Shown here one piece after another: positions 1 to 64,000 of a DNA stretch of 64,000 nucleotides. The position numbers were made by a program, and so were the translations under genes. Under the pieces are notes generated by a model. The model worked only from the letters and a program-made list of their open reading frames with translations. It made no database searches and had not been told where the DNA came from. Source of the stretch: Lysobacterales bacterium (GTDB lineage Bacteria > Pseudomonadota > Gammaproteobacteria > Xanthomonadales > Xanthomonadaceae); assembly GCA_038205755.1 (NCBI GenBank), contig JBBRBN010000002.1:14206-78205 (forward strand), written 5' to 3'. Numbering within the stretch: position 1 is the first letter of the stretch; every line of letters begins with the position of its first letter.

Positions 1-328
1 CATAGGCGATCGGATAGCCGACCAGCAGGCAGAGCAGGGTCGAGATCGCAGCGATCTTCAGCGAGCTGAGATAGGTGTTGATGTACAGGCTGTCGCGCAG
101 CAGGTACAGGTAGTTGTCGAGATTGAGCACGATCTGCAGCAGGTTGTCGCTGAGCTGCAGCAGGTCGGTGTAGGGCGGAATCGCGATCTGGCTCTTGGCA
201 AAGCTGATCTTCAGCACGATGGCAAATGGCGCCGCGAAGAACAGCAGCATCCAGAGATAGGGCGGCACGATCACCAGCCAGCGACCGCCCGGCAGCAGCC
301 TTTTCAGACGCGGCGCCAGCGCGCTCAT
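1..328 (-). CDS. potH: Putrescine/spermidine ABC transporter permease, N-terminal part (gene continues beyond window start)
   Basis: Minus-strand translation MSALAPRLKRLLPGGRWLVIVPPYLWMLLFFAAPFAIVLKISFAKS... is hydrophobic and permease-like. Its ATG overlaps the potG stop in an ATGA junction at 325-328. This matches the potFGHI/spuDFGH gene order. Confidence 0.7.
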   Translation of the reverse strand, partial: MSALAPRLKRLLPGGRWLVIVPPYLWMLLFFAAPFAIVLKISFAKSQIAIPPYTDLLQLSDNLLQIVLNLDNYLYLLRDSLYINTYLSSLKIAAISTLLCLLVGYPIAY

Positions 329-1479
329 GAGGTCAGTACCACGCCGGAGTTCTCGCTCCAGCTGAGCCAGATGGTGTCGTTCCAGGTGAAATTCTCGGAC
401 GCCCAGCGCAGGCTGTTGAGATAGTTGGCCATCAGCATCAGGCCGCTGGGCAGGCGCACGTGGTAGACCGAATGGCTGCCGAAGTAGGCGATGTCCTGGA
501 TGACCCCTTGCGCCTTGTTGTACTGGCCCTCGGGCTCGTCCTTGGAGATGGCGACCTTCTCCGGGCGCAGGGCGAAGCCGACCGCCTGTCCTTCGAAACC
601 GCTGACGCCGTGGCCGAGATACACGCCATGCGGAATCTGCGGACTCTCGATCACGACGTAGTCCTTCTCGTCCTCCTTGATCGTGCCCTCGATCATGTTG
701 ACCGAGCCGATGAAGCTGGCGGTGAAGCGGCAGTTGGGCTGCTCGTAGATCTCGTCGGGCGGCCCGATCTGGCGAATCCGCCCGGCGTCCATGATGGCGA
801 TGCGATTGGCCATCGTCATCGCCTCCTCCTGGTCGTGGGTGACCATCACGCAGGTGACCCCGAGGCGCTCGATGATGTTGACCAGCTCGAGCTGCATGTG
901 GGAGCGCAGCTTCTTGTCCAGCGCACCCATCGGCTCGTCGAGCAGCAGGATCTTTGGACCCTTGGCCAGCGAGCGCGCCAGCGCCACGCGCTGCTGCTGG
1001 CCGCCGGAGAGCTGGTGCGGTTTGCGCGTGCCGAACGACTCCATCCGCACCAGCGCCAGCATCTCGGTGACGCGCTGGACGATCTCGTTCTTCGGCTTGC
1101 CTTCGCGACGCAGTCCAAACGCCACGTTTTCGAACACGCTCATGTGCGGAAACAGCGCGTAGCTCTGGAACATCATGTTGAGCTGCCGCCGATAGGGCGG
1201 GATGTCAACGATGTCGACGCCCTCAAGCGTGATCTTGCCGGCGGTCGGTTTCTCGAAGCCGGCCAGCATGCGTAGCAGGGTGGACTTGCCGCAGCCCGAG
1301 CCGCCGAGCAAGGCGAAGATTTCGCCGCGCTTGATGGTCAGATCGACGTCGTCAACCGCGACGAAGCCATCGAACTCCTTTCTGATCGATGAAATGGTCA
1401 GGTAGGTGGCGTCGCTGGCGCTAGGCGGTCTGGCTGGCTGTGGGTTGGCTGCGCTGGCGAGCGCTTCAGATGTGGACAT
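325..1479 (-). CDS. potG: Putrescine ABC transporter ATP-binding protein (PotG/SpuF)
   Basis: 384 aa with Walker A GGSGCGKST, ABC signature LSGGQQQRVALAR and Walker B ILLLDEP. The C-terminal TOBE-like domain is typical of PotA/PotG. Confidence 0.9.
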   Translation of the reverse strand: MSTSEALASAANPQPARPPSASDATYLTISSIRKEFDGFVAVDDVDLTIKRGEIFALLGGSGCGKSTLLRMLAGFEKPTAGKITLEGVDIVDIPPYRRQLNMMFQSYALFPHMSVFENVAFGLRREGKPKNEIVQRVTEMLALVRMESFGTRKPHQLSGGQQQRVALARSLAKGPKILLLDEPMGALDKKLRSHMQLELVNIIERLGVTCVMVTHDQEEAMTMANRIAIMDAGRIRQIGPPDEIYEQPNCRFTASFIGSVNMIEGTIKEDEKDYVVIESPQIPHGVYLGHGVSGFEGQAVGFALRPEKVAISKDEPEGQYNKAQGVIQDIAYFGSHSVYHVRLPSGLMLMANYLNSLRWASENFTWNDTIWLSWSENSGVVLTS

Positions 1480-1945
1480 GGGGGGCTCTGCGTTGGCGAT
1501 GGAGTGATCTCGAGTTGGAGACGGTCGATAAAAGGTGCTTCCGAGTGTCGGGTTGCGCCGTCTTTGCTACTGCGGCGAAGGCCGGAATCGAGCGGCTGCT
1601 AGTCTCGCCTGACGAAAAGTGACTCGGCCGCCGCTGACCGAGCGGTGCGAAGGCGGGTGCGAAGCACCGAAGCCGACGAAACGTCGTGGGATCACATTTT
1701 CTGGCGAGAGAAGCCTGACGGCCGTGCACTCCTGCGTTCGCAGGTGTGACCGAAACGCATGGCGGCACGCCGTCCCGGCACGCCCGAGTCCTCGCGAAAT
1801 CGCCTAGAGGACCGGAAACAGTCTTGCAGCCTGCAGGACCCGTTTGCAGGGCCACCGCGGTCGTCGGCCACCGCCCGAGCCGACCCCAATCGGTCGCTAT
1901 CGTCTCACCACAGCACGCCCCGTAATCCACCATCCCCCCCTTGCA

Positions 1946-1984
1946 TGCAGGAAGGGGCCGGGCTCCCCAGCCCGCCCCTCCTGC
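1946..1984 (-). terminator. Stem-loop immediately downstream of potF (13-bp GC-rich stem GCAGGAAGGGGC/GCCCCTCCTGC)
   Basis: Near-perfect inverted repeat seen directly in the sequence, 7 nt after the potF stop. No clear U-tract. Confidence 0.35.
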
Positions 1985-1990
1985 AGGCGA

Positions 1991-3130
1991 CTATTGCCCC
2001 GACTTCAACGTCGTCCAAAGCCGCGTATACATGCGATCCACATCTGGCGGCAGCACTGCCAAGGAGAACAGCTTCGCGCGGGTGGCGTCGTCCGGGTAGA
2101 TGGTCGGATCGCCGGTGATCTCCGGGTTCATCAATGGCTTGGAGGCGGCGTTGCCGTTGGCGTAGGCCACGTAGTTGGAGATGTCAGCGATGATCTCCGG
2201 GCGCATCACGAAATTGATGAACGCGTGGGCGTTATCCGAGCGCTTGCTGCTGGCCGGGATGGCCAGCATGTCAAACCAGATCGCGGCGCCTTGGGTGGGA
2301 ATCGAGTATTCGATCTCGACGCCCTTGCCGGCCTCCTCGGCACGCGTGGCCGCCTGCAGGATATCGCCCGACCAGCCGACCGCAACACAGATGTCGCCGT
2401 TGGCAAGATCGTTGATGTACTGGGACGAATGGAAGGTGCGCACGTGCGGACGCACCGCCTGCAGGGTGGCCAGCGCCTTGTTGATCACCGCCTCGTCAAA
2501 GCTGTTGGGGTCTTCGCCAAGGTAGTTCAGGACCGTTGGCACCATCTCGGAGGCGGCATCCAGGAAGCTGACGCCGCAGCTTGCCAGCTTGCTCATGTTC
2601 TCTGGCGTAAACACCAGCTCCCAGCTGTCAACCGGCGCATCGTCGCCGAGCGCGGCCTTCACCTTCTCGACGTTATAGCCAATGCCGGTTGTGCCCCACA
2701 GGTACGGCACGCTGTAGGCATTGTCTGGATCAAGTCGGGCAATCAAACTCATCAGCTCCGGGTCGAGGTTGCCGTGGTTGCTGAGCTTGCTGCGATCCAG
2801 CCGCGAAAATGCGCCGGCCTGGATTTGGCGGCCAAGAAAGTTCAGCGTCGGGACCACGATGTCGTAACCGGCATCGCCCGACAGCAGCTTGGCCTCAAGC
2901 AGCTCATTGCTGTCGAACACGTCATAGATCACCTTGATGCCGGTTTCGGCGCTGAACTTGGTGATGGTGTCCTCGGCGATGTAGTCCGACCAGTTGTAGA
3001 TGTTGAGAACTTTCTCCTCCGCCTTCGGCGCAGCCGGCGCGCTGGTGGCGGTTTCGGCGGGAGCGGGCGATTGGCCGCAAGCGGTCAGCAGCGTGGCGGC
3101 GAGTGCAAGAGCCAGGGCGTTACGCGTCAT
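1991..3130 (-). CDS. potF: Putrescine-binding periplasmic protein (PotF/SpuD family)
   Basis: 379 aa with signal peptide ending LLTACG. The body (NIYNWSDYI, YDVFDSNE, WGTTGIGYN) matches PotF/PotD-type solute-binding proteins. Confidence 0.9.
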   Translation of the reverse strand: MTRNALALALAATLLTACGQSPAPAETATSAPAAPKAEEKVLNIYNWSDYIAEDTITKFSAETGIKVIYDVFDSNELLEAKLLSGDAGYDIVVPTLNFLGRQIQAGAFSRLDRSKLSNHGNLDPELMSLIARLDPDNAYSVPYLWGTTGIGYNVEKVKAALGDDAPVDSWELVFTPENMSKLASCGVSFLDAASEMVPTVLNYLGEDPNSFDEAVINKALATLQAVRPHVRTFHSSQYINDLANGDICVAVGWSGDILQAATRAEEAGKGVEIEYSIPTQGAAIWFDMLAIPASSKRSDNAHAFINFVMRPEIIADISNYVAYANGNAASKPLMNPEITGDPTIYPDDATRAKLFSLAVLPPDVDRMYTRLWTTLKSGQ

Positions 3131-3209
3131 CGGAGGTCTCCGTCAGTGGTCGTTGCGGCGAGAATGACATTCATTGGGCATGGCTTCCAGCGCCTGCCCG
3201 CACCGGCGC

Positions 3210-4586
3210 TCAGGTGCGGATAGGCATGCCCAGGGCTTCGGCGGTCATGTCGAGGGATTTCCAGGCTTTCTCCGCCAGCTCGTCTATCTGCGCGCGGCTG
3301 ATGATGAGCGGTGGCGACAGCAGCATGGCGTCATAGGTAGCGCGCAAGATCAGTCCGTTAGAAAGCGCCATGTCGCGACACAGCGCGCCGACCCGGCCGC
3401 GATCTGCAAAAAAGTGTCGCGCCGGCTTGGCGGGAACGAGTTCAAGGGCACCGACCATGCCCACGATGCGCGACTCGCCCACCAGCGGGTGATTGCCCAG
3501 CTCGCGCCAGCGCTGAGCCAGATAGGGGCCGGTGTCATCCCGGCAGGTCTCGACAATCTTTTCGTCCTGCAGGATGCGGATGTTCTCCAGCGCCACGGCC
3601 GCGCAGACCGGGTGCCCCGAATAGGTGTAGCCGTGAGCAAGTTCGCCGCCCTTGTTCTTCAGTACGCCGGCAACGCGGTCATTGAACATCACCGCGCCGA
3701 GCGGGATGTAGCCCGAGGTGATGCCCTTGGCCAGTGTCATGATGTCGGGCTGGAAACCATAGGTCTCGGAGGCAAACCAGTTGCCGGTGCGACCAAAGCC
3801 GCAGATCACTTCATCGGCGACCAGCAGCACGTCGTGGCGTCGACAGATTTTCTCGATCTCCTGCCAGTAGTTGCGTGGCGGGATGTAGACGCCAATCGCG
3901 CCCATCACCGGCTCGCCAATGAACGCGGCGACGCGCTGCGCGCCGAGTTCGATGATCTTGTCTTCCAGCCGTTGGGCGCAGAGTCGACCGTAGCTGTCTT
4001 CGTCAAGTTCGCCGCCATCGGCAAACCAGTACGGCGGATCGATGTGGTGGATGTCGGGAATGGGCAGGCCACCCTGCTGGTGCATCCCCTTCATTCCACC
4101 CAAGCTGGCGCCGGCCACGGTGGATCCGTGATAGCCGTTATGGCGGCCAATGAAGATGGACTTCTCCGGCTGGTCCTGGACCTTCCAGAAGTGCCGCACC
4201 ATGCGCAGGATGGTGTCGTTGGCCTCCGAACCGGAGTTCGAATAGAACACGTGGTTGAGATCGCCGGGCACCAGCTCGGCAAGCTTGGCCGAAAGCCGCA
4301 CGGTGGGCTCGGTGGTGCACTGGAAGAAGCTGTTGTAGTAAGCCAGCTGCGTCATTTGCCGCGCCGCCACCTCGCCCAGCTCGCGCCGGCCGTAGCCGAT
4401 GTTGACGCACCACAGACCGGCAAACGCATCGAGCAGCTTGTTGCCTTGCGCGTCCCACACGTAACAGCCTTCGCCGCGGGTCAGGATGCGGGTGCCCTTC
4501 TTGGCCAGCGCCGCGTTATCGTTGAACGGGTGCAGGTGGTGGGCGGCGTCGAGGCGCTGCAGTTCGCGGGTATCAGGAATTGGCAT
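3210..4586 (-). CDS. spuC: Class III (PLP) aminotransferase, putrescine--pyruvate aminotransferase SpuC-like
   Basis: 458 aa. It has the fold-type I aminotransferase III motifs (GLWCVNIGYG, DEVICGFGRTG, TLAKGITSGY with the PLP lysine). Its position in the spuABC-like order supports the call. Confidence 0.85.
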   Translation of the reverse strand: MPIPDTRELQRLDAAHHLHPFNDNAALAKKGTRILTRGEGCYVWDAQGNKLLDAFAGLWCVNIGYGRRELGEVAARQMTQLAYYNSFFQCTTEPTVRLSAKLAELVPGDLNHVFYSNSGSEANDTILRMVRHFWKVQDQPEKSIFIGRHNGYHGSTVAGASLGGMKGMHQQGGLPIPDIHHIDPPYWFADGGELDEDSYGRLCAQRLEDKIIELGAQRVAAFIGEPVMGAIGVYIPPRNYWQEIEKICRRHDVLLVADEVICGFGRTGNWFASETYGFQPDIMTLAKGITSGYIPLGAVMFNDRVAGVLKNKGGELAHGYTYSGHPVCAAVALENIRILQDEKIVETCRDDTGPYLAQRWRELGNHPLVGESRIVGMVGALELVPAKPARHFFADRGRVGALCRDMALSNGLILRATYDAMLLSPPLIISRAQIDELAEKAWKSLDMTAEALGMPIRT

Positions 4587-4751
4587 GGTGGGTCAGGTGC
4601 GGTTTGACAGGAGGGCTTGCGAGATCCCGACACGCGGCGGTCGGGCGACGGCAGCGGAGCAAGCTCCGCTCTACAAGGCACGTGCGCGCCGACTGCTTTC
4701 GTAGAGCCGAGCTTGCTCGGCTGCCAACGCGCGCTTCCGACGCTTGATCAC

Positions 4752-6140
4752 TCAAACATTCAATAGCAGAAACTCCCGCTCCCACGAGCTGATGACGCGG
4801 AAGTAGGTCTCGTATTCCTTCTTCTTGACCGCGATATAGGCGGCAACAAAGCGTTTGCCGACCAGGTCGACCAGCGCGTCACAGCCGTTCAGGCGATCAA
4901 GCGAGTCCTCCAGCGAGCGTGGCAGGTGAAAGCCCTTGATGTGGGCGCTGCCGGTCAGCGGCGCGGTGGGCGTCAGCTTTTCCTTCATGCCCAGGTAGCC
5001 GCAGGCGAGGGTGGCGGCCATCGCCAGATAGGGGTTGGCATCGGACCCGGCAAAGCGGCTTTCGACCCGGGTGTTCTCCGGCGTATCCATCGGCACCCGC
5101 AGCCCGCAGGTACGGTTGTCATAGCCCCATTCGGTGTTCATTGGCGACACCTCGCCGATCACCAGTCGGCGATACGAATTGATGTTGGGAGCGAAGAACG
5201 GCATCGCCATCGGCGTGTACTTCTGCAGGCCGCCGAGGTAGTGCATGAACATCGGGCTGTGCTCGCCCGCCTTCTTGCCGGCAAACAGGTTGTGGCCGCG
5301 CTTGGCGTCAACCAGGCTCTGATGGATATGCATGGCGCTGCCGGGCTCATTGGACATCGGCATTGCGAGGAACGTGGCATAAACGCCATGCCGCATTGCC
5401 GCCTCGCGCATGCTGCGCTTGAACAGAAAGACCTGGTCGGCGCGCGACAGCGGATCGGCGTGCTGGAAGTTGACCTCCAGCTGGGCTGCGCCGGATTCGT
5501 GGATCAGGGTATCGACGTCCAGCTCCATCGCCTCGGCGAAGTCGTACATGTCGTCGAGGATCGGATCGAACTCGTTGACCGCATCGATGGAGTACGACTG
5601 CCGCGCGGTTTCCGGCCGTCCGGAGCGACCCGCCGGCGGCTGCAGCGGGAAGTCGGGGTCGACGTTCCTCTGCACCAGAAAGAACTCGACTTCGGGCGCC
5701 ACGATGGGCGCGATGCCCATTTCCTCGTAAAGCGCCAGCACCCGACGCAGCACGTTGCGCGGTGCCAGCTCGTGCGGGCGACCATCGCGGGTATAGCAGT
5801 CGTGGATGATCTGCGCGGTGGGATCCTTGGCCCAGGGCACCACCCGCACCGTGCTCGCGTCCGGCCGCAGGTACATGTCGGAGTCCGAGGGGCTGACCAG
5901 ATCGTCGTAGTTGTCCGGATACTCGCCAGTCACCGTTGTAACAAAGATGCCCTCCGGCAGGCGGGTGCCGAAGTCGTGCGAGTACTTGGTCTCCGGCACG
6001 ATCTTGCCGCGTGCGTTGCCGGTGATGTCCGGTACCAGGCACTCGACCTCGGTGATCCGGCGCTCCTTCAGCCAGCGCTTTAGCGAGCTTTGCTCGCGCT
6101 CAAGGGGATTGCTGGTCTTGTCGATCTTTGGCTTGCTCAT
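4752..6140 (-). CDS. puuA: Gamma-glutamylpolyamine (gamma-glutamylputrescine) synthetase, glutamine synthetase family (PuuA/SpuB)
   Basis: Glutamine-synthetase catalytic-domain motifs are present. The start is probably MSKPKIDK at 6140; the ORF track extends to 6209. Confidence 0.85.
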   Translation of the reverse strand: MSKPKIDKTSNPLEREQSSLKRWLKERRITEVECLVPDITGNARGKIVPETKYSHDFGTRLPEGIFVTTVTGEYPDNYDDLVSPSDSDMYLRPDASTVRVVPWAKDPTAQIIHDCYTRDGRPHELAPRNVLRRVLALYEEMGIAPIVAPEVEFFLVQRNVDPDFPLQPPAGRSGRPETARQSYSIDAVNEFDPILDDMYDFAEAMELDVDTLIHESGAAQLEVNFQHADPLSRADQVFLFKRSMREAAMRHGVYATFLAMPMSNEPGSAMHIHQSLVDAKRGHNLFAGKKAGEHSPMFMHYLGGLQKYTPMAMPFFAPNINSYRRLVIGEVSPMNTEWGYDNRTCGLRVPMDTPENTRVESRFAGSDANPYLAMAATLACGYLGMKEKLTPTAPLTGSAHIKGFHLPRSLEDSLDRLNGCDALVDLVGKRFVAAYIAVKKKEYETYFRVISSWEREFLLLNV

Positions 6141-6144
6141 CGGG

Positions 6145-6918
6145 TTAGCCGTTGCGTTGGGCGGCGCGTGCTCGGCAGGCCGCGCCGAACCGCTTGAAGA
6201 TGCTGGCATAGAATGGATTGTCGGCCGCGCGCCATTCCGGGTGCCACTGCACGGCGAGCAGAAAACTGTCGTTGCTATTCAGTCGGAACGCCTCGATCAG
6301 GCCGTCCGGGGCGAGCGCTTCTACCAGCATGCCGGGCGCCAGGCTGCGGATGCCCTGGCCGTGCAGCGAGTTCACCACCGTGCTGGTCGCGCCGGCAATC
6401 TCGGCCAGCAGCCCGCCGGCAATCAGCGTCAGCGGGTGCGCCGGACCGTACTGGATAGCCAGCGGATCGCCTTGGCGCTCGCGATGGTCCAAGTGGCCGT
6501 CCAGCTCATGCACCTTCTGGTGCAGCGTGCCGCCCAGGGCCACGTTGACCTCCTGCAGGCCGCGACAGATGGCGAGCACCGGAAGCTTGCGCTCGATAGC
6601 CAGCGGGATCAGGTTGAGCGTGGTCGCGTCGCGACTGGGGTCGTGCAGGTTGCCGGCATAGCTGGTCTCGGTGCCGTAGTGATGTGGCTCGATGTTGCTG
6701 CGCGCACCGGTCAGGAGCAGGCCGTCCAGTCGATCAAGCAAGGAAGGCAGCTGGTCCAACGGAATGATCGATGGGATAACCAGCGCGGTGAGACCGGCCA
6801 CTTCGGTGACTGCGCGTAGGTACTTTTCGCCGACCGCCTGAAACGGGTGCTCACCAAATCGGGTGCTGTCGGAGGGCAGTCCGATCAGCGGCAACGGCAG
6901 GTGTGCGGGCGGGCTCAT
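6145..6918 (-). CDS. puuD: Gamma-glutamyl-gamma-aminobutyrate hydrolase (class I glutamine amidotransferase-like, PuuD/SpuA)
   Basis: 257 aa with the GATase1-like catalytic Cys region LPVLAICRGLQ and the His motif VQWHPE. Confidence 0.85.
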   Translation of the reverse strand: MSPPAHLPLPLIGLPSDSTRFGEHPFQAVGEKYLRAVTEVAGLTALVIPSIIPLDQLPSLLDRLDGLLLTGARSNIEPHHYGTETSYAGNLHDPSRDATTLNLIPLAIERKLPVLAICRGLQEVNVALGGTLHQKVHELDGHLDHRERQGDPLAIQYGPAHPLTLIAGGLLAEIAGATSTVVNSLHGQGIRSLAPGMLVEALAPDGLIEAFRLNSNDSFLLAVQWHPEWRAADNPFYASIFKRFGAACRARAAQRNG

Positions 6919-7165
6919 CGCCCCGGGACACTACGCCAGCCGTTCGATTTTATCAACGCGTTGGGAGCGGCCCGGTTTCGCCTGCCGCGCACGCACGGCG
7001 CAGCGATGGTCCATCCGTAGGGCGAAGTGTTTGGAACCTGGGTGGCGTTCAGTCGTCCGGCATGCGTTGTTTTGTGGCCGCGAGCGGTGATTATTCTTTA
7101 CGAATGCGGTCTGACGCTCTGCTACCATCCCGACGGCCAGAACGCCGTTGCGAAGAGTCCGACCG

Positions 7166-8533
7166 ATGAAACCCGATGCCTTCTGCGAGGCCGATGCTGC
7201 GGTGCTGGCGAGTCTGCCTGGCCTCGAGTCCATCGACCTGATCCTGCCGGACATGAACGGCCTGCTGCGCGGCAAACGGATCGACCGCAGCGCGCTGGAA
7301 AAGGTCTATCGCGACGGCGTCTGCCTGCCAATGTCCCTGATCGCGACCGACATCACCGGCAATACCGTCGAGGAAACGGGTCTGGGCTACGCGATAGGCG
7401 ACGAAGACCGGATATGCCGGCCGGTGCCCGGAACGCTTCGCCCAATTCCCTGGCAGTCACGGCCGATGGCGCAAGCGTTGCTCAGCATGGAGGACGCCAG
7501 CGGCGCCCCGTTTGCCGCCAACCCGCGGCAGGTGCTGGCCGCCACGTTGGCGCGATTTGCGGCGCGCGGACTTACGCCGGTGGTTGCCATCGAGCTCGAG
7601 TTCTATCTGCTGGATGCGCAACTCGACGTCGAAGGACGACCGCAGACCTCGATCAATCCGGCTACCCGGCAGCGCAATCGCACCACGCAGGTCTATCACC
7701 TGCAGGATCTGGACGACTATCAGGCGTTCACCGACGCAGTTGGGGCGGCCTGTCGCGCTCAGCAGATTCCTGCCGACACCGCGGTGGCCGAATACGCGCC
7801 GGGGCAGTTCGAGATCAACCTCAAGCACCGCGACGACGCGCTCGCCGCCTGCGACGATGCCATCCACCTGAAGCGTGTCATCAAGGCCGTGGCCGAGCAG
7901 CAGGGGCTGCTCGCAAGCTTCATGCCGAAGCCCTTTGTCGATCAAGCCGGCAGCGGTCTGCACATTCACGTCAGCCTGCTGGATGCGAGCGGCAGCAACG
8001 TGTTTGCCAGCACCCCGGACGCGCCCGCTGCGGCGCTGCGTCACGCGATTGCCGGCCTGCAGGCCGTTGCCGACGACTGCATGCTGCTGTTCGCGCCGAA
8101 CGCCAACAGCTATCGCCGTTTTGTGCTCAACGCGTTCGTGCCACTCAACGATTGCTGGGGCTTCAACAACCGCACGGTGGCACTGCGGATTCCCTATAGC
8201 GATCCTGCCAACACCCGCATCGAGCACCGCATTGCAGGCGCCGACGCCAACGTCTATCTGACCACCGCTGCGGTGTTGGCCGGCATTCTGGACGGACTGG
8301 AGCACCCCCGTGAGCCTGGTCCGCCGGTGGTCGGAAACGCCTATGAGCAGACCGAGTTGCGCGAACTGTTTTGGCGCGACACGCTGGCACGCTTCCAGGC
8401 CAGCGACTTCATCGCGGCCCGCTTCGGCGAGTCGTTCCGGCACATCTACGGCCAGCAGAAGCTGAAAGAACTGCGCAGCTTCTACCGCGAAGTGACGACG
8501 CTGGAGGTGGACTGGTATCTGCGGCATGTCTAG
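7166..8533 (+). CDS. puuA: Second gamma-glutamylpolyamine synthetase paralog (glutamine synthetase family), divergent from puuD
   Basis: GS catalytic domain (VAIELEFYLLD, SGLHIHVSL, NSYRRF). The start is taken at MKPDAF (7166), not the upstream in-frame Met at 7148. Confidence 0.85.
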   Translation: MKPDAFCEADAAVLASLPGLESIDLILPDMNGLLRGKRIDRSALEKVYRDGVCLPMSLIATDITGNTVEETGLGYAIGDEDRICRPVPGTLRPIPWQSRPMAQALLSMEDASGAPFAANPRQVLAATLARFAARGLTPVVAIELEFYLLDAQLDVEGRPQTSINPATRQRNRTTQVYHLQDLDDYQAFTDAVGAACRAQQIPADTAVAEYAPGQFEINLKHRDDALAACDDAIHLKRVIKAVAEQQGLLASFMPKPFVDQAGSGLHIHVSLLDASGSNVFASTPDAPAAALRHAIAGLQAVADDCMLLFAPNANSYRRFVLNAFVPLNDCWGFNNRTVALRIPYSDPANTRIEHRIAGADANVYLTTAAVLAGILDGLEHPREPGPPVVGNAYEQTELRELFWRDTLARFQASDFIAARFGESFRHIYGQQKLKELRSFYREVTTLEVDWYLRHV

Positions 8534-8615
8534 CCCCGTTTCGTTCCAGTCGCCAGTTCCAGAAGAGCCACACCCCCGCGGTTCTTGAACTGGCAACTGG
8601 AGCTGGAACCGGCAT

Positions 8616-8781
8616 CTAGCCCGCCTATTTCATGAATCTCACACGCCTTCGCTTGTCTCTTGTCCGCACAAGGAACTACCTCAGTCGGTCGTATGGCCCG
8701 CTACGCCGCTCCTTCGGTAGTCCCTTGTGCGAGCAATATCCTGCGCGATCATCGCGCGAATTCATGAAACATGCGGGCTAG
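8616..8781. mobile_element. MITE-like element copy 1 (about 166 bp, terminal inverted repeats CTAGCCCGC-TTTCATGAA ... TTCATGAAACATGCGGGCTAG)
   Basis: One of seven near-identical copies found by direct comparison. It is intergenic, has TIRs and a conserved core CCTCAGTCGGTCGTATGGCCCGCTACGCCGCTCCTTCGG. Confidence 0.8.
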
Positions 8782-8848
8782 CAGCCCGGCCAACCTAAGT
8801 CCGACAGGTTGCTAGAGCGCAACCGCCCGCCACCACACGCACAAAGCA

Positions 8849-10129
8849 ATGACCGACCCCAGCCATCCGCGCTCCTGGTACGCCGCCAGCGTCGAAACAC
8901 CCCCGCTATCGGCGCCACTGGCCGGCACGCAGCGCGCTGATGTCTGCATCCTCGGCGCGGGGATGACCGGACTGTCGACCGCCATTGAGCTGGCCGAGGC
9001 CGGCTACTCGGTCATTGTGCTGGAGGCGCAGCGGGTCGGCTGGGGGGCGTCGGGTCGCAACGGCGGGCAAGCGATCTTCGGGTACGGCTGCGACCAGTCA
9101 AAGCTCGAGGCACTTCTTGGTTACGCAGACGCGCGCCGCGCATTCGACTGGTCACTCGAAGGCATCGAGCTGATCCGAACGCGCTGTGCGAAGTACGCCA
9201 TCGACTGCGACTGGCGTGACGGTCACGCACATGTGCCGATCAAGTCGCGACAGGTCACCGAGCTGCGTCGGCTGCAGGCCGAGTGCGCAGAACGGTATGG
9301 CTATGCGCTGGAGTGGTGGGAGCGTGATCGCCAGCGTGCCGAGATCGCCAGCCGGCGCTACCTCGGTGCACTGTTTGATCCGCGCAGCGGCCATCTGCAC
9401 CCACTCAAGTACACGCTGGGGCTGGCGCAAGCGGCGCGTTCGCTGGGCGTGCGGATCTTCGAACAAAGCAGCGTCGTCGAGTGCGTGCACGGACCCAAGC
9501 CGATGTTGCGCACGGCGTCCGGCTCAGTGCAGTGCGACTACGCGGTGTTGGCCGGCAATGCCCTGGTGCGCGGCATTGCGCCGGCGCTCGACGCGAGAAT
9601 CATGCCGGTCGGCACCTACATCGCGGCCACCGAGCCGCTGGGCGAAGCCGCGGCTACGGCCCTCATTCCGCGCGATATCGCGGTTGCCGACGTCAACTGG
9701 GCGCTGGACTATTTTCGGCGCAGCGCCGACCACCGCCTGCTGTTTGGCGGCCGAGCCAGCTACTCGACCCTTGAACCGCCCAATCTGCCCGGCGTGATGC
9801 GTCGGCGGCTGGGTGGCGTGTTCCCGCAGCTCGCCAACGTGACGCTTGAATACGTCTGGGGCGGCATGATCGACATCAGCCTGAACCGCGCACCGCACTG
9901 GGGGCGGCTCGCTGACAACGTCTACTTTGCGCAAGGCTTCTCCGGCCACGGCGTCAATACCACCGGTCTTGCCGGACGCCTGATCGCCGAGGCGATCCGC
10001 GGCCAGTCCGAGCGCCTCGACGTGTTCCGCCGCATCCAGCACCGCCCGTTTCCCGGTGGGCGCCTGCTGCGCACGCCGCTGCTGGTCGCCGCCATGGCGT
10101 GGTTCAAGCTGAGGGATGCCTTGGGGTGA
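8849..10129 (+). CDS. puuB: FAD-dependent oxidoreductase, gamma-glutamylputrescine oxidase (PuuB/PauB family)
   Basis: 426 aa with an N-terminal Rossmann motif VCILGAGMTGLSTA. It has a DAO-family fold and sits in the polyamine catabolism context. Confidence 0.8.
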   Translation: MTDPSHPRSWYAASVETPPLSAPLAGTQRADVCILGAGMTGLSTAIELAEAGYSVIVLEAQRVGWGASGRNGGQAIFGYGCDQSKLEALLGYADARRAFDWSLEGIELIRTRCAKYAIDCDWRDGHAHVPIKSRQVTELRRLQAECAERYGYALEWWERDRQRAEIASRRYLGALFDPRSGHLHPLKYTLGLAQAARSLGVRIFEQSSVVECVHGPKPMLRTASGSVQCDYAVLAGNALVRGIAPALDARIMPVGTYIAATEPLGEAAATALIPRDIAVADVNWALDYFRRSADHRLLFGGRASYSTLEPPNLPGVMRRRLGGVFPQLANVTLEYVWGGMIDISLNRAPHWGRLADNVYFAQGFSGHGVNTTGLAGRLIAEAIRGQSERLDVFRRIQHRPFPGGRLLRTPLLVAAMAWFKLRDALG

Positions 10130-10137
10130 GCAGGGCT

Positions 10138-10245
10138 TTCGAGTCGCGCAGCGGCGAGCCTGCGAACGCCGGTTGGCCTGCAGGCCAACGGGCTGGGGAG
10201 GCCGATGATCGAGTCGCGCAGCGGCGAGCCTGCGAACGCCGGTTG
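10138..10245. repeat. Two perfect 38-bp direct repeats (TCGAGTCGCGCAGCGGCGAGCCTGCGAACGCCGGTTGG) bracketing an 18-bp perfect palindrome GTTGGCCTGCAGGCCAAC
   Basis: Seen directly, immediately after the puuB stop. The palindrome could act as a terminator hairpin. Confidence 0.7.
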
Positions 10246-10427
10246 GTCTACACGATGCAAGGTCACTCAAGCCGCATAGCGCGGGCTTTTGTCCTCCACC
10301 TTGCCGGCGCTCTTGGCGGCAGTGCGCGGGCGCAGCCAGGCGAAGAAGTCCTGCTCGCTCAGGCTGCCTTCGGCAAGGCCGAGGTAGGGCGGGTACAGCT
10401 CGACATCAGCAGCGCCTCGACCACCTA

Positions 10428-10591
10428 ACCCGGATATTTCATGAATCTCACACGCCCTCGCTTGTCTCTTGTCCGCGCAAGGGATTTTCCTCAGTCGGTC
10501 GTATGGCCCGCTACGCCGCTCCTTCGGTAGTCTCCTGTGCGAACAGCATCCTGCGCGATCATCGCGCGAATTCATGAAATATGCGGGCTAA
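10428..10591. mobile_element. MITE-like element copy 2
   Basis: Same TIRs and core as copy 1. Confidence 0.8.
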
Positions 10592-10640
10592 GTCCGACAG
10601 GCTGCCAGCGGCCGTTCGATCCAGATGATCATTCATGGCC

Positions 10641-10862
10641 TCATTTCGCGAGCTCGTTCAACAAGGTGCGGCGCTTCCGCATGACTTGCTCCGCCACTTC
10701 CATCTGCGCCGCCAGCATCGGGTCGTACACGGTCAGGCGCGCGCCGTCGGGCGTCTCAAACGCGTGCTGCTCGTCGCCCTTCTCAAGCCTGAGGCGCGCA
10801 TGCAGCTCCTTTGGCAGGATGACGCCGGCGGAGTTGCCGACCGTCGTTATCTTCAGCTTCAC
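10641..10862 (-). CDS. AbrB/MazE/SpoVT-family (VapB/MazE-like) antitoxin-type DNA-binding protein, no cognate toxin gene adjacent
   Basis: 73 aa. The N-terminus MKLKITTVGNSAGVILPKEL is a typical swapped-hairpin AbrB-type antitoxin N-terminus. Confidence 0.6.
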   Translation of the reverse strand: MKLKITTVGNSAGVILPKELHARLRLEKGDEQHAFETPDGARLTVYDPMLAAQMEVAEQVMRKRRTLLNELAK

Positions 10863-10920
10863 GGTGACCCCCGATGCTTGGTTATAACTGACGTTATACC
10901 GGCCTGGGGATGGGTGCCTT

Positions 10921-11622
10921 CTATCTGTCCCGCCAGCGACTCGCCCCTAGAAAAATCACCCGCAGCTGGCGGACGAAGTTTTCGATCAGTTCCTTTTCCT
11001 GTTGGTTGCGCCCGGCGGGCAGGTCGAGGATGTCGGAGGCGGCGTTGAGCATGGTGGTTACCACCAGTCCGCATATCATCTGCAACGTTGCGCTTGAGAG
11101 CTCGGGCAGGGTGCCCAGCGTGCGCAGGTCCTGTGCCATCTCCGAGCCGAAGTGGGACTCTTCGGTGCGGATGGCGTTGCGGATCGCGCGCGAGCCGCCG
11201 CCGCGCTCGCGGGCGATGAAACGGAACACCTCGCTGCGTTCGGCGACGAAGCGGCGGTAGATCTGCACCGAGCCACGCAGCATGTCGGTTGGGGGTATGC
11301 CATCCCGACGCGCCTCGCGGAGCAGCCGGCGCAGGGCTGCGCCGCCCATCTCAACCAGCGCCAGCCCCAGCTCATCCAGATCCTTGAAATGTCGATAGAA
11401 CGCCGCCGGCGCAACGCCGGCTTGGCGGGTGATCTCGCGCAGGCTCAAGGCGGTGTAGCCGCTGCCTGCACCGACCAGGGTCAGGGCCGCTTCGATCAGA
11501 CGCTGTCGGGTGCGTTCCTTCTGTTCAACCCGTGACGTGGAAGTCTCTGCTTCGACGCCTTTGGCACTTCGTCTGGCTGCTGGCAATGCCCGCTCCGCGT
11601 GGTCAAGGGTTGGCGGCAGCAA
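10921..11622 (-). CDS. desT: TetR-family transcriptional regulator (DesT-like, divergent from the oxidoreductase-desaturase pair)
   Basis: The HTH region LSLREITRQAGVAPAAFYRHF is a TetR signature. The start codon is uncertain. The gene symbol is assigned by synteny only. Confidence 0.7.
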   Translation of the reverse strand: MLPPTLDHAERALPAARRSAKGVEAETSTSRVEQKERTRQRLIEAALTLVGAGSGYTALSLREITRQAGVAPAAFYRHFKDLDELGLALVEMGGAALRRLLREARRDGIPPTDMLRGSVQIYRRFVAERSEVFRFIARERGGGSRAIRNAIRTEESHFGSEMAQDLRTLGTLPELSSATLQMICGLVVTTMLNAASDILDLPAGRNQQEKELIENFVRQLRVIFLGASRWRDR

Positions 11623-11676
11623 GTATAGGCGCAGGCCCGGTTCAGACTTTTCGAGTAGACGCTCTAGCGAATTTGA

Positions 11677-11692
11677 GTGAACATATGTTCAC
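11677..11692. promoter_or_regulatory. 16-bp perfect palindrome GTGAACATATGTTCAC in the desT/desC divergent intergenic region: candidate TetR (DesT-like) operator
   Basis: Perfect inverted repeat seen directly. TetR regulators bind palindromes of this length, and a TGAAC-GTTCA core is reminiscent of the DesT operator. Confidence 0.5.
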
Positions 11693-11711
11693 CGTAAATC
11701 AGCAGCTCGCC

Positions 11712-12818
11712 ATGACCTCCGCAGCCACTTCCACGACCGCCACTACCTCGTCATCCGCGCGCCTGCGTCGGGTTCTGGCTCACCCGCTGCTGGCGCCATT
11801 CAATCAGCCGCAGGAGTGGGAGCGCTTGACCCGCTCGGTCAATGCCGCGTGGTCGTGGTCGCAACCGCTGGCGCGGGTGCTGCGCGTGGTTGACGAAGCG
11901 CCCGGCGTACGCAGTCTGTGGCTGCGGCCCAACCGGCGCTTTGCCGGATTCCTGCCGGGTCAGCACGTGCTGCTCGAACTTGAGATCGAAGGCATCCGGC
12001 AGGGTCGCTGCTTCAGCCTGTCGGATGCGCCGCGTGCCGATGGACTGCTGCGCCTCACCATCCGGCGCCAGCTGGGCGGCGCGGTTTCTTCGGCGGCGCA
12101 CGCGCTGAAGCCGGGCCAGGTAGTGCGGCTGAGCCAGGCCCAGGGCAGCTTTGCGCCGTCGAACTCCGGCAGCGATCTGCTGCTGGTCAGCGCCGGCAGC
12201 GGGGTGACGCCGATGCTGTCCCTGCTGCGTGGGCTGGCCGCTGCGGGATCGACGCGCAACGTGGTCGTGCTGCACGCTGGCCGGAGCCCAGCTGACACGG
12301 TGTTTGCCAGGGAACTTCGCGCGTTGGCGGATTCGTGGCCGGCGCTGCGCCTGCACCTGCACTACAGCGACAAGACCGGCCGCTTGAGCACTGCTGCGAT
12401 CCAGGCTGCGGTGCCGGACTGGGCGCAGCGGGAGACGCTGTTATGCGGTCCGGCCGGGCTGATGCAGATGGTCGAACGGATGTACGCCGATGCCGGCTGC
12501 AGCGAGCAGTTGCACAGCGAGCGGTTTGGGCGGTCACCAGCGCCAATCGACCCGGGCGCCACCGCTCATGTCGTCTCCACCGATATGGCGAAACGAGTGT
12601 TCACAGCGCGGGCTGGGCAAAGCCTGCTCGACGCCGCGGAGACGGCCGGTCTGAGCCCGCGCTTCGGCTGCCGCAAGGGCATCTGTCGCACCTGCCAGTG
12701 CCGCAAGCGCAGCGGCAGCGTGCGCAACCTGCTCACCGGCCAGCTGTCGGGGCCGGGCGACGAGCTGATCCAGCTTTGCATCTCGACGCCGCACAGCGCT
12801 GTCGAGCTCGCCCTTTGA
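11712..12818 (+). CDS. desC: Ferredoxin-NADP reductase-type oxidoreductase (FAD/NAD-binding domain plus C-terminal 2Fe-2S ferredoxin), DesC-like electron donor for the desaturase
   Basis: FNR-like motifs and a C-terminal CxxGxCxxC ferredoxin cluster (FGCRKGICRTCQC). The alternative start at 11685 lies inside the palindrome. The ORF-track N-terminal extension to 11532 is rejected. Confidence 0.75.
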   Translation: MTSAATSTTATTSSSARLRRVLAHPLLAPFNQPQEWERLTRSVNAAWSWSQPLARVLRVVDEAPGVRSLWLRPNRRFAGFLPGQHVLLELEIEGIRQGRCFSLSDAPRADGLLRLTIRRQLGGAVSSAAHALKPGQVVRLSQAQGSFAPSNSGSDLLLVSAGSGVTPMLSLLRGLAAAGSTRNVVVLHAGRSPADTVFARELRALADSWPALRLHLHYSDKTGRLSTAAIQAAVPDWAQRETLLCGPAGLMQMVERMYADAGCSEQLHSERFGRSPAPIDPGATAHVVSTDMAKRVFTARAGQSLLDAAETAGLSPRFGCRKGICRTCQCRKRSGSVRNLLTGQLSGPGDELIQLCISTPHSAVELAL

Positions 12819-12837
12819 ACCCCAGGAGACTGCCCGC

Positions 12838-13920
12838 ATGAGCACCAAGACCCATCTTGACCCGATTGCGCTGCAAGCCTTCGAGACCGAGCTGAACGCG
12901 ATTCGCAGCGCGGTGCTGGCCGCTATCGGCGATCGCGACGCGCAGCACATCCGCCGCATGCAGCGCGTCGCCCAGGCCTCGGCCATTGCCGGGCGCAGCC
13001 TGCTGATGTTTGGCTGGGGGCCAATCAGCTGGGTGCTTGGCGTGCTCAGCCTGGCGTTAGCCAAGATCGTCGAGAACATGGAGATCGGACACAACGTCAT
13101 GCACGGCCAGTACGACTGGATGAATGATCCGGCGTTGAACTCGCAGACTTACGAGTGGGACATCGTCTGCGACGGCGATCACTGGCGGCATTCGCACAAC
13201 GTTGAGCATCACGACCACACCAACATTCTCGGCAAGGACCACGATTTCGGCTACGGCATGCTGCGTCTCACCGCTTCCCAACGCTGGTCGCCGGCGACAC
13301 TGCTGCAGCCGCTGTGGTACGCGCTGCTGGCGGCCAACTTCCAGTGGGGCGTGGCGGTGCATGACATCAAGATTGGCCGCTTCCTGAAAGGCCGGATGGG
13401 TCGGGAGGAATTCCGCCAGCGGATGCGGCCGTTCCTGCGCAAGGCCGGTCGGCAGCTGTTCAAGGACTACCTGCTGTTCCCGGCGCTGGCCTTCTGGCAG
13501 TGGCCGCGGGTACTGCTGGGCAACCTGATTGCGAATCTGATCCGCAACCTCTGGACCAATGCGATCATCTTCTGCGGCCACCTCACCGAACACGTCCAGA
13601 CCTACACCCGTGCGGAGGTCGAGGGCGAGACCCAGGGTCAGTGGTACCTGCGGCAGATTCAGGGCTCCAGCAACCTCGAGGGCGGGCGCTGGTTTCACCT
13701 GCTGACCGGTCACTTGAGCCACCAGATCGAACACCACCTGTTCCCCGATCTGCCGGCTCCCCGCTACGCCCAGATCGCGCCGCAGGTGCGCGAGATATGT
13801 CGCCGCTATGGCGTGCACTACAACAGCGGCGGCTTCTGGCGGCAGTATGCCGGCGTGCTTGGACGCATTGTCCGCCATGCCATTCCCGAGCGGCGGCAGA
13901 CTCAACCCGTCGCGGGGTGA
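12838..13920 (+). CDS. desB: Membrane fatty-acid (acyl-CoA/acyl-lipid) desaturase
   Basis: 360 aa with three histidine boxes (HNVMH, HRHSHNVEHH, HQIEHH) and hydrophobic segments. Confidence 0.85.
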   Translation: MSTKTHLDPIALQAFETELNAIRSAVLAAIGDRDAQHIRRMQRVAQASAIAGRSLLMFGWGPISWVLGVLSLALAKIVENMEIGHNVMHGQYDWMNDPALNSQTYEWDIVCDGDHWRHSHNVEHHDHTNILGKDHDFGYGMLRLTASQRWSPATLLQPLWYALLAANFQWGVAVHDIKIGRFLKGRMGREEFRQRMRPFLRKAGRQLFKDYLLFPALAFWQWPRVLLGNLIANLIRNLWTNAIIFCGHLTEHVQTYTRAEVEGETQGQWYLRQIQGSSNLEGGRWFHLLTGHLSHQIEHHLFPDLPAPRYAQIAPQVREICRRYGVHYNSGGFWRQYAGVLGRIVRHAIPERRQTQPVAG

Positions 13921-14054
13921 AGGCGACTCCGCACTGTTGCTGCAGTTTCAGCATGAAACTGCGGGAGAAATGCAGCGCTTGGCCGGTGCAAAGCGGCCCG
14001 ATGGCCGTTCAAGCTAGTATTGTCTTCACGCCTTTCCGGTCGGGGGACCAGCCC

Positions 14055-14786
14055 ATGGTTTTTTCGTTTCGTGTCGTCTTCTGTCTTGCATTCGCCTTGG
14101 CCCTCGTGGTGATCGCTCCGAGTCCGGTGGCCGCACAGGCAGGCAGCCAAGTGGAGCAGCTGTTGGCGCGTGCCAAAGCGGCGCAGGCTGCCGGCAACCT
14201 GTTTGATCCGGCAGACGAGAACGCCTATGCACTGTTCATCGAGCTGACCGAGCAAGACAACGCCGCTCTGGATCCCAAGGTGCGTCGCCTGAGTGACTCG
14301 ATGTCCGGCAGCGGACCGCTGCAGCAAGCCCAGTACGCGCTCAACGAGATGTTTCGCCCAGGGCTCGCGCGCGTTGAGCAGGCGCTCACCAACGGTGAAC
14401 TGGTCGATGCCGGGCGCATCATCAGCATGCTTGAGAAGACCCAGCCCACGTCCCCGACCGTCGAGCGCTACCGGGGCAATCACACCAAGGCGCTGAGTGC
14501 CGCGCGCGAGGGGTTGCGCAGCACCGATCCTGAGACACTGCCGGCGTTGATGAGCAGCCGCCCGCCGGTGTATCCGCCGCGCGCGCAGCGGCAGGGCACC
14601 ACTGGCTGGGTGCACATGGGCTTCACCATCGGCGCCGATGGCAAGGTCAGCCAGATCAAGGTGCTGGCTGCCGAACCGCTGGGCGTCTTTGAGCGGGAGT
14701 CGATCAAGGCCCTCGAGCAATGGCAGTTCGAGGCCGGCAGACAGATGCGGGCGCAGCAGCGCTTCGACTTCACTCTCGACGAGTAA
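14055..14786 (+). CDS. TonB C-terminal-domain protein (energy transducer TonB family) with N-terminal signal/anchor
   Basis: The C-terminus SSRPPVYPPRAQRQGTTGWVHMGFTIGADGKVSQIKVL...FDFTL matches the TonB_C fold. The start is reassigned to MVFSFRV (14055) because the 13500 extension overlaps desB. Confidence 0.55.
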   Translation: MVFSFRVVFCLAFALALVVIAPSPVAAQAGSQVEQLLARAKAAQAAGNLFDPADENAYALFIELTEQDNAALDPKVRRLSDSMSGSGPLQQAQYALNEMFRPGLARVEQALTNGELVDAGRIISMLEKTQPTSPTVERYRGNHTKALSAAREGLRSTDPETLPALMSSRPPVYPPRAQRQGTTGWVHMGFTIGADGKVSQIKVLAAEPLGVFERESIKALEQWQFEAGRQMRAQQRFDFTLDE

Positions 14787-14834
14787 GCCAAACCCGGCGC
14801 CTGCCGGTCGCGGCTCCGGCGGCGGTTCGCCGAT

Positions 14835-16340
14835 TCAGCTCGATCCGAGGTCGAACCAGGTCGCCTTGAGCTCGGTGTACTTCTCGAACGCGTGCAGCGA
14901 TTTGTCGCGGCCGTTGCCGGACTGCTTGTAGCCGCCGAACGGCGCCGTCATGTCGCCACCGTCATAGCAGTTGACCCAGACGCTGCCGGCGCGCAGGCGA
15001 CGCGCGGTGTGGTGGGCGCGACTCAGGTCGCGGGTCCAGACGGCGGCGGCCAGTCCGTACGGGCTGTCGTTGGCGATCTGGATGGCCTCGTCGGCGCTGT
15101 CGAATGGAATGGCCGCCAGCACCGGCCCGAAGATCTCCTCACGGGCGATCGTCATGTCGGGTCGCACATGCTCGAACACGGTCGGCTCGATGTAGTAGCC
15201 GCCCGAATCGGCAAGGGCGCGGGCGCCTCCCAGCGACAGCGTCGCACCCTCGCGCTGGCCACTCTCGATATAGCCGAGCACGCGTTCCATCTGCGCTGCG
15301 TCAACGATAGCGCCCATCGGCGTGTCGGGATCCAGCGGATGTCCCGGCTGCATGCGGACGCTGGCGTCGCGGACCAGGGCCATGAAGGTGTCGAAGACTG
15401 GGCGCTCCACCAGTAGCCGCGAGGCCGCGGTGCAGACTTCGCCCTGGTTGTAGAAGATCCCGCTGGCCGCCGCCGCGGCCGCTGCCTCCAGATCCGGTGC
15501 GTCTGCGAACACCAGATTGGGACTTTTGCCACCGCACTCCATATAGGCACGCTTCATGTTGGAGCGCCCGGCACACTGCAGCAGCAGCTTGCCGACCGCC
15601 GTTGAGCCGGTGAAGACCAGACCATCGACGTCCATGTGCAGCGCCAGCGGTTCGCCGGTTTCGGCACCAAAGCCCGGCAGCACATTCAGCACGCCGTCTG
15701 GAAGGCCGGCTTCAATGCCAAGCTCGGCAATGCGCAGGGCGGTCAGCGGCGACTTCTCTGATGGCTTGAGAATCACCGAATTGCCAGTTGCGAGCGCCGG
15801 GGCGATCTTCCAGCTGGCCATCAGCAGCGGAAAATTCCACGGCACGATGGCAGCGACGACACCCAGCGGTTCGCGGGTGATCAGGCCAAGTTCCTGGCGG
15901 CCGGTCGGCGCGACCTCACCGTAAATCTTGTCTACCGCTTCGGCGGTCCAGCGCAGGCAGCGTACTGAGGCCGTCACGTCGACCGCCAGGCTGTCGCGGA
16001 TCGGCTTGCCCATGTCCAGGGTTTCCAGCAGCGCGAGCTCCTCCGCATGCTGTTCGAGCAGTTCGGCGAATCGCAGCAGTACCCGCTTGCGCTGCACCGG
16101 CGACGCCTCCGACCAGCTGCCGGCCTCGAATACCCGCCGCGCTGCGCGGACCGCCCGCTCCACATCTTCGCTGCCACAGCGGGCGATCGGGGCGAGGCGG
16201 GTGCCGTCTATAGGGCTGATGCAGTCGAACGTGCGGCCGTCAACGGCGTCGACGTGGCGACCGTCGATGAACGCCTGGGTGCGCAACGTCAGAGCGCTGG
16301 CGCGGGACTGCCACTCGGCGCGGCTGGGGAAGGTGGCCAT
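14835..16340 (-). CDS. puuC: Aldehyde dehydrogenase, gamma-glutamyl-gamma-aminobutyraldehyde / 4-guanidinobutyraldehyde dehydrogenase (PuuC/KauB-like)
   Basis: 501 aa. ALDH motifs are present: the catalytic Cys in QGEVCTAASR, Glu in MECGGKSP, and NAD binding in GSTAVG. Confidence 0.85.
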   Translation of the reverse strand: MATFPSRAEWQSRASALTLRTQAFIDGRHVDAVDGRTFDCISPIDGTRLAPIARCGSEDVERAVRAARRVFEAGSWSEASPVQRKRVLLRFAELLEQHAEELALLETLDMGKPIRDSLAVDVTASVRCLRWTAEAVDKIYGEVAPTGRQELGLITREPLGVVAAIVPWNFPLLMASWKIAPALATGNSVILKPSEKSPLTALRIAELGIEAGLPDGVLNVLPGFGAETGEPLALHMDVDGLVFTGSTAVGKLLLQCAGRSNMKRAYMECGGKSPNLVFADAPDLEAAAAAAASGIFYNQGEVCTAASRLLVERPVFDTFMALVRDASVRMQPGHPLDPDTPMGAIVDAAQMERVLGYIESGQREGATLSLGGARALADSGGYYIEPTVFEHVRPDMTIAREEIFGPVLAAIPFDSADEAIQIANDSPYGLAAAVWTRDLSRAHHTARRLRAGSVWVNCYDGGDMTAPFGGYKQSGNGRDKSLHAFEKYTELKATWFDLGSS

Positions 16341-16357
16341 GGTGGCGTCCTCGGGTT

Positions 16358-16906
16358 CTAGAACGTGGGTGGCGTGCTGGCGCTGATGATGATGGCCGGT
16401 TCATCGCCAACGTTGCGAAAGCGGTGCGGCGTAGGGCTTTCGAAGTAGTAGCCCTCGCCTGCGCCGAGTGTCCGGATGTGGTCCCCCACGGTGATCTCGA
16501 CCCGACCCTGTACGACCACGCCGCCCTCTTCCCCGGCGTGCTTGAGCAGGTCCTCTCCGGTATCTGCGCCGGCCGGCATGACCTCGCGGAGGATGCACAT
16601 GCGGCGCTGCTGGTGACGTTGGCCAACCAGGTAATAGTGCAGGTCGGCGCTGCCAAGGTCGGGCTGGGCGCCGGCACCGTAGAACGGCCCGCTGTCGGAT
16701 TCAGGCTCGATATCCAGGGTGAAAAAATCGCCCAGCGAGATTGGAATGCCGTCGAGCACTTTCTTCAGTGACCCGATCGACGGGCTGACCTTGTTCTGCT
16801 CGATCAGCGAGATGGTGCTGTTGGTCACGCCCACCCGCTTGGCCAGCTCGCGCTGACTTAGGCCTTTGGCCTTGCGGATCGCCTGCAGGCGGGCGCCAAC
16901 GTCCAT
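16358..16906 (-). CDS. puuR: XRE-family HTH plus C-terminal cupin transcriptional regulator (PuuR-like repressor of putrescine utilisation)
   Basis: 182 aa with an N-terminal HTH LSQRELAKRVGVTNSTISLIEQNK and a cupin C-terminus. It is adjacent to puuC. Confidence 0.8.
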   Translation of the reverse strand: MDVGARLQAIRKAKGLSQRELAKRVGVTNSTISLIEQNKVSPSIGSLKKVLDGIPISLGDFFTLDIEPESDSGPFYGAGAQPDLGSADLHYYLVGQRHQQRRMCILREVMPAGADTGEDLLKHAGEEGGVVVQGRVEITVGDHIRTLGAGEGYYFESPTPHRFRNVGDEPAIIISASTPPTF

Positions 16907-17001
16907 CGGGGGATGCGCTCCTTAGCGTGTGCGGGTGATGCCGGATATTGAACGCAGCATGCGGTTTTTGGCCAAAGAATGCGTGAAAGGCGCGCCATTT
17001 G

Positions 17002-17012
17002 TAAAGTTTACT
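17002..17012. promoter_or_regulatory. Short inverted repeat GTAAA-G-TTTAC in the puuR/aminotransferase divergent region (candidate operator, weak)
   Basis: Seen directly. It is an unusually AT-rich palindrome in a GC-rich intergenic region. Confidence 0.2.
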
Positions 17013-17056
17013 CAACGCTGCTAGCGTTCCCACCTCTGACCTTCCGACCCGCCGCC

Positions 17057-18418
17057 ATGACTCACGTCGCCGCTTCCCTTGCCAGCACGCCTGCATTCGA
17101 GGCAACGCCGGCCACTGGAATGGGCGCGTTCTGGATGCCGTTCACCGCCAACCGCCAGTTCAGGCAGCGGCCGCGTCTGCTGGTCAGCGCACGGGGCATG
17201 CACTACCGCAGCGATGACGGTCGCGAAATCCTTGATGCGACGGCTGGGCTGTGGTGCTGCAACGCCGGGCACGCACGGCCAAAGATTGTTGAAGCGGTGG
17301 CACGCCAGATTGCCACCATGGATTTCGCCCCGGCCTTCCAGATGGCGCATCCACTCGCCTTCGAGCTGGCCGAGCGGCTGGCCGATCTCGCCCCGGAGCC
17401 GCTCAAACACGTGTTCTACACCTGCTCCGGCTCGGAGTCGGTCGATACGGCGCTGAAGATCGCGCTTGCCTATCACCGGGTTCGCGGCGAGGGCCAGCGC
17501 ACCCGTCTGATCGGACGCGAGAAGGGCTACCACGGGGTCGGCTTCGGCGGCATCTCGGTCGGTGGCTTGCCCAACAATCGCAAGGCCTACGGTCCGCTGT
17601 TGCCCGGTGTCGATCACCTCCGACACACGCTGGACATCGAACGCAATGGCTACTCCAAGGGCCTGCCAGCGCACGGCATCGAACTGGCCGAGGATCTTGA
17701 ACGGCTGGTCACGCTGCACGATGCCTCGACGATCGCGGCGGTCATTGTCGAGCCGCTGTCGGGATCGGCCGGCGTGATCCTGCCGCCGATCGGCTATCTG
17801 GAGCGCCTGCGGGCAATCTGCGATCGCCACGGTATCCTGCTTATTTTCGACGAAGTCATCACCGGCTTTGGCCGCATCGGGCACGCCTTCGGCGCGCAGC
17901 GCCTGGGCGTGGTGCCGGACCTGATGACCACCGCCAAGGGCTTGACCAACGGCTGCGTGCCGATGGGTGCGGTGTTTGCATCGCGCGCCATCCACGATGC
18001 CTTCATGCACGGTCCGGCCGGCGTCATCGAGCTGTTTCACGGCTATACCTACTCCGGCCATCCGGTGGCGTGCGCCGCTGCGCTGGCAACGCTCGACACC
18101 TACGCTGAGGAAAGCCTGTTTGAACGCGCACTCGAGCTTGGCGATGACTGGCAGGAAGCGCTGCATGGTCTGCGCGGCCTCCCTAATGTCATCGATATCC
18201 GCAACCTCGGACTGATCGGCGGCATCGAGCTGGCAGCGCGCCCCGGAGCCCCCGGCGCACGTGCCTACGAGGTGTTCACCCGCTGCTTCCACGACAAGGG
18301 TCTGCTGATCCGCGTTACCGGCGACATCATCGCCCTCTCGCCACCGCTGATCATTGAGCGCGATCATATGGCGACGATCGTTGGCCGACTGGCCGAGGCG
18401 ATCAGCGAAACCGCCTAG
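17057..18418 (+). CDS. Class III aminotransferase, omega-amino acid / beta-alanine--pyruvate transaminase-like
   Basis: 453 aa from MTHVAAS, with the PLP motifs DEVITGFGRIG and TTAKGLTNG. It is followed by ald and mmsA, which suggests a beta-alanine catabolic role. Confidence 0.8.
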   Translation: MTHVAASLASTPAFEATPATGMGAFWMPFTANRQFRQRPRLLVSARGMHYRSDDGREILDATAGLWCCNAGHARPKIVEAVARQIATMDFAPAFQMAHPLAFELAERLADLAPEPLKHVFYTCSGSESVDTALKIALAYHRVRGEGQRTRLIGREKGYHGVGFGGISVGGLPNNRKAYGPLLPGVDHLRHTLDIERNGYSKGLPAHGIELAEDLERLVTLHDASTIAAVIVEPLSGSAGVILPPIGYLERLRAICDRHGILLIFDEVITGFGRIGHAFGAQRLGVVPDLMTTAKGLTNGCVPMGAVFASRAIHDAFMHGPAGVIELFHGYTYSGHPVACAAALATLDTYAEESLFERALELGDDWQEALHGLRGLPNVIDIRNLGLIGGIELAARPGAPGARAYEVFTRCFHDKGLLIRVTGDIIALSPPLIIERDHMATIVGRLAEAISETA

Positions 18419-18471
18419 GGCTTGCACGCCCCGGCGCACCCTGTCCGACCCTCACAGCGAGTGACCTAGTC

Positions 18472-19587
18472 ATGCTTATCGGCGTACCGAAAGAGATCAA
18501 GAACCACGAATACCGGATCGGCCTCACTCCGGCTGGCGCTCGCGAGCTGGTTCGGCACGGCCACCAGGTGCTGGTGCAGCGGGATGGCGGACGTTCGATT
18601 GGCCTGACCAATGAGATGTACGAAAAAGCTGGCGCCGAGATCGTCGATGATGCACCCGAGATTTTTGCGCGCGCGCAGATGATCATCAAGGTCAAGGAGC
18701 CGCAGCCGGGCGAGTGCGCGATGCTGCGTGAAGGCCAGGTCCTCTACACCTACCTGCATCTGGCGCCTGATCCGGAGCAGACCGCTGCGCTGGTGAACTC
18801 CGGCTGCACCGCCATCGCCTATGAGACCGTCACCGACCGCAAGGGCGGTTTGCCGCTGCTGGCGCCGATGAGCGAAGTGGCCGGGCGCATGTCGATCCAG
18901 GCCGGCGCCCATGCGCTGGAACGCGCGCAGGGTGGCTCTGGCGTGCTGCTTGGCGGCGTGCCTGGCGTGACGCCGGCCGAGGTGCTGGTGATCGGCGGTG
19001 GCGTGGTCGGCATCAACGCGGCGCGCATGGCGATGGGCCTCAACGCGCGGGTGACGATTCTGGATCGCTCGCTGGACCGGCTGAAGTACCTCGACGAGCT
19101 CTACGGCGACCGGATCACTACCATCTATTCGACCCTGGATGCGATCGAGGAGCGCCTGTCCTACTCCGACCTGGTGATTGGCGCGGTGCTGATCCCGGGT
19201 GCAGCGGCGCCCAAGCTGGTGTCGCGCGCGCAGCTGGCGCTGATGAAGCCCGGTTCGGTGCTGGTCGACGTCGCGATCGACCAGGGCGGCTGTTTTGAGA
19301 CGTCGAAGGCGACCACCCACCAGACGCCGACCTACGAGGTCGACGGCATCATCCATTATTGCGTTGCGAACATGCCCGGCGGCGTGGCCCGCACCTCGAC
19401 CTTCGCGCTGACCAACGCAACCCTGCCGTTTGCCCTGCAGCTGGCCGACAAGGGAGCGCGGCGGGCAATGCTCGAAGACGAGCACCTGCGCAACGGCCTG
19501 AACGTGCATGGCGGCAAGATCACGTTCGACGCGGTGGCGCGCGATCTCGGCTACATCTACGTGCCCGCCGCGCAGGCGCTGGGTTGA
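18472..19587 (+). CDS. ald: Alanine dehydrogenase
   Basis: 371 aa with the AlaDH N-terminus [20 protein letters not shown] and the NAD-binding motif [12 protein letters not shown]. Confidence 0.9.
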
Positions 19588-19616
19588 GTCATTCGCTGGT
19601 CCCAGAGGTAGCTGTC

Positions 19617-21161
19617 ATGAACGCTGTCGCCGCCGCTATATCCGCGCCGTCCAATGCCACGCCGCCGGCCCTGATTCCGCATTTCATCGCCGGTCAGGCG
19701 GTGGTGGGCGGCAGCGGTCGCCACGGCGAGGTATACAACCCGGCGACTGGCGCCCTGACTGGCCGCGTGGCTTTGGCTTCGGCCAGTGAGGTCGCGCAGG
19801 CCGTTGCGGCTGCGCGCGCGGCCTTTCCGGCCTGGGCGGCAACACCGCCGTTGGTCCGGGCGCGGGTCATGTTCCGGTTTCGCGAACTGCTGGAGCGCAA
19901 CGCCGATCAGATCGTCGCGCTGATCAGCGCCGAGCACGGCAAGGTGCTGTCGGATGCGCGCGGCGAGCTGACCCGCGGCATGGAAGTGGTTGAGTTCGCC
20001 TGCGGTATCCCGCAGCTGCTCAAGGGCGAGCAGTCGATCAACGTCGGCACCGGCGTGGATTCCTGGAGCGCCCTGGCGCCGCTTGGCGTGGTGGCCGGCA
20101 TCACGCCGTTCAACTTCCCGGCAATGGTGCCGATGTGGATGTTTCCGGTTGCCATCGCCTGCGGCAATTGCTTCATCCTCAAGCCGTCCGAGCGCGACCC
20201 CTCGGTGGCCAATCTGCTGGCCGAACTGCTGCAGCAGGCCGGACTTCCCAGCGGCGTTTTCAACGTGGTTCACGGCGACAAGGAGGCGGTCGACGCCCTG
20301 CTCGACGCGCCCGACGTGGCCGCGATCAGCTTCGTCGGCTCCACCCCGATTGCCGAATACATCTACGCCCGCGGCAGCGCCAACGGCAAGCGCGTGCAGG
20401 CGCTGGGCGGCGCCAAGAACCATCTGCTGGCGATGCCTGACGCGGATCCCGAGCAGGTTGCTCAAGCCCTGCTTGGCGCGGGCTTCGGCTCCGCCGGCGA
20501 ACGCTGCATGGCGATCTCGGTTGCGGTGTGCGTGGGTGAGCAGACGGCCGACCGGCTGGTCGCTGCGCTGGCGCCGCTGGTCGCCGCCCTGAAGGTTGGG
20601 GCCGGCAACGACCCGACGGCCGAGATGGGTCCATTGGTGACCAGCGCGCATCGCGACAAAGTGCGCGGCTACGTCGATCAGGGCGTGCGCGAAGGCGCCG
20701 AGCTGGTGGTCGACGGTCGCGCGCTGCAGGTCGATGGCCACCCGGACGGATTCTTCCTCGGGCCCTGCCTGTTCGACCGCGTGACCTCGTCAATGCGGAT
20801 CTGGCGCGAAGAGATTTTCGGCCCGGTGCTGTGCGTGGCGCGGGTGCCCGACTTCGAATCGGCGCTGGCCCTGATCGGCGCCCACGAGTACGCCAACGGC
20901 ACCGCGATCTTCACCAACGACGGCGCCGCGGCGCGGACGTTTGCGCAGCGCGCGGAGGTCGGCATGGTGGGCATCAACGTGCCCATTCCGGTGCCGATGG
21001 CGTTCCACAGTTTCGGCGGCTGGAAGCGCTCACTATTCGGACCGCTGCATATGCATGGACCCGATGGCGTACGCTTCTACACCCGCATGAAGACCGTCAC
21101 CGCCCGCTGGCCGGGAGGCGTCCGACAGGTCGCCGAGTTCGTGATGCCAACCATGAAGTAG
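19617..21161 (+). CDS. mmsA: CoA-acylating methylmalonate/malonate-semialdehyde dehydrogenase
   Basis: 514 aa from MNAVAAAIS. MmsA-type ALDH motifs [14 protein letters not shown] and the catalytic Cys in GERCMA are present. The ORF-track extension to 19359 overlaps ald and is rejected. Confidence 0.85.
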
Positions 21162-21268
21162 ACCCTCGCGGCTGATTGCCGCGACCGCCATACCGGTGAC
21201 TCTCGTCCCGGCACCCGTGCTGTCAGCGGTGATGGAATGACGAGTGGACTTCACGCCCGGAGCCCACC

Positions 21269-22252
21269 ATGACCCTGCCGCCCACGCTCGTTGCTCCTCC
21301 GCCCACTGATCTTGCGTTCACCCGCAGCACGCCCTACGGCACGGTTGCCGAGGCGACTTGGTCCGGCGCGCTCAGCTTCATGCGCCGCCGCTACAGCCGG
21401 GCACTCGACGGTGTCGATGTGGCGGTGGTCGGCGCGCCGTTTGACCTCGCCACCACCCATCGCCCCGGCAGCCGGTTCGGGCCGCGCGCGGTGCGCGAGG
21501 CCTCGACCATGCTGGCCTGGGCGCCGCCGGACGGTTGGGACTTCGATCCGTTCGAGCGTCTGGCGGTCATCGACTACGGTGACATCGGCTTTGACAGCGG
21601 ACGGCCGGCCGACATACCGGACGTCCTTTCGGCTGCGTATGCGCCGCTGGTGCAGGCGGGCGTGCTGCCGTTGACGCTGGGCGGCGACCACTTTGTAAGC
21701 TTTCCGGTGCTGCGGGCGCTGGCGGCGCGCGACGGGCCGCTGGCGCTCATTCACTTCGACGCGCATTCCGATACGTGGGCAGATGAGGAAGGCCGGATCG
21801 ATCACGGCACCATGTTCTTTCACGCCGCCCGGCTCGGCTACGTCGATCCGTCCTGCTCGATTCAGCTGGGCATGCGCACGCGCAATCCGCAGACCCATGG
21901 CTATCAGGTGCTGGACGCCCGCTGGATGCACCAGCACGGCATGCCGGCCTGCATCGAGGCGATCCGTGCGCGGGTCGGCCAGCGGCCCTGCTACGTCAGT
22001 TTTGACATCGATTTTCTGGAGCCGGCCTGCGCACCCGGCACCGGTACCCCGGTCATCGGCGGCTTTGGCACGGTGCAGGCGCTGCAGCTGGTGCGCGGCC
22101 TTGCCGGCCTCGATATCCGCGGAATCGACGTGGTCGAAGTGGCGCCAGCCTACGATCACGCGGGCATCACCGCGCTGGCGGCCGCATCGATGGCGCAGGA
22201 GCTGCTGTGCGCGCACGCGGCGCGCTTTCCGGATCGACCGCTTCGCGGTTGA
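21269..22252 (+). CDS. Ureohydrolase of the arginase/agmatinase family (agmatinase / guanidinobutyrase-like)
   Basis: Mn-binding motifs FDAHSDTW, GGDH and SFDIDFLEPAC. The substrate cannot be decided from sequence alone. Confidence 0.8.
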   Translation: MTLPPTLVAPPPTDLAFTRSTPYGTVAEATWSGALSFMRRRYSRALDGVDVAVVGAPFDLATTHRPGSRFGPRAVREASTMLAWAPPDGWDFDPFERLAVIDYGDIGFDSGRPADIPDVLSAAYAPLVQAGVLPLTLGGDHFVSFPVLRALAARDGPLALIHFDAHSDTWADEEGRIDHGTMFFHAARLGYVDPSCSIQLGMRTRNPQTHGYQVLDARWMHQHGMPACIEAIRARVGQRPCYVSFDIDFLEPACAPGTGTPVIGGFGTVQALQLVRGLAGLDIRGIDVVEVAPAYDHAGITALAAASMAQELLCAHAARFPDRPLRG

Positions 22253-22258
22253 CGCGAT

Positions 22259-22425
22259 CTAGCCCGCCTGTTTCATGAATCTCGCGCGCCCTCGCTTGTC
22301 GCTTGACCGCGCAAGGGACTACCTCAGTCGGTCGTATGGCCCGCTACGCCGCTCCTTCGGAAAATCGCCTGTGCGAACAACATCCTGCGCGATCATCGCG
22401 CGAATTCATGAAACATGCGGGCTAG
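22259..22425. mobile_element. MITE-like element copy 3
   Basis: Same TIRs and core. Confidence 0.8.
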
Positions 22426-22450
22426 CAGCGACCGATGCGATACTTCGTCC

Positions 22451-23209
22451 ATGAGCAAGTCTGAAACCACCCCCACGGCCGACTTCGGATACCGCGAGGT
22501 CGGGCGCGACGAGAAAGTCAAGCTGGTCGGCAAGGTGTTCACGTCGGTCGCGCACAACTATGACGTGATGAATGACCTGATGAGCTTCGGCCTGCATCGG
22601 GTCTGGAAGCGCTATTTCGTGGCCACCAGTGGCGTCAAGCGCGGTGACCGCGTGCTGGATCTGGCCGGCGGTACTGGCGACATTGCCGCCTTGCTGCATC
22701 CGCGGGTCGGCGACGCGGGTGAAGTGGTGGTGGGTGATATCAACGCTGAGATGCTCAGCGTCGGTCGTGACCGGCTGACCGACCGTGGGCTGGTCCGCGG
22801 CCTTCGCTGGCTGCGACTGAACGCCGAGGCGCTGCCGTTTCCCGACGCCAGCTTCGATCTGGCAACCATTGCATTTGGACTGCGCAATGTCACCGACAGG
22901 CCGGCCGCGCTGCGTGAGCTACAGCGTGTTCTGAAGGTCGGCGGACGCGCGCTGGTGCTGGAGTTCTCGCAGGTCAAAGCAGCCTGGTTCCGGCCGCTGT
23001 ACGACTTCCATGGCTTCCAGGTGCTGCCGCGGCTTGGCCAGCTGTTTGCCGGGGACGCCGACAGCTATCGCTATCTGGCCGAGTCGATTCGCAAACATCC
23101 GCCGCAGGAGGCGCTGCAGGCGATGATGTCCGAGGCCGGTTTTGCGCGCTGCGACCATCGCAACTTGACTGGCGGAATCGTCGCCATCCATTCAGGCTAT
23201 CGGGTCTGA
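22451..23209 (+). CDS. ubiE: Ubiquinone/menaquinone biosynthesis C-methyltransferase UbiE
   Basis: 252 aa from MSKSETT with SAM motif I LDLAGGTGD and UbiE-specific regions. It is flanked on both sides by MITE copies. Confidence 0.85.
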   Translation: MSKSETTPTADFGYREVGRDEKVKLVGKVFTSVAHNYDVMNDLMSFGLHRVWKRYFVATSGVKRGDRVLDLAGGTGDIAALLHPRVGDAGEVVVGDINAEMLSVGRDRLTDRGLVRGLRWLRLNAEALPFPDASFDLATIAFGLRNVTDRPAALRELQRVLKVGGRALVLEFSQVKAAWFRPLYDFHGFQVLPRLGQLFAGDADSYRYLAESIRKHPPQEALQAMMSEAGFARCDHRNLTGGIVAIHSGYRV

Positions 23210-23265
23210 TTGCGTCTTCGCGAACAGCCCGCAGGACTGGGCACTAGCAGCCCGGCCGACCTAAC

Positions 23266-23427
23266 CCGCATGTTTCATGAACCTCGCGCGCCCTCGCTTG
23301 TCTCTTGATCGCGCAGGAGACTGCCTCAGTCGGTCGTATGGCCCGCTACGCCGCTCCTTCGAAAAATCTCCTGTGCGAACAACATCCTGCGCGATTATCG
23401 CGCGAATTCATGAAACCGGCGGGCTAA
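23266..23427. mobile_element. MITE-like element copy 4
   Basis: Same TIRs and core. Confidence 0.8.
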
Positions 23428-23568
23428 GTCCGGCAGGCTGCTAGCGTCAGAATATTTGTGACAAGCGTCACACTAGCGACGGGCGGCTGCCGGTGCAGCG
23501 CCGTCGGTCCCTCGCACGCCTGTCGATCTGCGATCATCGCGGTTCAAAGGCGGTGACCTGCAGTCCCG

Positions 23569-26136
23569 ATGATCGACTCCCAACTGCTATCTGAGCTTCG
23601 CACAGCGGCGACCCGCCGGCTGCTGCCTGTGCTCGGCCAGGTGATGGAGAAGACCGACGACGCGCTGTTTGACGTTTGGCAGCAGGGCGCCGCCGGCAGC
23701 AGTCAACAGGCGCTGTTTGATGCGCTGCGCGAACTGCGCCGACAGCGCTCGGTGATCGAAGGCGCCGTCGGCGACCGGATCGCCGAAGGCTTCAGTGCGC
23801 TCACCCAGGCGCGACGGCCCCGCGAGGATGAGTTTGCCGATGAGCAGCCCGCCGAACTCGAGCTGGGGCTGCTGGATTCGGACGTGCTTGAGGAGCAATT
23901 GACCTGTGATCGCCTCGCCACGGCGGTCGAGCGTCGGCATGGTGAGGCGCTTGGGCGGCTAGGTCGCGGACTGGCTCAGCTGGTCGGTCAGGCCGAGATC
24001 GCGGCGGCTGATCTGCCGCTCGCGCCGCTCAGGATTGCCCGCGCCTGGCGCGATGCGCTGGCTCCTGTGCTGGAGGCGATCGAATGGCGGCTGGTGGCGC
24101 TCAAACATCTGGAGCGCGGCCTGATCAGTGATCTGGGTGGCGTGGTTGACGAGATGTGCCGACTGCTGCAATCGCGCGGTATCGCGATCGCATTGCCGGT
24201 GCAGCGGCCACGCCGCGCGGCAATGTCGGCCAGCCCGGGACAGGTCCGGCCCGCGCGCGAGGAGGCCGCCTGGGACGAGGGTCATAACCAGGTGCCACCG
24301 CGCGGCGCCAACTCGGAGTTTGGCGCCGAATCGTTTTTCGGTGGCGCATCCATGGGCGGTGGCACTGGTGGAGGAGGAGGCGGCGGTGGTGGTGGCGGTG
24401 GCGGTGGCGGCGGCGAAGGCCCCGATCCGGTCTACGAGGCCATGCGCGAGATGTTCGCCGCCTACTTGGGCAACGTCCGCAACGGCAGCATCAACCCCAA
24501 TCCCGGCGCCGCGGTGGGCAAGCCCGAGCCGGCAGCGCCGCAGACACCCGCCATTGACCCGGCGTCGGCCATTCTGGTGCTCAGCAGGCTGCAGCGACAG
24601 CCGACGCCGGCGCTGCTCGCTGCTGTCGATGATCGCGAGGCCGAGCTCGTGGGACTGCTGCGCAACGAGATCGTGCGCACCGCGGTCGCTCTGGGCCGCG
24701 CTCCGGTCGGCGCGCAGATGGAGCCGCACGACGAGCAGGCGCTGACCATGGTCGGCATGCTGTTCGACACGCTGATGGATCAGGGCCACTTCAGCCGCGA
24801 GGTGCGCGAGCGCCTGGTGCGGCTTTATGTGCCCTACGCCAAGATCGCGCTGCTGGACCGGCGGCTGTTTGCCCACAAGCTGCATCCGGCGCGGCGGCTG
24901 CTCAACCTGCTGGCCGAGGCCTGCGATGGCAACGCGGGCGATGCACCGGCCGAGCGGGAGCTGCTGACCAAGGTCTTCTCGGTCAGCGAACGGCTGATCG
25001 ATGCGTTCGAGGAGGACGTTGCGGTCTTTACCGCAGCCGAGGCCGAGTTCAGCGACTTCCTCAGCCGCCACCGGCGCCGCATCGCACTTGCCGAGCAGCG
25101 TGCCGCCGAGGCCCAGCGCGGCCGCGAGCGTCTCGAGGAAGCGCGGCTGGAGGTGACCCTTGAGCTCGACAGCCTGGTCGGCAAGCGCCAGGTGCCCAAA
25201 CCGATCGGCGAGTTCTTCCGCCGCGATTGGACCCATCACCTGACCATGGTCGCGCTGCGTGACGGGGTTGAATCGGATGCCTTCCGCGACGCCCGCGCGC
25301 CCGGCGTGAAGCTTTGGATGGCGCTGCTCGCCTGCGAGACCGGCAGACTGCCGCCGGTGGATCTGGCCGATCAGCTGCTGCCGGCGCTGCGCAGCTCGGG
25401 ACAAGGCGAAGACGTCGCGCGCGCCAATCTCGCTGATGTGATGGCGGCGCTGCAGACGTCCATTCCAAGGCCACCGGCGCCGACACCGCCGGTACCGAAA
25501 CCGCCGGATGTTCAACCGTTGGCCGATGAGGCACGGCCGGTCCGACCCGCAGCGTCCCCAGTCAGCGCCAGTCCGCGACCGCCGGATCCGTTGGCGGCGA
25601 GACTGCCGACCGGCCCATCCGTCAACGGTCAGGCTTCTGGATCGGTGCCGCCGGTTCGGCCGGCAGCGCCTGCTGGCGCGATTTCACCCGCAGCAGCGGT
25701 GGCGCCGGCAATCGAGCGCGTCGCAGTCGACCCGCCGCCGATATTCGAACTGGTGTCCGCAGCGCCCGAGCCGCCGCCACTGGTCAAGACCTCTGCGGCC
25801 GTGGAGGGCGATATCCGCCTGAATGCCGACACCAGCCTGGCGCTCCCGGAGCTGGTCGAGCAGGTCAAGCAGCTGACGGTCGGGACGTGGGTGGAGTTTG
25901 TCCAGGTCGACGGCTCGATCCAGCCGGCCAAGCTCAGCTGGATCAGCCCAATCTCCTCGCGCATGCTGTTCGTCAACCGCCGCGGTCTGCGCATGTGCAC
26001 GGTGTCGGCCGAAGAGCTGGCCGCCCTGATGGCCGACAACAAGCTTTCCTTGCGAAAAGTGGATGCCGCGTTCGACCGCGCCATGACCCAGGTGCTCGAC
26101 CAGCTGCGCACTGGCGCCGCGCCGGCGCCCACCTGA
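23569..26136 (+). CDS. Large hypothetical protein (possibly DUF1631 family) with internal poly-Gly tract and Pro/Ala-rich linker
   Basis: 855 aa with good GC3 bias. The conserved-looking C-terminus is VGTWVEFVQVDGSIQPAKLSWISPISSRMLFVNRRGLR. The family call is from memory only. Confidence 0.55.
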   Translation: MIDSQLLSELRTAATRRLLPVLGQVMEKTDDALFDVWQQGAAGSSQQALFDALRELRRQRSVIEGAVGDRIAEGFSALTQARRPREDEFADEQPAELELGLLDSDVLEEQLTCDRLATAVERRHGEALGRLGRGLAQLVGQAEIAAADLPLAPLRIARAWRDALAPVLEAIEWRLVALKHLERGLISDLGGVVDEMCRLLQSRGIAIALPVQRPRRAAMSASPGQVRPAREEAAWDEGHNQVPPRGANSEFGAESFFGGASMGGGTGGGGGGGGGGGGGGGGEGPDPVYEAMREMFAAYLGNVRNGSINPNPGAAVGKPEPAAPQTPAIDPASAILVLSRLQRQPTPALLAAVDDREAELVGLLRNEIVRTAVALGRAPVGAQMEPHDEQALTMVGMLFDTLMDQGHFSREVRERLVRLYVPYAKIALLDRRLFAHKLHPARRLLNLLAEACDGNAGDAPAERELLTKVFSVSERLIDAFEEDVAVFTAAEAEFSDFLSRHRRRIALAEQRAAEAQRGRERLEEARLEVTLELDSLVGKRQVPKPIGEFFRRDWTHHLTMVALRDGVESDAFRDARAPGVKLWMALLACETGRLPPVDLADQLLPALRSSGQGEDVARANLADVMAALQTSIPRPPAPTPPVPKPPDVQPLADEARPVRPAASPVSASPRPPDPLAARLPTGPSVNGQASGSVPPVRPAAPAGAISPAAAVAPAIERVAVDPPPIFELVSAAPEPPPLVKTSAAVEGDIRLNADTSLALPELVEQVKQLTVGTWVEFVQVDGSIQPAKLSWISPISSRMLFVNRRGLRMCTVSAEELAALMADNKLSLRKVDAAFDRAMTQVLDQLRTGAAPAPT
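24355..24413 (+). repeat. GGN-codon microsatellite encoding about 20 consecutive glycines inside the 855-aa ORF
   Basis: Seen directly: GGCGGTGGCACTGGTGGAGGAGGAGGCGGCGGTGGTGGTGGCGGTGGCGGTGGCGGCGGC. Confidence 0.8.
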
Positions 26137-26168
26137 GTCCGGCAGGCTGCTGGCCCGCCGCTCACAGT

Positions 26169-27000
26169 TCAGTCGGCGCACACCCGGTACGCCTTGAGCA
26201 GCGAGATGCGCCCCGCGCGTGCCATTGCCAGCGCCGCCTGGGTGATCGAGACCATGCCGTCGGCAAGCGCCTGCCGGTGGATCCGGCCGGCCTCGGCGCC
26301 GGGAACGATCAGCCGGCGCAGGGCCGGCGTGACGCTCAACAATTCGTAGACTGCGCTGCGGCGGAACACCCCGCGGCCACCACAGTTGCTGCAGCCACGA
26401 CCGGCGTGGAACACCTCGTCGGGCAACACGCCGAGCACGTCACGGATGTGCGGCGCGACCACCTCGGGCACCTTGCAGTGCTCGCAGGTCAGCCGCACCA
26501 GTCGCTGGGCCATCACCGCCAGCAGGCTTGCCCGCAGAAGAAAGGCCTCGACCCCGAGATCAAGCAGTCGGGTCACGCTGGTGGCAGCAGTGTTGGTGTG
26601 CAGGGTCGATAGCAGCAGATGAGAAGCGTGCAATTGCCAGGCTGATCGCAGCGCTGGGCGCCTGCACCGGCACCACCCGCTGGCGCGACACGAAGTCGAG
26701 CGCCGCCATCGAAGCGGAGTCGGTCGCGCCTTCGATGGCGACCGCCACGCAGCCACGCAGACTGAGCAGGGCAACCGCGCGCAGCCGCCGCGCCGAGGCC
26801 GCCGGCACCAGCTGCAGCGCCTCGCGGGTCGCTTCGATCTGCTGCAGATTGAGCGAGGGCAGGCCGAGGTCGCAGGCCCGTCCGAAAGCGCTGTCGGCGT
26901 TCTCGCCCAGAGTCTCGCGGGCGCCGGACAGATCGATCCGACGGACCGCGGAAAGCCGATCAGGGTCGCCATCGGCGCAGGCGTTGAGCTGGTCGATCAA
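26169..27000 (-). pseudogene. Remnant of a GspE/PilB-family type II secretion / type IV pilus ATPase; the Walker A/B core is missing
   Basis: Frame 26560..27000 encodes a GspE-N-like domain. Frame 26169..about 26640 encodes the His-box and tetracysteine C-terminus (LSTLHTNTAATSV, CEHCK...CSNCGGRG). Total length is about 277 codons against about 500-570 expected, and the frame shifts between the two parts. Confidence 0.5.
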
Positions 27001-27227
27001 GTTCTGACGGGTTCGAACAACGCAATTTTCTGGCTTGGGATCTGCGGCACGCGCTGAGGTCTCGCGGTTGGGGCGGAGGGGTTCGGATCACGCGGGCTGG
27101 CATTTCCGGCGATACCGGCTGCCGGCGAGATGATCAGAATCAACTTCTGCCCGGGCGCCGCCTGAACTGACGCCTGTGCGGCATGGCGGTAGACTCGGCA
27201 GCCGACCCTGACGACCGGACCGTGACC

Positions 27228-29117
27228 ATGCGCCCGCTTCAATTCCTGCTTGTCCTGTTGCTGCCGATCACCGCGCTTGCTCAGGATGACCGTCGGCTTG
27301 ACGAGCACTCCTATGCCGAGCCCGACAAGGTGGTGATCCGCGATCTCGGCCTGGACCTCAGGATCGACTTCGAACGGAAGGTGTTGCGTGGCAGCGCCGA
27401 TCTCGCGCTTGAGTGGAAGGACAAGAGCCACCGCACGCTCACGCTCGACAGCCGCGATCTGACCATCCAGAAGGTGCTGGGCAAGCACTCCGACGGCGGC
27501 TGGCGTCGACTCGACTGGACGCTTGCCGAGCGCGACCCGATTTTCGGCCAGAAGCTGAGCATAAAGCTGCGTCGACAGTATGCGAGTGTCCGCATCCGCT
27601 ACGAGACCTCACCTGCCGCCTCCGGCCTGCAGTGGCTGCAGCCGGCGCTGACCGCCGGCAAGCGGCAGCCGTTCCTGTTCAGCCAATCGCAGGCGATCCA
27701 CGCGCGCTCGTGGGTGCCGCTGCAGGACACCCCTGGCGTGCGCTACACCTACAGCGCGAACGTCGAAACCGACCCGGGCATCGCCGTCCTGATGAGTGCC
27801 GACAACATCCCCGACGAGCCGCGCGACGGCAAGTACGTATTCCGCATGCGGCAGCCGATCTCGTCGTACCTGATGGCGATCGCGGCCGGTGATCTGGTTT
27901 TCAAGCCGATCTCCGCGCGCGCCGGCGTGTGGGCCGAGCCGGAGACGGTCGACGCCGCGGTGGCCGAGTTCATCGACACCGAAAAGATGATCGAGGTGGC
28001 CGAATCGCTGTACGGCCCGTACCGCTGGGAGCGCTATGACCTGCTGATTCTGCCGCCGTCATTTCCGTTTGGCGGAATGGAAAACCCGCGCCTGTCGTTC
28101 ATCACGCCCACCGTGATCGTCGGCGACAAGAGTCTGGTGGCGCTGATCTCCCACGAGCTGGCCCATTCCTGGTCGGGCAACCTGGTTACCAACGCAAGCT
28201 GGAAGGACATGTGGCTCAACGAGGGCTTCACCAGCTATGTCGAGAACCGCATCATCGAGGCGATTTACGGCGAGCCGCAGGCGGCCATGGAAAACCTGAT
28301 CTCGCAGAACGGGCTGCGCCGCGAGCTGGCGGAACTGGCGCCTGAGCGGCAGCGCCTGCTGCTGCCGGCGATGCCCGGCATCGACCCGGATGAGGCCCTG
28401 ACCGATGTCGCCTACATCAAGGGCCAGTGGTTTCTGATTTTTCTTGAGCAGCGTTTTGGTCGCGACCGGTTTGACGCCTTTCTGCGCCGCTGGTTCGACG
28501 GCTTCGCGTTCCAGGCCGTGAGCAGCAACGACTTTGTCGACTTCCTGCGCGCCGAGCTGCTGCCGCTGGCGCCTGATGCAGTGACCGAGGCCGAGCTGCA
28601 GGACTGGCTGCGCGGTGCCGGCGTGCCGGCGTCGGCGCCGGTCAGCGTCTCGACCCGCTTTGACCAGGTCGACCAGCAGCGCAGCCGCTGGCTGGCACAG
28701 GAGATTGCGGTCAGCGAAATCGCGTCGGACCAGTGGATCACCCAGGAGTGGGTGCACTTTCTCGAAGCGCTGCCCAGCACGCTGTCGGCCGAGCAGCTGG
28801 TTGAGCTGGATGGCCGCTATCGGTTTACCGGCACCGCCAACGGCGAGCTGGCTCAGCGCTGGTATCCGCTGGCCGAGCGCAGCGGCTACTTCGAAGCGCG
28901 CCCGGCCATTGCCGAATTCCTGAAGCGGATTGGCAGGCGCAAGCTGGTGATGCCGATCTACACGGCGCTGGCTGAGACGTCCGATGGTCTCGTCTTTGCT
29001 CGCAAGGTGTTTGCCGAGGCGCGCACTGGCTACCACCCGATCACCACGGGGTCGATTGAAGCGCTGCTTGAAGCCGCCAAGCCGGCGGCCGCCCCGGCAC
29101 CCGCAGAGGAGGTGTGA
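27228..29117 (+). CDS. Secreted M1-family zinc metallopeptidase (aminopeptidase N / leukotriene-A4-hydrolase-like)
   Basis: Signal peptide MRPLQFLLVLLLPITALA; HEXXH motif HELAHSWSGN with downstream WLNEGFTSY; GAMEN-like GGMENP. Confidence 0.85.
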   Translation: MRPLQFLLVLLLPITALAQDDRRLDEHSYAEPDKVVIRDLGLDLRIDFERKVLRGSADLALEWKDKSHRTLTLDSRDLTIQKVLGKHSDGGWRRLDWTLAERDPIFGQKLSIKLRRQYASVRIRYETSPAASGLQWLQPALTAGKRQPFLFSQSQAIHARSWVPLQDTPGVRYTYSANVETDPGIAVLMSADNIPDEPRDGKYVFRMRQPISSYLMAIAAGDLVFKPISARAGVWAEPETVDAAVAEFIDTEKMIEVAESLYGPYRWERYDLLILPPSFPFGGMENPRLSFITPTVIVGDKSLVALISHELAHSWSGNLVTNASWKDMWLNEGFTSYVENRIIEAIYGEPQAAMENLISQNGLRRELAELAPERQRLLLPAMPGIDPDEALTDVAYIKGQWFLIFLEQRFGRDRFDAFLRRWFDGFAFQAVSSNDFVDFLRAELLPLAPDAVTEAELQDWLRGAGVPASAPVSVSTRFDQVDQQRSRWLAQEIAVSEIASDQWITQEWVHFLEALPSTLSAEQLVELDGRYRFTGTANGELAQRWYPLAERSGYFEARPAIAEFLKRIGRRKLVMPIYTALAETSDGLVFARKVFAEARTGYHPITTGSIEALLEAAKPAAAPAPAEEV

Positions 29118-30076
29118 ACCGCCGCAGGCGGGCGCGCCAGCGGCGCCGTCGCTGGCTGAATCTGGCGGTTTGCGCCGGGCTTGCCCTGGCTGCGTTTCTA
29201 CTCGTTGCATTCACGCGCCCCAGCTGGTTTCTGGAGGTCGAATATGCCCGCCTGCGCTGGCTGGGAGGCGCCAGCGAGACGCTGCTTCAGGTCGGCGACC
29301 ATCGGCTGGAAGTGGTCGAGGCTGGCAGCGGCCGCAACGTGGTGCTGCTGCACGGTTTCACCGGCAGCAAGGAGAACTGGCTGCCGGTGTTCGCCGCACT
29401 TGCGCGGAATTACCGGGTGATTGCCCCGGATCTGCCGGGCTGGGGCGGCAGCGAGCGCAAGGTGGGAGTCAACTACGGATTTGCCGACCAGGCGCCGCGG
29501 GTCGCCGAGTTGCTGCGTCAGCTCAGTCCTGCGGGCGCACCGGCGGTGCTGGTCGGGCACTCGATGGGCGGCGGAATCGCTGCCATGGTCGCGGCCCGCT
29601 ACCCCGATCTGGTCGAGCGTCTGGTGCTGGTGGATGCTGCCGGCGTACGTTTTGCGGACAACGACTTTACTCTCGCTATCGGCCGCGGTGAGCATCCGTT
29701 CGAAGTCAACGACCGGGCGAGCCTCGACCGGCAGCTGGCGCTGGTCTTCGACCACCCGCCGTGGGTGCCATGGCCAGCCGACCAAGCGCTGATCGCCCAG
29801 CGGATCGCCGACCAGCCGTTTGAACGCGAGGTGCTGGATCGCATCGCGCGCCGCGATGAAGCCCTGCAGCCCGGCCTTGAAGCCACCGCCATCGTGGCAC
29901 CCACTCTGCTGCTGTGGTGCCGCAACGACCGGATCGTCGATGTCAGCGGTGCCAGGCTGTATGCCGAGCGCATTCCCGTTACCCGCACGGTGCTGCTCGA
30001 TGGCTGCAACCACATGCCGATGATGGAGCAGCCGCAGGCCACGGCGGACGCCCTGCTGCAGTTCATCGGCGACTGA
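29114..30076 (+). CDS. Alpha/beta-hydrolase fold protein with N-terminal membrane anchor
   Basis: HGFTGS oxyanion region, nucleophile elbow GHSMGG and a C-terminal His. The GTG start overlaps the upstream stop. Confidence 0.75.
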   Translation: MNRRRRARQRRRRWLNLAVCAGLALAAFLLVAFTRPSWFLEVEYARLRWLGGASETLLQVGDHRLEVVEAGSGRNVVLLHGFTGSKENWLPVFAALARNYRVIAPDLPGWGGSERKVGVNYGFADQAPRVAELLRQLSPAGAPAVLVGHSMGGGIAAMVAARYPDLVERLVLVDAAGVRFADNDFTLAIGRGEHPFEVNDRASLDRQLALVFDHPPWVPWPADQALIAQRIADQPFEREVLDRIARRDEALQPGLEATAIVAPTLLLWCRNDRIVDVSGARLYAERIPVTRTVLLDGCNHMPMMEQPQATADALLQFIGD

Positions 30077-30256
30077 GCCGGAGCCCAGGCGCGGACACCA
30101 GCCCGGCGCCGAACGCGTGGCGGCCGCCCCCGCGAGCGTCTAAGCTTCACATCCCGATCATTGGCGGCAGGCGCGGGCCGCAGTCACAGACCGCCTCGGT
30201 CGGCGTCTTTACAAACGTAATCGTCAAGCGCACCGCATCCGGGGAGGATGCTCACG

Positions 30257-30895
30257 ATGGACATGTTCCTGAACATCACGCTGTCGTTTCCCACCGTGAT
30301 CTTCAGCGTTCTGCTGGCGGTGGCGCTGTTCTACTGGCTGCTGGCGATCATCGGGCTGGTCGATCTGGATATTTTCCACATCCACATCGGCCATGGCCCG
30401 GATGTCGATGGCATGGAACTCGGCGGCGTCACGGGGCTGCTGATGAAAGTTGGCCTGGATGGCGTGCCACTTACGTTGATACTCAGTGTGGTGACCCTGC
30501 TGGCGTGGCTGATCAGCTATTTCGCTGGCTTTTTCCTGCTGCAGCATCTGCCTTGGGACGTGTTGCGCTACGGCCTAGGTGCAGGTGCCGCCGTGCTGGC
30601 CGTGGTCATCGCGCTGCCTTTCACTGGCCTGCTGCTGCGGCCGTTCCGCAGTTTGTTCGCCAAGGTCAGGCCGGTTGACAGCGTGTCGCTGCTGAGTGAG
30701 GTCGCTGTGGTGCGCAGTCCGGTGGTAACCCTGGCGCAGGGCAGCGCTGAGGTCAACAACGGCGGCGCCGGGCTGATTCTGCAGGTGCGCGCCGAGCCGG
30801 GCCGATTCGTGCGCGGTGATCGTGTGGTGCTGGTGGAGTACATCGAGTCAACCAACGCCTATCGCGTGATCGCGGAAGGCGGCCCGAAAGAATAG
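30257..30895 (+). CDS. NfeD-like inner-membrane protein (YqiJ/DUF1449-like): N-terminal TM helices plus C-terminal OB-fold
   Basis: There are four or more hydrophobic helices. The C-terminus VVRSPVVTLAQGSAEVNNGGAGLILQVRAEPGRFVRGDRVVLVEYIES resembles an NfeD beta-barrel. GGAGGA lies upstream of the ATG at 30257. Confidence 0.7.
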   Translation: MDMFLNITLSFPTVIFSVLLAVALFYWLLAIIGLVDLDIFHIHIGHGPDVDGMELGGVTGLLMKVGLDGVPLTLILSVVTLLAWLISYFAGFFLLQHLPWDVLRYGLGAGAAVLAVVIALPFTGLLLRPFRSLFAKVRPVDSVSLLSEVAVVRSPVVTLAQGSAEVNNGGAGLILQVRAEPGRFVRGDRVVLVEYIESTNAYRVIAEGGPKE

Positions 30896-30982
30896 TGCAG
30901 GAACAGGTCTGGGTTGTTCGCGGTTGACTGCGACCGCCATTGCAATTGTGGTGACCATTATTTTCGCTCCGGAGTCTTCGTC

Positions 30983-33019
30983 ATGAACACCGCCGTGCTG
31001 CTGCCTGTGCTGATCACGTTCGTCAGCGTCATTGTCGTCATCTTTGGCCTGTTCGGCCTGTTCAAGGCCTTCTACATCAAGGTCCCGCAGGGCACCGCGC
31101 TGATCGTCAACGACATGTCGCCCATGCCCAAGGTGCACTTCACCGGGGCGCTGGTGTATCCGGTGATCTACAAGAAGGAGTTCATGAAGATCTCCCTGAT
31201 CACGCTGGAGGTTGACCGGCGTGGCAAGGACGGGCTGATCTGCAAGGACAACATGCGCGCCGACATCACCGTGGCCTTCTACCTGCGCGTCAACGAGACC
31301 CAGCAGGACGTGCTCAAGGTGGCCAAGGCGATTGGGGTGGATCGGGCGTCCGAGAAGGGCGCGGTGAATGAGCTGTTCAACGCCAAGTTCTCCGAGGCGC
31401 TGAAGACGGTCGGCAAGAAGATCGACTTCGTCAATCTGTTCGAGAACCGGCAGGAGTTCCGCGACCGCATCGTCGAGGTGATTGGCAACGACTTGAATGG
31501 CTACGTGCTTGAAGACGTGGCGATCGACTATCTCGAGCAGACGCCGAAGTCCTCCCTCGATCCGCACAATATTCTGGACGCCGAAGGCATCCGCAAGATC
31601 ACCGAGCTGACCGCCCGGCAGAACGTCATCACCAACGAGCTTGAGCGCAACGAAGAGCTGGCGATCACCAAGAAAAACGTCGAGACCAAGGAAGCGCTGC
31701 TGGCGCTCGCCCGTCAACAGTCCGACGCCGAGGCCAAGCAGCAGCGCGAGATCGCCATCATCCAGGCGCGCGAAACCGCCGAAACCCTGAAGGTCCAGCA
31801 GGAGGAGCGACTGAAGTCCGAGCAGGCGCGCATCTCGGTGCAGGAGCAGCTCGACATCCGCGAGCAGAACCACCAGCGCGAAGTCGAAGTGGCCGATCAG
31901 AACCGCCAGCGTGCGGTGGTCATCGAGGTCGAAAAGGTGACCCGTGCGAAGGCGCTGGAAATCGTCTCGCGCGAGCGCGAAGTAGAGCTGCAGAAGATCG
32001 ACAAGGAGAAGGCGCTGGAAATCCAGCGCAAGGAAATCGCCAACGTGGTGCGCGAGCGCATCGCGGTGGACAAGACGGTGGCGCAGGAGGAGGAGCGCAT
32101 CAAGGAGGTGCGCGAGGTGTCGGAGGCCGACCGCAACAAGCAGGTCGCCATCCTCAATGCGCAGGCGCTGGCCGAGGAAGAGCTGGTGCGCCAGGTCAAG
32201 CAGGCTGAAGCCGACGAGACCAAGTCGCGGCACAAGGCGGTCGAAATCACGGTGACGGCACAGGCCGAGCTGGAGGCCGCCGGCAAGCACGCCGAGGCGA
32301 AGAAGAAGCTCGCCGAGGGCATCGAGGCCGAGCGCGCGGCGCCGGGCCTGGCGGATGCGCGGGTCCGTGAAGTGACGGCGGCAGCGATGGAAAAGGAGGG
32401 GCTGGCCGAAGCCAAGGTGGTTGCCGAAAGACTCGTTGCCGAAGCGCGCGGCGAGCAGGAAAAGGGCTTCGCGCAGGCGCGGGTGATCGAGGCGCAGGCG
32501 GAAGCCAAGCAGAAGGAAGGCCTGGCCGAAGCCAAGGTGCTGGAGGAAAAGCTCGGCGCCCAGGCGCGCGGTGACGCGCATCTGGCCAATGCCAAGGCAT
32601 TGGCGATCCGCGAGGTTGGTTCAGCGGAAGCCAGCATCATGCTGCAGAAGTACGAGGCTGAGGCGCAGGGTCTGGGCAAGAAGTTCGCTGCGCTCGATGA
32701 GCTGAGCGATGGCGCCCGCGCCCACGAAGAGTTCCGCATGCAGCTCGAGAAGAGCTTCGAGCAGGCGATGGCCGGCATCGCGGCAAACAAGGAAATCGCC
32801 CGCGATCAGGCCGACGTGCTGGCCGCCGCACTGTCCAAGGCGAAGGTCGACATCGTTGGCGGCAGCGGCGAGTTCTTCGAGTCGTTCGCCAAGGCGCTGT
32901 CGGTTGGCAAGGCGATCGAAGGGGTAGCCGGCAAGAGCCCGGTGGTGCAGGAGCTGCTGGCGAAGTTCATGGGTGGCAAGCCGGCGGCGTCCGCTGGCAG
33001 TGAGTCGACACCGGAGTAG
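30983..33019 (+). CDS. Flotillin / SPFH (band-7) family protein, YqiK-like, with long C-terminal EA-rich coiled coil
   Basis: 678 aa from MNTAVLL. It has an N-terminal TM segment, an SPFH domain (ALIVNDMS...ADITVAFYLRV) and repeated EAK/ARxxE heptads typical of flotillins. Confidence 0.85.
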   Translation: MNTAVLLPVLITFVSVIVVIFGLFGLFKAFYIKVPQGTALIVNDMSPMPKVHFTGALVYPVIYKKEFMKISLITLEVDRRGKDGLICKDNMRADITVAFYLRVNETQQDVLKVAKAIGVDRASEKGAVNELFNAKFSEALKTVGKKIDFVNLFENRQEFRDRIVEVIGNDLNGYVLEDVAIDYLEQTPKSSLDPHNILDAEGIRKITELTARQNVITNELERNEELAITKKNVETKEALLALARQQSDAEAKQQREIAIIQARETAETLKVQQEERLKSEQARISVQEQLDIREQNHQREVEVADQNRQRAVVIEVEKVTRAKALEIVSREREVELQKIDKEKALEIQRKEIANVVRERIAVDKTVAQEEERIKEVREVSEADRNKQVAILNAQALAEEELVRQVKQAEADETKSRHKAVEITVTAQAELEAAGKHAEAKKKLAEGIEAERAAPGLADARVREVTAAAMEKEGLAEAKVVAERLVAEARGEQEKGFAQARVIEAQAEAKQKEGLAEAKVLEEKLGAQARGDAHLANAKALAIREVGSAEASIMLQKYEAEAQGLGKKFAALDELSDGARAHEEFRMQLEKSFEQAMAGIAANKEIARDQADVLAAALSKAKVDIVGGSGEFFESFAKALSVGKAIEGVAGKSPVVQELLAKFMGGKPAASAGSESTPE

Positions 33020-33021
33020 TT

Positions 33022-33038
33022 GCGGTGTTGAACCGCAG
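33022..33038 (+). terminator. Short hairpin TGCGGT-gttga-ACCGCA right after the flotillin stop
   Basis: Seen directly. It is a weak 6-bp stem. Confidence 0.25.
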
Positions 33039-33197
33039 AGCTGGGAGCTGGGGGCTGGGGGCTGGGGTGCAAGCCCCGGCGCTTCCGCCGCGCCGGCTTT
33101 GCCACGTCCGGCCGCGCCGAGCCCGCTCGCTGGTCGCAAACTCGCCGCAGTCCGCGCAGCCTGCGCCCCATCCCCCAGTCCCCAGCCCCCAGTCCCG
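33039..33197. repeat. G-rich arm (GAGCTGGGAGCTGGGGGCTGGGGGCTGGGG) and complementary C-rich arm (CCCCATCCCCCAGTCCCCAGCCCCCAGTCCC) separated by about 98 bp: a long imperfect inverted repeat and potential G-quadruplex motif
   Basis: Seen directly between the flotillin gene and the 1745-aa ORF. Four G-runs of 3 or more on the plus strand, and the same on the minus strand at the other arm. Confidence 0.7.
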
Positions 33198-33232
33198 CTC
33201 TATCCACACGCAAGCCTGCGGCCGACCTCCCC

Positions 33233-36200
33233 ATGTCTGACCCCACCCAGCAAACCGACCAGGCCGTCGCCGAGGGCGGCGCCTATGAGGTGCTGCGCAA
33301 GCGGCTGATCGAGCAGGGCGGGCGGCTGCGCGGCATTGCCGAATCGCTCAACGTGCAGCGTCTGGCCGAGTTCGGCAGCAGCCAGATGGCGGCGATCGGG
33401 CGGCTCCGGGTGCGCACCGAAAACAATTGCGTGCCGCGCGATCTGGTGCAGGTCGGGGACTGCCTGCTGTTTGGCTACAACGTGTTCATCGGTCTCAAGC
33501 GTGAGACCCAGATCGAAGACGTGTTTTCGCTGTATCGGCTGGTCGAGGGCGCTGAGGGCTACGACGTCGAGCCAGTGCCGCTGGCCGGCAGTTTTCTTGC
33601 CGCCGACAGCTTTGCGCAGGACTTCCGCGAGCTGTACGCGTATTACAAGAACACCCGTCTGCTGCAGCTGGTGCGGCGCGACGGCGCCCTGCTGGCGGCG
33701 TTCCAGATTGGCGAGCGGATCACCGACATGCGGGTGTTCCGCTGGAGCGTGGCGCCCGACGGGCAGATCCGCTACGTCGACAACCGCGGCGAGCGCGACA
33801 TCGCGCTGCCGCCGGCGTACGACTTCGAGTGGACCCGGGCCAACCGCGAGCACTTGGTCGAGGGGCGCTTCCCGCACCTCAACATCCTCGATCAGGTGTT
33901 CGTCGAGACGATCGGCGGCGACCTGACGATCAAGATCGAGAACAACACCGGGGATGGACTGGGCATCTACCGCGAGGCGGTGGTCGATCAGACCCAGTCG
34001 CTGGACGACGCCAAGGTCGACTTCGCCCGCGTCGGCAGTCTGGTGCTGCTGCGCATCCAGCCCTACCGCGAAGAGCAGTGGCGCTATCTGGCCTTCAACA
34101 CGCTGACCCGCACGGTGCTGCGGATCGACGCCATCGGCCAGGCCTGCGTCCAGCTGCCGGAAGATCACGGCATCGTTTTTCCCGGCGGCTACCTGCTGCA
34201 GAACGGCGAGTACAAGACCTTCGAGCGGCCGATGGCCGGCATGCGCTTCAAGCGGGCGCTGCGTTCGCCCAACGGCGAGGACGTGCTGTACGTCTTCTAC
34301 GAGCCAGAGGAGGGCCGTAGCGCGCTGTTCACCTACAACCTGATCGAGCGCCGCCTGCAGACGCCAATCTTTGGCCACGGCCATGCCCGGCTCGAAGATG
34401 GCCGCATGGTGATCTTCAGCGCCGAGAGCAGCGAGCCGACCCGGGTGCATCCGATGCAGGTCTGGCAGACGCCGTTCTACAGCGATGTGCACGCCGCCAA
34501 CCGGCCAACCGGGACCAGCTTCATGGGCCGGATTGGCAATGCCGAGCTGGTCCGCGGCGTGTCCGATCTGCTCTCCCTGAGCCGCGAGATCGACGCCGAG
34601 CAGGTGTCGATGCAGCGCTATGAACAGCTCGCGCACAGCGCCCGCCGACTGTTCGACCTGCACCACTGGTTGGCCGATGCCAATGTGCCCGACATTGCGC
34701 CGCTGCTGCGCGATATCGCGGCCAGCGGCGAGGCGGTGCTGGACGAGTTCGAGAAAGTGGAAGGTATCCGCCGACAGTCGTCGCGAGCCTTGGGTGAGGC
34801 GCAGACCCGCCAGCGAGAGCTGCTCGAGCAATCGCATCCAGACCGCTTCGAGCGCGTCGAAGACCATGTGGCCGCGCTGAACGCGCTGACCACCCAGCGC
34901 GGCCATCTGCTGACCATCCGCGACTACCGCTACATCGATGTCGCGCTGATTGACGCGCTGGAAGTCGACGTGCAGGCCGCACACGCGCGGGTCTCACAGG
35001 CCACCGGCGCATTCCTCGCCGGCGACCGCGCCCTGCAGCCCCTGAACGAGCAGCTGCGCGCGCTCGACGCCAAGGCCCAGACCGCGGTCGGCGTCAGTCA
35101 GCTGGCCGAGCCGTTGGCGCAGATGGCGGCAATGGCGGCCAATCTCGACATGCTGGCGACCCTGATGGCCGGTCTGCAGATCGATGATGCGGCGCAGCGC
35201 ACGCGGATCGTGGAGGCGATTTCGGAGCTGTACGCGCGGCTCAACCAGGCGCGTGCGCGCGGCGAGCAGCGCCGCAAGGCGCTGGGATCGAGCGAGGCGA
35301 TCGCGCAATTCGGCGCCCAGTTCACCCTGTTTGGTCAGAGCCTCACCGCGGCGCTCGGCTTGGCCACCGATCCGGAGCGGTGCGACGAGCAGCTGTCGCG
35401 CATCCTGGTCCAGCTGGAGACGCTGGAGAGCCAGTTCGGCGAGCACGAGCAGTTTCTGGGCGACATCCAGACCAAGCGCGAGGAGCTGCTGGAGGCGTTT
35501 GAGGCGCACAAGCAGGCGCTGCTGGACGAGCGTCAGCGCAAGGCGCAGGCGGTGCAGGATGCTGCCCAGCGCATTCTCGGCGGCTTTGCCCGGCGCACCG
35601 CGCGGCTGGCCAGCAGCGACGAGCTGAATGCGTTCTTTGCCGGCGACCCGCTGATCCTCAAGCTGCGCGAGCTGATCGGCCGCCTGCGGGCGCTCAACGA
35701 CAGCGTCAAGGCGGATGCCATCGAGGCGCGCCTGAAGGGCGCCCGCGATCAGGCAGTGCGCGCGCTGCGCGACAAGACCGAGCTGTTCGAGGGCGACGGC
35801 AGCGTCATCAAGCTCGGCCCGCGGCACCGCTTCAGCGTCAACACGCAGGAGCTCGACCTTACCCTGATGGCGCGTGGCGACACGCTGTGCCTGCACCTCA
35901 CCGGCACCGACTACCTCGAGCCGCTGCAGCGTCCCGAACTGGAAGCGCTGCGCGACTACTGGTCGGTCAGTCTGGAGTCCGAATCCGAGCGTCTGTCGCG
36001 CGCCGAGTATCTGGCGGCGGCGCTGCTGGAGTCGGCGCAGGCGGGCCAAGACGGACTCAGCATCGACCGGCTGCGCCATCAGCTGGGTGAGCCCGATGCA
36101 CTGAACCGGACGCTGCGCGAGTTTGCCGCACCGCGCTATCGCGACGGCTATGAGAAAGGCATCCATGACCACGATGCCGCGCTGATCCTGCGCCACTGGC

Positions 36201-38470
36201 TGCCGCTGCGCGACAGCGCCGGCACGCTTACCCATGCACCGCAGGCGCGCGCCTGGGCGGTGATTGCCTGGTCGCAGCTGCAGAGCGGCATGGACGCGGC
36301 GCTGTGGCCGCAGCGTGCGCGGCAGGCGCGGCAGATGCGCGAGCTGCTCGGCAGCGCGGTGGGCCAGACCGCGCTGGCCCGCGAGATCACCGACCAGCTC
36401 CTGGCCTTCGCCAAATCCAACGCACTGCCGGAGCTGGTTCCGAGTGCGGCGGCGGCCGCCGCCTATCTGGTCGACGAACTGTCCGCCGAGCACCCGCAGT
36501 TCGTTTTCAGCAAGTACGCCCGCGAGCTGGCGACGCGTCTGCGGCAGCAGCTGGACGGCGGCCATCGATGGGCCGAGTTGCAAACCACGCTGGAGCACCT
36601 GGGCGGCCGACTGGCGGCGCGCTGGGCGCTGCTGACGCAGTGGCTGCAGGCCTTGCAGTCCGATGACGGGAGTGACGCGGCGCTCGCCGACTATCTGCCC
36701 GAGGCGGTCGCGCTGCTGCTGGTCGACCAGAGTATTCCGTCGCGCGTCAGCGAGGTCGATCTGCAGGTCCGCATCGAAGGGTTGCTCGGTCAGCATGGGC
36801 GGATCGCCGCTGGCGCAATGACGCTTGGCGTCGATGAGTTCCAACAGCGTCTGGATGGCCATCGGCAGGTTTTCCTGCCGGGCCTGCGGCGCTTCCACGC
36901 CCTGCGCCATGAAATCGCCAGCGAGGCGCGCCACGCGCTGCGGCTGGAGGAGTTCAAGCCGCGTCCGCTCAGCTCGTTTGTCCGCAACAAGCTCATCAAC
37001 GACGTCTACCTGCCGATCATTGGCGATAACCTGGCCAAGCAGATGGGCACGGTGGGCGAAGGTCGACGCTCCGACCTGATGGGCCTGCTGATGCTGATCT
37101 CGCCGCCGGGCTACGGCAAGACCACGCTGATGGAGTACGTGGCGCACCGGCTGGGGTTGATCTTCATGAAGATCAACGGCCCCGCGCTCGGCCACGAGGT
37201 GCGCTCGCTGGACCCGGCGCAGGCGCCGGATGCCACCTCGCGGCAGGAGCTTGAAAAGCTCAACCTGGCGCTGGAAATGGGCAACAACGTGATGCTGTAT
37301 GTCGACGACATCCAGCACACCCATCCGGAGTTCCTGCAGAAATTCATCTCGCTGTGCGACGGCACCCGTCGCATTGAGGGCGTCTGGCGCGGCCGCACGC
37401 GCACCTACGACATGCGCGGCAAAAAGTTCTGCGTGGTGATGGCCGGCAACCCGTATACCGAGTCGGGTGCGGTGTTCCGCATTCCCGACATGCTGGCCAA
37501 CCGCGCCGACGTCTACAACCTCGGCGACGTGCTGGGCGGCATGCAGGCGTCGTTCCTGCTCAGCTACATCGAAAATGCCATGACCTCCAACCCGGTGCTG
37601 GCGCCGCTCGCCACCCGCGAGATGAAGGACCTGTACCTGCTGGTCGAGAAGGCGCAGGGCCGCGATTTCAGCGCCAACAGCCTCAGCCACAGCTACAGCG
37701 GCGCGGAGATCAACGAGATTGTCGGCGTGCTGCAGCGGATCATGCAGGCCCGCGACCTGGTGTTCCGGGTCAACCAGCAGTACATCGCCAGCGCCGCTCA
37801 GGCCGATGCCTACCGCAGCGAGCCGCCGTTCCGGCTGCAGGGCAGCTATCGCAACATGAACAAGCTGGCCGAGAAGATCACCGCGGTGATGAACGCCGCC
37901 GAGCTGTCGCAGCTGCTGCACGACCATTACATCGGCGAGTCGCAGCTGCTCACCACCGGGGCGGAGGAGAACCTGCTCAAGCTCGGCGAACTGCGCGGCA
38001 GCCACACGCCCGAGCAGGCCGAACGCTGGGCCCAGATCAAGCGCGACTTCGCCCGCAACAAATCGATCGGCGGCGCCGATGCCGATACCGGCACGCGGGT
38101 CGTCGCCCAGTTGCGCGACCTGGTCGAAGGCGTGCAGGCGCTGCGCGCGGCGGCCGTCGAGTCGGCCGCTGCACCGGCCGTCGAGTCGGCCGCTGCACCG
38201 GCCGCCGACACCCAACCCGCAGCGCACTGGGACGCGCTGATCGACCTGCTGCAGCGCATCGCCAGCGAGCAGGCCCTGGCCCGCACCTTCAGCCGCGACA
38301 GCGCGAGCGACAGCGCGATGTGGCTGGGTGGCCTGCGCAATGCCCTCGAACTCGGCTTCCGTCCGCTGGTGAAAGGCATGGACAAACGCGCCGAGCAGCA
38401 CGATGCGCTACAGGTCATCTTGCGCGAAATCGCACGCCGTATACCGCCCCCGGACCCGCCGCAATCGTAG
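33233..38470 (+). CDS. Giant (1745 aa) uncharacterised protein. About 450 aa N-terminal beta-rich region, about 800 aa alpha-helical/coiled-coil region, a MoxR/AAA_5-type P-loop ATPase domain (about aa 1270-1500) and a 250-aa C-terminal tail
   Basis: Walker A LISPPGYGKTT (nt about 37100-37125), Walker B NVMLYVDDIQH (about 37290-37320) and sensor VVMAGNPYTESG (about 37440). Strong GC3 bias on this strand. The antisense ORFs are Arg/Ala/Gly low-complexity. Confidence 0.8.
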   Translation: MSDPTQQTDQAVAEGGAYEVLRKRLIEQGGRLRGIAESLNVQRLAEFGSSQMAAIGRLRVRTENNCVPRDLVQVGDCLLFGYNVFIGLKRETQIEDVFSLYRLVEGAEGYDVEPVPLAGSFLAADSFAQDFRELYAYYKNTRLLQLVRRDGALLAAFQIGERITDMRVFRWSVAPDGQIRYVDNRGERDIALPPAYDFEWTRANREHLVEGRFPHLNILDQVFVETIGGDLTIKIENNTGDGLGIYREAVVDQTQSLDDAKVDFARVGSLVLLRIQPYREEQWRYLAFNTLTRTVLRIDAIGQACVQLPEDHGIVFPGGYLLQNGEYKTFERPMAGMRFKRALRSPNGEDVLYVFYEPEEGRSALFTYNLIERRLQTPIFGHGHARLEDGRMVIFSAESSEPTRVHPMQVWQTPFYSDVHAANRPTGTSFMGRIGNAELVRGVSDLLSLSREIDAEQVSMQRYEQLAHSARRLFDLHHWLADANVPDIAPLLRDIAASGEAVLDEFEKVEGIRRQSSRALGEAQTRQRELLEQSHPDRFERVEDHVAALNALTTQRGHLLTIRDYRYIDVALIDALEVDVQAAHARVSQATGAFLAGDRALQPLNEQLRALDAKAQTAVGVSQLAEPLAQMAAMAANLDMLATLMAGLQIDDAAQRTRIVEAISELYARLNQARARGEQRRKALGSSEAIAQFGAQFTLFGQSLTAALGLATDPERCDEQLSRILVQLETLESQFGEHEQFLGDIQTKREELLEAFEAHKQALLDERQRKAQAVQDAAQRILGGFARRTARLASSDELNAFFAGDPLILKLRELIGRLRALNDSVKADAIEARLKGARDQAVRALRDKTELFEGDGSVIKLGPRHRFSVNTQELDLTLMARGDTLCLHLTGTDYLEPLQRPELEALRDYWSVSLESESERLSRAEYLAAALLESAQAGQDGLSIDRLRHQLGEPDALNRTLREFAAPRYRDGYEKGIHDHDAALILRHWLPLRDSAGTLTHAPQARAWAVIAWSQLQSGMDAALWPQRARQARQMRELLGSAVGQTALAREITDQLLAFAKSNALPELVPSAAAAAAYLVDELSAEHPQFVFSKYARELATRLRQQLDGGHRWAELQTTLEHLGGRLAARWALLTQWLQALQSDDGSDAALADYLPEAVALLLVDQSIPSRVSEVDLQVRIEGLLGQHGRIAAGAMTLGVDEFQQRLDGHRQVFLPGLRRFHALRHEIASEARHALRLEEFKPRPLSSFVRNKLINDVYLPIIGDNLAKQMGTVGEGRRSDLMGLLMLISPPGYGKTTLMEYVAHRLGLIFMKINGPALGHEVRSLDPAQAPDATSRQELEKLNLALEMGNNVMLYVDDIQHTHPEFLQKFISLCDGTRRIEGVWRGRTRTYDMRGKKFCVVMAGNPYTESGAVFRIPDMLANRADVYNLGDVLGGMQASFLLSYIENAMTSNPVLAPLATREMKDLYLLVEKAQGRDFSANSLSHSYSGAEINEIVGVLQRIMQARDLVFRVNQQYIASAAQADAYRSEPPFRLQGSYRNMNKLAEKITAVMNAAELSQLLHDHYIGESQLLTTGAEENLLKLGELRGSHTPEQAERWAQIKRDFARNKSIGGADADTGTRVVAQLRDLVEGVQALRAAAVESAAAPAVESAAAPAADTQPAAHWDALIDLLQRIASEQALARTFSRDSASDSAMWLGGLRNALELGFRPLVKGMDKRAEQHDALQVILREIARRIPPPDPPQS
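38153..38200 (+). repeat. Perfect 24-nt tandem duplication (GCCGTCGAGTCGGCCGCTGCACCG x2), encoding AVESAAAP twice, within the giant ORF
   Basis: Seen directly. Confidence 0.85.
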
Positions 38471-38734
38471 GGCGGGTCGCAACCCGCCATTCATCCACCT
38501 CGTAACGTTAAGTGCGGGCGCCGACCGTCAGCGGCACGCTCGCCTCCGCGAAAGCAGCCGTCTGCCGCCGTCCCGAACGATCCGCACATCCGTCGGGGTC
38601 ATTCGATACCCGCGCGACGCTTTCCTGTTGCCCGTCGCCTGCCGCGCCTTTGCAGACACTTTCGTTTGCAATCGAAATGCAAGTCGCGATTTCCGGCCAG
38701 CTGCGTCGCGCGCCCAGGCTTCTGGTCGAAACGG

Positions 38735-40051
38735 CTACCTCGGCGGCTGCGCAGCTGCATCGCGGGGCGGTGGGGCGCTCTGCGCTGGCGTCGGCGGTCG
38801 ACCGTCGCCGCCGCCAGCCAGCACGATGCGGGCACCGCGCTGGTAGGTCCAATAGGCCCAGGTCCAGTTCAACAACACGGCCAGGCGATTGCGGAAGCCG
38901 ATCAGGAAGAACACGTGCGCGGTCAGCCAGAACCACCAGGCCAGCACGCCGCTGAGCTGCAGCCGGCCGAAGTGGACCACGGCAGCCATCCGGCCAATCG
39001 TGGCCAGATTGCCGAAGTCGCGGTAGCGGAACGCTGGGCTCGGTCGGCCGGCGAGCCGGTGGCGAATACTGGCCGCTACGTGTTTGCCCATCTGCTTCGC
39101 GGCGGGTGCGACGCCGGGCACTGGGCGGCCGTCCTGTTCGACGGCGGCCAGATCGCCGATCACGAACACCTCCGGGTGATCAACGAGCGACAGGCTGGCA
39201 TCGACCCGCACGCGACCCGCGCGATCACGCTCTGCCGGCAGCCAGTGGCCGAGCGGCGAGGCGGCGACGCCGGCCGCCCACAGCACGGTGCGCGCGTACT
39301 CGAAGCGCTCCTGGCAGCGGTAGCCGTCCGCGTTGATCTCGCTGACTGCGGCATTGGTTACCACGTCAACGCCGAGCCGCTGCAGTTGGCGGCAAGCGCT
39401 GTCAGACAGTGCCGCCGGAAAACTCCCAAGAATGCGCGGCGCCGCCTCGATCAGCCGCACTCGGGCACGGGTCGGATCGATCCGGCGAAATTCGCTGCGC
39501 AGGGTGTGGCGGGCAATCTCGGCCAGAGTGCCGGCCAGCTCGACGCCAGTCGGGCCGCCGCCGACGATGGCGAAGTGCAGCCAGGCGTCGCGCTCAGCGG
39601 GATCGTCACTCGCCTCGGCGCGCTCGAACGCGCACAGCAGCCGGCGTCGGATGTGCAGGGCATCGTCCAGTGTTTTCAGGCCGGGCGCATGGGCGGCCCA
39701 GTGGTCGTTGCCGAAGTAGGCATGGGTGGCGCCGCTGGCGACCACCAGGACGTCGTACGCAAGGCGCCCGCCATCGGCCAACAGCAGGCTGCGGCCCGCC
39801 ACATCGATAGTGGTGACGTCGGCAAGTCGCACGGTCACATTCGCCTGCCCGCGCAGAATGTGCCGCAGCGGTGCGGCGATGTCCGGCGCCGACAGGCCGG
39901 CCGTGGCCACCTGATAGAGCAGCGGCTGGAACAAGTGATGATTGCTGCGATCCACCAGCGTAATGCGGACCTTGGCCGACGCCAGACCGCGGGTGGTCCA
40001 CAGTCCGCCGAAGCCGCCGCCGATCACCACCACATGCGGTTGTGTGTGCAT
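38735..40051 (-). CDS. ndh: Type II NADH dehydrogenase (NDH-2), FAD/NAD(P)-binding oxidoreductase
   Basis: N-terminus HVVVIGGGFGGL, second Rossmann motif AIVGGGPTGVELAG and C-terminal membrane-anchoring helices. Confidence 0.85.
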   Translation of the reverse strand: MHTQPHVVVIGGGFGGLWTTRGLASAKVRITLVDRSNHHLFQPLLYQVATAGLSAPDIAAPLRHILRGQANVTVRLADVTTIDVAGRSLLLADGGRLAYDVLVVASGATHAYFGNDHWAAHAPGLKTLDDALHIRRRLLCAFERAEASDDPAERDAWLHFAIVGGGPTGVELAGTLAEIARHTLRSEFRRIDPTRARVRLIEAAPRILGSFPAALSDSACRQLQRLGVDVVTNAAVSEINADGYRCQERFEYARTVLWAAGVAASPLGHWLPAERDRAGRVRVDASLSLVDHPEVFVIGDLAAVEQDGRPVPGVAPAAKQMGKHVAASIRHRLAGRPSPAFRYRDFGNLATIGRMAAVVHFGRLQLSGVLAWWFWLTAHVFFLIGFRNRLAVLLNWTWAYWTYQRGARIVLAGGGDGRPPTPAQSAPPPRDAAAQPPR

Positions 40052-40163
40052 CCCTGTTGCCTCGTCTCGACTGCCAGTTTCGTCTGGGCGGGGTCATCCC
40101 GCCTGTGTCAGTGTAAGCAGCTCTGACGACGCGACGCGCGCCCGCCATGCCCACCGACCCATC

Positions 40164-40691
40164 ATGACCCGCGTCGCCAGTTGTCCATTGCCCGATGCAG
40201 CCCTGCTGCAGCGCTACGCGACCAGCGGCGGTTACACCGACTGTTACCGGGCGGCGCTGCCGGTCAGAGTGAGCCATGCGGCCTTTGTCGAGGCGTTCTA
40301 CTGCACGCCGCTGTTCAAGCTGGAGCGCCTGGTGCTGCGGCTGGCGGCACGCCGCCCCAGCTCGGATGAACAGGCGCGACAACTGGCGACCGGCGAGCGC
40401 GACAGCTTCGCCGCGTGGTCGGTGGAGGCGCGCGCGCCACAGCAGCTGCTGCTGTGCGATTTTCTGGGCCGCACGCGGTCCTGGCTGATGGTGGCGCCGG
40501 TCGACGCCAGGAACGAAAAATCGACCTGGCTGTACTTTGGCTCCGCGGTCGTGCCGGCTGTCAATTCGCGCGGCGGTCCGCCGCCGCTGGGCGCACCGTT
40601 CAGCGCCCTGCTCGGCGTCCATCGCCTGTACTCCCGCGCCCTGCTGGCCGCCGCTTGCCGCCGCCTGCTGGCCAACTCGCAAGTTTCATGA
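40164..40691 (+). CDS. Hypothetical protein (DUF2867-like?), 176 aa
   Basis: Start chosen at MTRVASCPL. The ORF-track N-terminus (39942) overlaps ndh antisense. The 3' end runs into a solo MITE TIR fragment. Confidence 0.45.
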   Translation: MTRVASCPLPDAALLQRYATSGGYTDCYRAALPVRVSHAAFVEAFYCTPLFKLERLVLRLAARRPSSDEQARQLATGERDSFAAWSVEARAPQQLLLCDFLGRTRSWLMVAPVDARNEKSTWLYFGSAVVPAVNSRGGPPPLGAPFSALLGVHRLYSRALLAAACRRLLANSQVS

Positions 40692-40702
40692 ACTCGCGCG
40701 AG
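40685..40702. repeat. Solo fragment of the MITE terminal inverted repeat (GTTTCATGAACTCGCGCG)
   Basis: Matches the 5' TIR of the MITE family. It is not followed by the core. Confidence 0.5.
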
Positions 40703-40815
40703 GAGCGCGAAGGATAGTGGGCTCTCGAGTGAATTTCCCCGCCAACCTCCCAAGTGCCACGTTCAGCTTGCTCACTTTGGGGTTGTTCTGGACTCGGAAA
40801 ACGCCCCTCAACCTT

Positions 40816-40978
40816 GCCCGCATGTTTCATGAATCTCGCGCGCCCTCGCTTGTCTCTTGTCCGCACAAGGGATTTTCCTCAGTCGGTCGTATGGCCCGCT
40901 ACGCCGCTCCTTCGGTAGTCCCTTGTGCGAACAACATCCTGCGCGATCATCGCGCGAATTCATGAAGCATGCGGGCTA
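40816..40978. mobile_element. MITE-like element copy 5
   Basis: Same TIRs and core. Confidence 0.8.
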
Positions 40979-41129
40979 GCAGCCTGTGGGACGTAGGTCG
41001 GCCGGCTGCCAGCGGCACCGATGCGGGCGCCGGAAAAGGGGGCCGAGGAAATCAATAACCTGACTGCAGCCCCTTTGCGCTGCCTACCGTCGCCGTGGCA
41101 CCCTGCCGCCACCGATCATCCTGAGGAGT

Positions 41130-41480
41130 TTGTACATGCCGAGAGCGACGCTCGTGTTCGCCGCGCTGCTGATCGCCTTGGGCGTCGGCGCGTTCCTCTG
41201 GTCCGGCAGCCGGACCGCGCTGCTGCCGGCCTACGCCGGCCTCGCGCTCGTGATCCTCGCTGGCCTCGCGCTCGCGTTCGAGGGCGGGCGGCGGCACCTG
41301 ATGCACTTCGCCGCCGTCGTTGCGCTGCTTGGCGCGCTGGCCCCGGCCGCGACGCTCGGCATCCGGGCGGCTCAGATGAGCCCGCTCGCGCTGATGGTCA
41401 ACATCGGCATGCTCGTGCTCTGCGGCGGGCTGCTCGCACTGATGGTGCGGTCCTTCGTTGCCGCGCGCCGAGCGGCCTGA
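41130..41480 (+). CDS. Small hydrophobic membrane protein (3-4 TM), hypothetical
   Basis: 116 aa, almost entirely Ala/Leu/Gly/Val TM segments. It is followed by a terminator. Confidence 0.45.
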   Translation: MYMPRATLVFAALLIALGVGAFLWSGSRTALLPAYAGLALVILAGLALAFEGGRRHLMHFAAVVALLGALAPAATLGIRAAQMSPLALMVNIGMLVLCGGLLALMVRSFVAARRAA

Positions 41481-41544
41481 CGCCGCGGCGCGCTTCTGGC
41501 GACCCATCGCATGGTCGGGGAAAAAGGCGGCGCCCGGAACAGGT

Positions 41545-41580
41545 GACGGCGGAAACCAACACCTTCCGCCGCCGTCTTTG
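41545..41580 (+). terminator. Rho-independent terminator GACGGCGGAA-ACCAACACC-TTCCGCCGCCGTC followed by TTTG
   Basis: Seen directly, 65 nt after the small membrane ORF. Confidence 0.55.
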
Positions 41581-41683
41581 CGCGCTGCGAACGGTCCTGG
41601 GGTCAGGGGCTTTGCGGTCAGGTGCAGCGGGACCTGATCAGGAGCGTGGTGAGAGAACCTGGTTCGATTCTGGAGCCTGATCG

Positions 41684-41908
41684 CCGCATGACGCCGCGTT
41701 TCATCAGACGGTCTTCCGGATCGAAGAACAGCGTGCGCGCCGGCACGCGCAGCACTTCGAACGGCTCGTCGGCCGCCTGCGCGTACTCGGGCGCCACCAG
41801 CGTCACCGCGTGGCCGCGTTCGTGCAGCCAGCGTGCAGCGGTGCGGATTGAGGTGGATACGCCGTTGACGCGCGGGAAATAGACGTCGCTCAGCATGAGG
41901 ATGTTCAT
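41684..41908 (-). pseudogene. N-terminal fragment (about 75 codons) of a GT4-family glycosyltransferase
   Basis: MNILMLSDVYFPRVNGVSTSIRTAARWLHERGHAVTLVAPEY is a canonical GT4 N-terminus. The frame then terminates and no remainder of the enzyme follows. Confidence 0.45.
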
Positions 41909-42127
41909 GCGCACGAGCATCGCCGCCAAAGATTGCGGCAGTGCGACGAGATTCGGAAAATCGGCGCGCGCATGAATGACAAGCTGGGCGCTCCCAGTTC
42001 AGCGAGCCGGAACGACGAGCAGCTCGTCGCGATGAGCCGCCGCGAACTCCGCAAACGTGATCGCTGCCCGGGACGCGGCCAGGCCGCAGAAAGCCTTTGC
42101 CGGCTGGCGCGGCAGTCAGGCCCGAGG

Positions 42128-42799
42128 TCAGCTCAGCAGATCGTAAGGACCGCCCTTTGCCAGCGCCCGCAGGTAGGCCGGGCGGGCGTGAATGGCATCC
42201 AGAAAGCGCTGCAGATTCGGCCGCTTCTTGAAGCCCATGCGGGCGCCTGCGGCTTCCACCGGAAAGCTCATCTGGACGTCGGCGGCGCTGAACGTGCGGC
42301 CGCCGAACCAGGGGGTCTCGGCCAGCTCCGATTCGAGGTAGTCAAAGTGCAGCTTGAGCTGCGGGTTGACGAAGCTGCTCAGCACTTTGTTGGCGATTCC
42401 GCGGGCGACCGGGCGGATGAAGAACGGCATCGGCGCGGTCTTCAGCTTGGAGAAGATCAGCGTCAGCAGCAGTGGCGGCATCGCCGAGCCTTCCGCGTAA
42501 TGCAGCCAGTAGTTGAAGCGCACCCGCGCCTTGGCGTCGGGTGCGGGAGAGCGCGTGCGCTCGGGATCGTAGTGGTCGACCAGGTATTCGACGATCGCGC
42601 CGGACTCCGCCAGCACCAGGCCATCAACCTCGACCAGCGGCGACTTGCCCAGCGGGTGCAGCTTCTTCAGCGCCGGCGGCGCCAGCATGCTTACCGGGTC
42701 GCGCTCGTAGCGGATCACCTCGTACTCCAGCCCGAGCTCCTCCAACAGCCACAGGATGCGCTGCGAGCGCGAATTGTTCAGATGGTGGACTCGGATCAT
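42128..42799 (-). CDS. Glutathione S-transferase
   Basis: 224 aa from MIRVHHL. The thioredoxin-like N-domain with SRSQRILWLLEELGLEY and a helical C-domain are present. The upstream extension in the ORF track is MITE-derived. Confidence 0.85.
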   Translation of the reverse strand: MIRVHHLNNSRSQRILWLLEELGLEYEVIRYERDPVSMLAPPALKKLHPLGKSPLVEVDGLVLAESGAIVEYLVDHYDPERTRSPAPDAKARVRFNYWLHYAEGSAMPPLLLTLIFSKLKTAPMPFFIRPVARGIANKVLSSFVNPQLKLHFDYLESELAETPWFGGRTFSAADVQMSFPVEAAGARMGFKKRPNLQRFLDAIHARPAYLRALAKGGPYDLLS

Positions 42800-42863
42800 G
42801 TCGAAGCTCGATAAGGAGTGGGATGCAGCATGATGGGGCGCGCGGCGCGGCGCGGCCATCCCG

Positions 42864-43019
42864 CCCGCACATTTCATGAATCTCACGCGCCCTCGTTTGT
42901 CGCTTGTCCGCACCGGAGACTGTCCTCAGTCGGTCGTATGGCCCGATACGGCGCTCCTTCGGAAAATCTCCCGTGCGAACTACACCCTGCGCGGTCATCG
43001 CGCGAATTCATGAAACATG
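42864..43019. mobile_element. MITE-like element copy 6 (most diverged copy)
   Basis: Same TIRs and core, with several substitutions. Confidence 0.75.
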
Positions 43020-43048
43020 CGGACTAGAATGCGCGTCCACTCACTCTG

Positions 43049-44131
43049 GTGCATCCCCACGTGTCCGCCGATCCCGCACTTGAAACCCTGTTGCTGCCGA
43101 TTTCCGAGCGGCGGCTGCGCTGGCCGACGGAGGGTGGTGCGCTGTTCCTGCGGGCACGAGATGGCTGGCCGCTGCACCGCCAGCCCTTGCCAGGGCTGCG
43201 CTGCGAGCAGCCGTTCAAGCCGGAGGTCGATGCGCTGCTGCGCTCCGGCATCGAGGTCGCAGCCAGCGTCGAGGCCGATGCGCGCTTTCCGCTGATCCTG
43301 CTGCTGCCGCCGCGGCAGCGCGATGAGGCGCGGGCGCTGTACGCGCAGGCGCTGGCGCGGCTGAGTCCCGGCGGCGTGCTGCTGGCCTGCCAGTCCAATG
43401 ATGAGGGCGCCCGATCCAGCGAAGCCGATCTGACCCGGCTGGCCGGGCCGCTGATGGTCCTGTGCAAGCACAAGTGCCGGGTGTTCTGGACCCGGCCGGG
43501 GTCACCGGCAGATGTCGACCTGCTGGAGCAATGGCGCACGCTGGATGCGCCGCGACCAATCATGGATGGCCGCTTTGTCAGTCGCCCGGGCGTATTCGCC
43601 TGGGACCGCGCGGATGCGGCGTCGAACCTGCTGGCTGAGCATCTGCCGACCGACCTTTGCGGGCGGGCTGCCGATCTGGGGGCGGGTTACGGGTACCTGT
43701 CCTCCGAGCTGCTGCGGCGCTGTCCCGGCGTTACCTCGCTGGATGCGTTTGAGGCTGACGCGCGAGCGCTGGCGTTGGCCGAGCGAAACCTGGCCGGCTT
43801 CGCGTCGCACGCCACGTTGGGCTTTCATTGGCACGATGTGACCTGCGGGTTGGCGCAGCGCTACCACGTCATCGTCAGCAATCCGCCGTTCCACGCGCAG
43901 CAAGGTGAGGCGCGTCCCGACATCGGACGCCGCTTCATCAGTGCGGCCGCCGATGCGCTGCTGCCGGGCGGTCGGCTGTTTCTGGTCGCCAACCGCCATT
44001 TGCCCTATGAGGCGGTGCTGGACAGCGGCTTTGCCGAGGCCAGGGCGCTGACTCAGCAGCACGGCTTCAAGGTGATCGAGGCGATCAAGTCGGCTGCCGC
44101 GCCAAAGCCCGCCGCGCCGGCGCGGCGATGA
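43049..44131 (+). CDS. Class I SAM-dependent rRNA (guanine-N2) methyltransferase, RsmC/RsmD-like
   Basis: NPPFH catalytic motif and SAM motif I DLGAGYGYLS. Confidence 0.7.
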   Translation: MHPHVSADPALETLLLPISERRLRWPTEGGALFLRARDGWPLHRQPLPGLRCEQPFKPEVDALLRSGIEVAASVEADARFPLILLLPPRQRDEARALYAQALARLSPGGVLLACQSNDEGARSSEADLTRLAGPLMVLCKHKCRVFWTRPGSPADVDLLEQWRTLDAPRPIMDGRFVSRPGVFAWDRADAASNLLAEHLPTDLCGRAADLGAGYGYLSSELLRRCPGVTSLDAFEADARALALAERNLAGFASHATLGFHWHDVTCGLAQRYHVIVSNPPFHAQQGEARPDIGRRFISAAADALLPGGRLFLVANRHLPYEAVLDSGFAEARALTQQHGFKVIEAIKSAAAPKPAAPARR

Positions 44132-44889
44132 AGCTGCTCAAGCGGATTGCCAATCTGGGCTATGGCAGCCGTTCACAGGTGTCGGCGCTGTTCCGACACG
44201 GGTTGATCACCGACGCTGTTGGCGATGTGCTGTATGCCGACGATGTGATCGACCCGGCGCAGGTGCGCGTCGAAGGCGAGCCGCTCGACCCGCCGCCCGG
44301 ACTGTTGCTCATGCTGAACAAGCCGGCCGGCTTTACCTGTTCGCACAAGGATCACGGACGGCTGATCTACGACCTGCTGCCGCCGCGCTATCGGCTGCGC
44401 AACCCCGCGCTGTCGAGCGTCGGTCGACTGGATCGCGACACCAGTGGGTTGCTGCTGCTGACCGACGACGGCCAGCTGCTGCACCGGATCGTTGCGCCGC
44501 GGTCGAAGCTGTCGAAGGTTTACGAGGTCACCCTGGCCGCCGACCTGCGCGGCGATGAGGCGGCGCTGTTCGCCAGCGGCAGCCTGCTGCTGGAGTCGGA
44601 ACAAACGCCGCTGCTGCCGGCCGAGCTGGAGGTGGTTGGTCCTCGGCAAGTCAGACTGACCCTTCACGAGGGACGCTATCACCAGGTGCGGCGGATGTTT
44701 GCCGCAGTTGGCAACCACGTCGAAGCGCTGCATCGCAGCTGCATGGGCGGTCTGGACCTGGGTACGCTGGCGGTCGGCGAGTGGCGCTTCTGTGGTGAGG
44801 CAGCGAAGGCCAGGCTGTTCGGGCGGGGCGATCAATTGGCGTCAGGCGCCGAGTCAGCCCAGCCGGGTGGGGAAGTCAGCGCCTCGTGA
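44128..44889 (+). CDS. rsuA: 16S rRNA pseudouridine synthase (RsuA family)
   Basis: Catalytic Asp motif GRLDRDTSGLLLLTDDG and the S4-like N-terminus. Start overlaps the upstream stop in an ATGA junction. Confidence 0.8.
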   Translation: MKLLKRIANLGYGSRSQVSALFRHGLITDAVGDVLYADDVIDPAQVRVEGEPLDPPPGLLLMLNKPAGFTCSHKDHGRLIYDLLPPRYRLRNPALSSVGRLDRDTSGLLLLTDDGQLLHRIVAPRSKLSKVYEVTLAADLRGDEAALFASGSLLLESEQTPLLPAELEVVGPRQVRLTLHEGRYHQVRRMFAAVGNHVEALHRSCMGGLDLGTLAVGEWRFCGEAAKARLFGRGDQLASGAESAQPGGEVSAS

Positions 44890-44926
44890 TGCACGACCCG
44901 CCGCGCCGCGTGTCCCGCCCGCGCGC

Positions 44927-45565
44927 TCAGGGCTCGGCGCGGTAGTGCTCCTCGAGCACCCGGAGGTGTGCGCCGCGCGCCGGATCGTCGCACTGGATAT
45001 TGGTGACGCCGTACCAGGTTGCGCGCAGCGCGCTGCGGTTGGCGAGCGTCAGGCCTTTACCCTGCAGACGCTGCAGCGTGTCTCCCGAGGCCGGGTCATG
45101 CAGTGAAGCATTGAGGCTGCAGCTGGCCTGCGGATAGCAGCGCACGCTGACCCGCAGTTCCAACACCGGAGCGCGATCAAGCACGGATCGGGGCAAGGCG
45201 ACGCAGAACGGCAGGCGCGACGCATAGGGATCGCCCCAACCGAACTGCTCGATGGCGAACTCGATCTGGCTGTCGTCGGGGTCGGCCGGGCACAGCGGGT
45301 GCACCCCGGGGTTGAACGTGTCGATGGCCACGCCAATGCCGCCGCCTAGCCCGTGCGGCAGGGCGAAGCTGCCGTCTTCAGCAAACGCCTGTGCGCCGGC
45401 CAGCAGCGCGACAGCCACGTGCTCGGAGCTGTCGCGAAGCAGTGACTCGGCAGCGATCTCCACCCGAACGCGCTGCTCTTCCCACTGCAACGGCGGCGTC
45501 GGACGCTGGGCGGCAGAGCTCATCTGAGAGTCACCGCACTCGAAGGGCTCGCACGGCGCAAACAT
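44927..45565 (-). CDS. Hypothetical protein, no recognisable family by eye (start possibly at 45523)
   Basis: 212-aa ORF with normal composition. Confidence 0.45.
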   Translation of the reverse strand: MFAPCEPFECGDSQMSSAAQRPTPPLQWEEQRVRVEIAAESLLRDSSEHVAVALLAGAQAFAEDGSFALPHGLGGGIGVAIDTFNPGVHPLCPADPDDSQIEFAIEQFGWGDPYASRLPFCVALPRSVLDRAPVLELRVSVRCYPQASCSLNASLHDPASGDTLQRLQGKGLTLANRSALRATWYGVTNIQCDDPARGAHLRVLEEHYRAEP

Positions 45566-45752
45566 CGAAAAGCGCTGGGCGTGGGCTGGCGGTGTCCGCC
45601 AGAGCGCACGCGAACACGGCAGTCAACGGCAGGCAGAGTCAGGTCCTGAAAGGTGGTGCGGGCCATGGAGCCAGCGGAACAGCAGGCCGTGCCGGTTCGG
45701 ATCGCCTGAGGGCACGGGAGTTCCCCCGGCGACGTGGCGCCGACTGCCTGTT

Positions 45753-46001
45753 TCAGGTGCCCGCAAACCCGAGCTTGCCACTGAGTTCCGCCAGCCGCGC
45801 CTTCATCGCGGCGTCGACTTCGTCGGGCTGGATCTTCTGGATGATTGATCGCAGCACCCGCACCTCGTTGGCGTCGAACTTGCCATCGCGCTCGGCAATC
45901 GCGATCAGCTTGCCGAGTTCGTCGGCATCGAGCCGGCCATCGTTGGCGAAACAGTTGATCGACTTGAAGGACAGCTCAAGATAGTCGCGGCTCTCGCTCA
46001 T
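45753..46001 (-). CDS. Small hypothetical protein (82 aa), acidic and helical
   Basis: ORF with non-low-complexity sequence. No motif recognised. Confidence 0.35.
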   Translation of the reverse strand: MSESRDYLELSFKSINCFANDGRLDADELGKLIAIAERDGKFDANEVRVLRSIIQKIQPDEVDAAMKARLAELSGKLGFAGT

Positions 46002-46011
46002 TTCCTACGTC

Positions 46012-47748
46012 CTATGGTTGTCTTGCGGGTTGGCGGGAATCGGCGCTGGCGTCGCGGGCAGCCTTGAAGGCGTTGCCCTCATACCAGTTGGGCCACTGGT
46101 TGCCGCTGGCCAGCTGATTGCCGAGCTGGTACACCGCCAGCAGGTCTTCGACCAAGCCGCTCATGTCCCAGGACGGATCGAACGCGTCGCCTGGCTGGTG
46201 GTAGCGCGAGCGGATGTACTCGGCCTGTGCCTCGATGCCGTAGGTTTCGCCCTTCTCGAAGTGATCGGCGCCGCCCTTCGCATACAGCGCCGGCACGCCG
46301 GCCTTGGCGAAGTTGAAATGGTCGGAGCGGAAGAAGAAGCCCTTCTCGGGCGCCGATTCCGGCCGCAGAATGCGGCTCTGGCGCTCGGCGATCGGCCGCA
46401 GAATGTCTTCCAGCTCGGAGTTGCCAAAGCCGATCACGGTCAGGTCGCGGGTGCGGCCAATCACGGGCAGCGCATCCAGGTTGACGACTGCCACGGTCTT
46501 ATCCAGCGCGATGCTGGGGTGCGCCACGTAGTACTTGGACCCGAGCAGGCCGGACTCCTCCAGCGTCACGGCGACAAACAGCACTGAACGCTCCGGCGGC
46601 GTTTCGCGCGTCACGAAGCGTTCGGCGATCTCCAGCACGCCGGCCACCCCGGTGGCATTGTCGACCGCGCCATTGAAGATGGTGTCGCCCTCCAGCGTGG
46701 GGTCGATGCCCAGATGGTCCCAGTGGGCCACGTAGATCACCGCCTCGTCGGGCCGCGCGCTGCCCGGCAGCAAACCCAGCACGTTGCGGGATTCGCCCCG
46801 GCTGATTTCACTCTTCACGGTGACGCTCATGCTGGTTGCCAGCGGCACTGGCGCGAAGCCAGGCGTGCTGGCTGCCTTGCGCAGCTCCGCAAAATCCAGC
46901 CCGGCGCGCTCGAACAGCGCGCTGGCGGCCTCAGCGGTCAGCCAGCCCTGGACGGGCAGGCGGGGTGACGGGTCCTCACTGGCGGGCAGATCGAACTGCG
47001 CTCCGCTCCAGCCGTTGGCGATCACTTCCCAACCGTAGCCGGCGCCTTCGGTATCGTGAATGATCAGCGCCGCCGCAGCGCCCTGCCGGGCTGCCTCTTC
47101 GTACTTGTACGTCCAGCGGCCGTAGTAGGTCATCCGCTTGCCGAGGAACAGGTTCTCATCACCGACGTGGAAGCCGGGATCGTTGACCAGGATCACGACC
47201 GTTTTGCCGCGGACGTCCACGCTGTAGTCGTTCCAGTTCGACTCCGGGGAATTCACGCCATAGCCGACGAACAGCAGCTCGCTGTTTTCGATGTTGACCT
47301 CCGCCTGGCCGGTCGAGGTGCCGATCACCATGTCGCGCCCGACGCCCAGCGTCTGACTCCCCTGGGCGTCGCGCAGCGTCAGCTCGGTGGTTGGATCAAT
47401 ACGGGTCTGGACCATCGGCACGGTCTGCGTGTAGCTGTCGCCGTTGCCAGGCTGCAGGCCCAGGCGCTTGAACTGGCTGACGATGTATTCGACCGTCAGC
47501 TGCTCGCCAACGCCGCCCGGCGCGCGGCCTTCGAACGCATCCGAGGCGAGCACCTGGACGTGTTGGGCGATGTCTTCGGCCGAGATATCCGGCCCGAAGG
47601 TGTAGTCGGCGGCGGCCGTTGGGGCGCTGGTTGCAGCAGCCGGCGCCGCCGATTCGGCGACCGGCGGCGTGTCGGGCTGGCACCCGGCCAGCAGCGTGAC
47701 GAGCAGTGCCGCTGCGGTGCGGGCGAGGAGGGTGCGGGTTGCATGCAT
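46012..47748 (-). CDS. M28-family zinc aminopeptidase with PA domain, lipoprotein
   Basis: Start MHATRTLLA...LLAGC (lipobox). Zn-ligand regions HWDHLG, NGAVDNATG and TLEESGLLGS. Confidence 0.8.
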   Translation of the reverse strand: MHATRTLLARTAAALLVTLLAGCQPDTPPVAESAAPAAATSAPTAAADYTFGPDISAEDIAQHVQVLASDAFEGRAPGGVGEQLTVEYIVSQFKRLGLQPGNGDSYTQTVPMVQTRIDPTTELTLRDAQGSQTLGVGRDMVIGTSTGQAEVNIENSELLFVGYGVNSPESNWNDYSVDVRGKTVVILVNDPGFHVGDENLFLGKRMTYYGRWTYKYEEAARQGAAAALIIHDTEGAGYGWEVIANGWSGAQFDLPASEDPSPRLPVQGWLTAEAASALFERAGLDFAELRKAASTPGFAPVPLATSMSVTVKSEISRGESRNVLGLLPGSARPDEAVIYVAHWDHLGIDPTLEGDTIFNGAVDNATGVAGVLEIAERFVTRETPPERSVLFVAVTLEESGLLGSKYYVAHPSIALDKTVAVVNLDALPVIGRTRDLTVIGFGNSELEDILRPIAERQSRILRPESAPEKGFFFRSDHFNFAKAGVPALYAKGGADHFEKGETYGIEAQAEYIRSRYHQPGDAFDPSWDMSGLVEDLLAVYQLGNQLASGNQWPNWYEGNAFKAARDASADSRQPARQP

Positions 47749-47893
47749 GTCGAATCGGATCCAGCGGTCGAACCCCTGATTGTAGCCACCCGCCGCCCAC
47801 CGCGTCGCGGCGGCCGCACGACAGTGCGGCTTGACGTCGTTCCGGGGATCGGCAGACCGCGTCGTTGGGGTCTGCCGACAGCGACCTGACCGA

Positions 47894-48568
47894 TCAGTTG
47901 CTGCGCTCGATCTCGAGCGGTTGCGCCTTGGCTCCGCGGACGGCGCCGATCTTTGCGCTGGGGTCAACCCGCAGGTCGACCTCGCGCTCAAACACCAGCT
48001 CACCTTCAACCACGCTGTTGGCGCCAATCACGACCCGCGGCACGCGCGGCGTTGAGCTGTTGAACCACCCGGTGGACGGCTTCTGAACCAGAATGCCGCC
48101 ACGGACATGACTGCCGTTGAGTATGTCGATGTCGCCGTTGACCGTCTCGATGCCGCGCCCGACCTGCGCCGCGTCGAGCCGGATGCTGCCGTTGACGGTG
48201 CTCACCTGGCCGCCAACTGAACTGCCGGCATCCAGCGAGATCGCGCCGTTGACGGTCTCGGCGTCGCCATCGATGCGTGCGGACCGACCGGCGCTGATGC
48301 CGCCATTGACGGTTTCGGCATCGCCAAGCTGCGCACGCTCGCCAATGGCGATGCTGCCGTTCACGGTTTCGGCGCTGCCCGCAACCACGTCAGGGGCGAC
48401 GTTGATGCTGCCGTTGACGGTCTCGAGGTCGCCATACTCGACGCCCGCTTCGGTTCGGATTGCGCCGTTGACCTTGTCGATATCCACCGGGGCAGCGGCC
48501 GACGGCAGCGGCTGCAGGGCGCCAACGACAAGGACGGCGGCAATGGCGAAAGAGCGGATGGGTGACAT
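47894..48568 (-). CDS. Secreted repeat protein with about 9 iterations of ETVNG(S/A/G)I, beta-helix-like (DUF4097/GIN-domain-like)
   Basis: Signal peptide MSPIRSFAIAAVLVVGALQPLPSAAAP. The ORF-track N-terminal extension is MITE-derived and is rejected. Confidence 0.6.
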   Translation of the reverse strand: MSPIRSFAIAAVLVVGALQPLPSAAAPVDIDKVNGAIRTEAGVEYGDLETVNGSINVAPDVVAGSAETVNGSIAIGERAQLGDAETVNGGISAGRSARIDGDAETVNGAISLDAGSSVGGQVSTVNGSIRLDAAQVGRGIETVNGDIDILNGSHVRGGILVQKPSTGWFNSSTPRVPRVVIGANSVVEGELVFEREVDLRVDPSAKIGAVRGAKAQPLEIERSN

Positions 48569-48676
48569 GGGGTTCTCCAGGTGGGCGAAAGAAGATGATC
48601 GGAAGCTTGGATGCGCGGTCGCGGCAAAGGGTTTAACCCGCTGGACAGCCGCAGCGCATGCGCTGGCAGGGGCTAA

Positions 48677-48840
48677 CCCGCCTATCTCATGAATCTCATA
48701 CGCCCTCGCTTGTCTCTTGTCCGCGCAAGGGATTTTCCTCAGTCGGTCGTATGGCCCGATACGACGCTCCTTCGGAAAATCCCTTGTGCGAACACTATCC
48801 TGCGCGATCATCGAGCGAATTCATGAAACATGCGGGCTAG
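48677..48840. mobile_element. MITE-like element copy 7
   Basis: Same TIRs and core. Confidence 0.8.
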
Positions 48841-48873
48841 AATCGGACTCTTGACGCCGAGCCGGAGCCCAAC

Positions 48874-50406
48874 GTGACCCGCCCCAAGCCTGTCCTTCTG
48901 CTGATCCTTGACGGCTGGGGCCATCGCGAAGACGCGCCCGACAATGCGATCAGCTGCGCTGCGGCGCCCAACTGGCGAGCCCTGCTGGCGACGCACCCGC
49001 ATACCCTGATCCACACCTCGGGCCTGCACGTTGGCCTGCCGCACGGACAGATGGGCAACTCCGAGGTCGGTCACATGAATCTGGGCGCAGGTCGGGTGGT
49101 CTATCAGGAGTTGACCCGGATCGACAAAGCCATCGCCGACGGCGATTTTTTCAGCAACCCTGAGCTGCTGGCGGCGTGCGATGCGGTGTGCGCCAGTGGC
49201 GGCACCCTGCACCTGCTGGGGCTGCTGTCTGCAGGCGGCGTGCACAGCCATGAGGCGCACATCTTCGCCATGCTCGAGCTGGCACGACGGCGGGGTGTGC
49301 CAACGCTCGCCGTGCATGCGTTTCTGGATGGACGTGACACGCCGCCACGTTCGGCCCAGGCCAGTCTGACCGCGCTGGCCCGGCGCTGTGCGGCGATTCC
49401 GGGTGCGCACATTCGTTCCGTCTGCGGCCGCTACTACGCCATGGATCGCGACAATCGCTGGGAGCGTGTGGCGCAGGCCTGGACGACGCTCGCTCACGCT
49501 GACGGCGCGCAGCGTGCCGCCGACGCTGATGCGGCGCTGGCGGCGGCCTACGCGCGCGGCGAGAACGACGAGTTTGTCCTGCCGACGGTGCTTGCTGGCG
49601 CCCAGCCGATGGCCGACGGCGACGCCGTGGTGTTCATGAATTTCCGCGCCGACCGTGCGCGCGAACTCACTGCATGCTTCGTGCAGCCGGACTTCGCTGG
49701 CTTTGATCGCGGTCGGGTTCCGACGCTGGCCCGCTTTGTCTGCCTGACCGAATATTCCTCCGAATTGTCGGCGCGGGTGGCCTTTCCGCCCAGCACCCTG
49801 CGCAACACGCTGCCCGAGGTGATCGCGGCCAGTGGGCTGACCCAGTTGCGAATCGCCGAAACTGAAAAATACGCCCACGTGACGTTTTTCTTCAGCGGTG
49901 GCGCAGAGATCCCGCTGCCCGGTGAGGATCGCATCCTGGTGCCATCACCCAACGTGGCCACCTATGACCTGCAGCCGGAGATGAGCTGTCCGGAGCTGAC
50001 CGCGCGGCTGGTGGATGACATCCGCGCCCAGCGCCACGATCTGATCGTGTGCAACATCGCCAACCCGGACATGGTGGGCCACACTGGCATCCTCGAAGCG
50101 GCAGTGCAGGCGGTGGAAGCGGTTGACCGGGCAATCGGTGAAATCGCGCAGGCGCTTGCCGAGGTCGGCGGTGAAATGCTGTTGACCGCAGACCACGGCA
50201 ACCTGGAGCAGATGCGCGATCCCGTCAGCGGTCAGCCGCACACCGCGCACACCAATGGCCCGGTGCCGCTGGTTTACGTCGGCCGATCGGCGCGACTTCG
50301 GCCGGGCGGCGCGCTGCAGGATGTGGCGCCAACGCTGCTCGCGCTGCTCGGTTTGCGGCAGCCACAGGAGATGACCGGGCGCTCGCTGGTGGAGTTCCTG
50401 CAGTGA
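48874..50406 (+). CDS. gpmI: 2,3-bisphosphoglycerate-independent phosphoglycerate mutase
   Basis: 510 aa with the iPGM motifs LLILDGWG and SEVGHMNLGAGR. Confidence 0.9.
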   Translation: MTRPKPVLLLILDGWGHREDAPDNAISCAAAPNWRALLATHPHTLIHTSGLHVGLPHGQMGNSEVGHMNLGAGRVVYQELTRIDKAIADGDFFSNPELLAACDAVCASGGTLHLLGLLSAGGVHSHEAHIFAMLELARRRGVPTLAVHAFLDGRDTPPRSAQASLTALARRCAAIPGAHIRSVCGRYYAMDRDNRWERVAQAWTTLAHADGAQRAADADAALAAAYARGENDEFVLPTVLAGAQPMADGDAVVFMNFRADRARELTACFVQPDFAGFDRGRVPTLARFVCLTEYSSELSARVAFPPSTLRNTLPEVIAASGLTQLRIAETEKYAHVTFFFSGGAEIPLPGEDRILVPSPNVATYDLQPEMSCPELTARLVDDIRAQRHDLIVCNIANPDMVGHTGILEAAVQAVEAVDRAIGEIAQALAEVGGEMLLTADHGNLEQMRDPVSGQPHTAHTNGPVPLVYVGRSARLRPGGALQDVAPTLLALLGLRQPQEMTGRSLVEFLQ

Positions 50407-50503
50407 CAGCTATGGTGCCAATCGCCGATCACCCGCACTGGCGTCGCGTCGTTCTGTGAGCGTAACCCGGGTGCGCCTCCAGGCGCTGCAATGGCAGGTG
50501 ACG

Positions 50504-51661
50504 ATGGGATTCCTGCTGGGCGCAGTGTTGCTGCTCTGCAGTGGCCTCGCCAACGCGCAGGACGCGACGCCGCAGCGCGAGGCCGAGCAGCGCAATGCGC
50601 AGGCGCAGCTTGATGCGCTGCGCAAGGACATTGCCTCGTTGGCGCAGCAGCAGGAGGCACTGGTCGGCGAGCGTGACGGCGCCGCGCGCGAGCTGCGCGA
50701 CGCGGATCGGCGCATCTCCGAAGCCAGTTCAGCACTGCGCACGCTGGATGCGGATCTGGCCGCCCAGGTGACTCAGCTGGCCCTGCTTGAGGGTGATGAA
50801 GCGGCCCTCGCCACCCGCCTTGAGGCGCAGCGCGGGTCGCTTGCGCAGCTGCTGCGCGCGCTGCACGCGCAGGGGCGACACGCGCCGCTGAAACTGCTGC
50901 TGGCGCAGGATCGGGTCGAGGCGCTGGGACGGACGCTGGGCTATCTGGGCTACTTCCGCCGGGCCCGGGTGGCTCGTATCGAGGGATTGCTGGCCGATCT
51001 GGCGGCGCTGTCCGAGGCGCGCGCTGCCGTGCGGACGCAGCAAACCGCGCTCGCGAGTGCGCGGGTTGCGCAGGAATCGGCATTGGCGCAGCTCGACACG
51101 GAGCGGATCGCCAGGCGTGCCTTGCTGGACGACATCGAGAAGCGCTTTCGCAGCAGTCGCTCGCGCCTCGAAGCGCTTGGCCGCGATGAGGCGGCGCTGC
51201 TGGCGCTGATCACACGGCTGCGGGACATCTTCGGCGATATTCCTCGGCAGCTGGAAGCAGCCGAGCCGTTTGCCAGCCTGGCGGGGCGGCTGCCTTGGCC
51301 ACTGGCGGGCAAGCTGCGTACCGGATTCGGCCGCGATCTGGGTGACGGCCGGCACAGCAGCGGCTGGCTGATTGACGCCCAAGCCGGCGCCGACGTACGC
51401 GCGGTTGCTCATGGGCGGGTGGCGTTCTCGGACTGGCTGAAGGGCTTCGGGCTGATCGCCATCATCGATCACGGCGACGGCTACATGAGTCTGTACGCGA
51501 GTACCGATGCGCTGCTGCGCGCCGCGGGAGACTGGGTGGAAGCCGGTGAGGTGATTGCGCTGGCCGGTTCTTCAGGTGGCCAGGCGGCGCCCGGGGTCTA
51601 CTTCGAGCTGCGCCGCAACGGTAAACCGGTCGATCCCGCCCGTTGGCTGCTCCGCCAGTAG
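50504..51661 (+). CDS. envC: Murein hydrolase activator EnvC (coiled coil plus LytM/M23 domain)
   Basis: Signal peptide, long coiled coil and a C-terminal M23-like domain. Confidence 0.8.
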   Translation: MGFLLGAVLLLCSGLANAQDATPQREAEQRNAQAQLDALRKDIASLAQQQEALVGERDGAARELRDADRRISEASSALRTLDADLAAQVTQLALLEGDEAALATRLEAQRGSLAQLLRALHAQGRHAPLKLLLAQDRVEALGRTLGYLGYFRRARVARIEGLLADLAALSEARAAVRTQQTALASARVAQESALAQLDTERIARRALLDDIEKRFRSSRSRLEALGRDEAALLALITRLRDIFGDIPRQLEAAEPFASLAGRLPWPLAGKLRTGFGRDLGDGRHSSGWLIDAQAGADVRAVAHGRVAFSDWLKGFGLIAIIDHGDGYMSLYASTDALLRAAGDWVEAGEVIALAGSSGGQAAPGVYFELRRNGKPVDPARWLLRQ

Positions 51662-51725
51662 CCCAGCGCTGCGCCATTCGGCCAGGTCACAGCGCGCAGG
51701 CACTGGCAAACCCTATAATTCCCCG

Positions 51726-53036
51726 ATGCGCATACCCCCGCTTGGCCTGATCCTCCTGTTCGCGATGACGACCATCGCATCGGCGCAAGAGCCCCTGGTT
51801 GCGCCAGACCCCAACGCCGATGTCGCCGCCGAGGCCGCCAGTGAACCAGTCAGCATCGAGGAGATCCGCCGCTTCGTGGCGGTCTTCCGGGCGGTGAAGC
51901 AGGCCTACGTCGACCCGGTCGATGACGCGACGCTGATGCAGTCGGCGATTCGCGGTCTGCTCGCCGACCTCGATCCGCATAGTGGCTATCTGGATGAAGA
52001 CGCCAGTCGCGATCTCACCGATCTCAGCCGCGGCGCTTACGACGGGCTCGGCCTGGAGGTCGTGCAGCGGCCAGACCGCACCCTGATGGTGGTCGCGCCG
52101 ATCGACGAGACACCGGCCGCGCGGGCCGGCATCCGTCCTGGCGACATCATTGCCGAGATCGACGACCAGCCGGTAACCGCAAGCAACGTCGACGCCGCAG
52201 TGGAGTCGCTGCGCGGTGAGCCCGGCAGCGAAATTCGCCTGCTGATCGTTCGCGAGGGTGAGTCGGCCCCGCTCAAGCTGACTCTGGTGCGCGAAACCAT
52301 CCGGGTTGGCAGCGTCCGCAGCAAGATGCTTGCGCCCGGGTTCGGATACCTTCGGATCAGTCATTTCCAGAGCGATACGGGTCGCGAGACGGCCACCAAG
52401 CTGGCGGCCATCAACCCCAAGGAGACCCCCCTGAAGGGACTGGTGCTGGATCTGCGCAGCAATCCCGGCGGTCTGCTCAATTCGGCCATCGAAGCGGCCG
52501 ACGTCTTTCTTGATGGCGGCGCCATCGTCTCGACCCGCGGCCGACTGCCGTACGCCAACAGCGCATTCCGCGCCAAGCGCGGCGATGCCTTGAAGGGTGC
52601 GCCGATCGTCGTGCTGGCCGACAGCGGCACGGCTTCCGCCGCCGAGGTGCTGGCCGGCGCGCTGCAGGACCAGAAGCGGGCGCTGATCATGGGCAGCCCC
52701 AGCTTCGGCAAAGGATCAGTGCAGACGGTGTTGCCGCTCGACAACGGCGATGCGCTCAAGCTGACCACGGCGCGCTACTACACGCCGAGTGATCGGTCCA
52801 TCCAGGCCAGCGGATTGATTCCGGATATCGAGGTGGCCGACGATCTGGCACCGCGCGCCGCTGGCGTCAGCCGGACGCCGGAGCTGCGCGAGCGGGACCT
52901 GCCGGGTCACCTTACGTCCGGAGAAGCGCCTGCGGCGGCGCCCGTCGCGACCGGCGATGCACCAATCGATGATTTCGTCGTTCGTGAGGCGCTCATACTG
53001 CTTAAGGGCCTGGCGCTTTTCAGCGGGAAAAAGTAG
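51726..53036 (+). CDS. Carboxy-terminal processing protease (S41, CtpA/Prc family) with PDZ domain
   Basis: Signal peptide, PDZ domain, S41 catalytic region GASIVVLADSGTASAAE and Lys region FGKGSVQ. Confidence 0.85.
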   Translation: MRIPPLGLILLFAMTTIASAQEPLVAPDPNADVAAEAASEPVSIEEIRRFVAVFRAVKQAYVDPVDDATLMQSAIRGLLADLDPHSGYLDEDASRDLTDLSRGAYDGLGLEVVQRPDRTLMVVAPIDETPAARAGIRPGDIIAEIDDQPVTASNVDAAVESLRGEPGSEIRLLIVREGESAPLKLTLVRETIRVGSVRSKMLAPGFGYLRISHFQSDTGRETATKLAAINPKETPLKGLVLDLRSNPGGLLNSAIEAADVFLDGGAIVSTRGRLPYANSAFRAKRGDALKGAPIVVLADSGTASAAEVLAGALQDQKRALIMGSPSFGKGSVQTVLPLDNGDALKLTTARYYTPSDRSIQASGLIPDIEVADDLAPRAAGVSRTPELRERDLPGHLTSGEAPAAAPVATGDAPIDDFVVREALILLKGLALFSGKK

Positions 53037-53121
53037 CCGCAACCGCTGGCGCGGCGACTGCCAGCCCGTACCCGGCGGGTGGTCGACCCGGAGCAGCGGG
53101 CCTGATCGACCCTGCCACAGC

Positions 53122-53925
53122 TCAGGACGTCCGGCCGCTGTCCATCGGCGATGCGCCGTAAAACTGCTGCAGTTCGGCGGCTACCGCCGGCATCGCTTCG
53201 CGCAGCTGCTGCGGCGCCGAGAAGTGATATTCGCTGACCACGGCAAAGAACTCGTCGGGCGACTCGGCCGCGTATGCATCAATGCTGGTCGCCAGCGGCT
53301 GATCGCTGGCACCGTCCTGAGCCTCCAGCTGGTCGCGCTGTCGACGCAGCGCCTCATACGCGGACTGGAATACATCGATCCAGCGCTGCCGGCGCGCGGC
53401 AGGCAGCGGCGGAACGCCGTCAATGCTGCCATCCAGCGCATCGAGCTTGTGGGCGATCTCGTGGATCAGCACGTTGCAACCCAGTCCCGGCTGCTCCAGG
53501 TCAGCACGAACGTCGGCCCAGGAGACCACCACCGGGCCACGGTCCCAGGCCTCGCCCGCCAGCGCGTCGTCCCACTCGTCCATCACCCCGGTGCTGTCGT
53601 CGAGCTGTTCGCGCCGCACCCGGAACTGGCCCGGATAGACGATCAACTCGGTCCAGCCGTCGAGCCAGTCGAACCCGAGCTGGAGCACCGGAATGCAGGA
53701 AATCAGCGCAAGCGTCAGGCGCCGGTTGTCGTCGAGCACCAGACCGGCGGCAGGGCTGATACTTTTTTGCTGCATGAATCGGCCGGCCAGCCCGCGCAGG
53801 CGCAAGCGGTCGGGCTCGGGCAGGCGTCGCAGCATCTCGACCCGACGCAGCGCTCGGCGCCAACGCTGGTCCACGATGGGGGTGACGGAGGCAGCGCCGC
53901 GCAGTGAGTTGAACCAGGATCGCAT
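53122..53925 (-). CDS. mtfA: Zn-dependent protease MtfA (M90 family)
   Basis: HEIAHKLD HExxH motif and an MtfA-like N-terminus from MRSWFNSLRG. Confidence 0.8.
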   Translation of the reverse strand: MRSWFNSLRGAASVTPIVDQRWRRALRRVEMLRRLPEPDRLRLRGLAGRFMQQKSISPAAGLVLDDNRRLTLALISCIPVLQLGFDWLDGWTELIVYPGQFRVRREQLDDSTGVMDEWDDALAGEAWDRGPVVVSWADVRADLEQPGLGCNVLIHEIAHKLDALDGSIDGVPPLPAARRQRWIDVFQSAYEALRRQRDQLEAQDGASDQPLATSIDAYAAESPDEFFAVVSEYHFSAPQQLREAMPAVAAELQQFYGASPMDSGRTS

Positions 53926-54129
53926 CGGACTACTCTGCGAGAGCGGGCGGCGGCAAACAAGCGTTACCCGGATGCAGGTGCGGGGAGCCGGAGCCAAGCG
54001 GGCAGGGGAGCGGCGCCGAGTGTTGTGAGGACTGCCCCGAGCCCCTGCCCGCGCGCCCTGATCGCAGACTCTGAGCGCGCCAGCGGTGAAAGGTTCCGCA
54101 GCACCGCTGCCCGAGGTGCGACGTCGAGG

Positions 54130-54396
54130 CTACTTGAACATGCCCGGCAGATAGCGATGCCAGCGAGCGCGCGGTGCCGGCGCGCTGTCCGAACGAGCCG
54201 TCGGCGCCGACAGCCGTTCGGGTGCCGGTTCAGCGGCGGGCTGCGGCGTGCCGGATACGGCGTCGGCAGCCGGCGCGGTCGCCACGTCCTCGTCGCTGGC
54301 CTCCACGCTGCAGGTGGCCATGGACGGCAGTGAAAGCAGCAGCCCGCCAGCAATCAGCAAACCGCAGACGGGGGTCACCCAGCTCGACATGGTCAT
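54130..54396 (-). CDS. Possible small secreted/lipoprotein ORF (88 aa) in a 670-bp intergenic region
   Basis: The N-terminus looks like a signal peptide. The body is Ala/Pro-rich low-complexity. No family recognised. Confidence 0.25.
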   Translation of the reverse strand: MTMSSWVTPVCGLLIAGGLLLSLPSMATCSVEASDEDVATAPAADAVSGTPQPAAEPAPERLSAPTARSDSAPAPRARWHRYLPGMFK

Positions 54397-54598
54397 CCCT
54401 CGATGGCGGAGATCGCGAGCGACCCGGCAACCATGCCGAGCCGCATACCGGTCAGTTAGGACCTCAGTTTACCGGCATGCCGGGGGAGGGCGGCGTGACG
54501 CCACCTCGGCCCGGCGCTACCTGCGGTCGCTTGATCGCAATGCAGCTCGCGCTGCGCTGCAGCAATGGTTGAGCGCATTGCTCTGGCAGACTTCGGCG

Positions 54599-56434
54599 AT
54601 GGTCGCCGTTCTCCGTCCCCGTTTTTTGCATGCCGAGCTGCGCATCACAGCGCCGGCGTTGCGCCGCGCCCTGATCGCCGGCATGCGTCGGGTAATTTCG
54701 CGCCGCGACCTGCTGAACAGGATCAACGTGTTTCCGGTTCCGGACGGCGACACCGGCAGCAATCTCGCTTTCACCCTGTCGGGGGTTCTGAACGGCAGCC
54801 TCAGCCGGCGCTCGTGCTCCAGCGGCGACCTGCTGCGCGGCGTGGCGGACGATGCAATCGACGGCGCGCGCGGCAACTCGGGTGCCATCCTGGCCCAGTT
54901 TTTACACGGCGTCAGCGAGGTGGTGGGTGAGCAGCGGGTGCTGACGCCGCAGTGCATCGCGGCGGCTGCCCGGGCCGGCGCCGAGCAGGCGCATGGCGCG
55001 CTCGCCGAGCCGCTCGAAGGCACCATCCTCAGCGTGATCCGGGCATTCGCCGACGCCCTGAGCAGTTCGTTGGGCTCCGCCCGCTGCGATTTGCGCGGCT
55101 GGTTCGGTGCAGCGCTGCTGCAGTCCCGGAAGGCGCTGGCCAATACGCCCAATCAGCTCGCGGTGCTGCGTCAGGCGGGCGTGGTCGATGCCGGCGGCCA
55201 GGGATTTGTCGACCTGCTCGAGGGCATTGACGAGTTCATCGCCCGCGGCGGCCCGGTTGGCAGCCTCGAAGCGATCATCGCGGCTGACGACGATCCGTTT
55301 GCCGGGGAGCACTGGCATGACGAGGCCGACGCTGGGCGGCCATGGTGCAGCGAGTGTCTGATCCAGCCGCTGGCCGCATCCGATGGCATTGCCCGTCAGG
55401 TGCTGCATTCCGCCCTGGCCACGCTCGGAGCGACCAGCGTCGTGGTGGCAGGCGGTGCGAGCCGGATGCGCGTGCACGCCCACGTTGCCGACCCCTCGCG
55501 CTTGTTTGAAGTGCTGAGCCATTTCGGCCAGGTGAGCGCCCGCAAGGCCGACGACATGCGCGTGCAGCACCGCACCGCCAGCAGCCAGCGGGCGGTTGGT
55601 GTGATTACCGACAGCGGTGCCGACCTGCCGCGAGAAATCGCTGAGCGACTGGGCGTCCACATGGTGCCGGTGCGGGTCAGCTTTGGCAGCGAGGATTTTC
55701 TCGACAAGGTTTCACTCAGTCCTGCCGAGTTCTACCGCAGGCTCAGATCCAGCGACGTGTTGCCGCTGACCTCGCAGCCACCGCCGGGCGACTTCCGCAG
55801 GCAGTTCGAGTTTCTGCTCAGCCACCACACCGAGGCGGTGTATGTGGGAATCTCGCGGGCGCTAAGTGGCACGCTGCAGTCAGGAGAGGCCGCGGCGACA
55901 CGGCTTGACAGCAACCGCATGCACGTCATCGACAGCGGTCAGGCCTCGTGCGGCCTCGGCCTGCTCGCAATCGCCGCGGCCGAGGCGGCGGAGCGCGGCC
56001 TCGACGCCGCGGCCATTCGTGCCGAGGTGGAGCGCCTTCGGCCGCTTACGCATACCTTTGCGGCCACTCGGGACGTCAGCTTTGCGGTGCGCGGCGGACG
56101 CATTCCCGGCTGGGTCCTGCCGGTCGCCAGCACGCTGCGACTGACCGCCATTGCGCAGATGCAGCCCAGCGGCAAGCTGGGCGTGCGCGGCGCGCTGTTT
56201 GGTCGCGGCAACGTGCCGCGTCGGCTGGCGGATCATGTTGCGCGACGCGTCGACAGAAATAAGCGTTGGCGGCTGCTGGTCGGCCACTGCGACTGCGCCA
56301 CCGACGGCGAAATCCTGCTTGCCGCGCTGCAGCAGCAGCTGAATTGCCGTGATGCCTGGCTGGTCGAGGCCGGACCCGCCATCGGCGCACATGCCGGTCC
56401 GGGTGCCTTGGTGGTGTCAGTGCAGGCGGAGTAG
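54599..56434 (+). CDS. DAK2-domain / DegV-domain fusion protein
   Basis: NVFPVPDGDTGSN is a DAK2 phosphate-binding motif. The C-terminal half AVGVITDSGADLP... has a DegV fold. The start is taken at MVAVLRP (54599). Confidence 0.75.
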   Translation: MVAVLRPRFLHAELRITAPALRRALIAGMRRVISRRDLLNRINVFPVPDGDTGSNLAFTLSGVLNGSLSRRSCSSGDLLRGVADDAIDGARGNSGAILAQFLHGVSEVVGEQRVLTPQCIAAAARAGAEQAHGALAEPLEGTILSVIRAFADALSSSLGSARCDLRGWFGAALLQSRKALANTPNQLAVLRQAGVVDAGGQGFVDLLEGIDEFIARGGPVGSLEAIIAADDDPFAGEHWHDEADAGRPWCSECLIQPLAASDGIARQVLHSALATLGATSVVVAGGASRMRVHAHVADPSRLFEVLSHFGQVSARKADDMRVQHRTASSQRAVGVITDSGADLPREIAERLGVHMVPVRVSFGSEDFLDKVSLSPAEFYRRLRSSDVLPLTSQPPPGDFRRQFEFLLSHHTEAVYVGISRALSGTLQSGEAAATRLDSNRMHVIDSGQASCGLGLLAIAAAEAAERGLDAAAIRAEVERLRPLTHTFAATRDVSFAVRGGRIPGWVLPVASTLRLTAIAQMQPSGKLGVRGALFGRGNVPRRLADHVARRVDRNKRWRLLVGHCDCATDGEILLAALQQQLNCRDAWLVEAGPAIGAHAGPGALVVSVQAE

Positions 56435-56637
56435 GGCGATGTCCCGATGCGTCGGCGTCAGTGCGTCTCGCAGTGCCGCGATGCGATCCCAGTTCCGTGC
56501 ACTAACGCACGCAGTGCGCGCTGACATTCAGCTAGCATTGCGACGCCTGTGGCAAGTAGGGGCGACCTGATCTCCACGACCACAGTTCAAGCCAACCCGC
56601 GCGGGCTGCAAGTCGGCGCCAACCAGGAAGACTGCTC

Positions 56638-57930
56638 ATGCTCCGATTTCTCGCGTTGATTGGGCTGCTCGGCGCACTGCAGCCGCTGGCTGCCGCCGAG
56701 CCCGATGCACGCTGGCCTGACTTTGGCGTCGAGGCCGGCGTCTCCGGCGCGACCATCCAGAGCGGCTCCAGTGAATATTTCCAGGGCTTCGAAGCGCCCT
56801 GCTTTGGCCCCCCGTACAGCCCTGCCGCCGGCGACGACTGGATTCGCTTCTTTTCCGAAGTGGTTCGGGTGCCTTCAGGCAGCGGCGGCATTGCTTCGCG
56901 CAGCGGACTGAATCACGCCGAGCTGCGACCGCCTCTGCCCGGTGCGCCGGCGGCGACCACTGGCGCGTTCACCCGCTTGGGCGGCTACGCAAGCACGTTC
57001 GACGGCGGTTTCGTGGTCGAAGTCGATGTGTACCTGGACCTCGCTGATCCGCAGGTCCTGAGCGGGGTCAACGCGGATTACGGTTTCGATGTTGCCTCGG
57101 CGGTCAACACCCAGTCCGGCGGTCACAGGCGCGACTTCATCTTCCACACCGCCAGCAATACCGCCGGTCAGATCCTGGTCGGGTCCAGCAACAATAGCAA
57201 TTTCGCAGTCCGTGGCAATCTCGCGAGCGGTCCGCACTTCGCTGTCGCCAGCAGCGGCTGGTATACCTTCCAATGGACCTATCGCGACGCCGGCAACGGC
57301 ACGCTGGCGGTCGATACCAACCTGCTTTCCTCAGGCGGCGCCACGCTGTGGACGCAGACCTTGAACAACCCTGCTGACGTCATTGCCACGGAAATTGGCG
57401 GCAATCGCTATCTGTGGTTCCTGTTTCACGAAACTGATCGGTTGGCGATCGACAACAGCCGGATCAACAGTGGCATTGTGAGTGCGGCCTACGCGTCCAA
57501 TCCAGCAGCGGGAAGCACGATCAATGCCGGTTCGGCCAACGTCGGTTCGGCGGCTGCCGGCGCGAGTCTGCAGATTCTGAGCCAGGGCACCCTGCGGCTG
57601 GAGATCTGCAGCTGCGCCATCAGCGGCGCGGCGGCCTCGGACTTCAGCATCACCGGCTGTCCCGCGCTGATCGAACCGGGCAGCAGCCAGAGCTTCGCGA
57701 TCGGCTGCACGCCGACAGCGGCCGGGGTGCGAAGTGCAACCCTCAGCGTGGTCACCAACGACAGCGCCGGAGGCTCCACCTTCACCTATCCGCTGAGCTG
57801 CACGGGTAGCGCCGTGGCGCCGCTACCGCCGCCGCCGCAGTTCGTTCCGACGCAGTCGCCTGGCGCAGGTTGGCTGCTGGCGGCGCTGGTAGCGCTGCTC
57901 GGGGCGGTCGTGGTGCGTCGCAGCCGCTGA
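56638..57930 (+). CDS. Secreted surface protein with a Cys-pair-rich choice-of-anchor-D-like domain and an IPTL/PEP-CTERM-like C-terminal sorting tail
   Basis: Signal peptide MLRFLALIGLLGALQPLAAAEP. The Cys-rich segment is LEICSCAISG...TGCPAL...IGCTP...LSCTG. The tail VPTQSPGAGWLLAALVALLGAVVVRRSR is motif, then TM, then Arg-rich. Confidence 0.6.
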   Translation: MLRFLALIGLLGALQPLAAAEPDARWPDFGVEAGVSGATIQSGSSEYFQGFEAPCFGPPYSPAAGDDWIRFFSEVVRVPSGSGGIASRSGLNHAELRPPLPGAPAATTGAFTRLGGYASTFDGGFVVEVDVYLDLADPQVLSGVNADYGFDVASAVNTQSGGHRRDFIFHTASNTAGQILVGSSNNSNFAVRGNLASGPHFAVASSGWYTFQWTYRDAGNGTLAVDTNLLSSGGATLWTQTLNNPADVIATEIGGNRYLWFLFHETDRLAIDNSRINSGIVSAAYASNPAAGSTINAGSANVGSAAAGASLQILSQGTLRLEICSCAISGAAASDFSITGCPALIEPGSSQSFAIGCTPTAAGVRSATLSVVTNDSAGGSTFTYPLSCTGSAVAPLPPPPQFVPTQSPGAGWLLAALVALLGAVVVRRSR

Positions 57931-58141
57931 TCAGTCGGGTCGTCACCGGCGTTGGCTGACACGGCGACGCTGGCGACTGGCCTGGGCGCGAGCAAACTGC
58001 TGGTCGCGAGCACGGCTTTGAGACCGCAGCGGCGGGACGCTCGCACCGGCGTGGGGCGGGTCCCGGCACTGCGCGAGCCCCAGCGGCGCTCGACGGCGGT
58101 TATTCTTTGCGCATCTCACGTTGCTGCGTCGTCTGCCGAAT

Positions 58142-58780
58142 ATGCTTGTCTCCGCGGTTGCCCTGCTGCTTGCCTATCTGCTCGGATCGCTGTCCGGCAG
58201 TCTGATCCTGGGGCGCGTGGTCGGTGTCGACATCCGTTCCAGCGGCAGCGGCAATGCCGGCGGAACCAACGCACTCCGGACCCGTGGCTGGCGCTTCGCG
58301 CTTGCGGTGGTGGCAATCGATGTCGGCAAGGGCGCGTTCGCCGCCTGGCTCGGGCTGTTGCTGCACACGCCGGATGCACCTTGGTCGGCATCCGCGGCGG
58401 GTTATCTGTGTGTGCTTCTGGCCGCAGTTGGACATACCTGGCCGGTGTTCTTCGGCTTTCGCGGCGGCAAGGGCGCGGGCACGTTGATTGGTGGGCTGCT
58501 GACACTGTGGCCGCTGGCGGTCGCACCCTTGCTGCTGGTCTGGCTGCTGCTGTTGGGCACGACGGGCTACGTCGGGTTGGCCACAATCTGCGCCGCCGTC
58601 TGCCTGATCCCGGCCGCGCTGCTGCTGCCGGACATTGACACCAGCCGCACCGTTTTTGCCGCGGTCGCAGCGCTGTTCATCTGCTACACCCACCGGATCA
58701 ACCTTGTTCGGCTGGCTGCAGGCTCCGAACACCGATTCGAGCGCGCGCGGGTGCTGGCGCGGGCGTTCCGCCGCCGGTGA
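58142..58780 (+). CDS. plsY: Glycerol-3-phosphate acyltransferase PlsY
   Basis: LAYLLGSLSGS...GSGNAGGTNALR and FRGGKGAGT motifs. The alternative start is 58121. Confidence 0.85.
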   Translation: MLVSAVALLLAYLLGSLSGSLILGRVVGVDIRSSGSGNAGGTNALRTRGWRFALAVVAIDVGKGAFAAWLGLLLHTPDAPWSASAAGYLCVLLAAVGHTWPVFFGFRGGKGAGTLIGGLLTLWPLAVAPLLLVWLLLLGTTGYVGLATICAAVCLIPAALLLPDIDTSRTVFAAVAALFICYTHRINLVRLAAGSEHRFERARVLARAFRRR

Positions 58781-59556
58781 GTTCGCCGATGGATCTTGCC
58801 AGGCTGCACGCGTCGCTGGCGGCTGCCACGTCGTCACCCATCCCGCCTGTGGAGTGGGTGGACGAGATCGACTCGACCAGCAGCGCACTGCTGCGGCGCG
58901 CCGCTGAGCTGCCGGACCGCGTCGTTCTCCTGGCCGACCGGCAAACAGCCGGCCGCGGCCGCCGCGGCCGACCCTGGGTGACGCCGCCGGGTGGCAATCT
59001 GGCGCTGTCGATATTCGCGCGCCTGACCCGCGCCCCAAGCGCATTGGGCGGATTGAGTCTGGCCTTGGGCGTGGCCTGTGCCGAGACCCTGCAGGTGCTT
59101 GGCGCCGGCGCTGTGCGGCTTAAATGGCCGAACGACCTGCTGGTCGGGGATCGCAAGCTGGGCGGACTGCTGGTCGAGCTGGCCCGCGCCTCGAGTCAAC
59201 ACGCGGAAGCAGTAGTCGGCCTCGGGCTGAACCTGCGGCTGCCAGCCGCTTCAGACCCGGCCTGGATCGGATTGCACGAACTGGGTGTTGACGCCGACAG
59301 GGTGCAGTTTGCGGCCGGCCTGATCGGCGCCCTGCTGCTCGCGCTTGATGAGTTCGAGCGCGCTGGCTTCGCTGCCTTTGCCGAGCGCTGGGAGAGGCTG
59401 GATGGGCTGCGTGGGAAGCAGGTACGGGTCATCGCTGCCGACGTCCAGCACCACGGCACGGCGCTCGGCGTGCGCGCCGACGGCGCATTGCTGGTGGGTT
59501 GCGGCGGCGTTGAACGCGCCTTTGCAAGCGCTGACGTGAGCGTTCGAGCACCATGA
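58777..59556 (+). CDS. birA: Biotin--[acetyl-CoA-carboxylase] ligase (BirA, group I, no N-terminal HTH)
   Basis: GRGRRGRPW motif and the KWPNDLL lysine region. It is followed by coaX, as in many proteobacteria. Confidence 0.8.
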   Translation: MSSPMDLARLHASLAAATSSPIPPVEWVDEIDSTSSALLRRAAELPDRVVLLADRQTAGRGRRGRPWVTPPGGNLALSIFARLTRAPSALGGLSLALGVACAETLQVLGAGAVRLKWPNDLLVGDRKLGGLLVELARASSQHAEAVVGLGLNLRLPAASDPAWIGLHELGVDADRVQFAAGLIGALLLALDEFERAGFAAFAERWERLDGLRGKQVRVIAADVQHHGTALGVRADGALLVGCGGVERAFASADVSVRAP

Positions 59557-60290
59557 TCCTGCTGCTGGACCTTGGCAATTCCCGCCTGAAGTGGGCGCGC
59601 TGGGACGGCCGCGAGCTGGAGCCGATGCAGGCCAGCGAACTCGACGCAGCGCTAACACTGCCCGCGGCGCGGGGCGCACGGCTGGTCTCGAGCAGCGCTG
59701 ATGCCGGTCGCCTGTCGCTGCTGCACGACCGGGTCGCTGCGGCGGGCATCGAACATCTTGAGGTGCTTGGCCCGCCGCAGCACGACGCGCTGCTGACGCT
59801 GGCCTACGCTGATCCCGCCACGCTGGGGACGGATCGCTGGTTGGCCATGCGGGCAGGGCGCGCCGCGCGCTCGGGCAGCTTCGTGGTCGCAAGCGTGGGT
59901 ACTGCGCTGACCGTTGATGCAGTGGATGCGCAGGGTCACCACCTGGGCGGCTGCATTGCGCCTGGGCCGACCGCCATGCGCAGCGTGCTGTTGGCGCGCG
60001 CCCCGCACCTGGGTGACGCCGGCGGTCACTTGCAGCTGTTCTCAACCCGCACTGCGGATGCGGTTCACTCGGGACCGCTGCTGGCGGCAGCTGCTCTGAT
60101 CGAGCGGCTGCTGCGAGGCTTGGCCGAACATGCGGGCGGAACGCCGCGTCTGCTGCTTACCGGCGGCGGCGCGGCAGCGCTTCTCCCTGCGCTGAGCGCA
60201 CCCGCCGAGCTGCTTCCCGACCTGGTGCTGCGCGGCATGCTGACGCTGGCATCAGCAGCACGCGGCGGAGCTGAAGGACTTCCACGCTAA
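59553..60290 (+). CDS. coaX: Type III pantothenate kinase
   Basis: MILLLDLGNSRLKWA is the ASKHA phosphate-1 motif, and the size fits CoaX. Start overlaps the birA stop in an ATGA junction. Confidence 0.85.
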   Translation: MILLLDLGNSRLKWARWDGRELEPMQASELDAALTLPAARGARLVSSSADAGRLSLLHDRVAAAGIEHLEVLGPPQHDALLTLAYADPATLGTDRWLAMRAGRAARSGSFVVASVGTALTVDAVDAQGHHLGGCIAPGPTAMRSVLLARAPHLGDAGGHLQLFSTRTADAVHSGPLLAAAALIERLLRGLAEHAGGTPRLLLTGGGAAALLPALSAPAELLPDLVLRGMLTLASAARGGAEGLPR

Positions 60291-60321
60291 ACTCGCCGCT
60301 GGTTCAACCCCCTGGTCCTCA

Positions 60322-60987
60322 ATGCTGCTGCGCGCCCTCGTCCTGCTGCTGCTGGCAATGAATGTCGGTGCCGCCGCGTGGTGGCTTCTGCGGCCACCGC
60401 CGGTGCCGCCGACGCTGCTACCGGCAAATGATCCCGACGTGCCGGCGCTGGTCCTGCTGAGCGAGCTGGAGCCGACCGCCGCCGCGCTGATGGCAGAGGT
60501 CACCGAGCCGCCGGTGCCGATTCCCGTGGCAACCTCGCGCGCGTGCCTGGAGATTGGCCCGTTTCTTACCCAGGCCGATCTGCGCCGGGCCCTGGCGGCG
60601 CTGACTCCCGGCGCGCTGCGGATCCAGTTTCGCGAGGCCACGGCTGTTGTGCAGCGCGGCTATCGAGTCTTCCTGCCGGCGCCACCGACGCGCGAAGCGG
60701 CGCTGGCCGCCGCACGTGGACTGTTTGGCCGCGGACTGCGCGACTACTACGTGGTCACCTCGGGCGAGGACGAGAACACCATCTCGTTTGGCCTCTATCG
60801 CAGCGAGGCCAACGCAAAGCGCCGGCAGGTCGAAGTGCTGACCTTTGGCGTTGAGGCTCGGGTCGAGCCGCGCAGTGAATCCATCCCGCAGTTCTGGGTC
60901 GATCTCGACGGCAGCGCGGGCTTCGACTGGCGCGCCGTCCTTGGTGGCTACAGTGGCGTCGCCAGCCGCGACATTCCCTGCGACTGA
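60322..60987 (+). CDS. SPOR (sporulation-related, peptidoglycan-binding) domain protein with N-terminal anchor
   Basis: The C-terminus YRVFLPAPPTREAALAAARGL...YRSEANAKRR...LTFG has a SPOR fold. The Pro-rich linker is also typical. Confidence 0.65.
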   Translation: MLLRALVLLLLAMNVGAAAWWLLRPPPVPPTLLPANDPDVPALVLLSELEPTAAALMAEVTEPPVPIPVATSRACLEIGPFLTQADLRRALAALTPGALRIQFREATAVVQRGYRVFLPAPPTREAALAAARGLFGRGLRDYYVVTSGEDENTISFGLYRSEANAKRRQVEVLTFGVEARVEPRSESIPQFWVDLDGSAGFDWRAVLGGYSGVASRDIPCD

Positions 60988-61072
60988 ATCGAACAAGGAC
61001 AGGTATGGCAAGCAGCGCTTGCAGCGGTTGCTTCAAGCAGTTGCTGCAGCCAGTTGATACACTTGGCGGCTT

Positions 61073-61149
61073 CGCCGGCATAGCTCAGTTGGTAGAGCAA
61101 CCGCCTTGTAAGCGGTAGGTCCCCAGTTCGAATCCGGGTGTCGGCACCA
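61073..61149 (+). tRNA. tRNA-Thr (anticodon TGT)
   Basis: Cloverleaf folds as expected. The anticodon loop is CTTGTAA, the T-loop is GGTTCGAATCC-like and there is a 3' CCA. Confidence 0.85.
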
Positions 61150-61254
61150 CCCCAGCAAGCCCTGCCCGCACCCCGCACCCCGCACCCTGCGCCTCGCCGC
61201 ACTTGCCGCGATCCGGCGCCTCCAGCGGCCCGCAAGCACCCACAGGACTCCGCC

Positions 61255-62172
61255 ATGCACAAACAATCGATTGCCCTGATCGGCGCGCCGACCGACATCG
61301 GCGCCGGCCATCGCGGTGCCTCCATGGGGCCCGAAGCCCTGCGCGTTGCGGGCATTGCCGAAGCGCTGCGCGAGCGCGGGCTCAGCGTGGTTGATCGCGG
61401 CAACGTAAGCGGTCCGCACAATCCGTGGCTGCCTCCGGTTGACGGTTATCGCCATCTGGCCGAGGTGGTGGCCTGGAACCGGGCTGCGATGGATGCGGTT
61501 CGCGCTGAACTCAATGCCGGAAACCTGCCGGTTCTGCTGGGCGGCGATCATTGCCTAGCGGTCGGCTCGATCACGGCGATTGCTGCACATTGCCGCGCAC
61601 AGGGTCGTAAGCTGCGCATTCTGTGGCTCGACGCGCATGCCGATTTCAACACCTCCGAACTGACCCCGTCCGGCAACATCCACGGCATGCCAGTCGCCTG
61701 CTTGTGCGGCAACGGGCCGGAGCCGCTGGTGCGCTTGGGCGGCGATGCGCCGGCGATCGCGCCGGACTCGGTGCGCCAGATCGGCATCCGCTCGGTCGAT
61801 CCTGGCGAGCGACAGCTGGTGCACGAGGCCGGGCTGCACATCTACGACATGCGCTACATCGACGAAATCGGAATGCGGCGCGTGATGGAGGAGGCGCTGG
61901 ATGGGCTCGACGATGACACCCATCTGCACGTCAGTTTCGATGTCGACTTTCTCGACCCGTCGATCGCCCCCGGCGTCGGCACCACGGTGCGTGGCGGCCC
62001 CAGCTACCGCGAGGCGCAGCTGGTCATGGAAATGATTGCCGATACCGGGCGGCTGGCATCGCTCGACATTTTCGAGCTCAATCCGGCCTTCGACAATCAG
62101 AACCAGACCGCCAAGCTGGCGGTGGATCTGGTTGAGAGTCTGTTCGGTAAATCGACCCTGATGCGCGGCTGA
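61255..62172 (+). CDS. Arginase-family ureohydrolase (arginase-like)
   Basis: 305 aa from MHKQSIAL with Mn ligands DAHADFNT, GGDH and SFDVDFLDPS. The ORF-track extension upstream overlaps the tRNA. Confidence 0.8.
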   Translation: MHKQSIALIGAPTDIGAGHRGASMGPEALRVAGIAEALRERGLSVVDRGNVSGPHNPWLPPVDGYRHLAEVVAWNRAAMDAVRAELNAGNLPVLLGGDHCLAVGSITAIAAHCRAQGRKLRILWLDAHADFNTSELTPSGNIHGMPVACLCGNGPEPLVRLGGDAPAIAPDSVRQIGIRSVDPGERQLVHEAGLHIYDMRYIDEIGMRRVMEEALDGLDDDTHLHVSFDVDFLDPSIAPGVGTTVRGGPSYREAQLVMEMIADTGRLASLDIFELNPAFDNQNQTAKLAVDLVESLFGKSTLMRG

Positions 62173-62283
62173 AACCGGCGCGCCGCGCTTGATTGACCCG
62201 ATCAGTCCGCGCCTGCCTTCTCGATCCCCGCAACGTGCTGCGCCGGGTCTCGCGACCCGGCGCAGCAAGGAAACCTGGGTGCC

Positions 62284-63075
62284 TCAGCGCCAGCGCGGCG
62301 GGTCCGGCACAAAGCCGAGCGGGAACGGGTCCGGCTGCTGGCGCGGTGACCGCCGCGGCGAGGGGATGATGCCGCGCGCGATCAGCGTCCGGGTGTCGTC
62401 GTAGTACAGGGACGTGACCTGCTCTGGGCGGGTTGAGGCGCGGACGAACGCGGTGCGCGAGATCGGATCGTAGCGCCGCTCACCGTGGCCAGTGCCCAGC
62501 TCCTGCGCGGCCTGCGGCGCCGACTTGCTCGACGCACCCGCCTGATCCGCCAGGCTGCGCGAGCGCCGTTCGGACTCGCCGCCATAGGCCGGCGGAGCCG
62601 TCGGTCGCGCGTACTGGCGCTCGCGGAACACCGCGATGCCGATGACGCCGACATGGTCCGGTCGCCGGGTGCGCGCGGCATAGCTGTCGCCAAGATCGGT
62701 GAACACGAACTCGGCGACGCTCGACAGGTCCTTGCGCCAGCCGCGCACCTCGGTGCGCTGCCAGGGACCCAGCACATAGCCGGACTGCGCGGGGTTCGCG
62801 GTTTGTCCGGTGACCGCGTTGACGCCGTCCACCGACAGCACGGCGAGCACGCGGTCCGGGCTGCGGTTCTCCAGCACCACCGCGTAGCGATGGCCGGGGG
62901 TACCCGGCACGTGCGCGTTGCCACTGTTCCAATAGACCGGCAGCACCTGCCCGGTGTCGAGGTCGCGCAGCGAGAGGTCAACCGGCGAGGACTGCCGTGC
63001 CTGGGCAGCGCCCGTGAGCAGCAGTATGGCCAGAGCAGCGAGTGAGCGAATCATGGTGAGTCTCCGTGTGAGCAT
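62284..63075 (-). CDS. Secreted hypothetical protein (signal peptide; start possibly 63054)
   Basis: MIRSLAALAILLLTGAAQA is a signal peptide. No family recognised. Confidence 0.5.
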   Translation of the reverse strand: MLTRRLTMIRSLAALAILLLTGAAQARQSSPVDLSLRDLDTGQVLPVYWNSGNAHVPGTPGHRYAVVLENRSPDRVLAVLSVDGVNAVTGQTANPAQSGYVLGPWQRTEVRGWRKDLSSVAEFVFTDLGDSYAARTRRPDHVGVIGIAVFRERQYARPTAPPAYGGESERRSRSLADQAGASSKSAPQAAQELGTGHGERRYDPISRTAFVRASTRPEQVTSLYYDDTRTLIARGIIPSPRRSPRQQPDPFPLGFVPDPPRWR

Positions 63076-63175
63076 CAGGCTCGCTGACGTGAAACGCGTG
63101 ATGCCGGCAATCGGGGTTGTCGCGCAAGGCTGGCGTACACTTCCGGCCCCCTTTCGTTCACCTCCGGCTTAGCCA

Positions 63176-64000
63176 ATGCGCCCCGCTGTTCGCGTTCTCA
63201 CCGGCATCACCACGTCTGGAACGCCGCACCTTGGCAATTACGTCGGCGCCATCCGTCCGGCGCTGGCGGCCAGCCGCCAGGCCGGCGTCGAATCGTTCTA
63301 TTTTCTGGCCGACTATCACGCACTCATCAAGGTGGGCGAGCCGGCGCGGGTGCAGCGCTCGACGCTGGAGATCGCCGCCGCTTGGCTGGCCTGCGGACTG
63401 GACCCGGACAGCGTTTGGTTCTATCGGCAGAGCGACATTCCCCAGATCCCGGAGCTGACCTGGCTGCTGACCTGCGTCGCTGCCAAGGGGCTGTTGAATC
63501 GCGCGCATGCCTACAAGGCGGCGGTTGATCGCAACACCGAGAACGCAGAAGACCCCGACGCTGGCGTCAGCGCGGGGCTGTTCATGTACCCGGTGCTGAT
63601 GGCGGCCGACATTCTGATGTTCAACGCGCAGCGGGTGCCGGTGGGACGCGATCAGATCCAGCACATCGAGATGGCGCGCGACATTGCCGCGCGCTTCAAC
63701 CATCTGTACGGCGAGCACTTCGTGCTGCCCGAGGCCGCCATCGAAGAACACGTCGCCACTTTGCCGGGCACCGACGGTCGGAAGATGAGCAAGAGCTACG
63801 ACAACACCATTCCGCTGTTTGCCAGCGCTGTCGAGTTGAAGAAGGCGGTGCTCGGCATCGTCACCGACAGTCGCACGCCGGGCGAGCCCAAGGATGCCGA
63901 CAGCTCCAACGTGTTCCAGCTCCATCGAGCCTTTGCCAGCAGCGACGAGACCAGCGCCATGCGCACCGCTTTTGAGCAGGGTATCGCCTGGGGTGAGGCC
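63176..64000 (+). CDS. trpS: Tryptophan--tRNA ligase, N-terminal about 275 codons (continues beyond window end)
   Basis: Class I aaRS HIGH-type motif [14 protein letters not shown] and KMSKS motif [12 protein letters not shown]. Confidence 0.9.

Follow-up and report, generated by a model that had tools for sequence, protein, structure and literature searches.

A short repeated element in a Lysobacterales genome is very probably an IS1380-type MITE

Copies in the window

The window, by which we mean the whole 64 kb stretch of DNA analysed, contains a short repeat whose copies are separated by housekeeping genes (ubiE and genes of the arginase family, iPGM and glutamine-synthetase type). An nhmmer profile was built from the seven copies claimed in the initial annotation and run over the window, where it recovered exactly seven full copies, all on the plus strand and with E-values from 1e-54 to 1e-58 (please see Table 1 for coordinates and flanks). 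The copies are 158-160 bp long, plus 4-bp flanks on each side, and follow one another at irregular distances of 1 to 17.5 kb. The coordinates originally given were right to within a few bases, except for copy 6, whose end is at 43027 and not at 43019. The sequence at 40685-40702 that had been taken for a solo TIR is instead part of a right-half fragment in the opposite orientation (nhmmer E 3e-9), which is listed in Table 1 as a remnant.

Table 1 Copies of the repeat and associated features in the window. Column Span includes the flanks of full copies. Column Element denotes the repeat itself.
Feature	Span	Element	Strand	Remarks
MITE copy 1	8616-8781	8620-8777	+	Flanks CTAG/CTAG; nhmmer E 1.5e-55, alignment
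MITE copy 2	10425-10591	10429-10587	+	Flanks CTAA/CTAA; in CTAA of a small palindrome-like sequence
MITE copy 3	22259-22425	22263-22421	+	Flanks CTAG/CTAG; between arginase-family gene and ubiE
MITE copy 4	23261-23427	23265-23423	+	Flanks CTAA/CTAA; splits a small palindrome exactly at CTAA
MITE copy 5	40813-40979	40817-40975	+	Flanks CTTG/CTAG
MITE copy 6	42860-43027	42864-43023	+	Flanks CCCG/CTAG; between divergent GST gene (-) and methyltransferase gene (+)
MITE copy 7	48673-48840	48677-48836	+	Flanks CTAA/CTAG; upstream of iPGM gene
Decayed right-half MITE remnant, 63 nt	40676-40738		-	nhmmer model positions 102-164, E 3.4e-9
30-bp palindrome CAGCCCGGCCAACCTAAGTCCGACAGGTTG, intact, CTAG-flanked	8782-8811		.	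Paralogous "empty site" for copies 2 and 4

Coding capacity is absent from all copies. Length differences of 1-2 nt among them mean that the element does not keep a reading frame, and an ORF running through it is ruled out. The description of all copies as intergenic holds for six of them. Excising copy 2 together with one flank joins a minus-strand ORF, and the joining of the two ORF pieces weakly suggests that this copy may sit inside a decayed toxin-antitoxin locus. A Doc-toxin remnant disrupted by copy 2 was rejected as lacking Pfam support, and the MazE-like antitoxin adjoining the copy scores below the cut-off.

The seven window copies share one orientation (p = 0.016), and a shared orientation as a general rule is weakly supported. 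Plain cut-and-paste transposition at a palindromic target does not predict one shared orientation.

Ends, target site and empty sites

Alignment of the copies reproduced both the terminal inverted repeats and the nearly invariant core described in the initial annotation. The inverted repeats are 17 bp long (CCCGnnnnnTTCATGAA / TTCATGAAnnnnnCGGG, with the general form CCCG-nnnnn-TTCATGAA); the element ends read CCCG... and ...CGGG. The target duplication is 4 bp, YTAR, and mostly CTAG or CTAA. Flanks were scored in 12 copies, which had been found via the core and were therefore unselected on their flanks; the two flanks are identical in 8 of them, including CTAG/CTAG five times and CTAA/CTAA twice. 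It had been suggested that CTAG at both ends may be the duplication or the target, and CTAG/CTAA proves to be both. CTAG is strongly depleted in the host genome, and the element's own duplications account for roughly one quarter of all CTAG sites in the window and for about 40% of its CTAA sites.

The window itself contains a precise paralogous empty site for copies 2 and 4. The intact palindrome next to copy 1 has one CTAA, and copy 4 splits the same palindrome as ...CCTAA-element-CTAAGTCC..., with copy 2 doing likewise. In related genomes, the orthologous ubiE loci do not contain copies 3 and 4. Copy 3 is missing from the orthologous site in relatives L070, L071 and L066-68 (ubiE identity 87%, 85% and 84%, respectively), where the arginase gene overlaps ubiE, and copy 4 is missing in L070 and L071. 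The initial annotation had drawn attention to two pairs of copies that bracket ubiE and the GST region. This bracketing is coincidental, as ubiE occupies the same position in relatives that lack the elements; the copies therefore represent insertions that occurred independently, as opposed to a composite transposon. The intervening genes are likewise syntenic in relatives that lack the repeats.

The same repeat was found in four Gammaproteobacteria metagenome-assembled genomes (Wenzhouxiangella, Lysobacterales and two unclassified). One MITE copy had no BLAST match in plasmid and phage collections, and the core pattern had no match in viral contigs. A loose inverted-repeat pattern in the viral contigs returned mostly chance matches, together with one unrelated MITE that has the same ends (L043).

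Full-length elements with the same ends

Metagenomes were scanned with the repeat-end pattern CTAGCCCGNNNNNTTCATGAA, with a CTAG flank on one side. The scan recovered 56 short elements with paired ends (92-382 bp) carrying this CTAG flank, and the flank on which no selection was made is YTAR in 38 of the 56. Many of the MITEs recovered form hairpins. The same scan also recovered seven full-length insertion sequences of 1667-1774 bp that have the same ends, YTAR flanks on both sides and a single ORF each. Family models were run on the transposases of two of these elements, L109 and L137, which score 373 and 388 bits on the NCBIfam IS1380 model NF033539 (cut-off 180 bits) and 430 and 493 bits on Pfam PF13701 (DDE_Tnp_1_4); the remaining five transposases are tblastn homologues of this pair. 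Between the window's inverted repeat and the right end of the L109/L164 elements, 15 of 17 bases agree. The search for an insertion sequence with matching TIRs that the initial annotation had called for leads to elements whose ends and flanks are the same and whose transposases are of IS1380 type.

The window was said to contain no cognate transposase, and tblastn agrees in that no transposase of IS1380 or IS1634 type is encoded there. The direct parent of the window MITE was not found among the full-length elements recovered, as none carries its subterminal arms, TCTCRCGCGCCCTCGCTTG and CCTGCGCGATCATCGCG; neither the MITE interior nor its apex motif was found in them. In L069, which is of the same species, an IS1634-family element occupies the CTAG at which copy 3 is inserted; it was rejected as a parent because its ends (CCCATCTTCGTC) differ, and a search of the viral contigs revealed no relatives of it.

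As full-length IS1380-family elements share its ends and its YTAR flanks, we conclude with high confidence that the window element is an IS1380-type MITE, and we infer that it is moved in trans. The MITE interpretation of the initial annotation is thereby upheld by the duplicated target, the copies in other genomes and in metagenomes, the empty ubiE loci and the ends shared with IS1380 elements. The element has the features by which MITEs are recognized, being short (less than about 400 bp) and non-coding, with terminal inverted repeats, a target-site duplication, many dispersed copies, presence/absence differences among related genomes and ends in common with an autonomous insertion sequence.

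Hairpin interior

Judging from comparison of the sequences, the interior is a predicted long hairpin that appears to be evolutionarily maintained and has loop motifs that are conserved. Its probable role is in the propagation or stability of the element itself. In diverged relatives, whose hosts range from 41 to 66% GC, the hairpin is preserved in full through compensatory changes, which are seen at 22 of 44 pairs. All three helices are supported by covariation, with 90% of cells paired versus 35-46% in slid controls, and none of 500 shuffles attained the values observed. In the helix formed by the terminal repeats, pairing amounts to 93.6% over 20 members, and compensatory changes occur at 5 pairs. 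The unpaired loop motifs (CTCnnTCGG, a hairpin, then CGCTCnnTCGG) are invariant across the same range of host GC, and the apex motif is also present in a second, 178-bp MITE family. The earlier idea that the core could be a structured RNA is thus backed by covariation as far as structure is concerned.

The Rfam search suggested for the core yielded no relevant match. The sole match in the whole window at the gathering score was a tRNA, and a search by E-value of 40600-43100 gave on the copies one chance-level miRNA match only (E 2.4). Promoter and terminator consensus scans of four copies found no site within an element; one terminator-like match touches copy 1, straddling its right-end junction with the adjacent palindrome.

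An alternative that is compatible with the MITE reading is that the repeat is mainly a functional structured nucleic acid which spreads in a MITE-like manner. The forms proposed are an RNA in the 3' or 5' UTR of adjacent genes (transcript stabiliser, processing site or small RNA) or a single-stranded DNA hairpin. We consider this rather unlikely, although several of the above features speak for it, namely the covariation in all three helices, the loop motifs that stay unchanged across hosts, and an apex motif that the 178-bp family has and the full-length elements lack. Strand asymmetry points in the same direction, as minus-strand RNA folds better in 20/20 members (mean 14 kcal/mol) and paired positions hold 35 A-C versus 15 G-T combinations. 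So does the orientation bias (7/7 in the window and about 18/25 co-oriented with the upstream gene), whose part outside the window is based on crude gene calls and is weak (p about 0.04-0.1). However, template switching can keep hairpin arms complementary without selection, and in the L006 copy the apex has been converted to a perfect palindrome. The apex-base variants on the left and right are mismatched in 5 of the 7 window copies, which also argues against this alternative, as do the Rfam, promoter and terminator results.

Discussion

In the IS1380-type MITE interpretation, a DDE transposase of the IS1380 family, with its gene at another place in the genome now or formerly, would bind both inverted repeats and would insert the element at rare CTAG/CTAA sites by staggered cuts four bases apart. 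In this genome of 66% GC most such sites are found at the ends of genes or within small intergenic hairpins, and copies would therefore pile up between genes. Conservation is higher in the interior than in the variable part of the inverted repeats, and the apex motif is missing from the insertion sequences, so the element did not simply arise from one of these by internal deletion.

The target site by itself would also fit an IS5-family MITE, as the IS5 group likewise duplicates a 4-bp YTAR/CTAG target and the duplication seen here is 4-bp CTAG/CTAA. This origin is nevertheless very improbable, as 7 of the 7 full-length elements that have the ends of the window MITE have a transposase of IS1380 type and not of IS5 type (two according to the family models, the other five by tblastn homology). 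Even less credible are REP/REPIN palindromes mobilised by a RAYT transposase, or chromosomal-integron attC sites, which would likewise be same-orientation repeats between gene cassettes. The long hairpin, the co-oriented window copies and the genes between them are reminiscent of such systems, but this reading is already contradicted by target-site duplications and ends in common with DDE-type insertion sequences, by the irregular spacing, by the synteny of the intervening housekeeping genes in repeat-less relatives and, for attC, by element ends that on reading the sequence show no GTTRRRY/RYYYAAC core sites.

The full-length elements resemble the known IS1380 family (IS1380A, IS1247, ISEcp1) in their length of 1.67-1.77 kb, one ORF and transposase type, and the 4-bp duplication of the MITE fits the 4-5 bp known for the family. 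IS1247, for example, is 1672 bp long and makes a 5-bp duplication (PMC3281130). Unlike these insertion sequences, the window element has no transposase, and its interior is missing from the full-length elements. The clade with CCCGnnnnnTTCATGAA ends has about 38% protein identity to IS1380A, whose ends are different.

Classical hairpin MITEs (Correia/CREE of Neisseria, ERIC, Nezha, Chunjie and MITEPye1) are likewise short, multicopy, non-coding intergenic elements that have terminal inverted repeats, duplicate their target and are able to form stable stem-loops (PMC3184786; PMC11578231; PMC10969869). However, their parent families and targets differ from those of the window MITE. MITEPye1 is linked to IS1182 (PMC11578231), and Chunjie is ruled out as the same family by its 9-bp duplications (PMC3184786). 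The window family further differs from classical MITEs in that compensatory changes preserve its hairpin in hosts that vary widely in GC content. In the literature, we found no paper describing an IS1380-linked MITE.

The window element is an ordinary kind of bacterial selfish DNA, but its family is widespread and has an unusually well conserved hairpin. For annotation, the seven repeats and the remnant are to be read as MITE copies and not as regulatory sites or composite-transposon boundaries. The CCCGnnnnnTTCATGAA end together with the CTAG target marks a large and apparently undescribed IS1380-linked MITE set in environmental bacteria, and a hairpin core conserved over such a range of host GC offers a manageable system in which to examine the requirements of a MITE other than its inverted repeats. 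One speculation, to which we give a low probability, is that the window element belongs to an old lineage-crossing MITE superfamily parasitising one IS1380 clade, with an interior that would be a selected structured module and not leftover insertion-sequence DNA. The covarying stems, the invariant loop motifs and the consistent strand asymmetry would make up this module. If this were true, the module could boost mobilisation as a single-stranded hairpin or, alternatively, could act for the host as an RNA at the ends of genes, and the latter would account for the orientation bias.

In the metagenome-assembled genomes that carry the repeat, MITE copies are often at contig ends. As many copies lie there, such elements break up short-read assemblies.

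Copies of the Element

Direct-repeat detection and alignment of the seven copies claimed by the initial annotation gave a repeat family about 165 bp long, with column identity averaging 83%, and a profile search of the window confirmed exactly seven full copies (E 1e-54 to 1e-58). The only further match in this search was partial (E 3e-9); what had been called a solo inverted repeat is this match, and is actually the decayed right half of a copy. The window has 66% GC and a mildly positive GC skew, with about 70% of its predicted genes on the + strand.

Each copy forms a long imperfect hairpin, with folding energy far below that of shuffled sequences on both strands (+, z = -9.5; -, z = -10.6). 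Its outermost part is a 17-bp terminal inverted repeat (CCCG-nnnnn-TTCATGAA). Inside this lie two arms, left TCTCRCGCGCCCTCGCTTG and right CCTGCGCGATCATCGCG, which are conserved and unpaired with one another, followed by an inner stem and, innermost, a nearly invariant apex made up of CTCAGTCGG, a small hairpin and CGCTCCTTCGG. The base of the apex (about columns 80-87 and 123-130 of the window-copy alignment) varies between two paired forms, CTACC with GGTAG and ATTTTCC with GGAAAAT. The pair is matched only in copies 1 and 7 and is mixed in the other five of the seven, which suggests exchange between copies by recombination or conversion. Judged on its sequence, the element has every property of a bacterial MITE, and its initial interpretation as such is essentially correct.

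Features of the window. Positions of MITE copies include the 4-bp flanks.
Feature	Position	Strand	Left flank	Right flank	Remarks
MITE copy 1	8616-8781	+	CTAG	CTAG
MITE copy 2	10425-10591	+	CTAA	CTAA
MITE copy 3	22259-22425	+	CTAG	CTAG
MITE copy 4	23261-23427	+	CTAA	CTAA
MITE copy 5	40813-40979	+	CTTG	CTAG
MITE copy 6	42860-43027	+	CCCG	CTAG
MITE copy 7	48673-48840	+	CTAA	CTAG
Partial MITE	40676-40738	-			Decayed right half
30-bp palindrome	8782-8811				Intact; beside copy 1
30-bp palindrome	about 10408-10424 with 10588-10604				Split by copy 2 at loop CTAA
30-bp palindrome	23248-23264 with 23424-23440				Split by copy 4 at loop CTAA
30-bp palindrome	26120-26149				Variant; after DUF1631 gene
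30-bp palindrome	40980-41012				Variant; after copy 5
Possibly disrupted ORF locus	10270-10920	-			Holds copy 2
44-nt direct repeats	10139-10182 and 10209-10252				95% identical, 70 nt apart
111-nt direct repeat, twice	32344-32574				Inside 701-aa ORF 30914-33019
77-nt direct repeat, three times	48123-48475				Between M28 peptidase gene and copy 7

Target Sites and Empty Sites

The tabulated left and right 4-mer flanks vary together among the window copies, as a duplicated target should, and CTAG/CTAA is the duplicated target. Empty and filled sites can be compared exactly at a 30-bp palindrome, which is intact beside copy 1 with a single CTAA in its loop and is split by copy 4 as ...GACCTAA[element]CTAAGTCC..., and similarly by copy 2. 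CTAG is strongly depleted in the window, with 27 sites observed and 199 expected from base composition or 61 from a Markov model; CTAA, TTAG and TTAA are also rare (12, 8 and 4). The element's own flanks account for 7 of the 27 CTAG and 5 of the 12 CTAA sites. Much of the CTAG, CTAA, TTAG and TTAA that is left in the window despite this scarcity belongs to MITE flanks and small palindromes.

The initial annotation had also noted that copies 3 and 4 bracket ubiE, whose true start is 22451. Orthologous loci were reached through homologues of the UbiE protein. In two relatives' contigs (L070, 87% identity, and L071, 85%) there is a 4-bp overlap between an arginase-family gene and ubiE, and both intergenic regions lack the element, which is also absent from L066-68 (84%). 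Copies 3 and 4 therefore inserted independently of each other where the gene order is conserved, and their bracketing of ubiE is coincidental. They are not the ends of a composite transposon, because the relatives keep the gene order without the element.

In the collections searched, a ubiE identical to that of the window was found only on one 2,970-bp Logan contig (L069, SRR15443080), apparently of the same species. This contig carries a 2.13-kb IS1634-family element (1-2132; ends CCCATCTTCGTC; 651-aa transposase, NF033559 258 bits), which the window lacks and which adjoins the CTAG that is the right flank of copy 3. This adjacency suggests that several mobile elements have CTAG sites as common hot spots; the site of copy 3 differs between strains.

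Probable Mobilising Transposase Family

JGI metagenomes were scanned with CTAGCCCGNNNNNTTCATGAA, which matched at least 120 stretches; among the matches listed, nearly all those examined were real elements and not chance. At least 56 were short paired-end elements of 92-382 bp (mode 178 bp) with variable interiors. One flank of each is the CTAG fixed by the scan pattern, so only the other flank is unselected; among those listed it was CTAG in 30/56 and YTAR, the 4-bp target consensus, in 38/56. The scan also returned at least seven full-length elements of 1667-1774 bp with the same ends, flanked left and right by YTAR (L109, L135, L137, L152, L164, L172 and L177). The two transposases tested against profiles (NCBIfam NF033539, 373 and 388 bits, cut-off 180; Pfam PF13701, 430 and 493 bits) belong to the IS1380 family, and those of the remaining five are their homologues by tblastn. 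The nearest plasmid-borne element with a name, IS1380A of Acetobacter, has a transposase only about 38% identical and different ends, and the CTAG-targeting clade is thus a distinct branch of the family.

In agreement with the initial annotation, the window encodes no homologue of these transposases. The window element, which shares the ends of the full-length elements, is thus an IS1380-type MITE, presumably moved in trans. None of the full-length elements among the matches listed shares the subterminal arms of the MITE family, as a direct parent would. The IS5 group also uses a 4-bp YTAR target; an IS5-group MITE was rejected, because ends and target match IS1380-family elements.

No paper on a MITE linked to IS1380 was found in our literature search, and IS1380 goes unmentioned in a 2024 review of prokaryotic MITEs. 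Chunjie and MITEPye1 are members of other families. The IS1380-linked MITE is a further example within an established class, useful for annotation, and the feature of greatest interest is its structured core, which is conserved across a wide MITE lineage.

Conserved Interior

The inverted-repeat pattern recovered ten diverged relatives, whose interiors are thus free of selection by the search, on contigs of 41-61% GC (L136, L076, L116, L080, L175, L178, L150 with two copies, L158 and L181). A 44-pair hairpin model on a 20-sequence alignment had 90.1% of cells paired vs 35-46% with partners slid by 1-3 columns, and compensatory changes in 22 of the 44 pairs, across all three helices; 0/500 shuffles reached the observed values. 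The relatives keep the unpaired arms and two CTCnnTCGG motifs flanking the apical hairpin, whose "nn" co-vary (AG with CT, CC with GG). A similar apex, CTGCGACGTACC..GGTACGCCTCGG, is found in the commonest 178-bp MITE family with the same ends and is absent from every full-length element recovered.

Minus-strand RNA folds better than plus in 20/20 members (mean difference 14 kcal/mol), and paired positions hold 35 A-C combinations vs 15 G-T. These features fit a selected single-stranded structure, which may act as RNA or as DNA and may benefit either the element or the host. The initial suggestion that the core could encode a structured RNA is upheld by covariation as to structure; Rfam had no match to the element. 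In L006 (191-350) the asymmetric apex is replaced by a perfect palindrome, CCTCAGTCGGTCGTATGGCCCGATACGACCGACTGAGG, the pattern expected of template switching between hairpin arms. Such switching does therefore occur and, together with the exchange between window copies, suggests caution in reading the pairing as selection.

Orientation

All seven full copies lie in one direction (two-sided p = 0.016), and 5/7 are co-oriented with the upstream gene, doubtful neighbours having been checked with Pfam. At other loci, with crude gene calls, 13/18 are co-oriented with the upstream gene, often only a few bases from that gene's stop codon; the combined value is 18/25 (p = 0.04), with the outside-window calls crude. 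On L150 the two copies point in opposite directions, each following its own upstream gene. The link to the upstream gene is suggestive, and scans of four copies found no promoter or terminator consensus inside the element. Alternatively, selection may act on orientation by disfavouring insertions in which the strand that folds better lies on the lagging-strand template.

Distribution and Neighbouring Repeats

The invariant core 22-mer was found in 13 contigs of four Gammaproteobacteria metagenome-assembled genomes (Wenzhouxiangella sp., a Lysobacterales bacterium and two unclassified), with many copies at contig ends. In three of the copies both inverted repeats have changed in concert, CCCGAACAATTCATGAA with TTCATGAATTGTTCGGG. 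A 6.4-kb estuary-sediment contig (L102, WOR8_10026448) has at least three MITEs with the same ends (916-1076, near 3220, and 5011-5309), a density exceeding that of the window. A contig classed as viral (L043, IMGVR_UViG_3300015264_000082) carries at 801-1044 a different, 236-bp hairpin-forming MITE with the same ends (CCCGCATTATTCATGAA) and CTAG/CTAG flanks.

The 30-bp palindrome (CAGCCCGGCCrACCTAAGTCCGrCAGGyTG), often CTAG-flanked, forms a second small repeat family and could represent either a REP-like hairpin or a very small independent mobile element. If copy 2 is taken out together with one CTAA, a 68-codon ORF is joined, whose product matches nothing in Pfam. Upstream of this ORF are a TetR gene and a 73-codon MazE/AbrB-like ORF, which reaches 22.3 bits in Pfam, slightly short of the cut-off. 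The locus may be a decayed toxin-antitoxin system that copy 2 interrupted. The 44-nt repeats lie just past an FAD-oxidoreductase gene, and a short palindrome closes each of them (GTTGGCCTGCAGGCCAAC in the first). The region of the 77-nt repeats is without a Pfam match.

Follow-up and report, generated by a model that had tools for sequence, protein, structure and literature searches.

A stand-alone bacC-bacD-bacE module in a Lysobacterales bacterium is a PspA-less form of the phage-shock-associated flotillin operon

The window, a 64-kb stretch of Lysobacterales DNA, carries three plus-strand open reading frames in a row, all where the original prediction had placed them. The first (30257-30895) is a bacC-type gene for a YqiJ/NfeD-like inner-membrane protein of 212 aa, in which about four hydrophobic or transmembrane segments are followed by a soluble beta-rich C-terminal segment. 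Its full open reading frame spans 30248-30895 and encodes 215 aa from an alternative in-frame ATG at 30248; in the numbering of this longer form the hydrophobic segments begin at residues 5, 24, 64 and 104. The ATG at 30257 is the better start because GGAGG (30243-30247) stands 9 nt before it, and 30248 is less favoured because it falls inside this Shine-Dalgarno sequence. The protein matched P. aeruginosa BacC/PA3730 over its full length (48% identity, 1e-52), and a profile built from 65 loci matched it at 2.8e-67. Its match to E. coli YqiJ was weak (8e-6, 22% identity), with the same layout.

The second gene (30983-33019, plus strand) is bacD-type and encodes a divergent flotillin of 678 aa, identical in sequence to database protein P0124. 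A single N-terminal transmembrane segment serves as its anchor; behind this come an SPFH domain (about residues 30-200), a long stretch of coiled coil and a C-terminal region rich in Ala and Glu. It shares 77% identity with P. aeruginosa BacD/PA3729, and it matched E. coli YqiK over residues 10-459 (BLASTP 2e-36, 28% identity; hhalign probability 99.7%). The suggestion that the first two genes are relatives of YqiJ and YqiK therefore held. In AlphaFold2 (AF2), helices were predicted at residues 200-402 and 460-619, and the SPFH part was left unfolded in the model (pLDDT 30-40). The E. coli proteins match Pfam Band_7 and Flot (YqiK) and YqiJ_N and YqiJ_OB (YqiJ), whereas a Pfam search gave no match for the BacC-type protein, and the BacD-type protein matched neither Band_7 nor Flot even at E<10. 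ATPase-linked flotillins from seven phyla scored 200-250 bits against the SPFH domain of the window but just 85-120 bits against E. coli YqiK, and by sequence they form a clade apart from the latter.

The third gene (33233-38470, plus strand) is bacE-type and encodes a soluble AAA+ ATPase of 1745 aa; its sequence is that of NCBI protein P0001, which comes from a contig of 92,492 bp, and a search of the protein for transmembrane segments found none. With P. aeruginosa PA3728 (P0047) it shares 67% identity. Its family-defining N-terminal DUF3686 domain occupies residues 32-478 (33326-34666; PF12458, 2.4e-201, positions 2-448 of the 448-position profile). DUF7902 (residues 600-682, 35030-35278; PF25472, 7e-24) lies inside the helical middle of the protein, which is about 730 residues long. 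A single AAA+ module (residues ~1253-1522, 36989-37798) scored above the cut-off of Pfam AAA_5 and is completed by a helical lid; a helical tail, some 220 residues long, follows it. NCBI names the family "DNA repair ATPase". The protein had been thought impossible to place in any characterised family, but it clearly belongs to Pfam DUF3686 and DUF7902 and to the NCBI family, which has a name though its function is not characterised. The family comprises 903 clusters at 50% identity, mostly of 1600-1900 aa. A cross-phylum DUF3686 profile (A5) had no match in the PDB, and its self-comparison detected no internal repeats; the region has been described as beta-propeller repeats (Ravi et al. 2024, PMC11237479).

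All motifs quoted earlier for the ATPase were found: YVFYEPEEGRSALFTYN and MVIFSAESSEP, and in the AAA+ module LISPPGYGKTT with the Walker A PPGYGKTT (K1296), MLYVDDIQH with the Walker B DD (D1358/D1359) and VVMAGNP with the sensor-1 N1406. Together with a conserved arginine (R1424), Walker A, Walker B and sensor-1 are invariant throughout the family. The AF2 model of the module (pLDDT 83.8) has NorQ and CbbQ, ring-forming MoxR remodelers, as its closest solved folds. In the pre-sensor-1 position there is a beta-hairpin (around residues 1380-1393); the model showed no clear helix-2 insert. BacE carries a single AAA+ module of MoxR/AAA_5-like type, placed at the C-terminal end. It differs from MoxR-family proteins in several respects. 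Identity to NorQ, CbbQ, RavA and the related midasin/dynein AAA_5 modules is just 12-15%, the Walker-A region is closer in sequence to classical AAA proteins (NVL, Rix7, p97), and BacE has a 1250-residue N-terminal extension of DUF3686, DUF7902 and helices, whereas MoxR-type proteins have about 300 aa. Its Walker B reads DD instead of DE, and no aromatic pore-loop motif occurs in the sequence that links it to Walker A (GPALGHEV); it is therefore doubtful that BacE threads polypeptides as Vps4 does. A VWA/MIDAS partner is usual for MoxR ATPases, and no gene for such a partner recurred in the neighbourhoods compared.

Genes 2 and 3 are separated by 213 bp (33020-33232), which had been described as a structured spacer and does fold strongly as RNA (-116 kcal/mol, z = -4.1). 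The fold arises from a long imperfect palindrome, in which (GCTGGGG)n at 33040-33067 pairs with its complement at 33166-33196 (20-nt arms, 95% complementary, 105 nt between them). The motif does not occur a second time within the window, and two relatives (L083 and L084) have unrelated palindromes at the same gap. A strong terminator here would have spoken against a shared module; scanning of the spacer found no T-tract terminator and no other terminator-like site. The palindrome is probably a REP-like extragenic element and neither a conserved regulatory element nor a canonical terminator. The large hairpin could attenuate read-through in this organism, and this counts against the reading favoured below.

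The trio is flanked upstream by an M1-peptidase/alpha-beta-hydrolase pair on the same strand, ending at 30076, and downstream by an NDH-2 gene on the minus strand (38735-40051), which is convergent with it. No homologs of bacA (DUF2170), bacB (PspA) or bacF (PLD) were found within the window, nor was a sigma-54-like site found in the spacer upstream of the trio. Synteny was counted over 71 informative loci, defined by at least 2.4 kb of upstream DNA. A flotillin-like gene lay directly upstream of the ATPase gene in 70 of them, in 67 of these on the same strand with a gap below 1 kb (median gap over loci 85 bp, range -4 to 2032 bp). An overlap of 1-4 bp in several pairs suggests that their translation is coupled. 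Because this order recurs in so many other organisms, it is not due to chance, and the trio is a true co-oriented module as predicted. The YqiJ-like gene was present at 64 of 68 informative loci. The loci span at least nine phyla, covering Gamma-, Beta- and Zetaproteobacteria as well as Myxococcota, Actinomycetota, Verrucomicrobiota, Planctomycetota, Acidobacteriota, Bacteroidota and a Clostridiaceae. Beyond the flotillin and YqiJ-like genes, no neighbour was conserved in the neighbourhoods compared over phyla, and in close relatives unrelated opposite-strand genes flank the trio. At a single locus, L051, the ATPase gene is present but a flotillin gene is missing, and the Streptomyces loci lack the YqiJ-like gene and represent a two-gene variant.

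By sequence, the three genes are the orthologs of P. aeruginosa PA3730, PA3729 and PA3728, in the same order and orientation. The bac cluster of P. aeruginosa had been named in the original prediction, and the ATPase ortholog PA3728 does lie directly downstream of PA3729. In that species bacABCDEF (PA3732-PA3727, PA14_16140-16200) reads DUF2170, PspA, 213 aa, 688 aa, 1746 aa and PLD (locus L001). The window holds bacCDE only: bacA (DUF2170, CesT/Tir-like), bacB and bacF are absent, the peptidase/hydrolase pair takes the place of bacA/bacB, and the flotillin and ATPase genes stand 213 bp apart, with the palindrome between them, where P. aeruginosa has 149 bp. RT-PCR showed that bacABCDEF is co-transcribed, the bacD-bacE junction included, and the ATPase was named BacE (PMC10948618, 2024). 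In a bacA mutant BacB to BacF rose 6- to 13-fold (PMC10948618), and osmotic shock induces PspA/PA3731. Homologous pairs with the same layout, a small polytopic protein followed by a TM-SPFH-coiled-coil protein, are E. coli YqiJ-YqiK and B. subtilis YuaF(NfeD2)-FloT; in E. coli the pair is followed by sibD/ibsD and not by an ATPase gene.

Ravi et al. (mSystems 2024, PMC11237479) reported the flotillin operon together with a widely distributed PspA-less "abbreviated" form, which consists of a band-7/flotillin protein, a YqiJ/YuaF transmembrane protein and a novel AAA+ ATPase and may work with PspA encoded elsewhere; they proposed a role in membrane dynamics. The trio is identical to this form in architecture and gene content, and nothing essential differs. 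We concluded that the window contains a stand-alone bacC-bacD-bacE, the abbreviated form of the phage-shock-associated flotillin operon. The module itself and its relatives were borne out, but the system is already described (PMC11237479, PMC10948618) and not new as had been supposed.

We favour, with some reserve, the reading that BacCDE is a flotillin scaffold handled by the BacE ATPase as an energy-dependent regulator of a membrane microdomain. BacD would be held in the inner membrane by its N-terminal helix. Its SPFH domain and coiled coil would mediate oligomerisation, and BacD, together with polytopic BacC, would build a ring or cage of the flotillin type at the cytoplasmic face. As the model left the SPFH part unfolded, cage formation is proposed by analogy with other SPFH proteins. 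We infer the substrate of BacE, its oligomeric state and its contacts with BacD or BacC alike: it would form a ring, most likely a hexamer, through its AAA+ module and dock on the scaffold via the DUF3686 domain and the long helical arm. ATP hydrolysis would then drive assembly, remodelling or dismantling of the scaffold during membrane stress, and of PspA polymers where present, by analogy with Vps4 on ESCRT-III or MoxR ATPases on partner proteins. The likeness to Vps4/ESCRT-III, with PspA/Vipp1 as bacterial ESCRT-III, was drawn by Ravi et al. (PMC11237479) and is a functional analogy only, of an AAA+ ATPase encoded with membrane-remodelling polymers. Counted in favour of scaffold remodelling were orthology, synteny, the specialised flotillin partner, the link to membrane stress, the invariant ATPase motifs and the MoxR-like fold. 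Counted against it were the Walker B DD, the lack of an aromatic pore loop and of a VWA/MIDAS partner, the absence of PspA, DUF2170 and PLD from the window, and the exceptions in L051 and Streptomyces.

A less probable explanation is that BacE acts on PspA as a Vps4-like ATPase and that the flotillin/YqiJ pair is a mere membrane platform; in this organism the trio would then work with PspA encoded elsewhere in the genome. PspA is encoded immediately upstream at 25 of 81 loci in two unrelated phyla, Bacteroidota among them, and the bacCDE products are co-regulated with the PspA homolog BacB in P. aeruginosa (PMC10948618). In B. subtilis, the SPFH protein YdjI is reported to bring PspA to the membrane. 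By analogy with NorQ/NorD, CbbQ/CbbO and RavA/ViaA, BacE might be a MoxR-type maturation chaperone for a membrane client, for example a respiratory or a transport complex, and the flotillin cage its assembly chamber; we consider this rather unlikely. Its NorQ/CbbQ-like fold and AAA_5 match, the wide regard of SPFH proteins as assembly scaffolds and the chaperone-like role proposed by Ravi et al. (PMC11237479) are consistent with it, but the neighbourhoods show neither a VWA/MIDAS partner nor a recurrent client gene; flanking genes differ in every lineage, and the NDH-2 gene of the window is convergent and not conserved at other loci.

A possible defence role was also raised in the original prediction. 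Anti-phage defence or abortive infection, with a membrane sensor coupled to a large ATPase effector, is improbable. Two virulent phages induce the P. aeruginosa orthologs, which is equally expected of a phage-shock (membrane-stress) response, and large ATPases are common among defence systems. However, none of the three proteins matched a PADLOC model significantly. The weak matches were LmuB (residues 548-876 of the ATPase, 2e-4), probably a helical or coiled-coil resemblance, and IetA (9e-3). The searches detected no effector domain, whether nuclease, protease, TIR, Sir2 or another; with 3222 member sequences in the P. aeruginosa cluster, the gene looks like a core gene and not one carried on an island; and the module is kept over phyla with a steady architecture. 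Least credible of all is a DNA-repair ATPase with incidental flotillin adjacency, as the names in Pfam ("ATPase involved in DNA repair") and NCBI, weak RuvB matches and a recJ gene a few genes downstream would have it: the RuvB likeness extends over some 40 residues at the P-loop and scores 17 bits, where the cut-off is 282, recJ is limited to five Pseudomonas-group loci, no DNA-binding domain was detected in the ATPase, the invariant neighbours are membrane proteins, and a literature search found no mention of DUF3686/PF12458 and no support for a repair role.

Beyond the report of Ravi et al., our analysis quantifies the synteny (70 of 71 loci), sets the linked flotillins apart as a separate clade that escapes the Pfam models, and adds the MoxR-like fold of the AAA+ module and the two-gene variant of Streptomyces. 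The likely role of the trio, as we read it, is ATP-driven remodelling of a flotillin scaffold under membrane stress.

The three same-strand open reading frames of the original prediction were all found on the + strand. The bacC-like gene (30257-30895, +) encodes a protein of 212 aa with about four hydrophobic or transmembrane (TM) segments, the bacD-like gene (30983-33019, +) a protein of 678 aa, identical to the database protein P0124, with one N-terminal TM helix, and the bacE-like gene (33233-38470, +) a protein of 1745 aa, identical to an NCBI protein, with no TM segment. A GGAGG sequence (30243-30247) is placed 9 nt 5' of the ATG at 30257, and another in-frame ATG, at 30248, falls within this Shine-Dalgarno sequence. 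Because of this spacing and this overlap, the ATG at 30257 was preferred as the start of the first gene. The bacD-like and bacE-like genes are separated by 213 bp. On the 3' side the module is limited by a convergent NDH-2 gene, and on the 5' side genes of an M1 peptidase and an alpha/beta hydrolase lie on the same strand. The nearest named relatives were from Pseudomarimonas, Lysobacter and Aquimonas of the Lysobacterales, and the G+C content was 62-70%, so the DNA probably derives from this order.

BacE was 67% identical to PA3728 of P. aeruginosa over 100% of its length, and BacD and BacC of the window were 77% and 48% (1e-52) identical to their P. aeruginosa counterparts. The giant protein had been regarded as impossible to place, but this view was refuted by a Pfam match that spans the entire DUF3686 model (2.4e-201; residues 32-478) and by its NCBI family, named 'DNA repair ATPase'. 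DUF7902 matched residues 600-682, and the Pfam models AAA_5 and AAA matched residues 1286-1409 more weakly, yet over threshold. At 90% identity the family falls into over 6000 clusters, and at 50% identity into 903. Its members keep a length of about 1600-1900 aa and share the invariant motifs PPGYGKTT, DDIQH, GNPYTExG and QGSYRNM. Every motif that had been read from the sequence alone was present in BacE. N-terminal beta-propeller repeats were ascribed to the ATPase by Ravi et al. 2024 (PMC11237479); when the DUF3686 profile was compared with itself in search of propeller blades, no repeats were detected. The DUF3686-domain profile found nothing among PDB sequences and whole BacE gave matches only at the level of the P-loop, and by sequence these PDB searches returned no solved relative of the family beyond the P-loop region.

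No Pfam or NCBIfam model matched BacC or BacD of the window, even at E<10, and for BacD this included Pfam Band_7 (PF01145) and Flot (PF15975). As controls, E. coli YqiK matched Flot (6e-41) and Band_7 (2e-18), and E. coli YqiJ matched YqiJ_N (PF21001) and YqiJ_OB (PF07290); P. aeruginosa BacD and BacC, in the same scan, likewise matched no Pfam model. BacD was aligned with YqiK by BLASTP (2e-36) over residues 10-459, covering the TM segment, the SPFH domain and the coiled coil, and by hhalign with a probability of 99.7% (E 3.6e-27). BacC showed a weak pairwise match to YqiJ (8e-6, residues 48-213), with which it shares the layout of TM segments and C-terminal domain. The label flotillin was upheld by these alignments and the label NfeD-like more tentatively so, with the qualification that the proteins form a divergent subfamily missed by current models: BacD is a divergent flotillin, since it is homologous to YqiK despite the absence of a Band_7 or Flot match. 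The AlphaFold model of BacD, made with 24 homologs of about 80% identity, had a pLDDT of 30-40 in the SPFH region and was unfit for a fold search, so the direct comparison with YqiK was used instead. Searching PDB sequences with the BacD alignment profile gave zero matches. ATPase-linked flotillin and YqiJ-like proteins escape Band_7, Flot, YqiJ_N and YqiJ_OB both in the window (30257-33019) and in the P. aeruginosa locus, L001 (7108-9851). Because Pfam models miss both upstream proteins, domain-based neighbourhood surveys would undercount the module.

Synteny was analyzed in species-representative genomes, using as seed 20 distant members of the BacE family with 28-56% identity to BacE of the window. 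The 80 loci returned were the best-scoring of 581 confirmed matches, a sample that is non-random but phylogenetically broad. These best 80 came from Gamma-, Beta- and Zetaproteobacteria, Myxococcota and other former Deltaproteobacteria, Actinomycetota, Verrucomicrobiota, Planctomycetota, Acidobacteriota, Bacteroidota and a Clostridiaceae. With P. aeruginosa included, 71 loci extended 2.4 kb or more upstream and were informative for the flotillin gene. A flotillin-like gene was present upstream of the ATPase gene in 70 of these 71 best-scoring loci, and in 67 of the 70 it was on the same strand and less than 1 kb away. The gap between the two genes in this set had a median of 85 bp, and several pairs overlapped by 1-4 bp. 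Of the 68 loci of the same set that were informative for it, 64 had a YqiJ-like gene 5' of the flotillin gene. All-against-all clustering of 4227 flanking ORFs gave lineage-specific clusters only, with no other neighbour conserved across phyla, and in two close relatives the trio was placed between unrelated opposite-strand genes. ATPase-linked flotillins from seven distant phyla scored 200-250 bits against the SPFH domain of the window; against YqiK their scores were just 85-120 bits, even though E. coli is the nearer organism. These scores indicate that the linked flotillins are a separate ancient clade co-inherited with the ATPase. The module hypothesis of the original prediction withstood the tests by which it could have been refuted.

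Several loci departed from the common arrangement. In L051, a Cytophagaceae MAG (ATPase at 9986-14850), neither a flotillin-like nor a YqiJ-like gene was found in the 10 kb upstream, and the ATPase was preceded by small unrelated ORFs; this sole informative locus of its kind may reflect gene relocation or faulty assembly. Three Streptomyces loci (L058, L067, L071) had a two-gene variant with the flotillin-like gene directly 5' of the ATPase, and neither a YqiJ-like gene nor an obvious polytopic membrane ORF was found before the flotillin-like gene there; other Actinomycetota (Nocardiopsis, Nonomuraea, Actinomadura) kept all three genes. Unusually wide flotillin-ATPase gaps of 2032 bp (L024), 1469 bp (L044) and 1406 bp (L074) leave room for an inserted gene. 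In some Gammaproteobacteria (L010, L016, L023, L040, L049), a + strand ORF of about 188 aa starts at or overlaps the ATPase stop codon, and in L023 and L040 it lies between the ATPase gene and a PLD gene; it may represent an additional component confined to certain lineages.

In P. aeruginosa the gene order is PA3732 (DUF2170), PA3731 (PspA), PA3730, PA3729 and PA3728, followed by the PLD gene. The bac operon was defined as PA3729-3732, without mention of PA3728 (Macé et al. 2008), and was extended by the same group in 2024 to bacABCDEF, in which bacE is the ATPase and bacF the PLD gene (PMC10948618). RT-PCR products were obtained across every bacABCDEF junction in P. aeruginosa PA14, the one strain used, and in a bacA mutant BacB to BacF were raised 6- to 13-fold; by the authors' own account there are no functional data for these Bac proteins (PMC10948618). 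The operon was also described by comparative genomics, including an abbreviated form (Ravi et al. 2024; PMC11237479). All constituents of the abbreviated form, namely the DUF3686 ATPase, the upstream TM-anchored flotillin and the YqiJ/YuaF-type gene, are present in the window, whereas the full bacABCDEF or CesT-Tir-PspA operon has a CesT/Tir-like DUF2170 gene and PspA upstream and PLD downstream, all three of which the window lacks. Profiles built from 21-25 loci detected no homolog of PspA, DUF2170 or PLD in the whole 64 kb, and the window therefore carries the abbreviated form, not full bacABCDEF. The genes are almost certainly stand-alone bacCDE orthologs in this minimal, PspA-less form. 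The suggestion of an undescribed system accordingly fails, because the abbreviated form had already been described (Ravi et al. 2024) and bacE had been named (PMC10948618).

Across the best-scoring set, 25 of 81 loci had a PspA gene immediately 5' of the trio. It was accompanied by a DUF2170 gene in Gammaproteobacteria and not in four Bacteroidota loci (L057, L065, L070, L075), while in Marinobacter and Cellvibrionaceae (L034, L042, L053) the PspA-DUF2170 dyad was on the opposite strand. The link with PspA is thus recurrent in differing arrangements. A PLD gene was found 3' of the ATPase in eight loci of the set. This recurrence is what one would expect if PspA, and not the flotillin scaffold, were the real substrate of BacE; we consider that explanation unlikely.

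Residues 1130-1745 of BacE were modelled with 89 homologs of less than 78% mutual identity (mean pLDDT 83.8). The model contains a single AAA+ alpha/beta core with beta1 followed by the P-loop K1296, the Walker B residues D1358/D1359, the sensor-1 N1406 and a conserved R1424, together with a helical lid and a long helical tail. A beta-hairpin is predicted between alpha3 and beta4, the pre-sensor-1 position (model residues 251-264), and only a loop and a 4-residue helix between beta2 and alpha2, the helix-2 insert position. Foldseek returned RuvB, CbbQ, Skd3 and NorQ undifferentiated, near 1e-5. Taken by itself, the sequence next to Walker A is similar to that of classical AAA proteins (NVL, Rix7, p97), but the features of the classical clade (Vps4, p97, NSF), a full-length PF00004 core, an aromatic pore loop 1 and a second region of homology, were absent. 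The core was nearest to MoxR, midasin and dynein, and Pfam AAA_5 was over its cut-off, so the MoxR/AAA_5 type named in the original prediction is the best-supported placement. BacE nevertheless stands apart in having a DD Walker B and a 1250-residue N-terminal extension, in lacking an aromatic pore loop and a VWA partner, and in a sequence identity of just 12-15% to MoxR/AAA_5 proteins. No VWA/MIDAS partner was found among the conserved neighbours across loci, nor any VWA match in the three proteins. A MoxR-like module of a distinct lineage is therefore the best-supported description. The same likeness could point to a MoxR-type maturation chaperone for some membrane client; such a role appears improbable.

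A role in anti-phage defence would fit the upregulation of PA3728-PA3732 of P. aeruginosa during infection by two virulent phages, but is very improbable: scanning the three proteins with PADLOC-DB 2.0 gave nothing significant, the only matches being LmuB (2e-4, 18.6 bits, in the helical region) and IetA (9e-3, at the P-loop). The name used for the family by both Pfam and NCBI suggests DNA repair, which is scarcely credible for BacE, as RuvB NCBIfam models scored 16-17.5 bits against cut-offs of 282-299, no DNA-binding or repair domain was detected in the Pfam scan of the three proteins, and the literature searched supported no such role and did not mention DUF3686 (PF12458). The sole repair-related neighbour seen was recJ, a few genes 3' of the ATPase in Pseudomonas-group loci only (16642-18357 in L001).

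In the reading that we prefer, BacE acts on the flotillin scaffold, in four proposed steps. BacD and BacC would build a ring or cage of the SPFH type at the inner membrane, on its cytoplasmic side; BacE would oligomerise via its AAA+ module; it would dock via its N-terminal domain and helical arm; and it would use ATP so that the scaffold, and PspA polymers where present, are assembled, remodelled or dismantled during membrane stress. The proposal draws on the orthology to bacCDE, on an ATPase that in the best-scoring loci is almost always linked to one flotillin clade, on the joint transcription and regulation of the genes with PspA in P. aeruginosa and their induction there by membrane-perturbing conditions, and on the ATPase itself, which is soluble, has its nucleotide-binding motifs intact and, in the predicted model, shows a ring-type AAA+ fold. 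We judge this mechanism as a whole to be evenly balanced between right and wrong, and the combined statement of locus identity and mechanism to be fairly probable.

The flotillin-ATPase spacer folds strongly, owing to a palindrome of (GCTGGGG)n and its complement, 105 nt apart (33040-33196), which was found nowhere else in the 64-kb window. A strong hairpin is present in the spacer, but no T-tract terminator was found, and a comparison with Rfam gave no match. In two close relatives this position is occupied by other, unrelated REP-like palindromes (5850-5965 in L083 and 5915-5975 in L084), one of which is a REP sequence of the GTAGGAGCCAGCTTGCTGGCGA type. A conserved regulatory RNA was therefore rejected, and the spacer seems to be a landing site for REP-like extragenic palindromes. 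REP-like elements can stabilise upstream mRNA and lower the expression of a downstream gene. The palindromes might thus set the ratio of flotillin to ATPase, which would fit a scaffold required in many copies and an enzyme required in few.

No sigma-54 promoter site was found in the 172-bp spacer upstream of the module. Sigma-54-like matches numbered 28 in the window, fewer than the 37.6 expected by chance. One sequence with a single mismatch to the consensus, TGGCACCCACTCTGCT, is located at 29895-29910 (+), 347 bp 5' of the bacC-like start; it was rejected as a promoter and is probably meaningless, because it falls within the hydrolase gene, at its 3' end, and the window counts are below chance. 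Further upstream, a few kb 5' of the module, an 855-aa protein (23569-26136, +) matches the uncharacterised family DUF1631 over its full length (6e-137). A 267-aa ORF (26169-26972, -) matches only the C-terminal third, positions 235-365 of 370, of the T2SSE profile (secretion ATPases of the GspE/PilB/PilT type) and could be a truncated gene or one with a mis-called start.

The module is of a known kind and biochemically uncharacterised, and the window shows no new kind of system but its minimal three-gene form in isolation. For experiments on BacE, it is useful to know that the name 'DNA repair ATPase' is unsupported, that the flotillin and YqiJ-like partners are missed by Pfam, and that the AAA+ module is MoxR-like. 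How a 1745-aa ATPase acts on a flotillin scaffold is a good question, already posed in the literature. PA3728 is among the genes recurrently mutated in CF isolates, and the P. aeruginosa bac operon affects biofilm formation and virulence. To our knowledge, no dedicated energy-consuming regulator of SPFH/flotillin scaffolds is known. BacE is the obvious candidate, because it is tied to one flotillin clade in nearly all genomes that have it and, in P. aeruginosa, is co-expressed with the membrane-repair protein PspA as part of an operon with these effects. It is conceivable, though less likely than not, that BacE is the dedicated ATP-driven assembly and disassembly motor of a specialised flotillin cage, acting on BacD/BacC and not on PspA. 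In that case an energy-dependent regulator of an SPFH membrane microdomain would be known for the first time, and the machine would be an ancient, self-sufficient one of two or three genes, spread over at least nine phyla.
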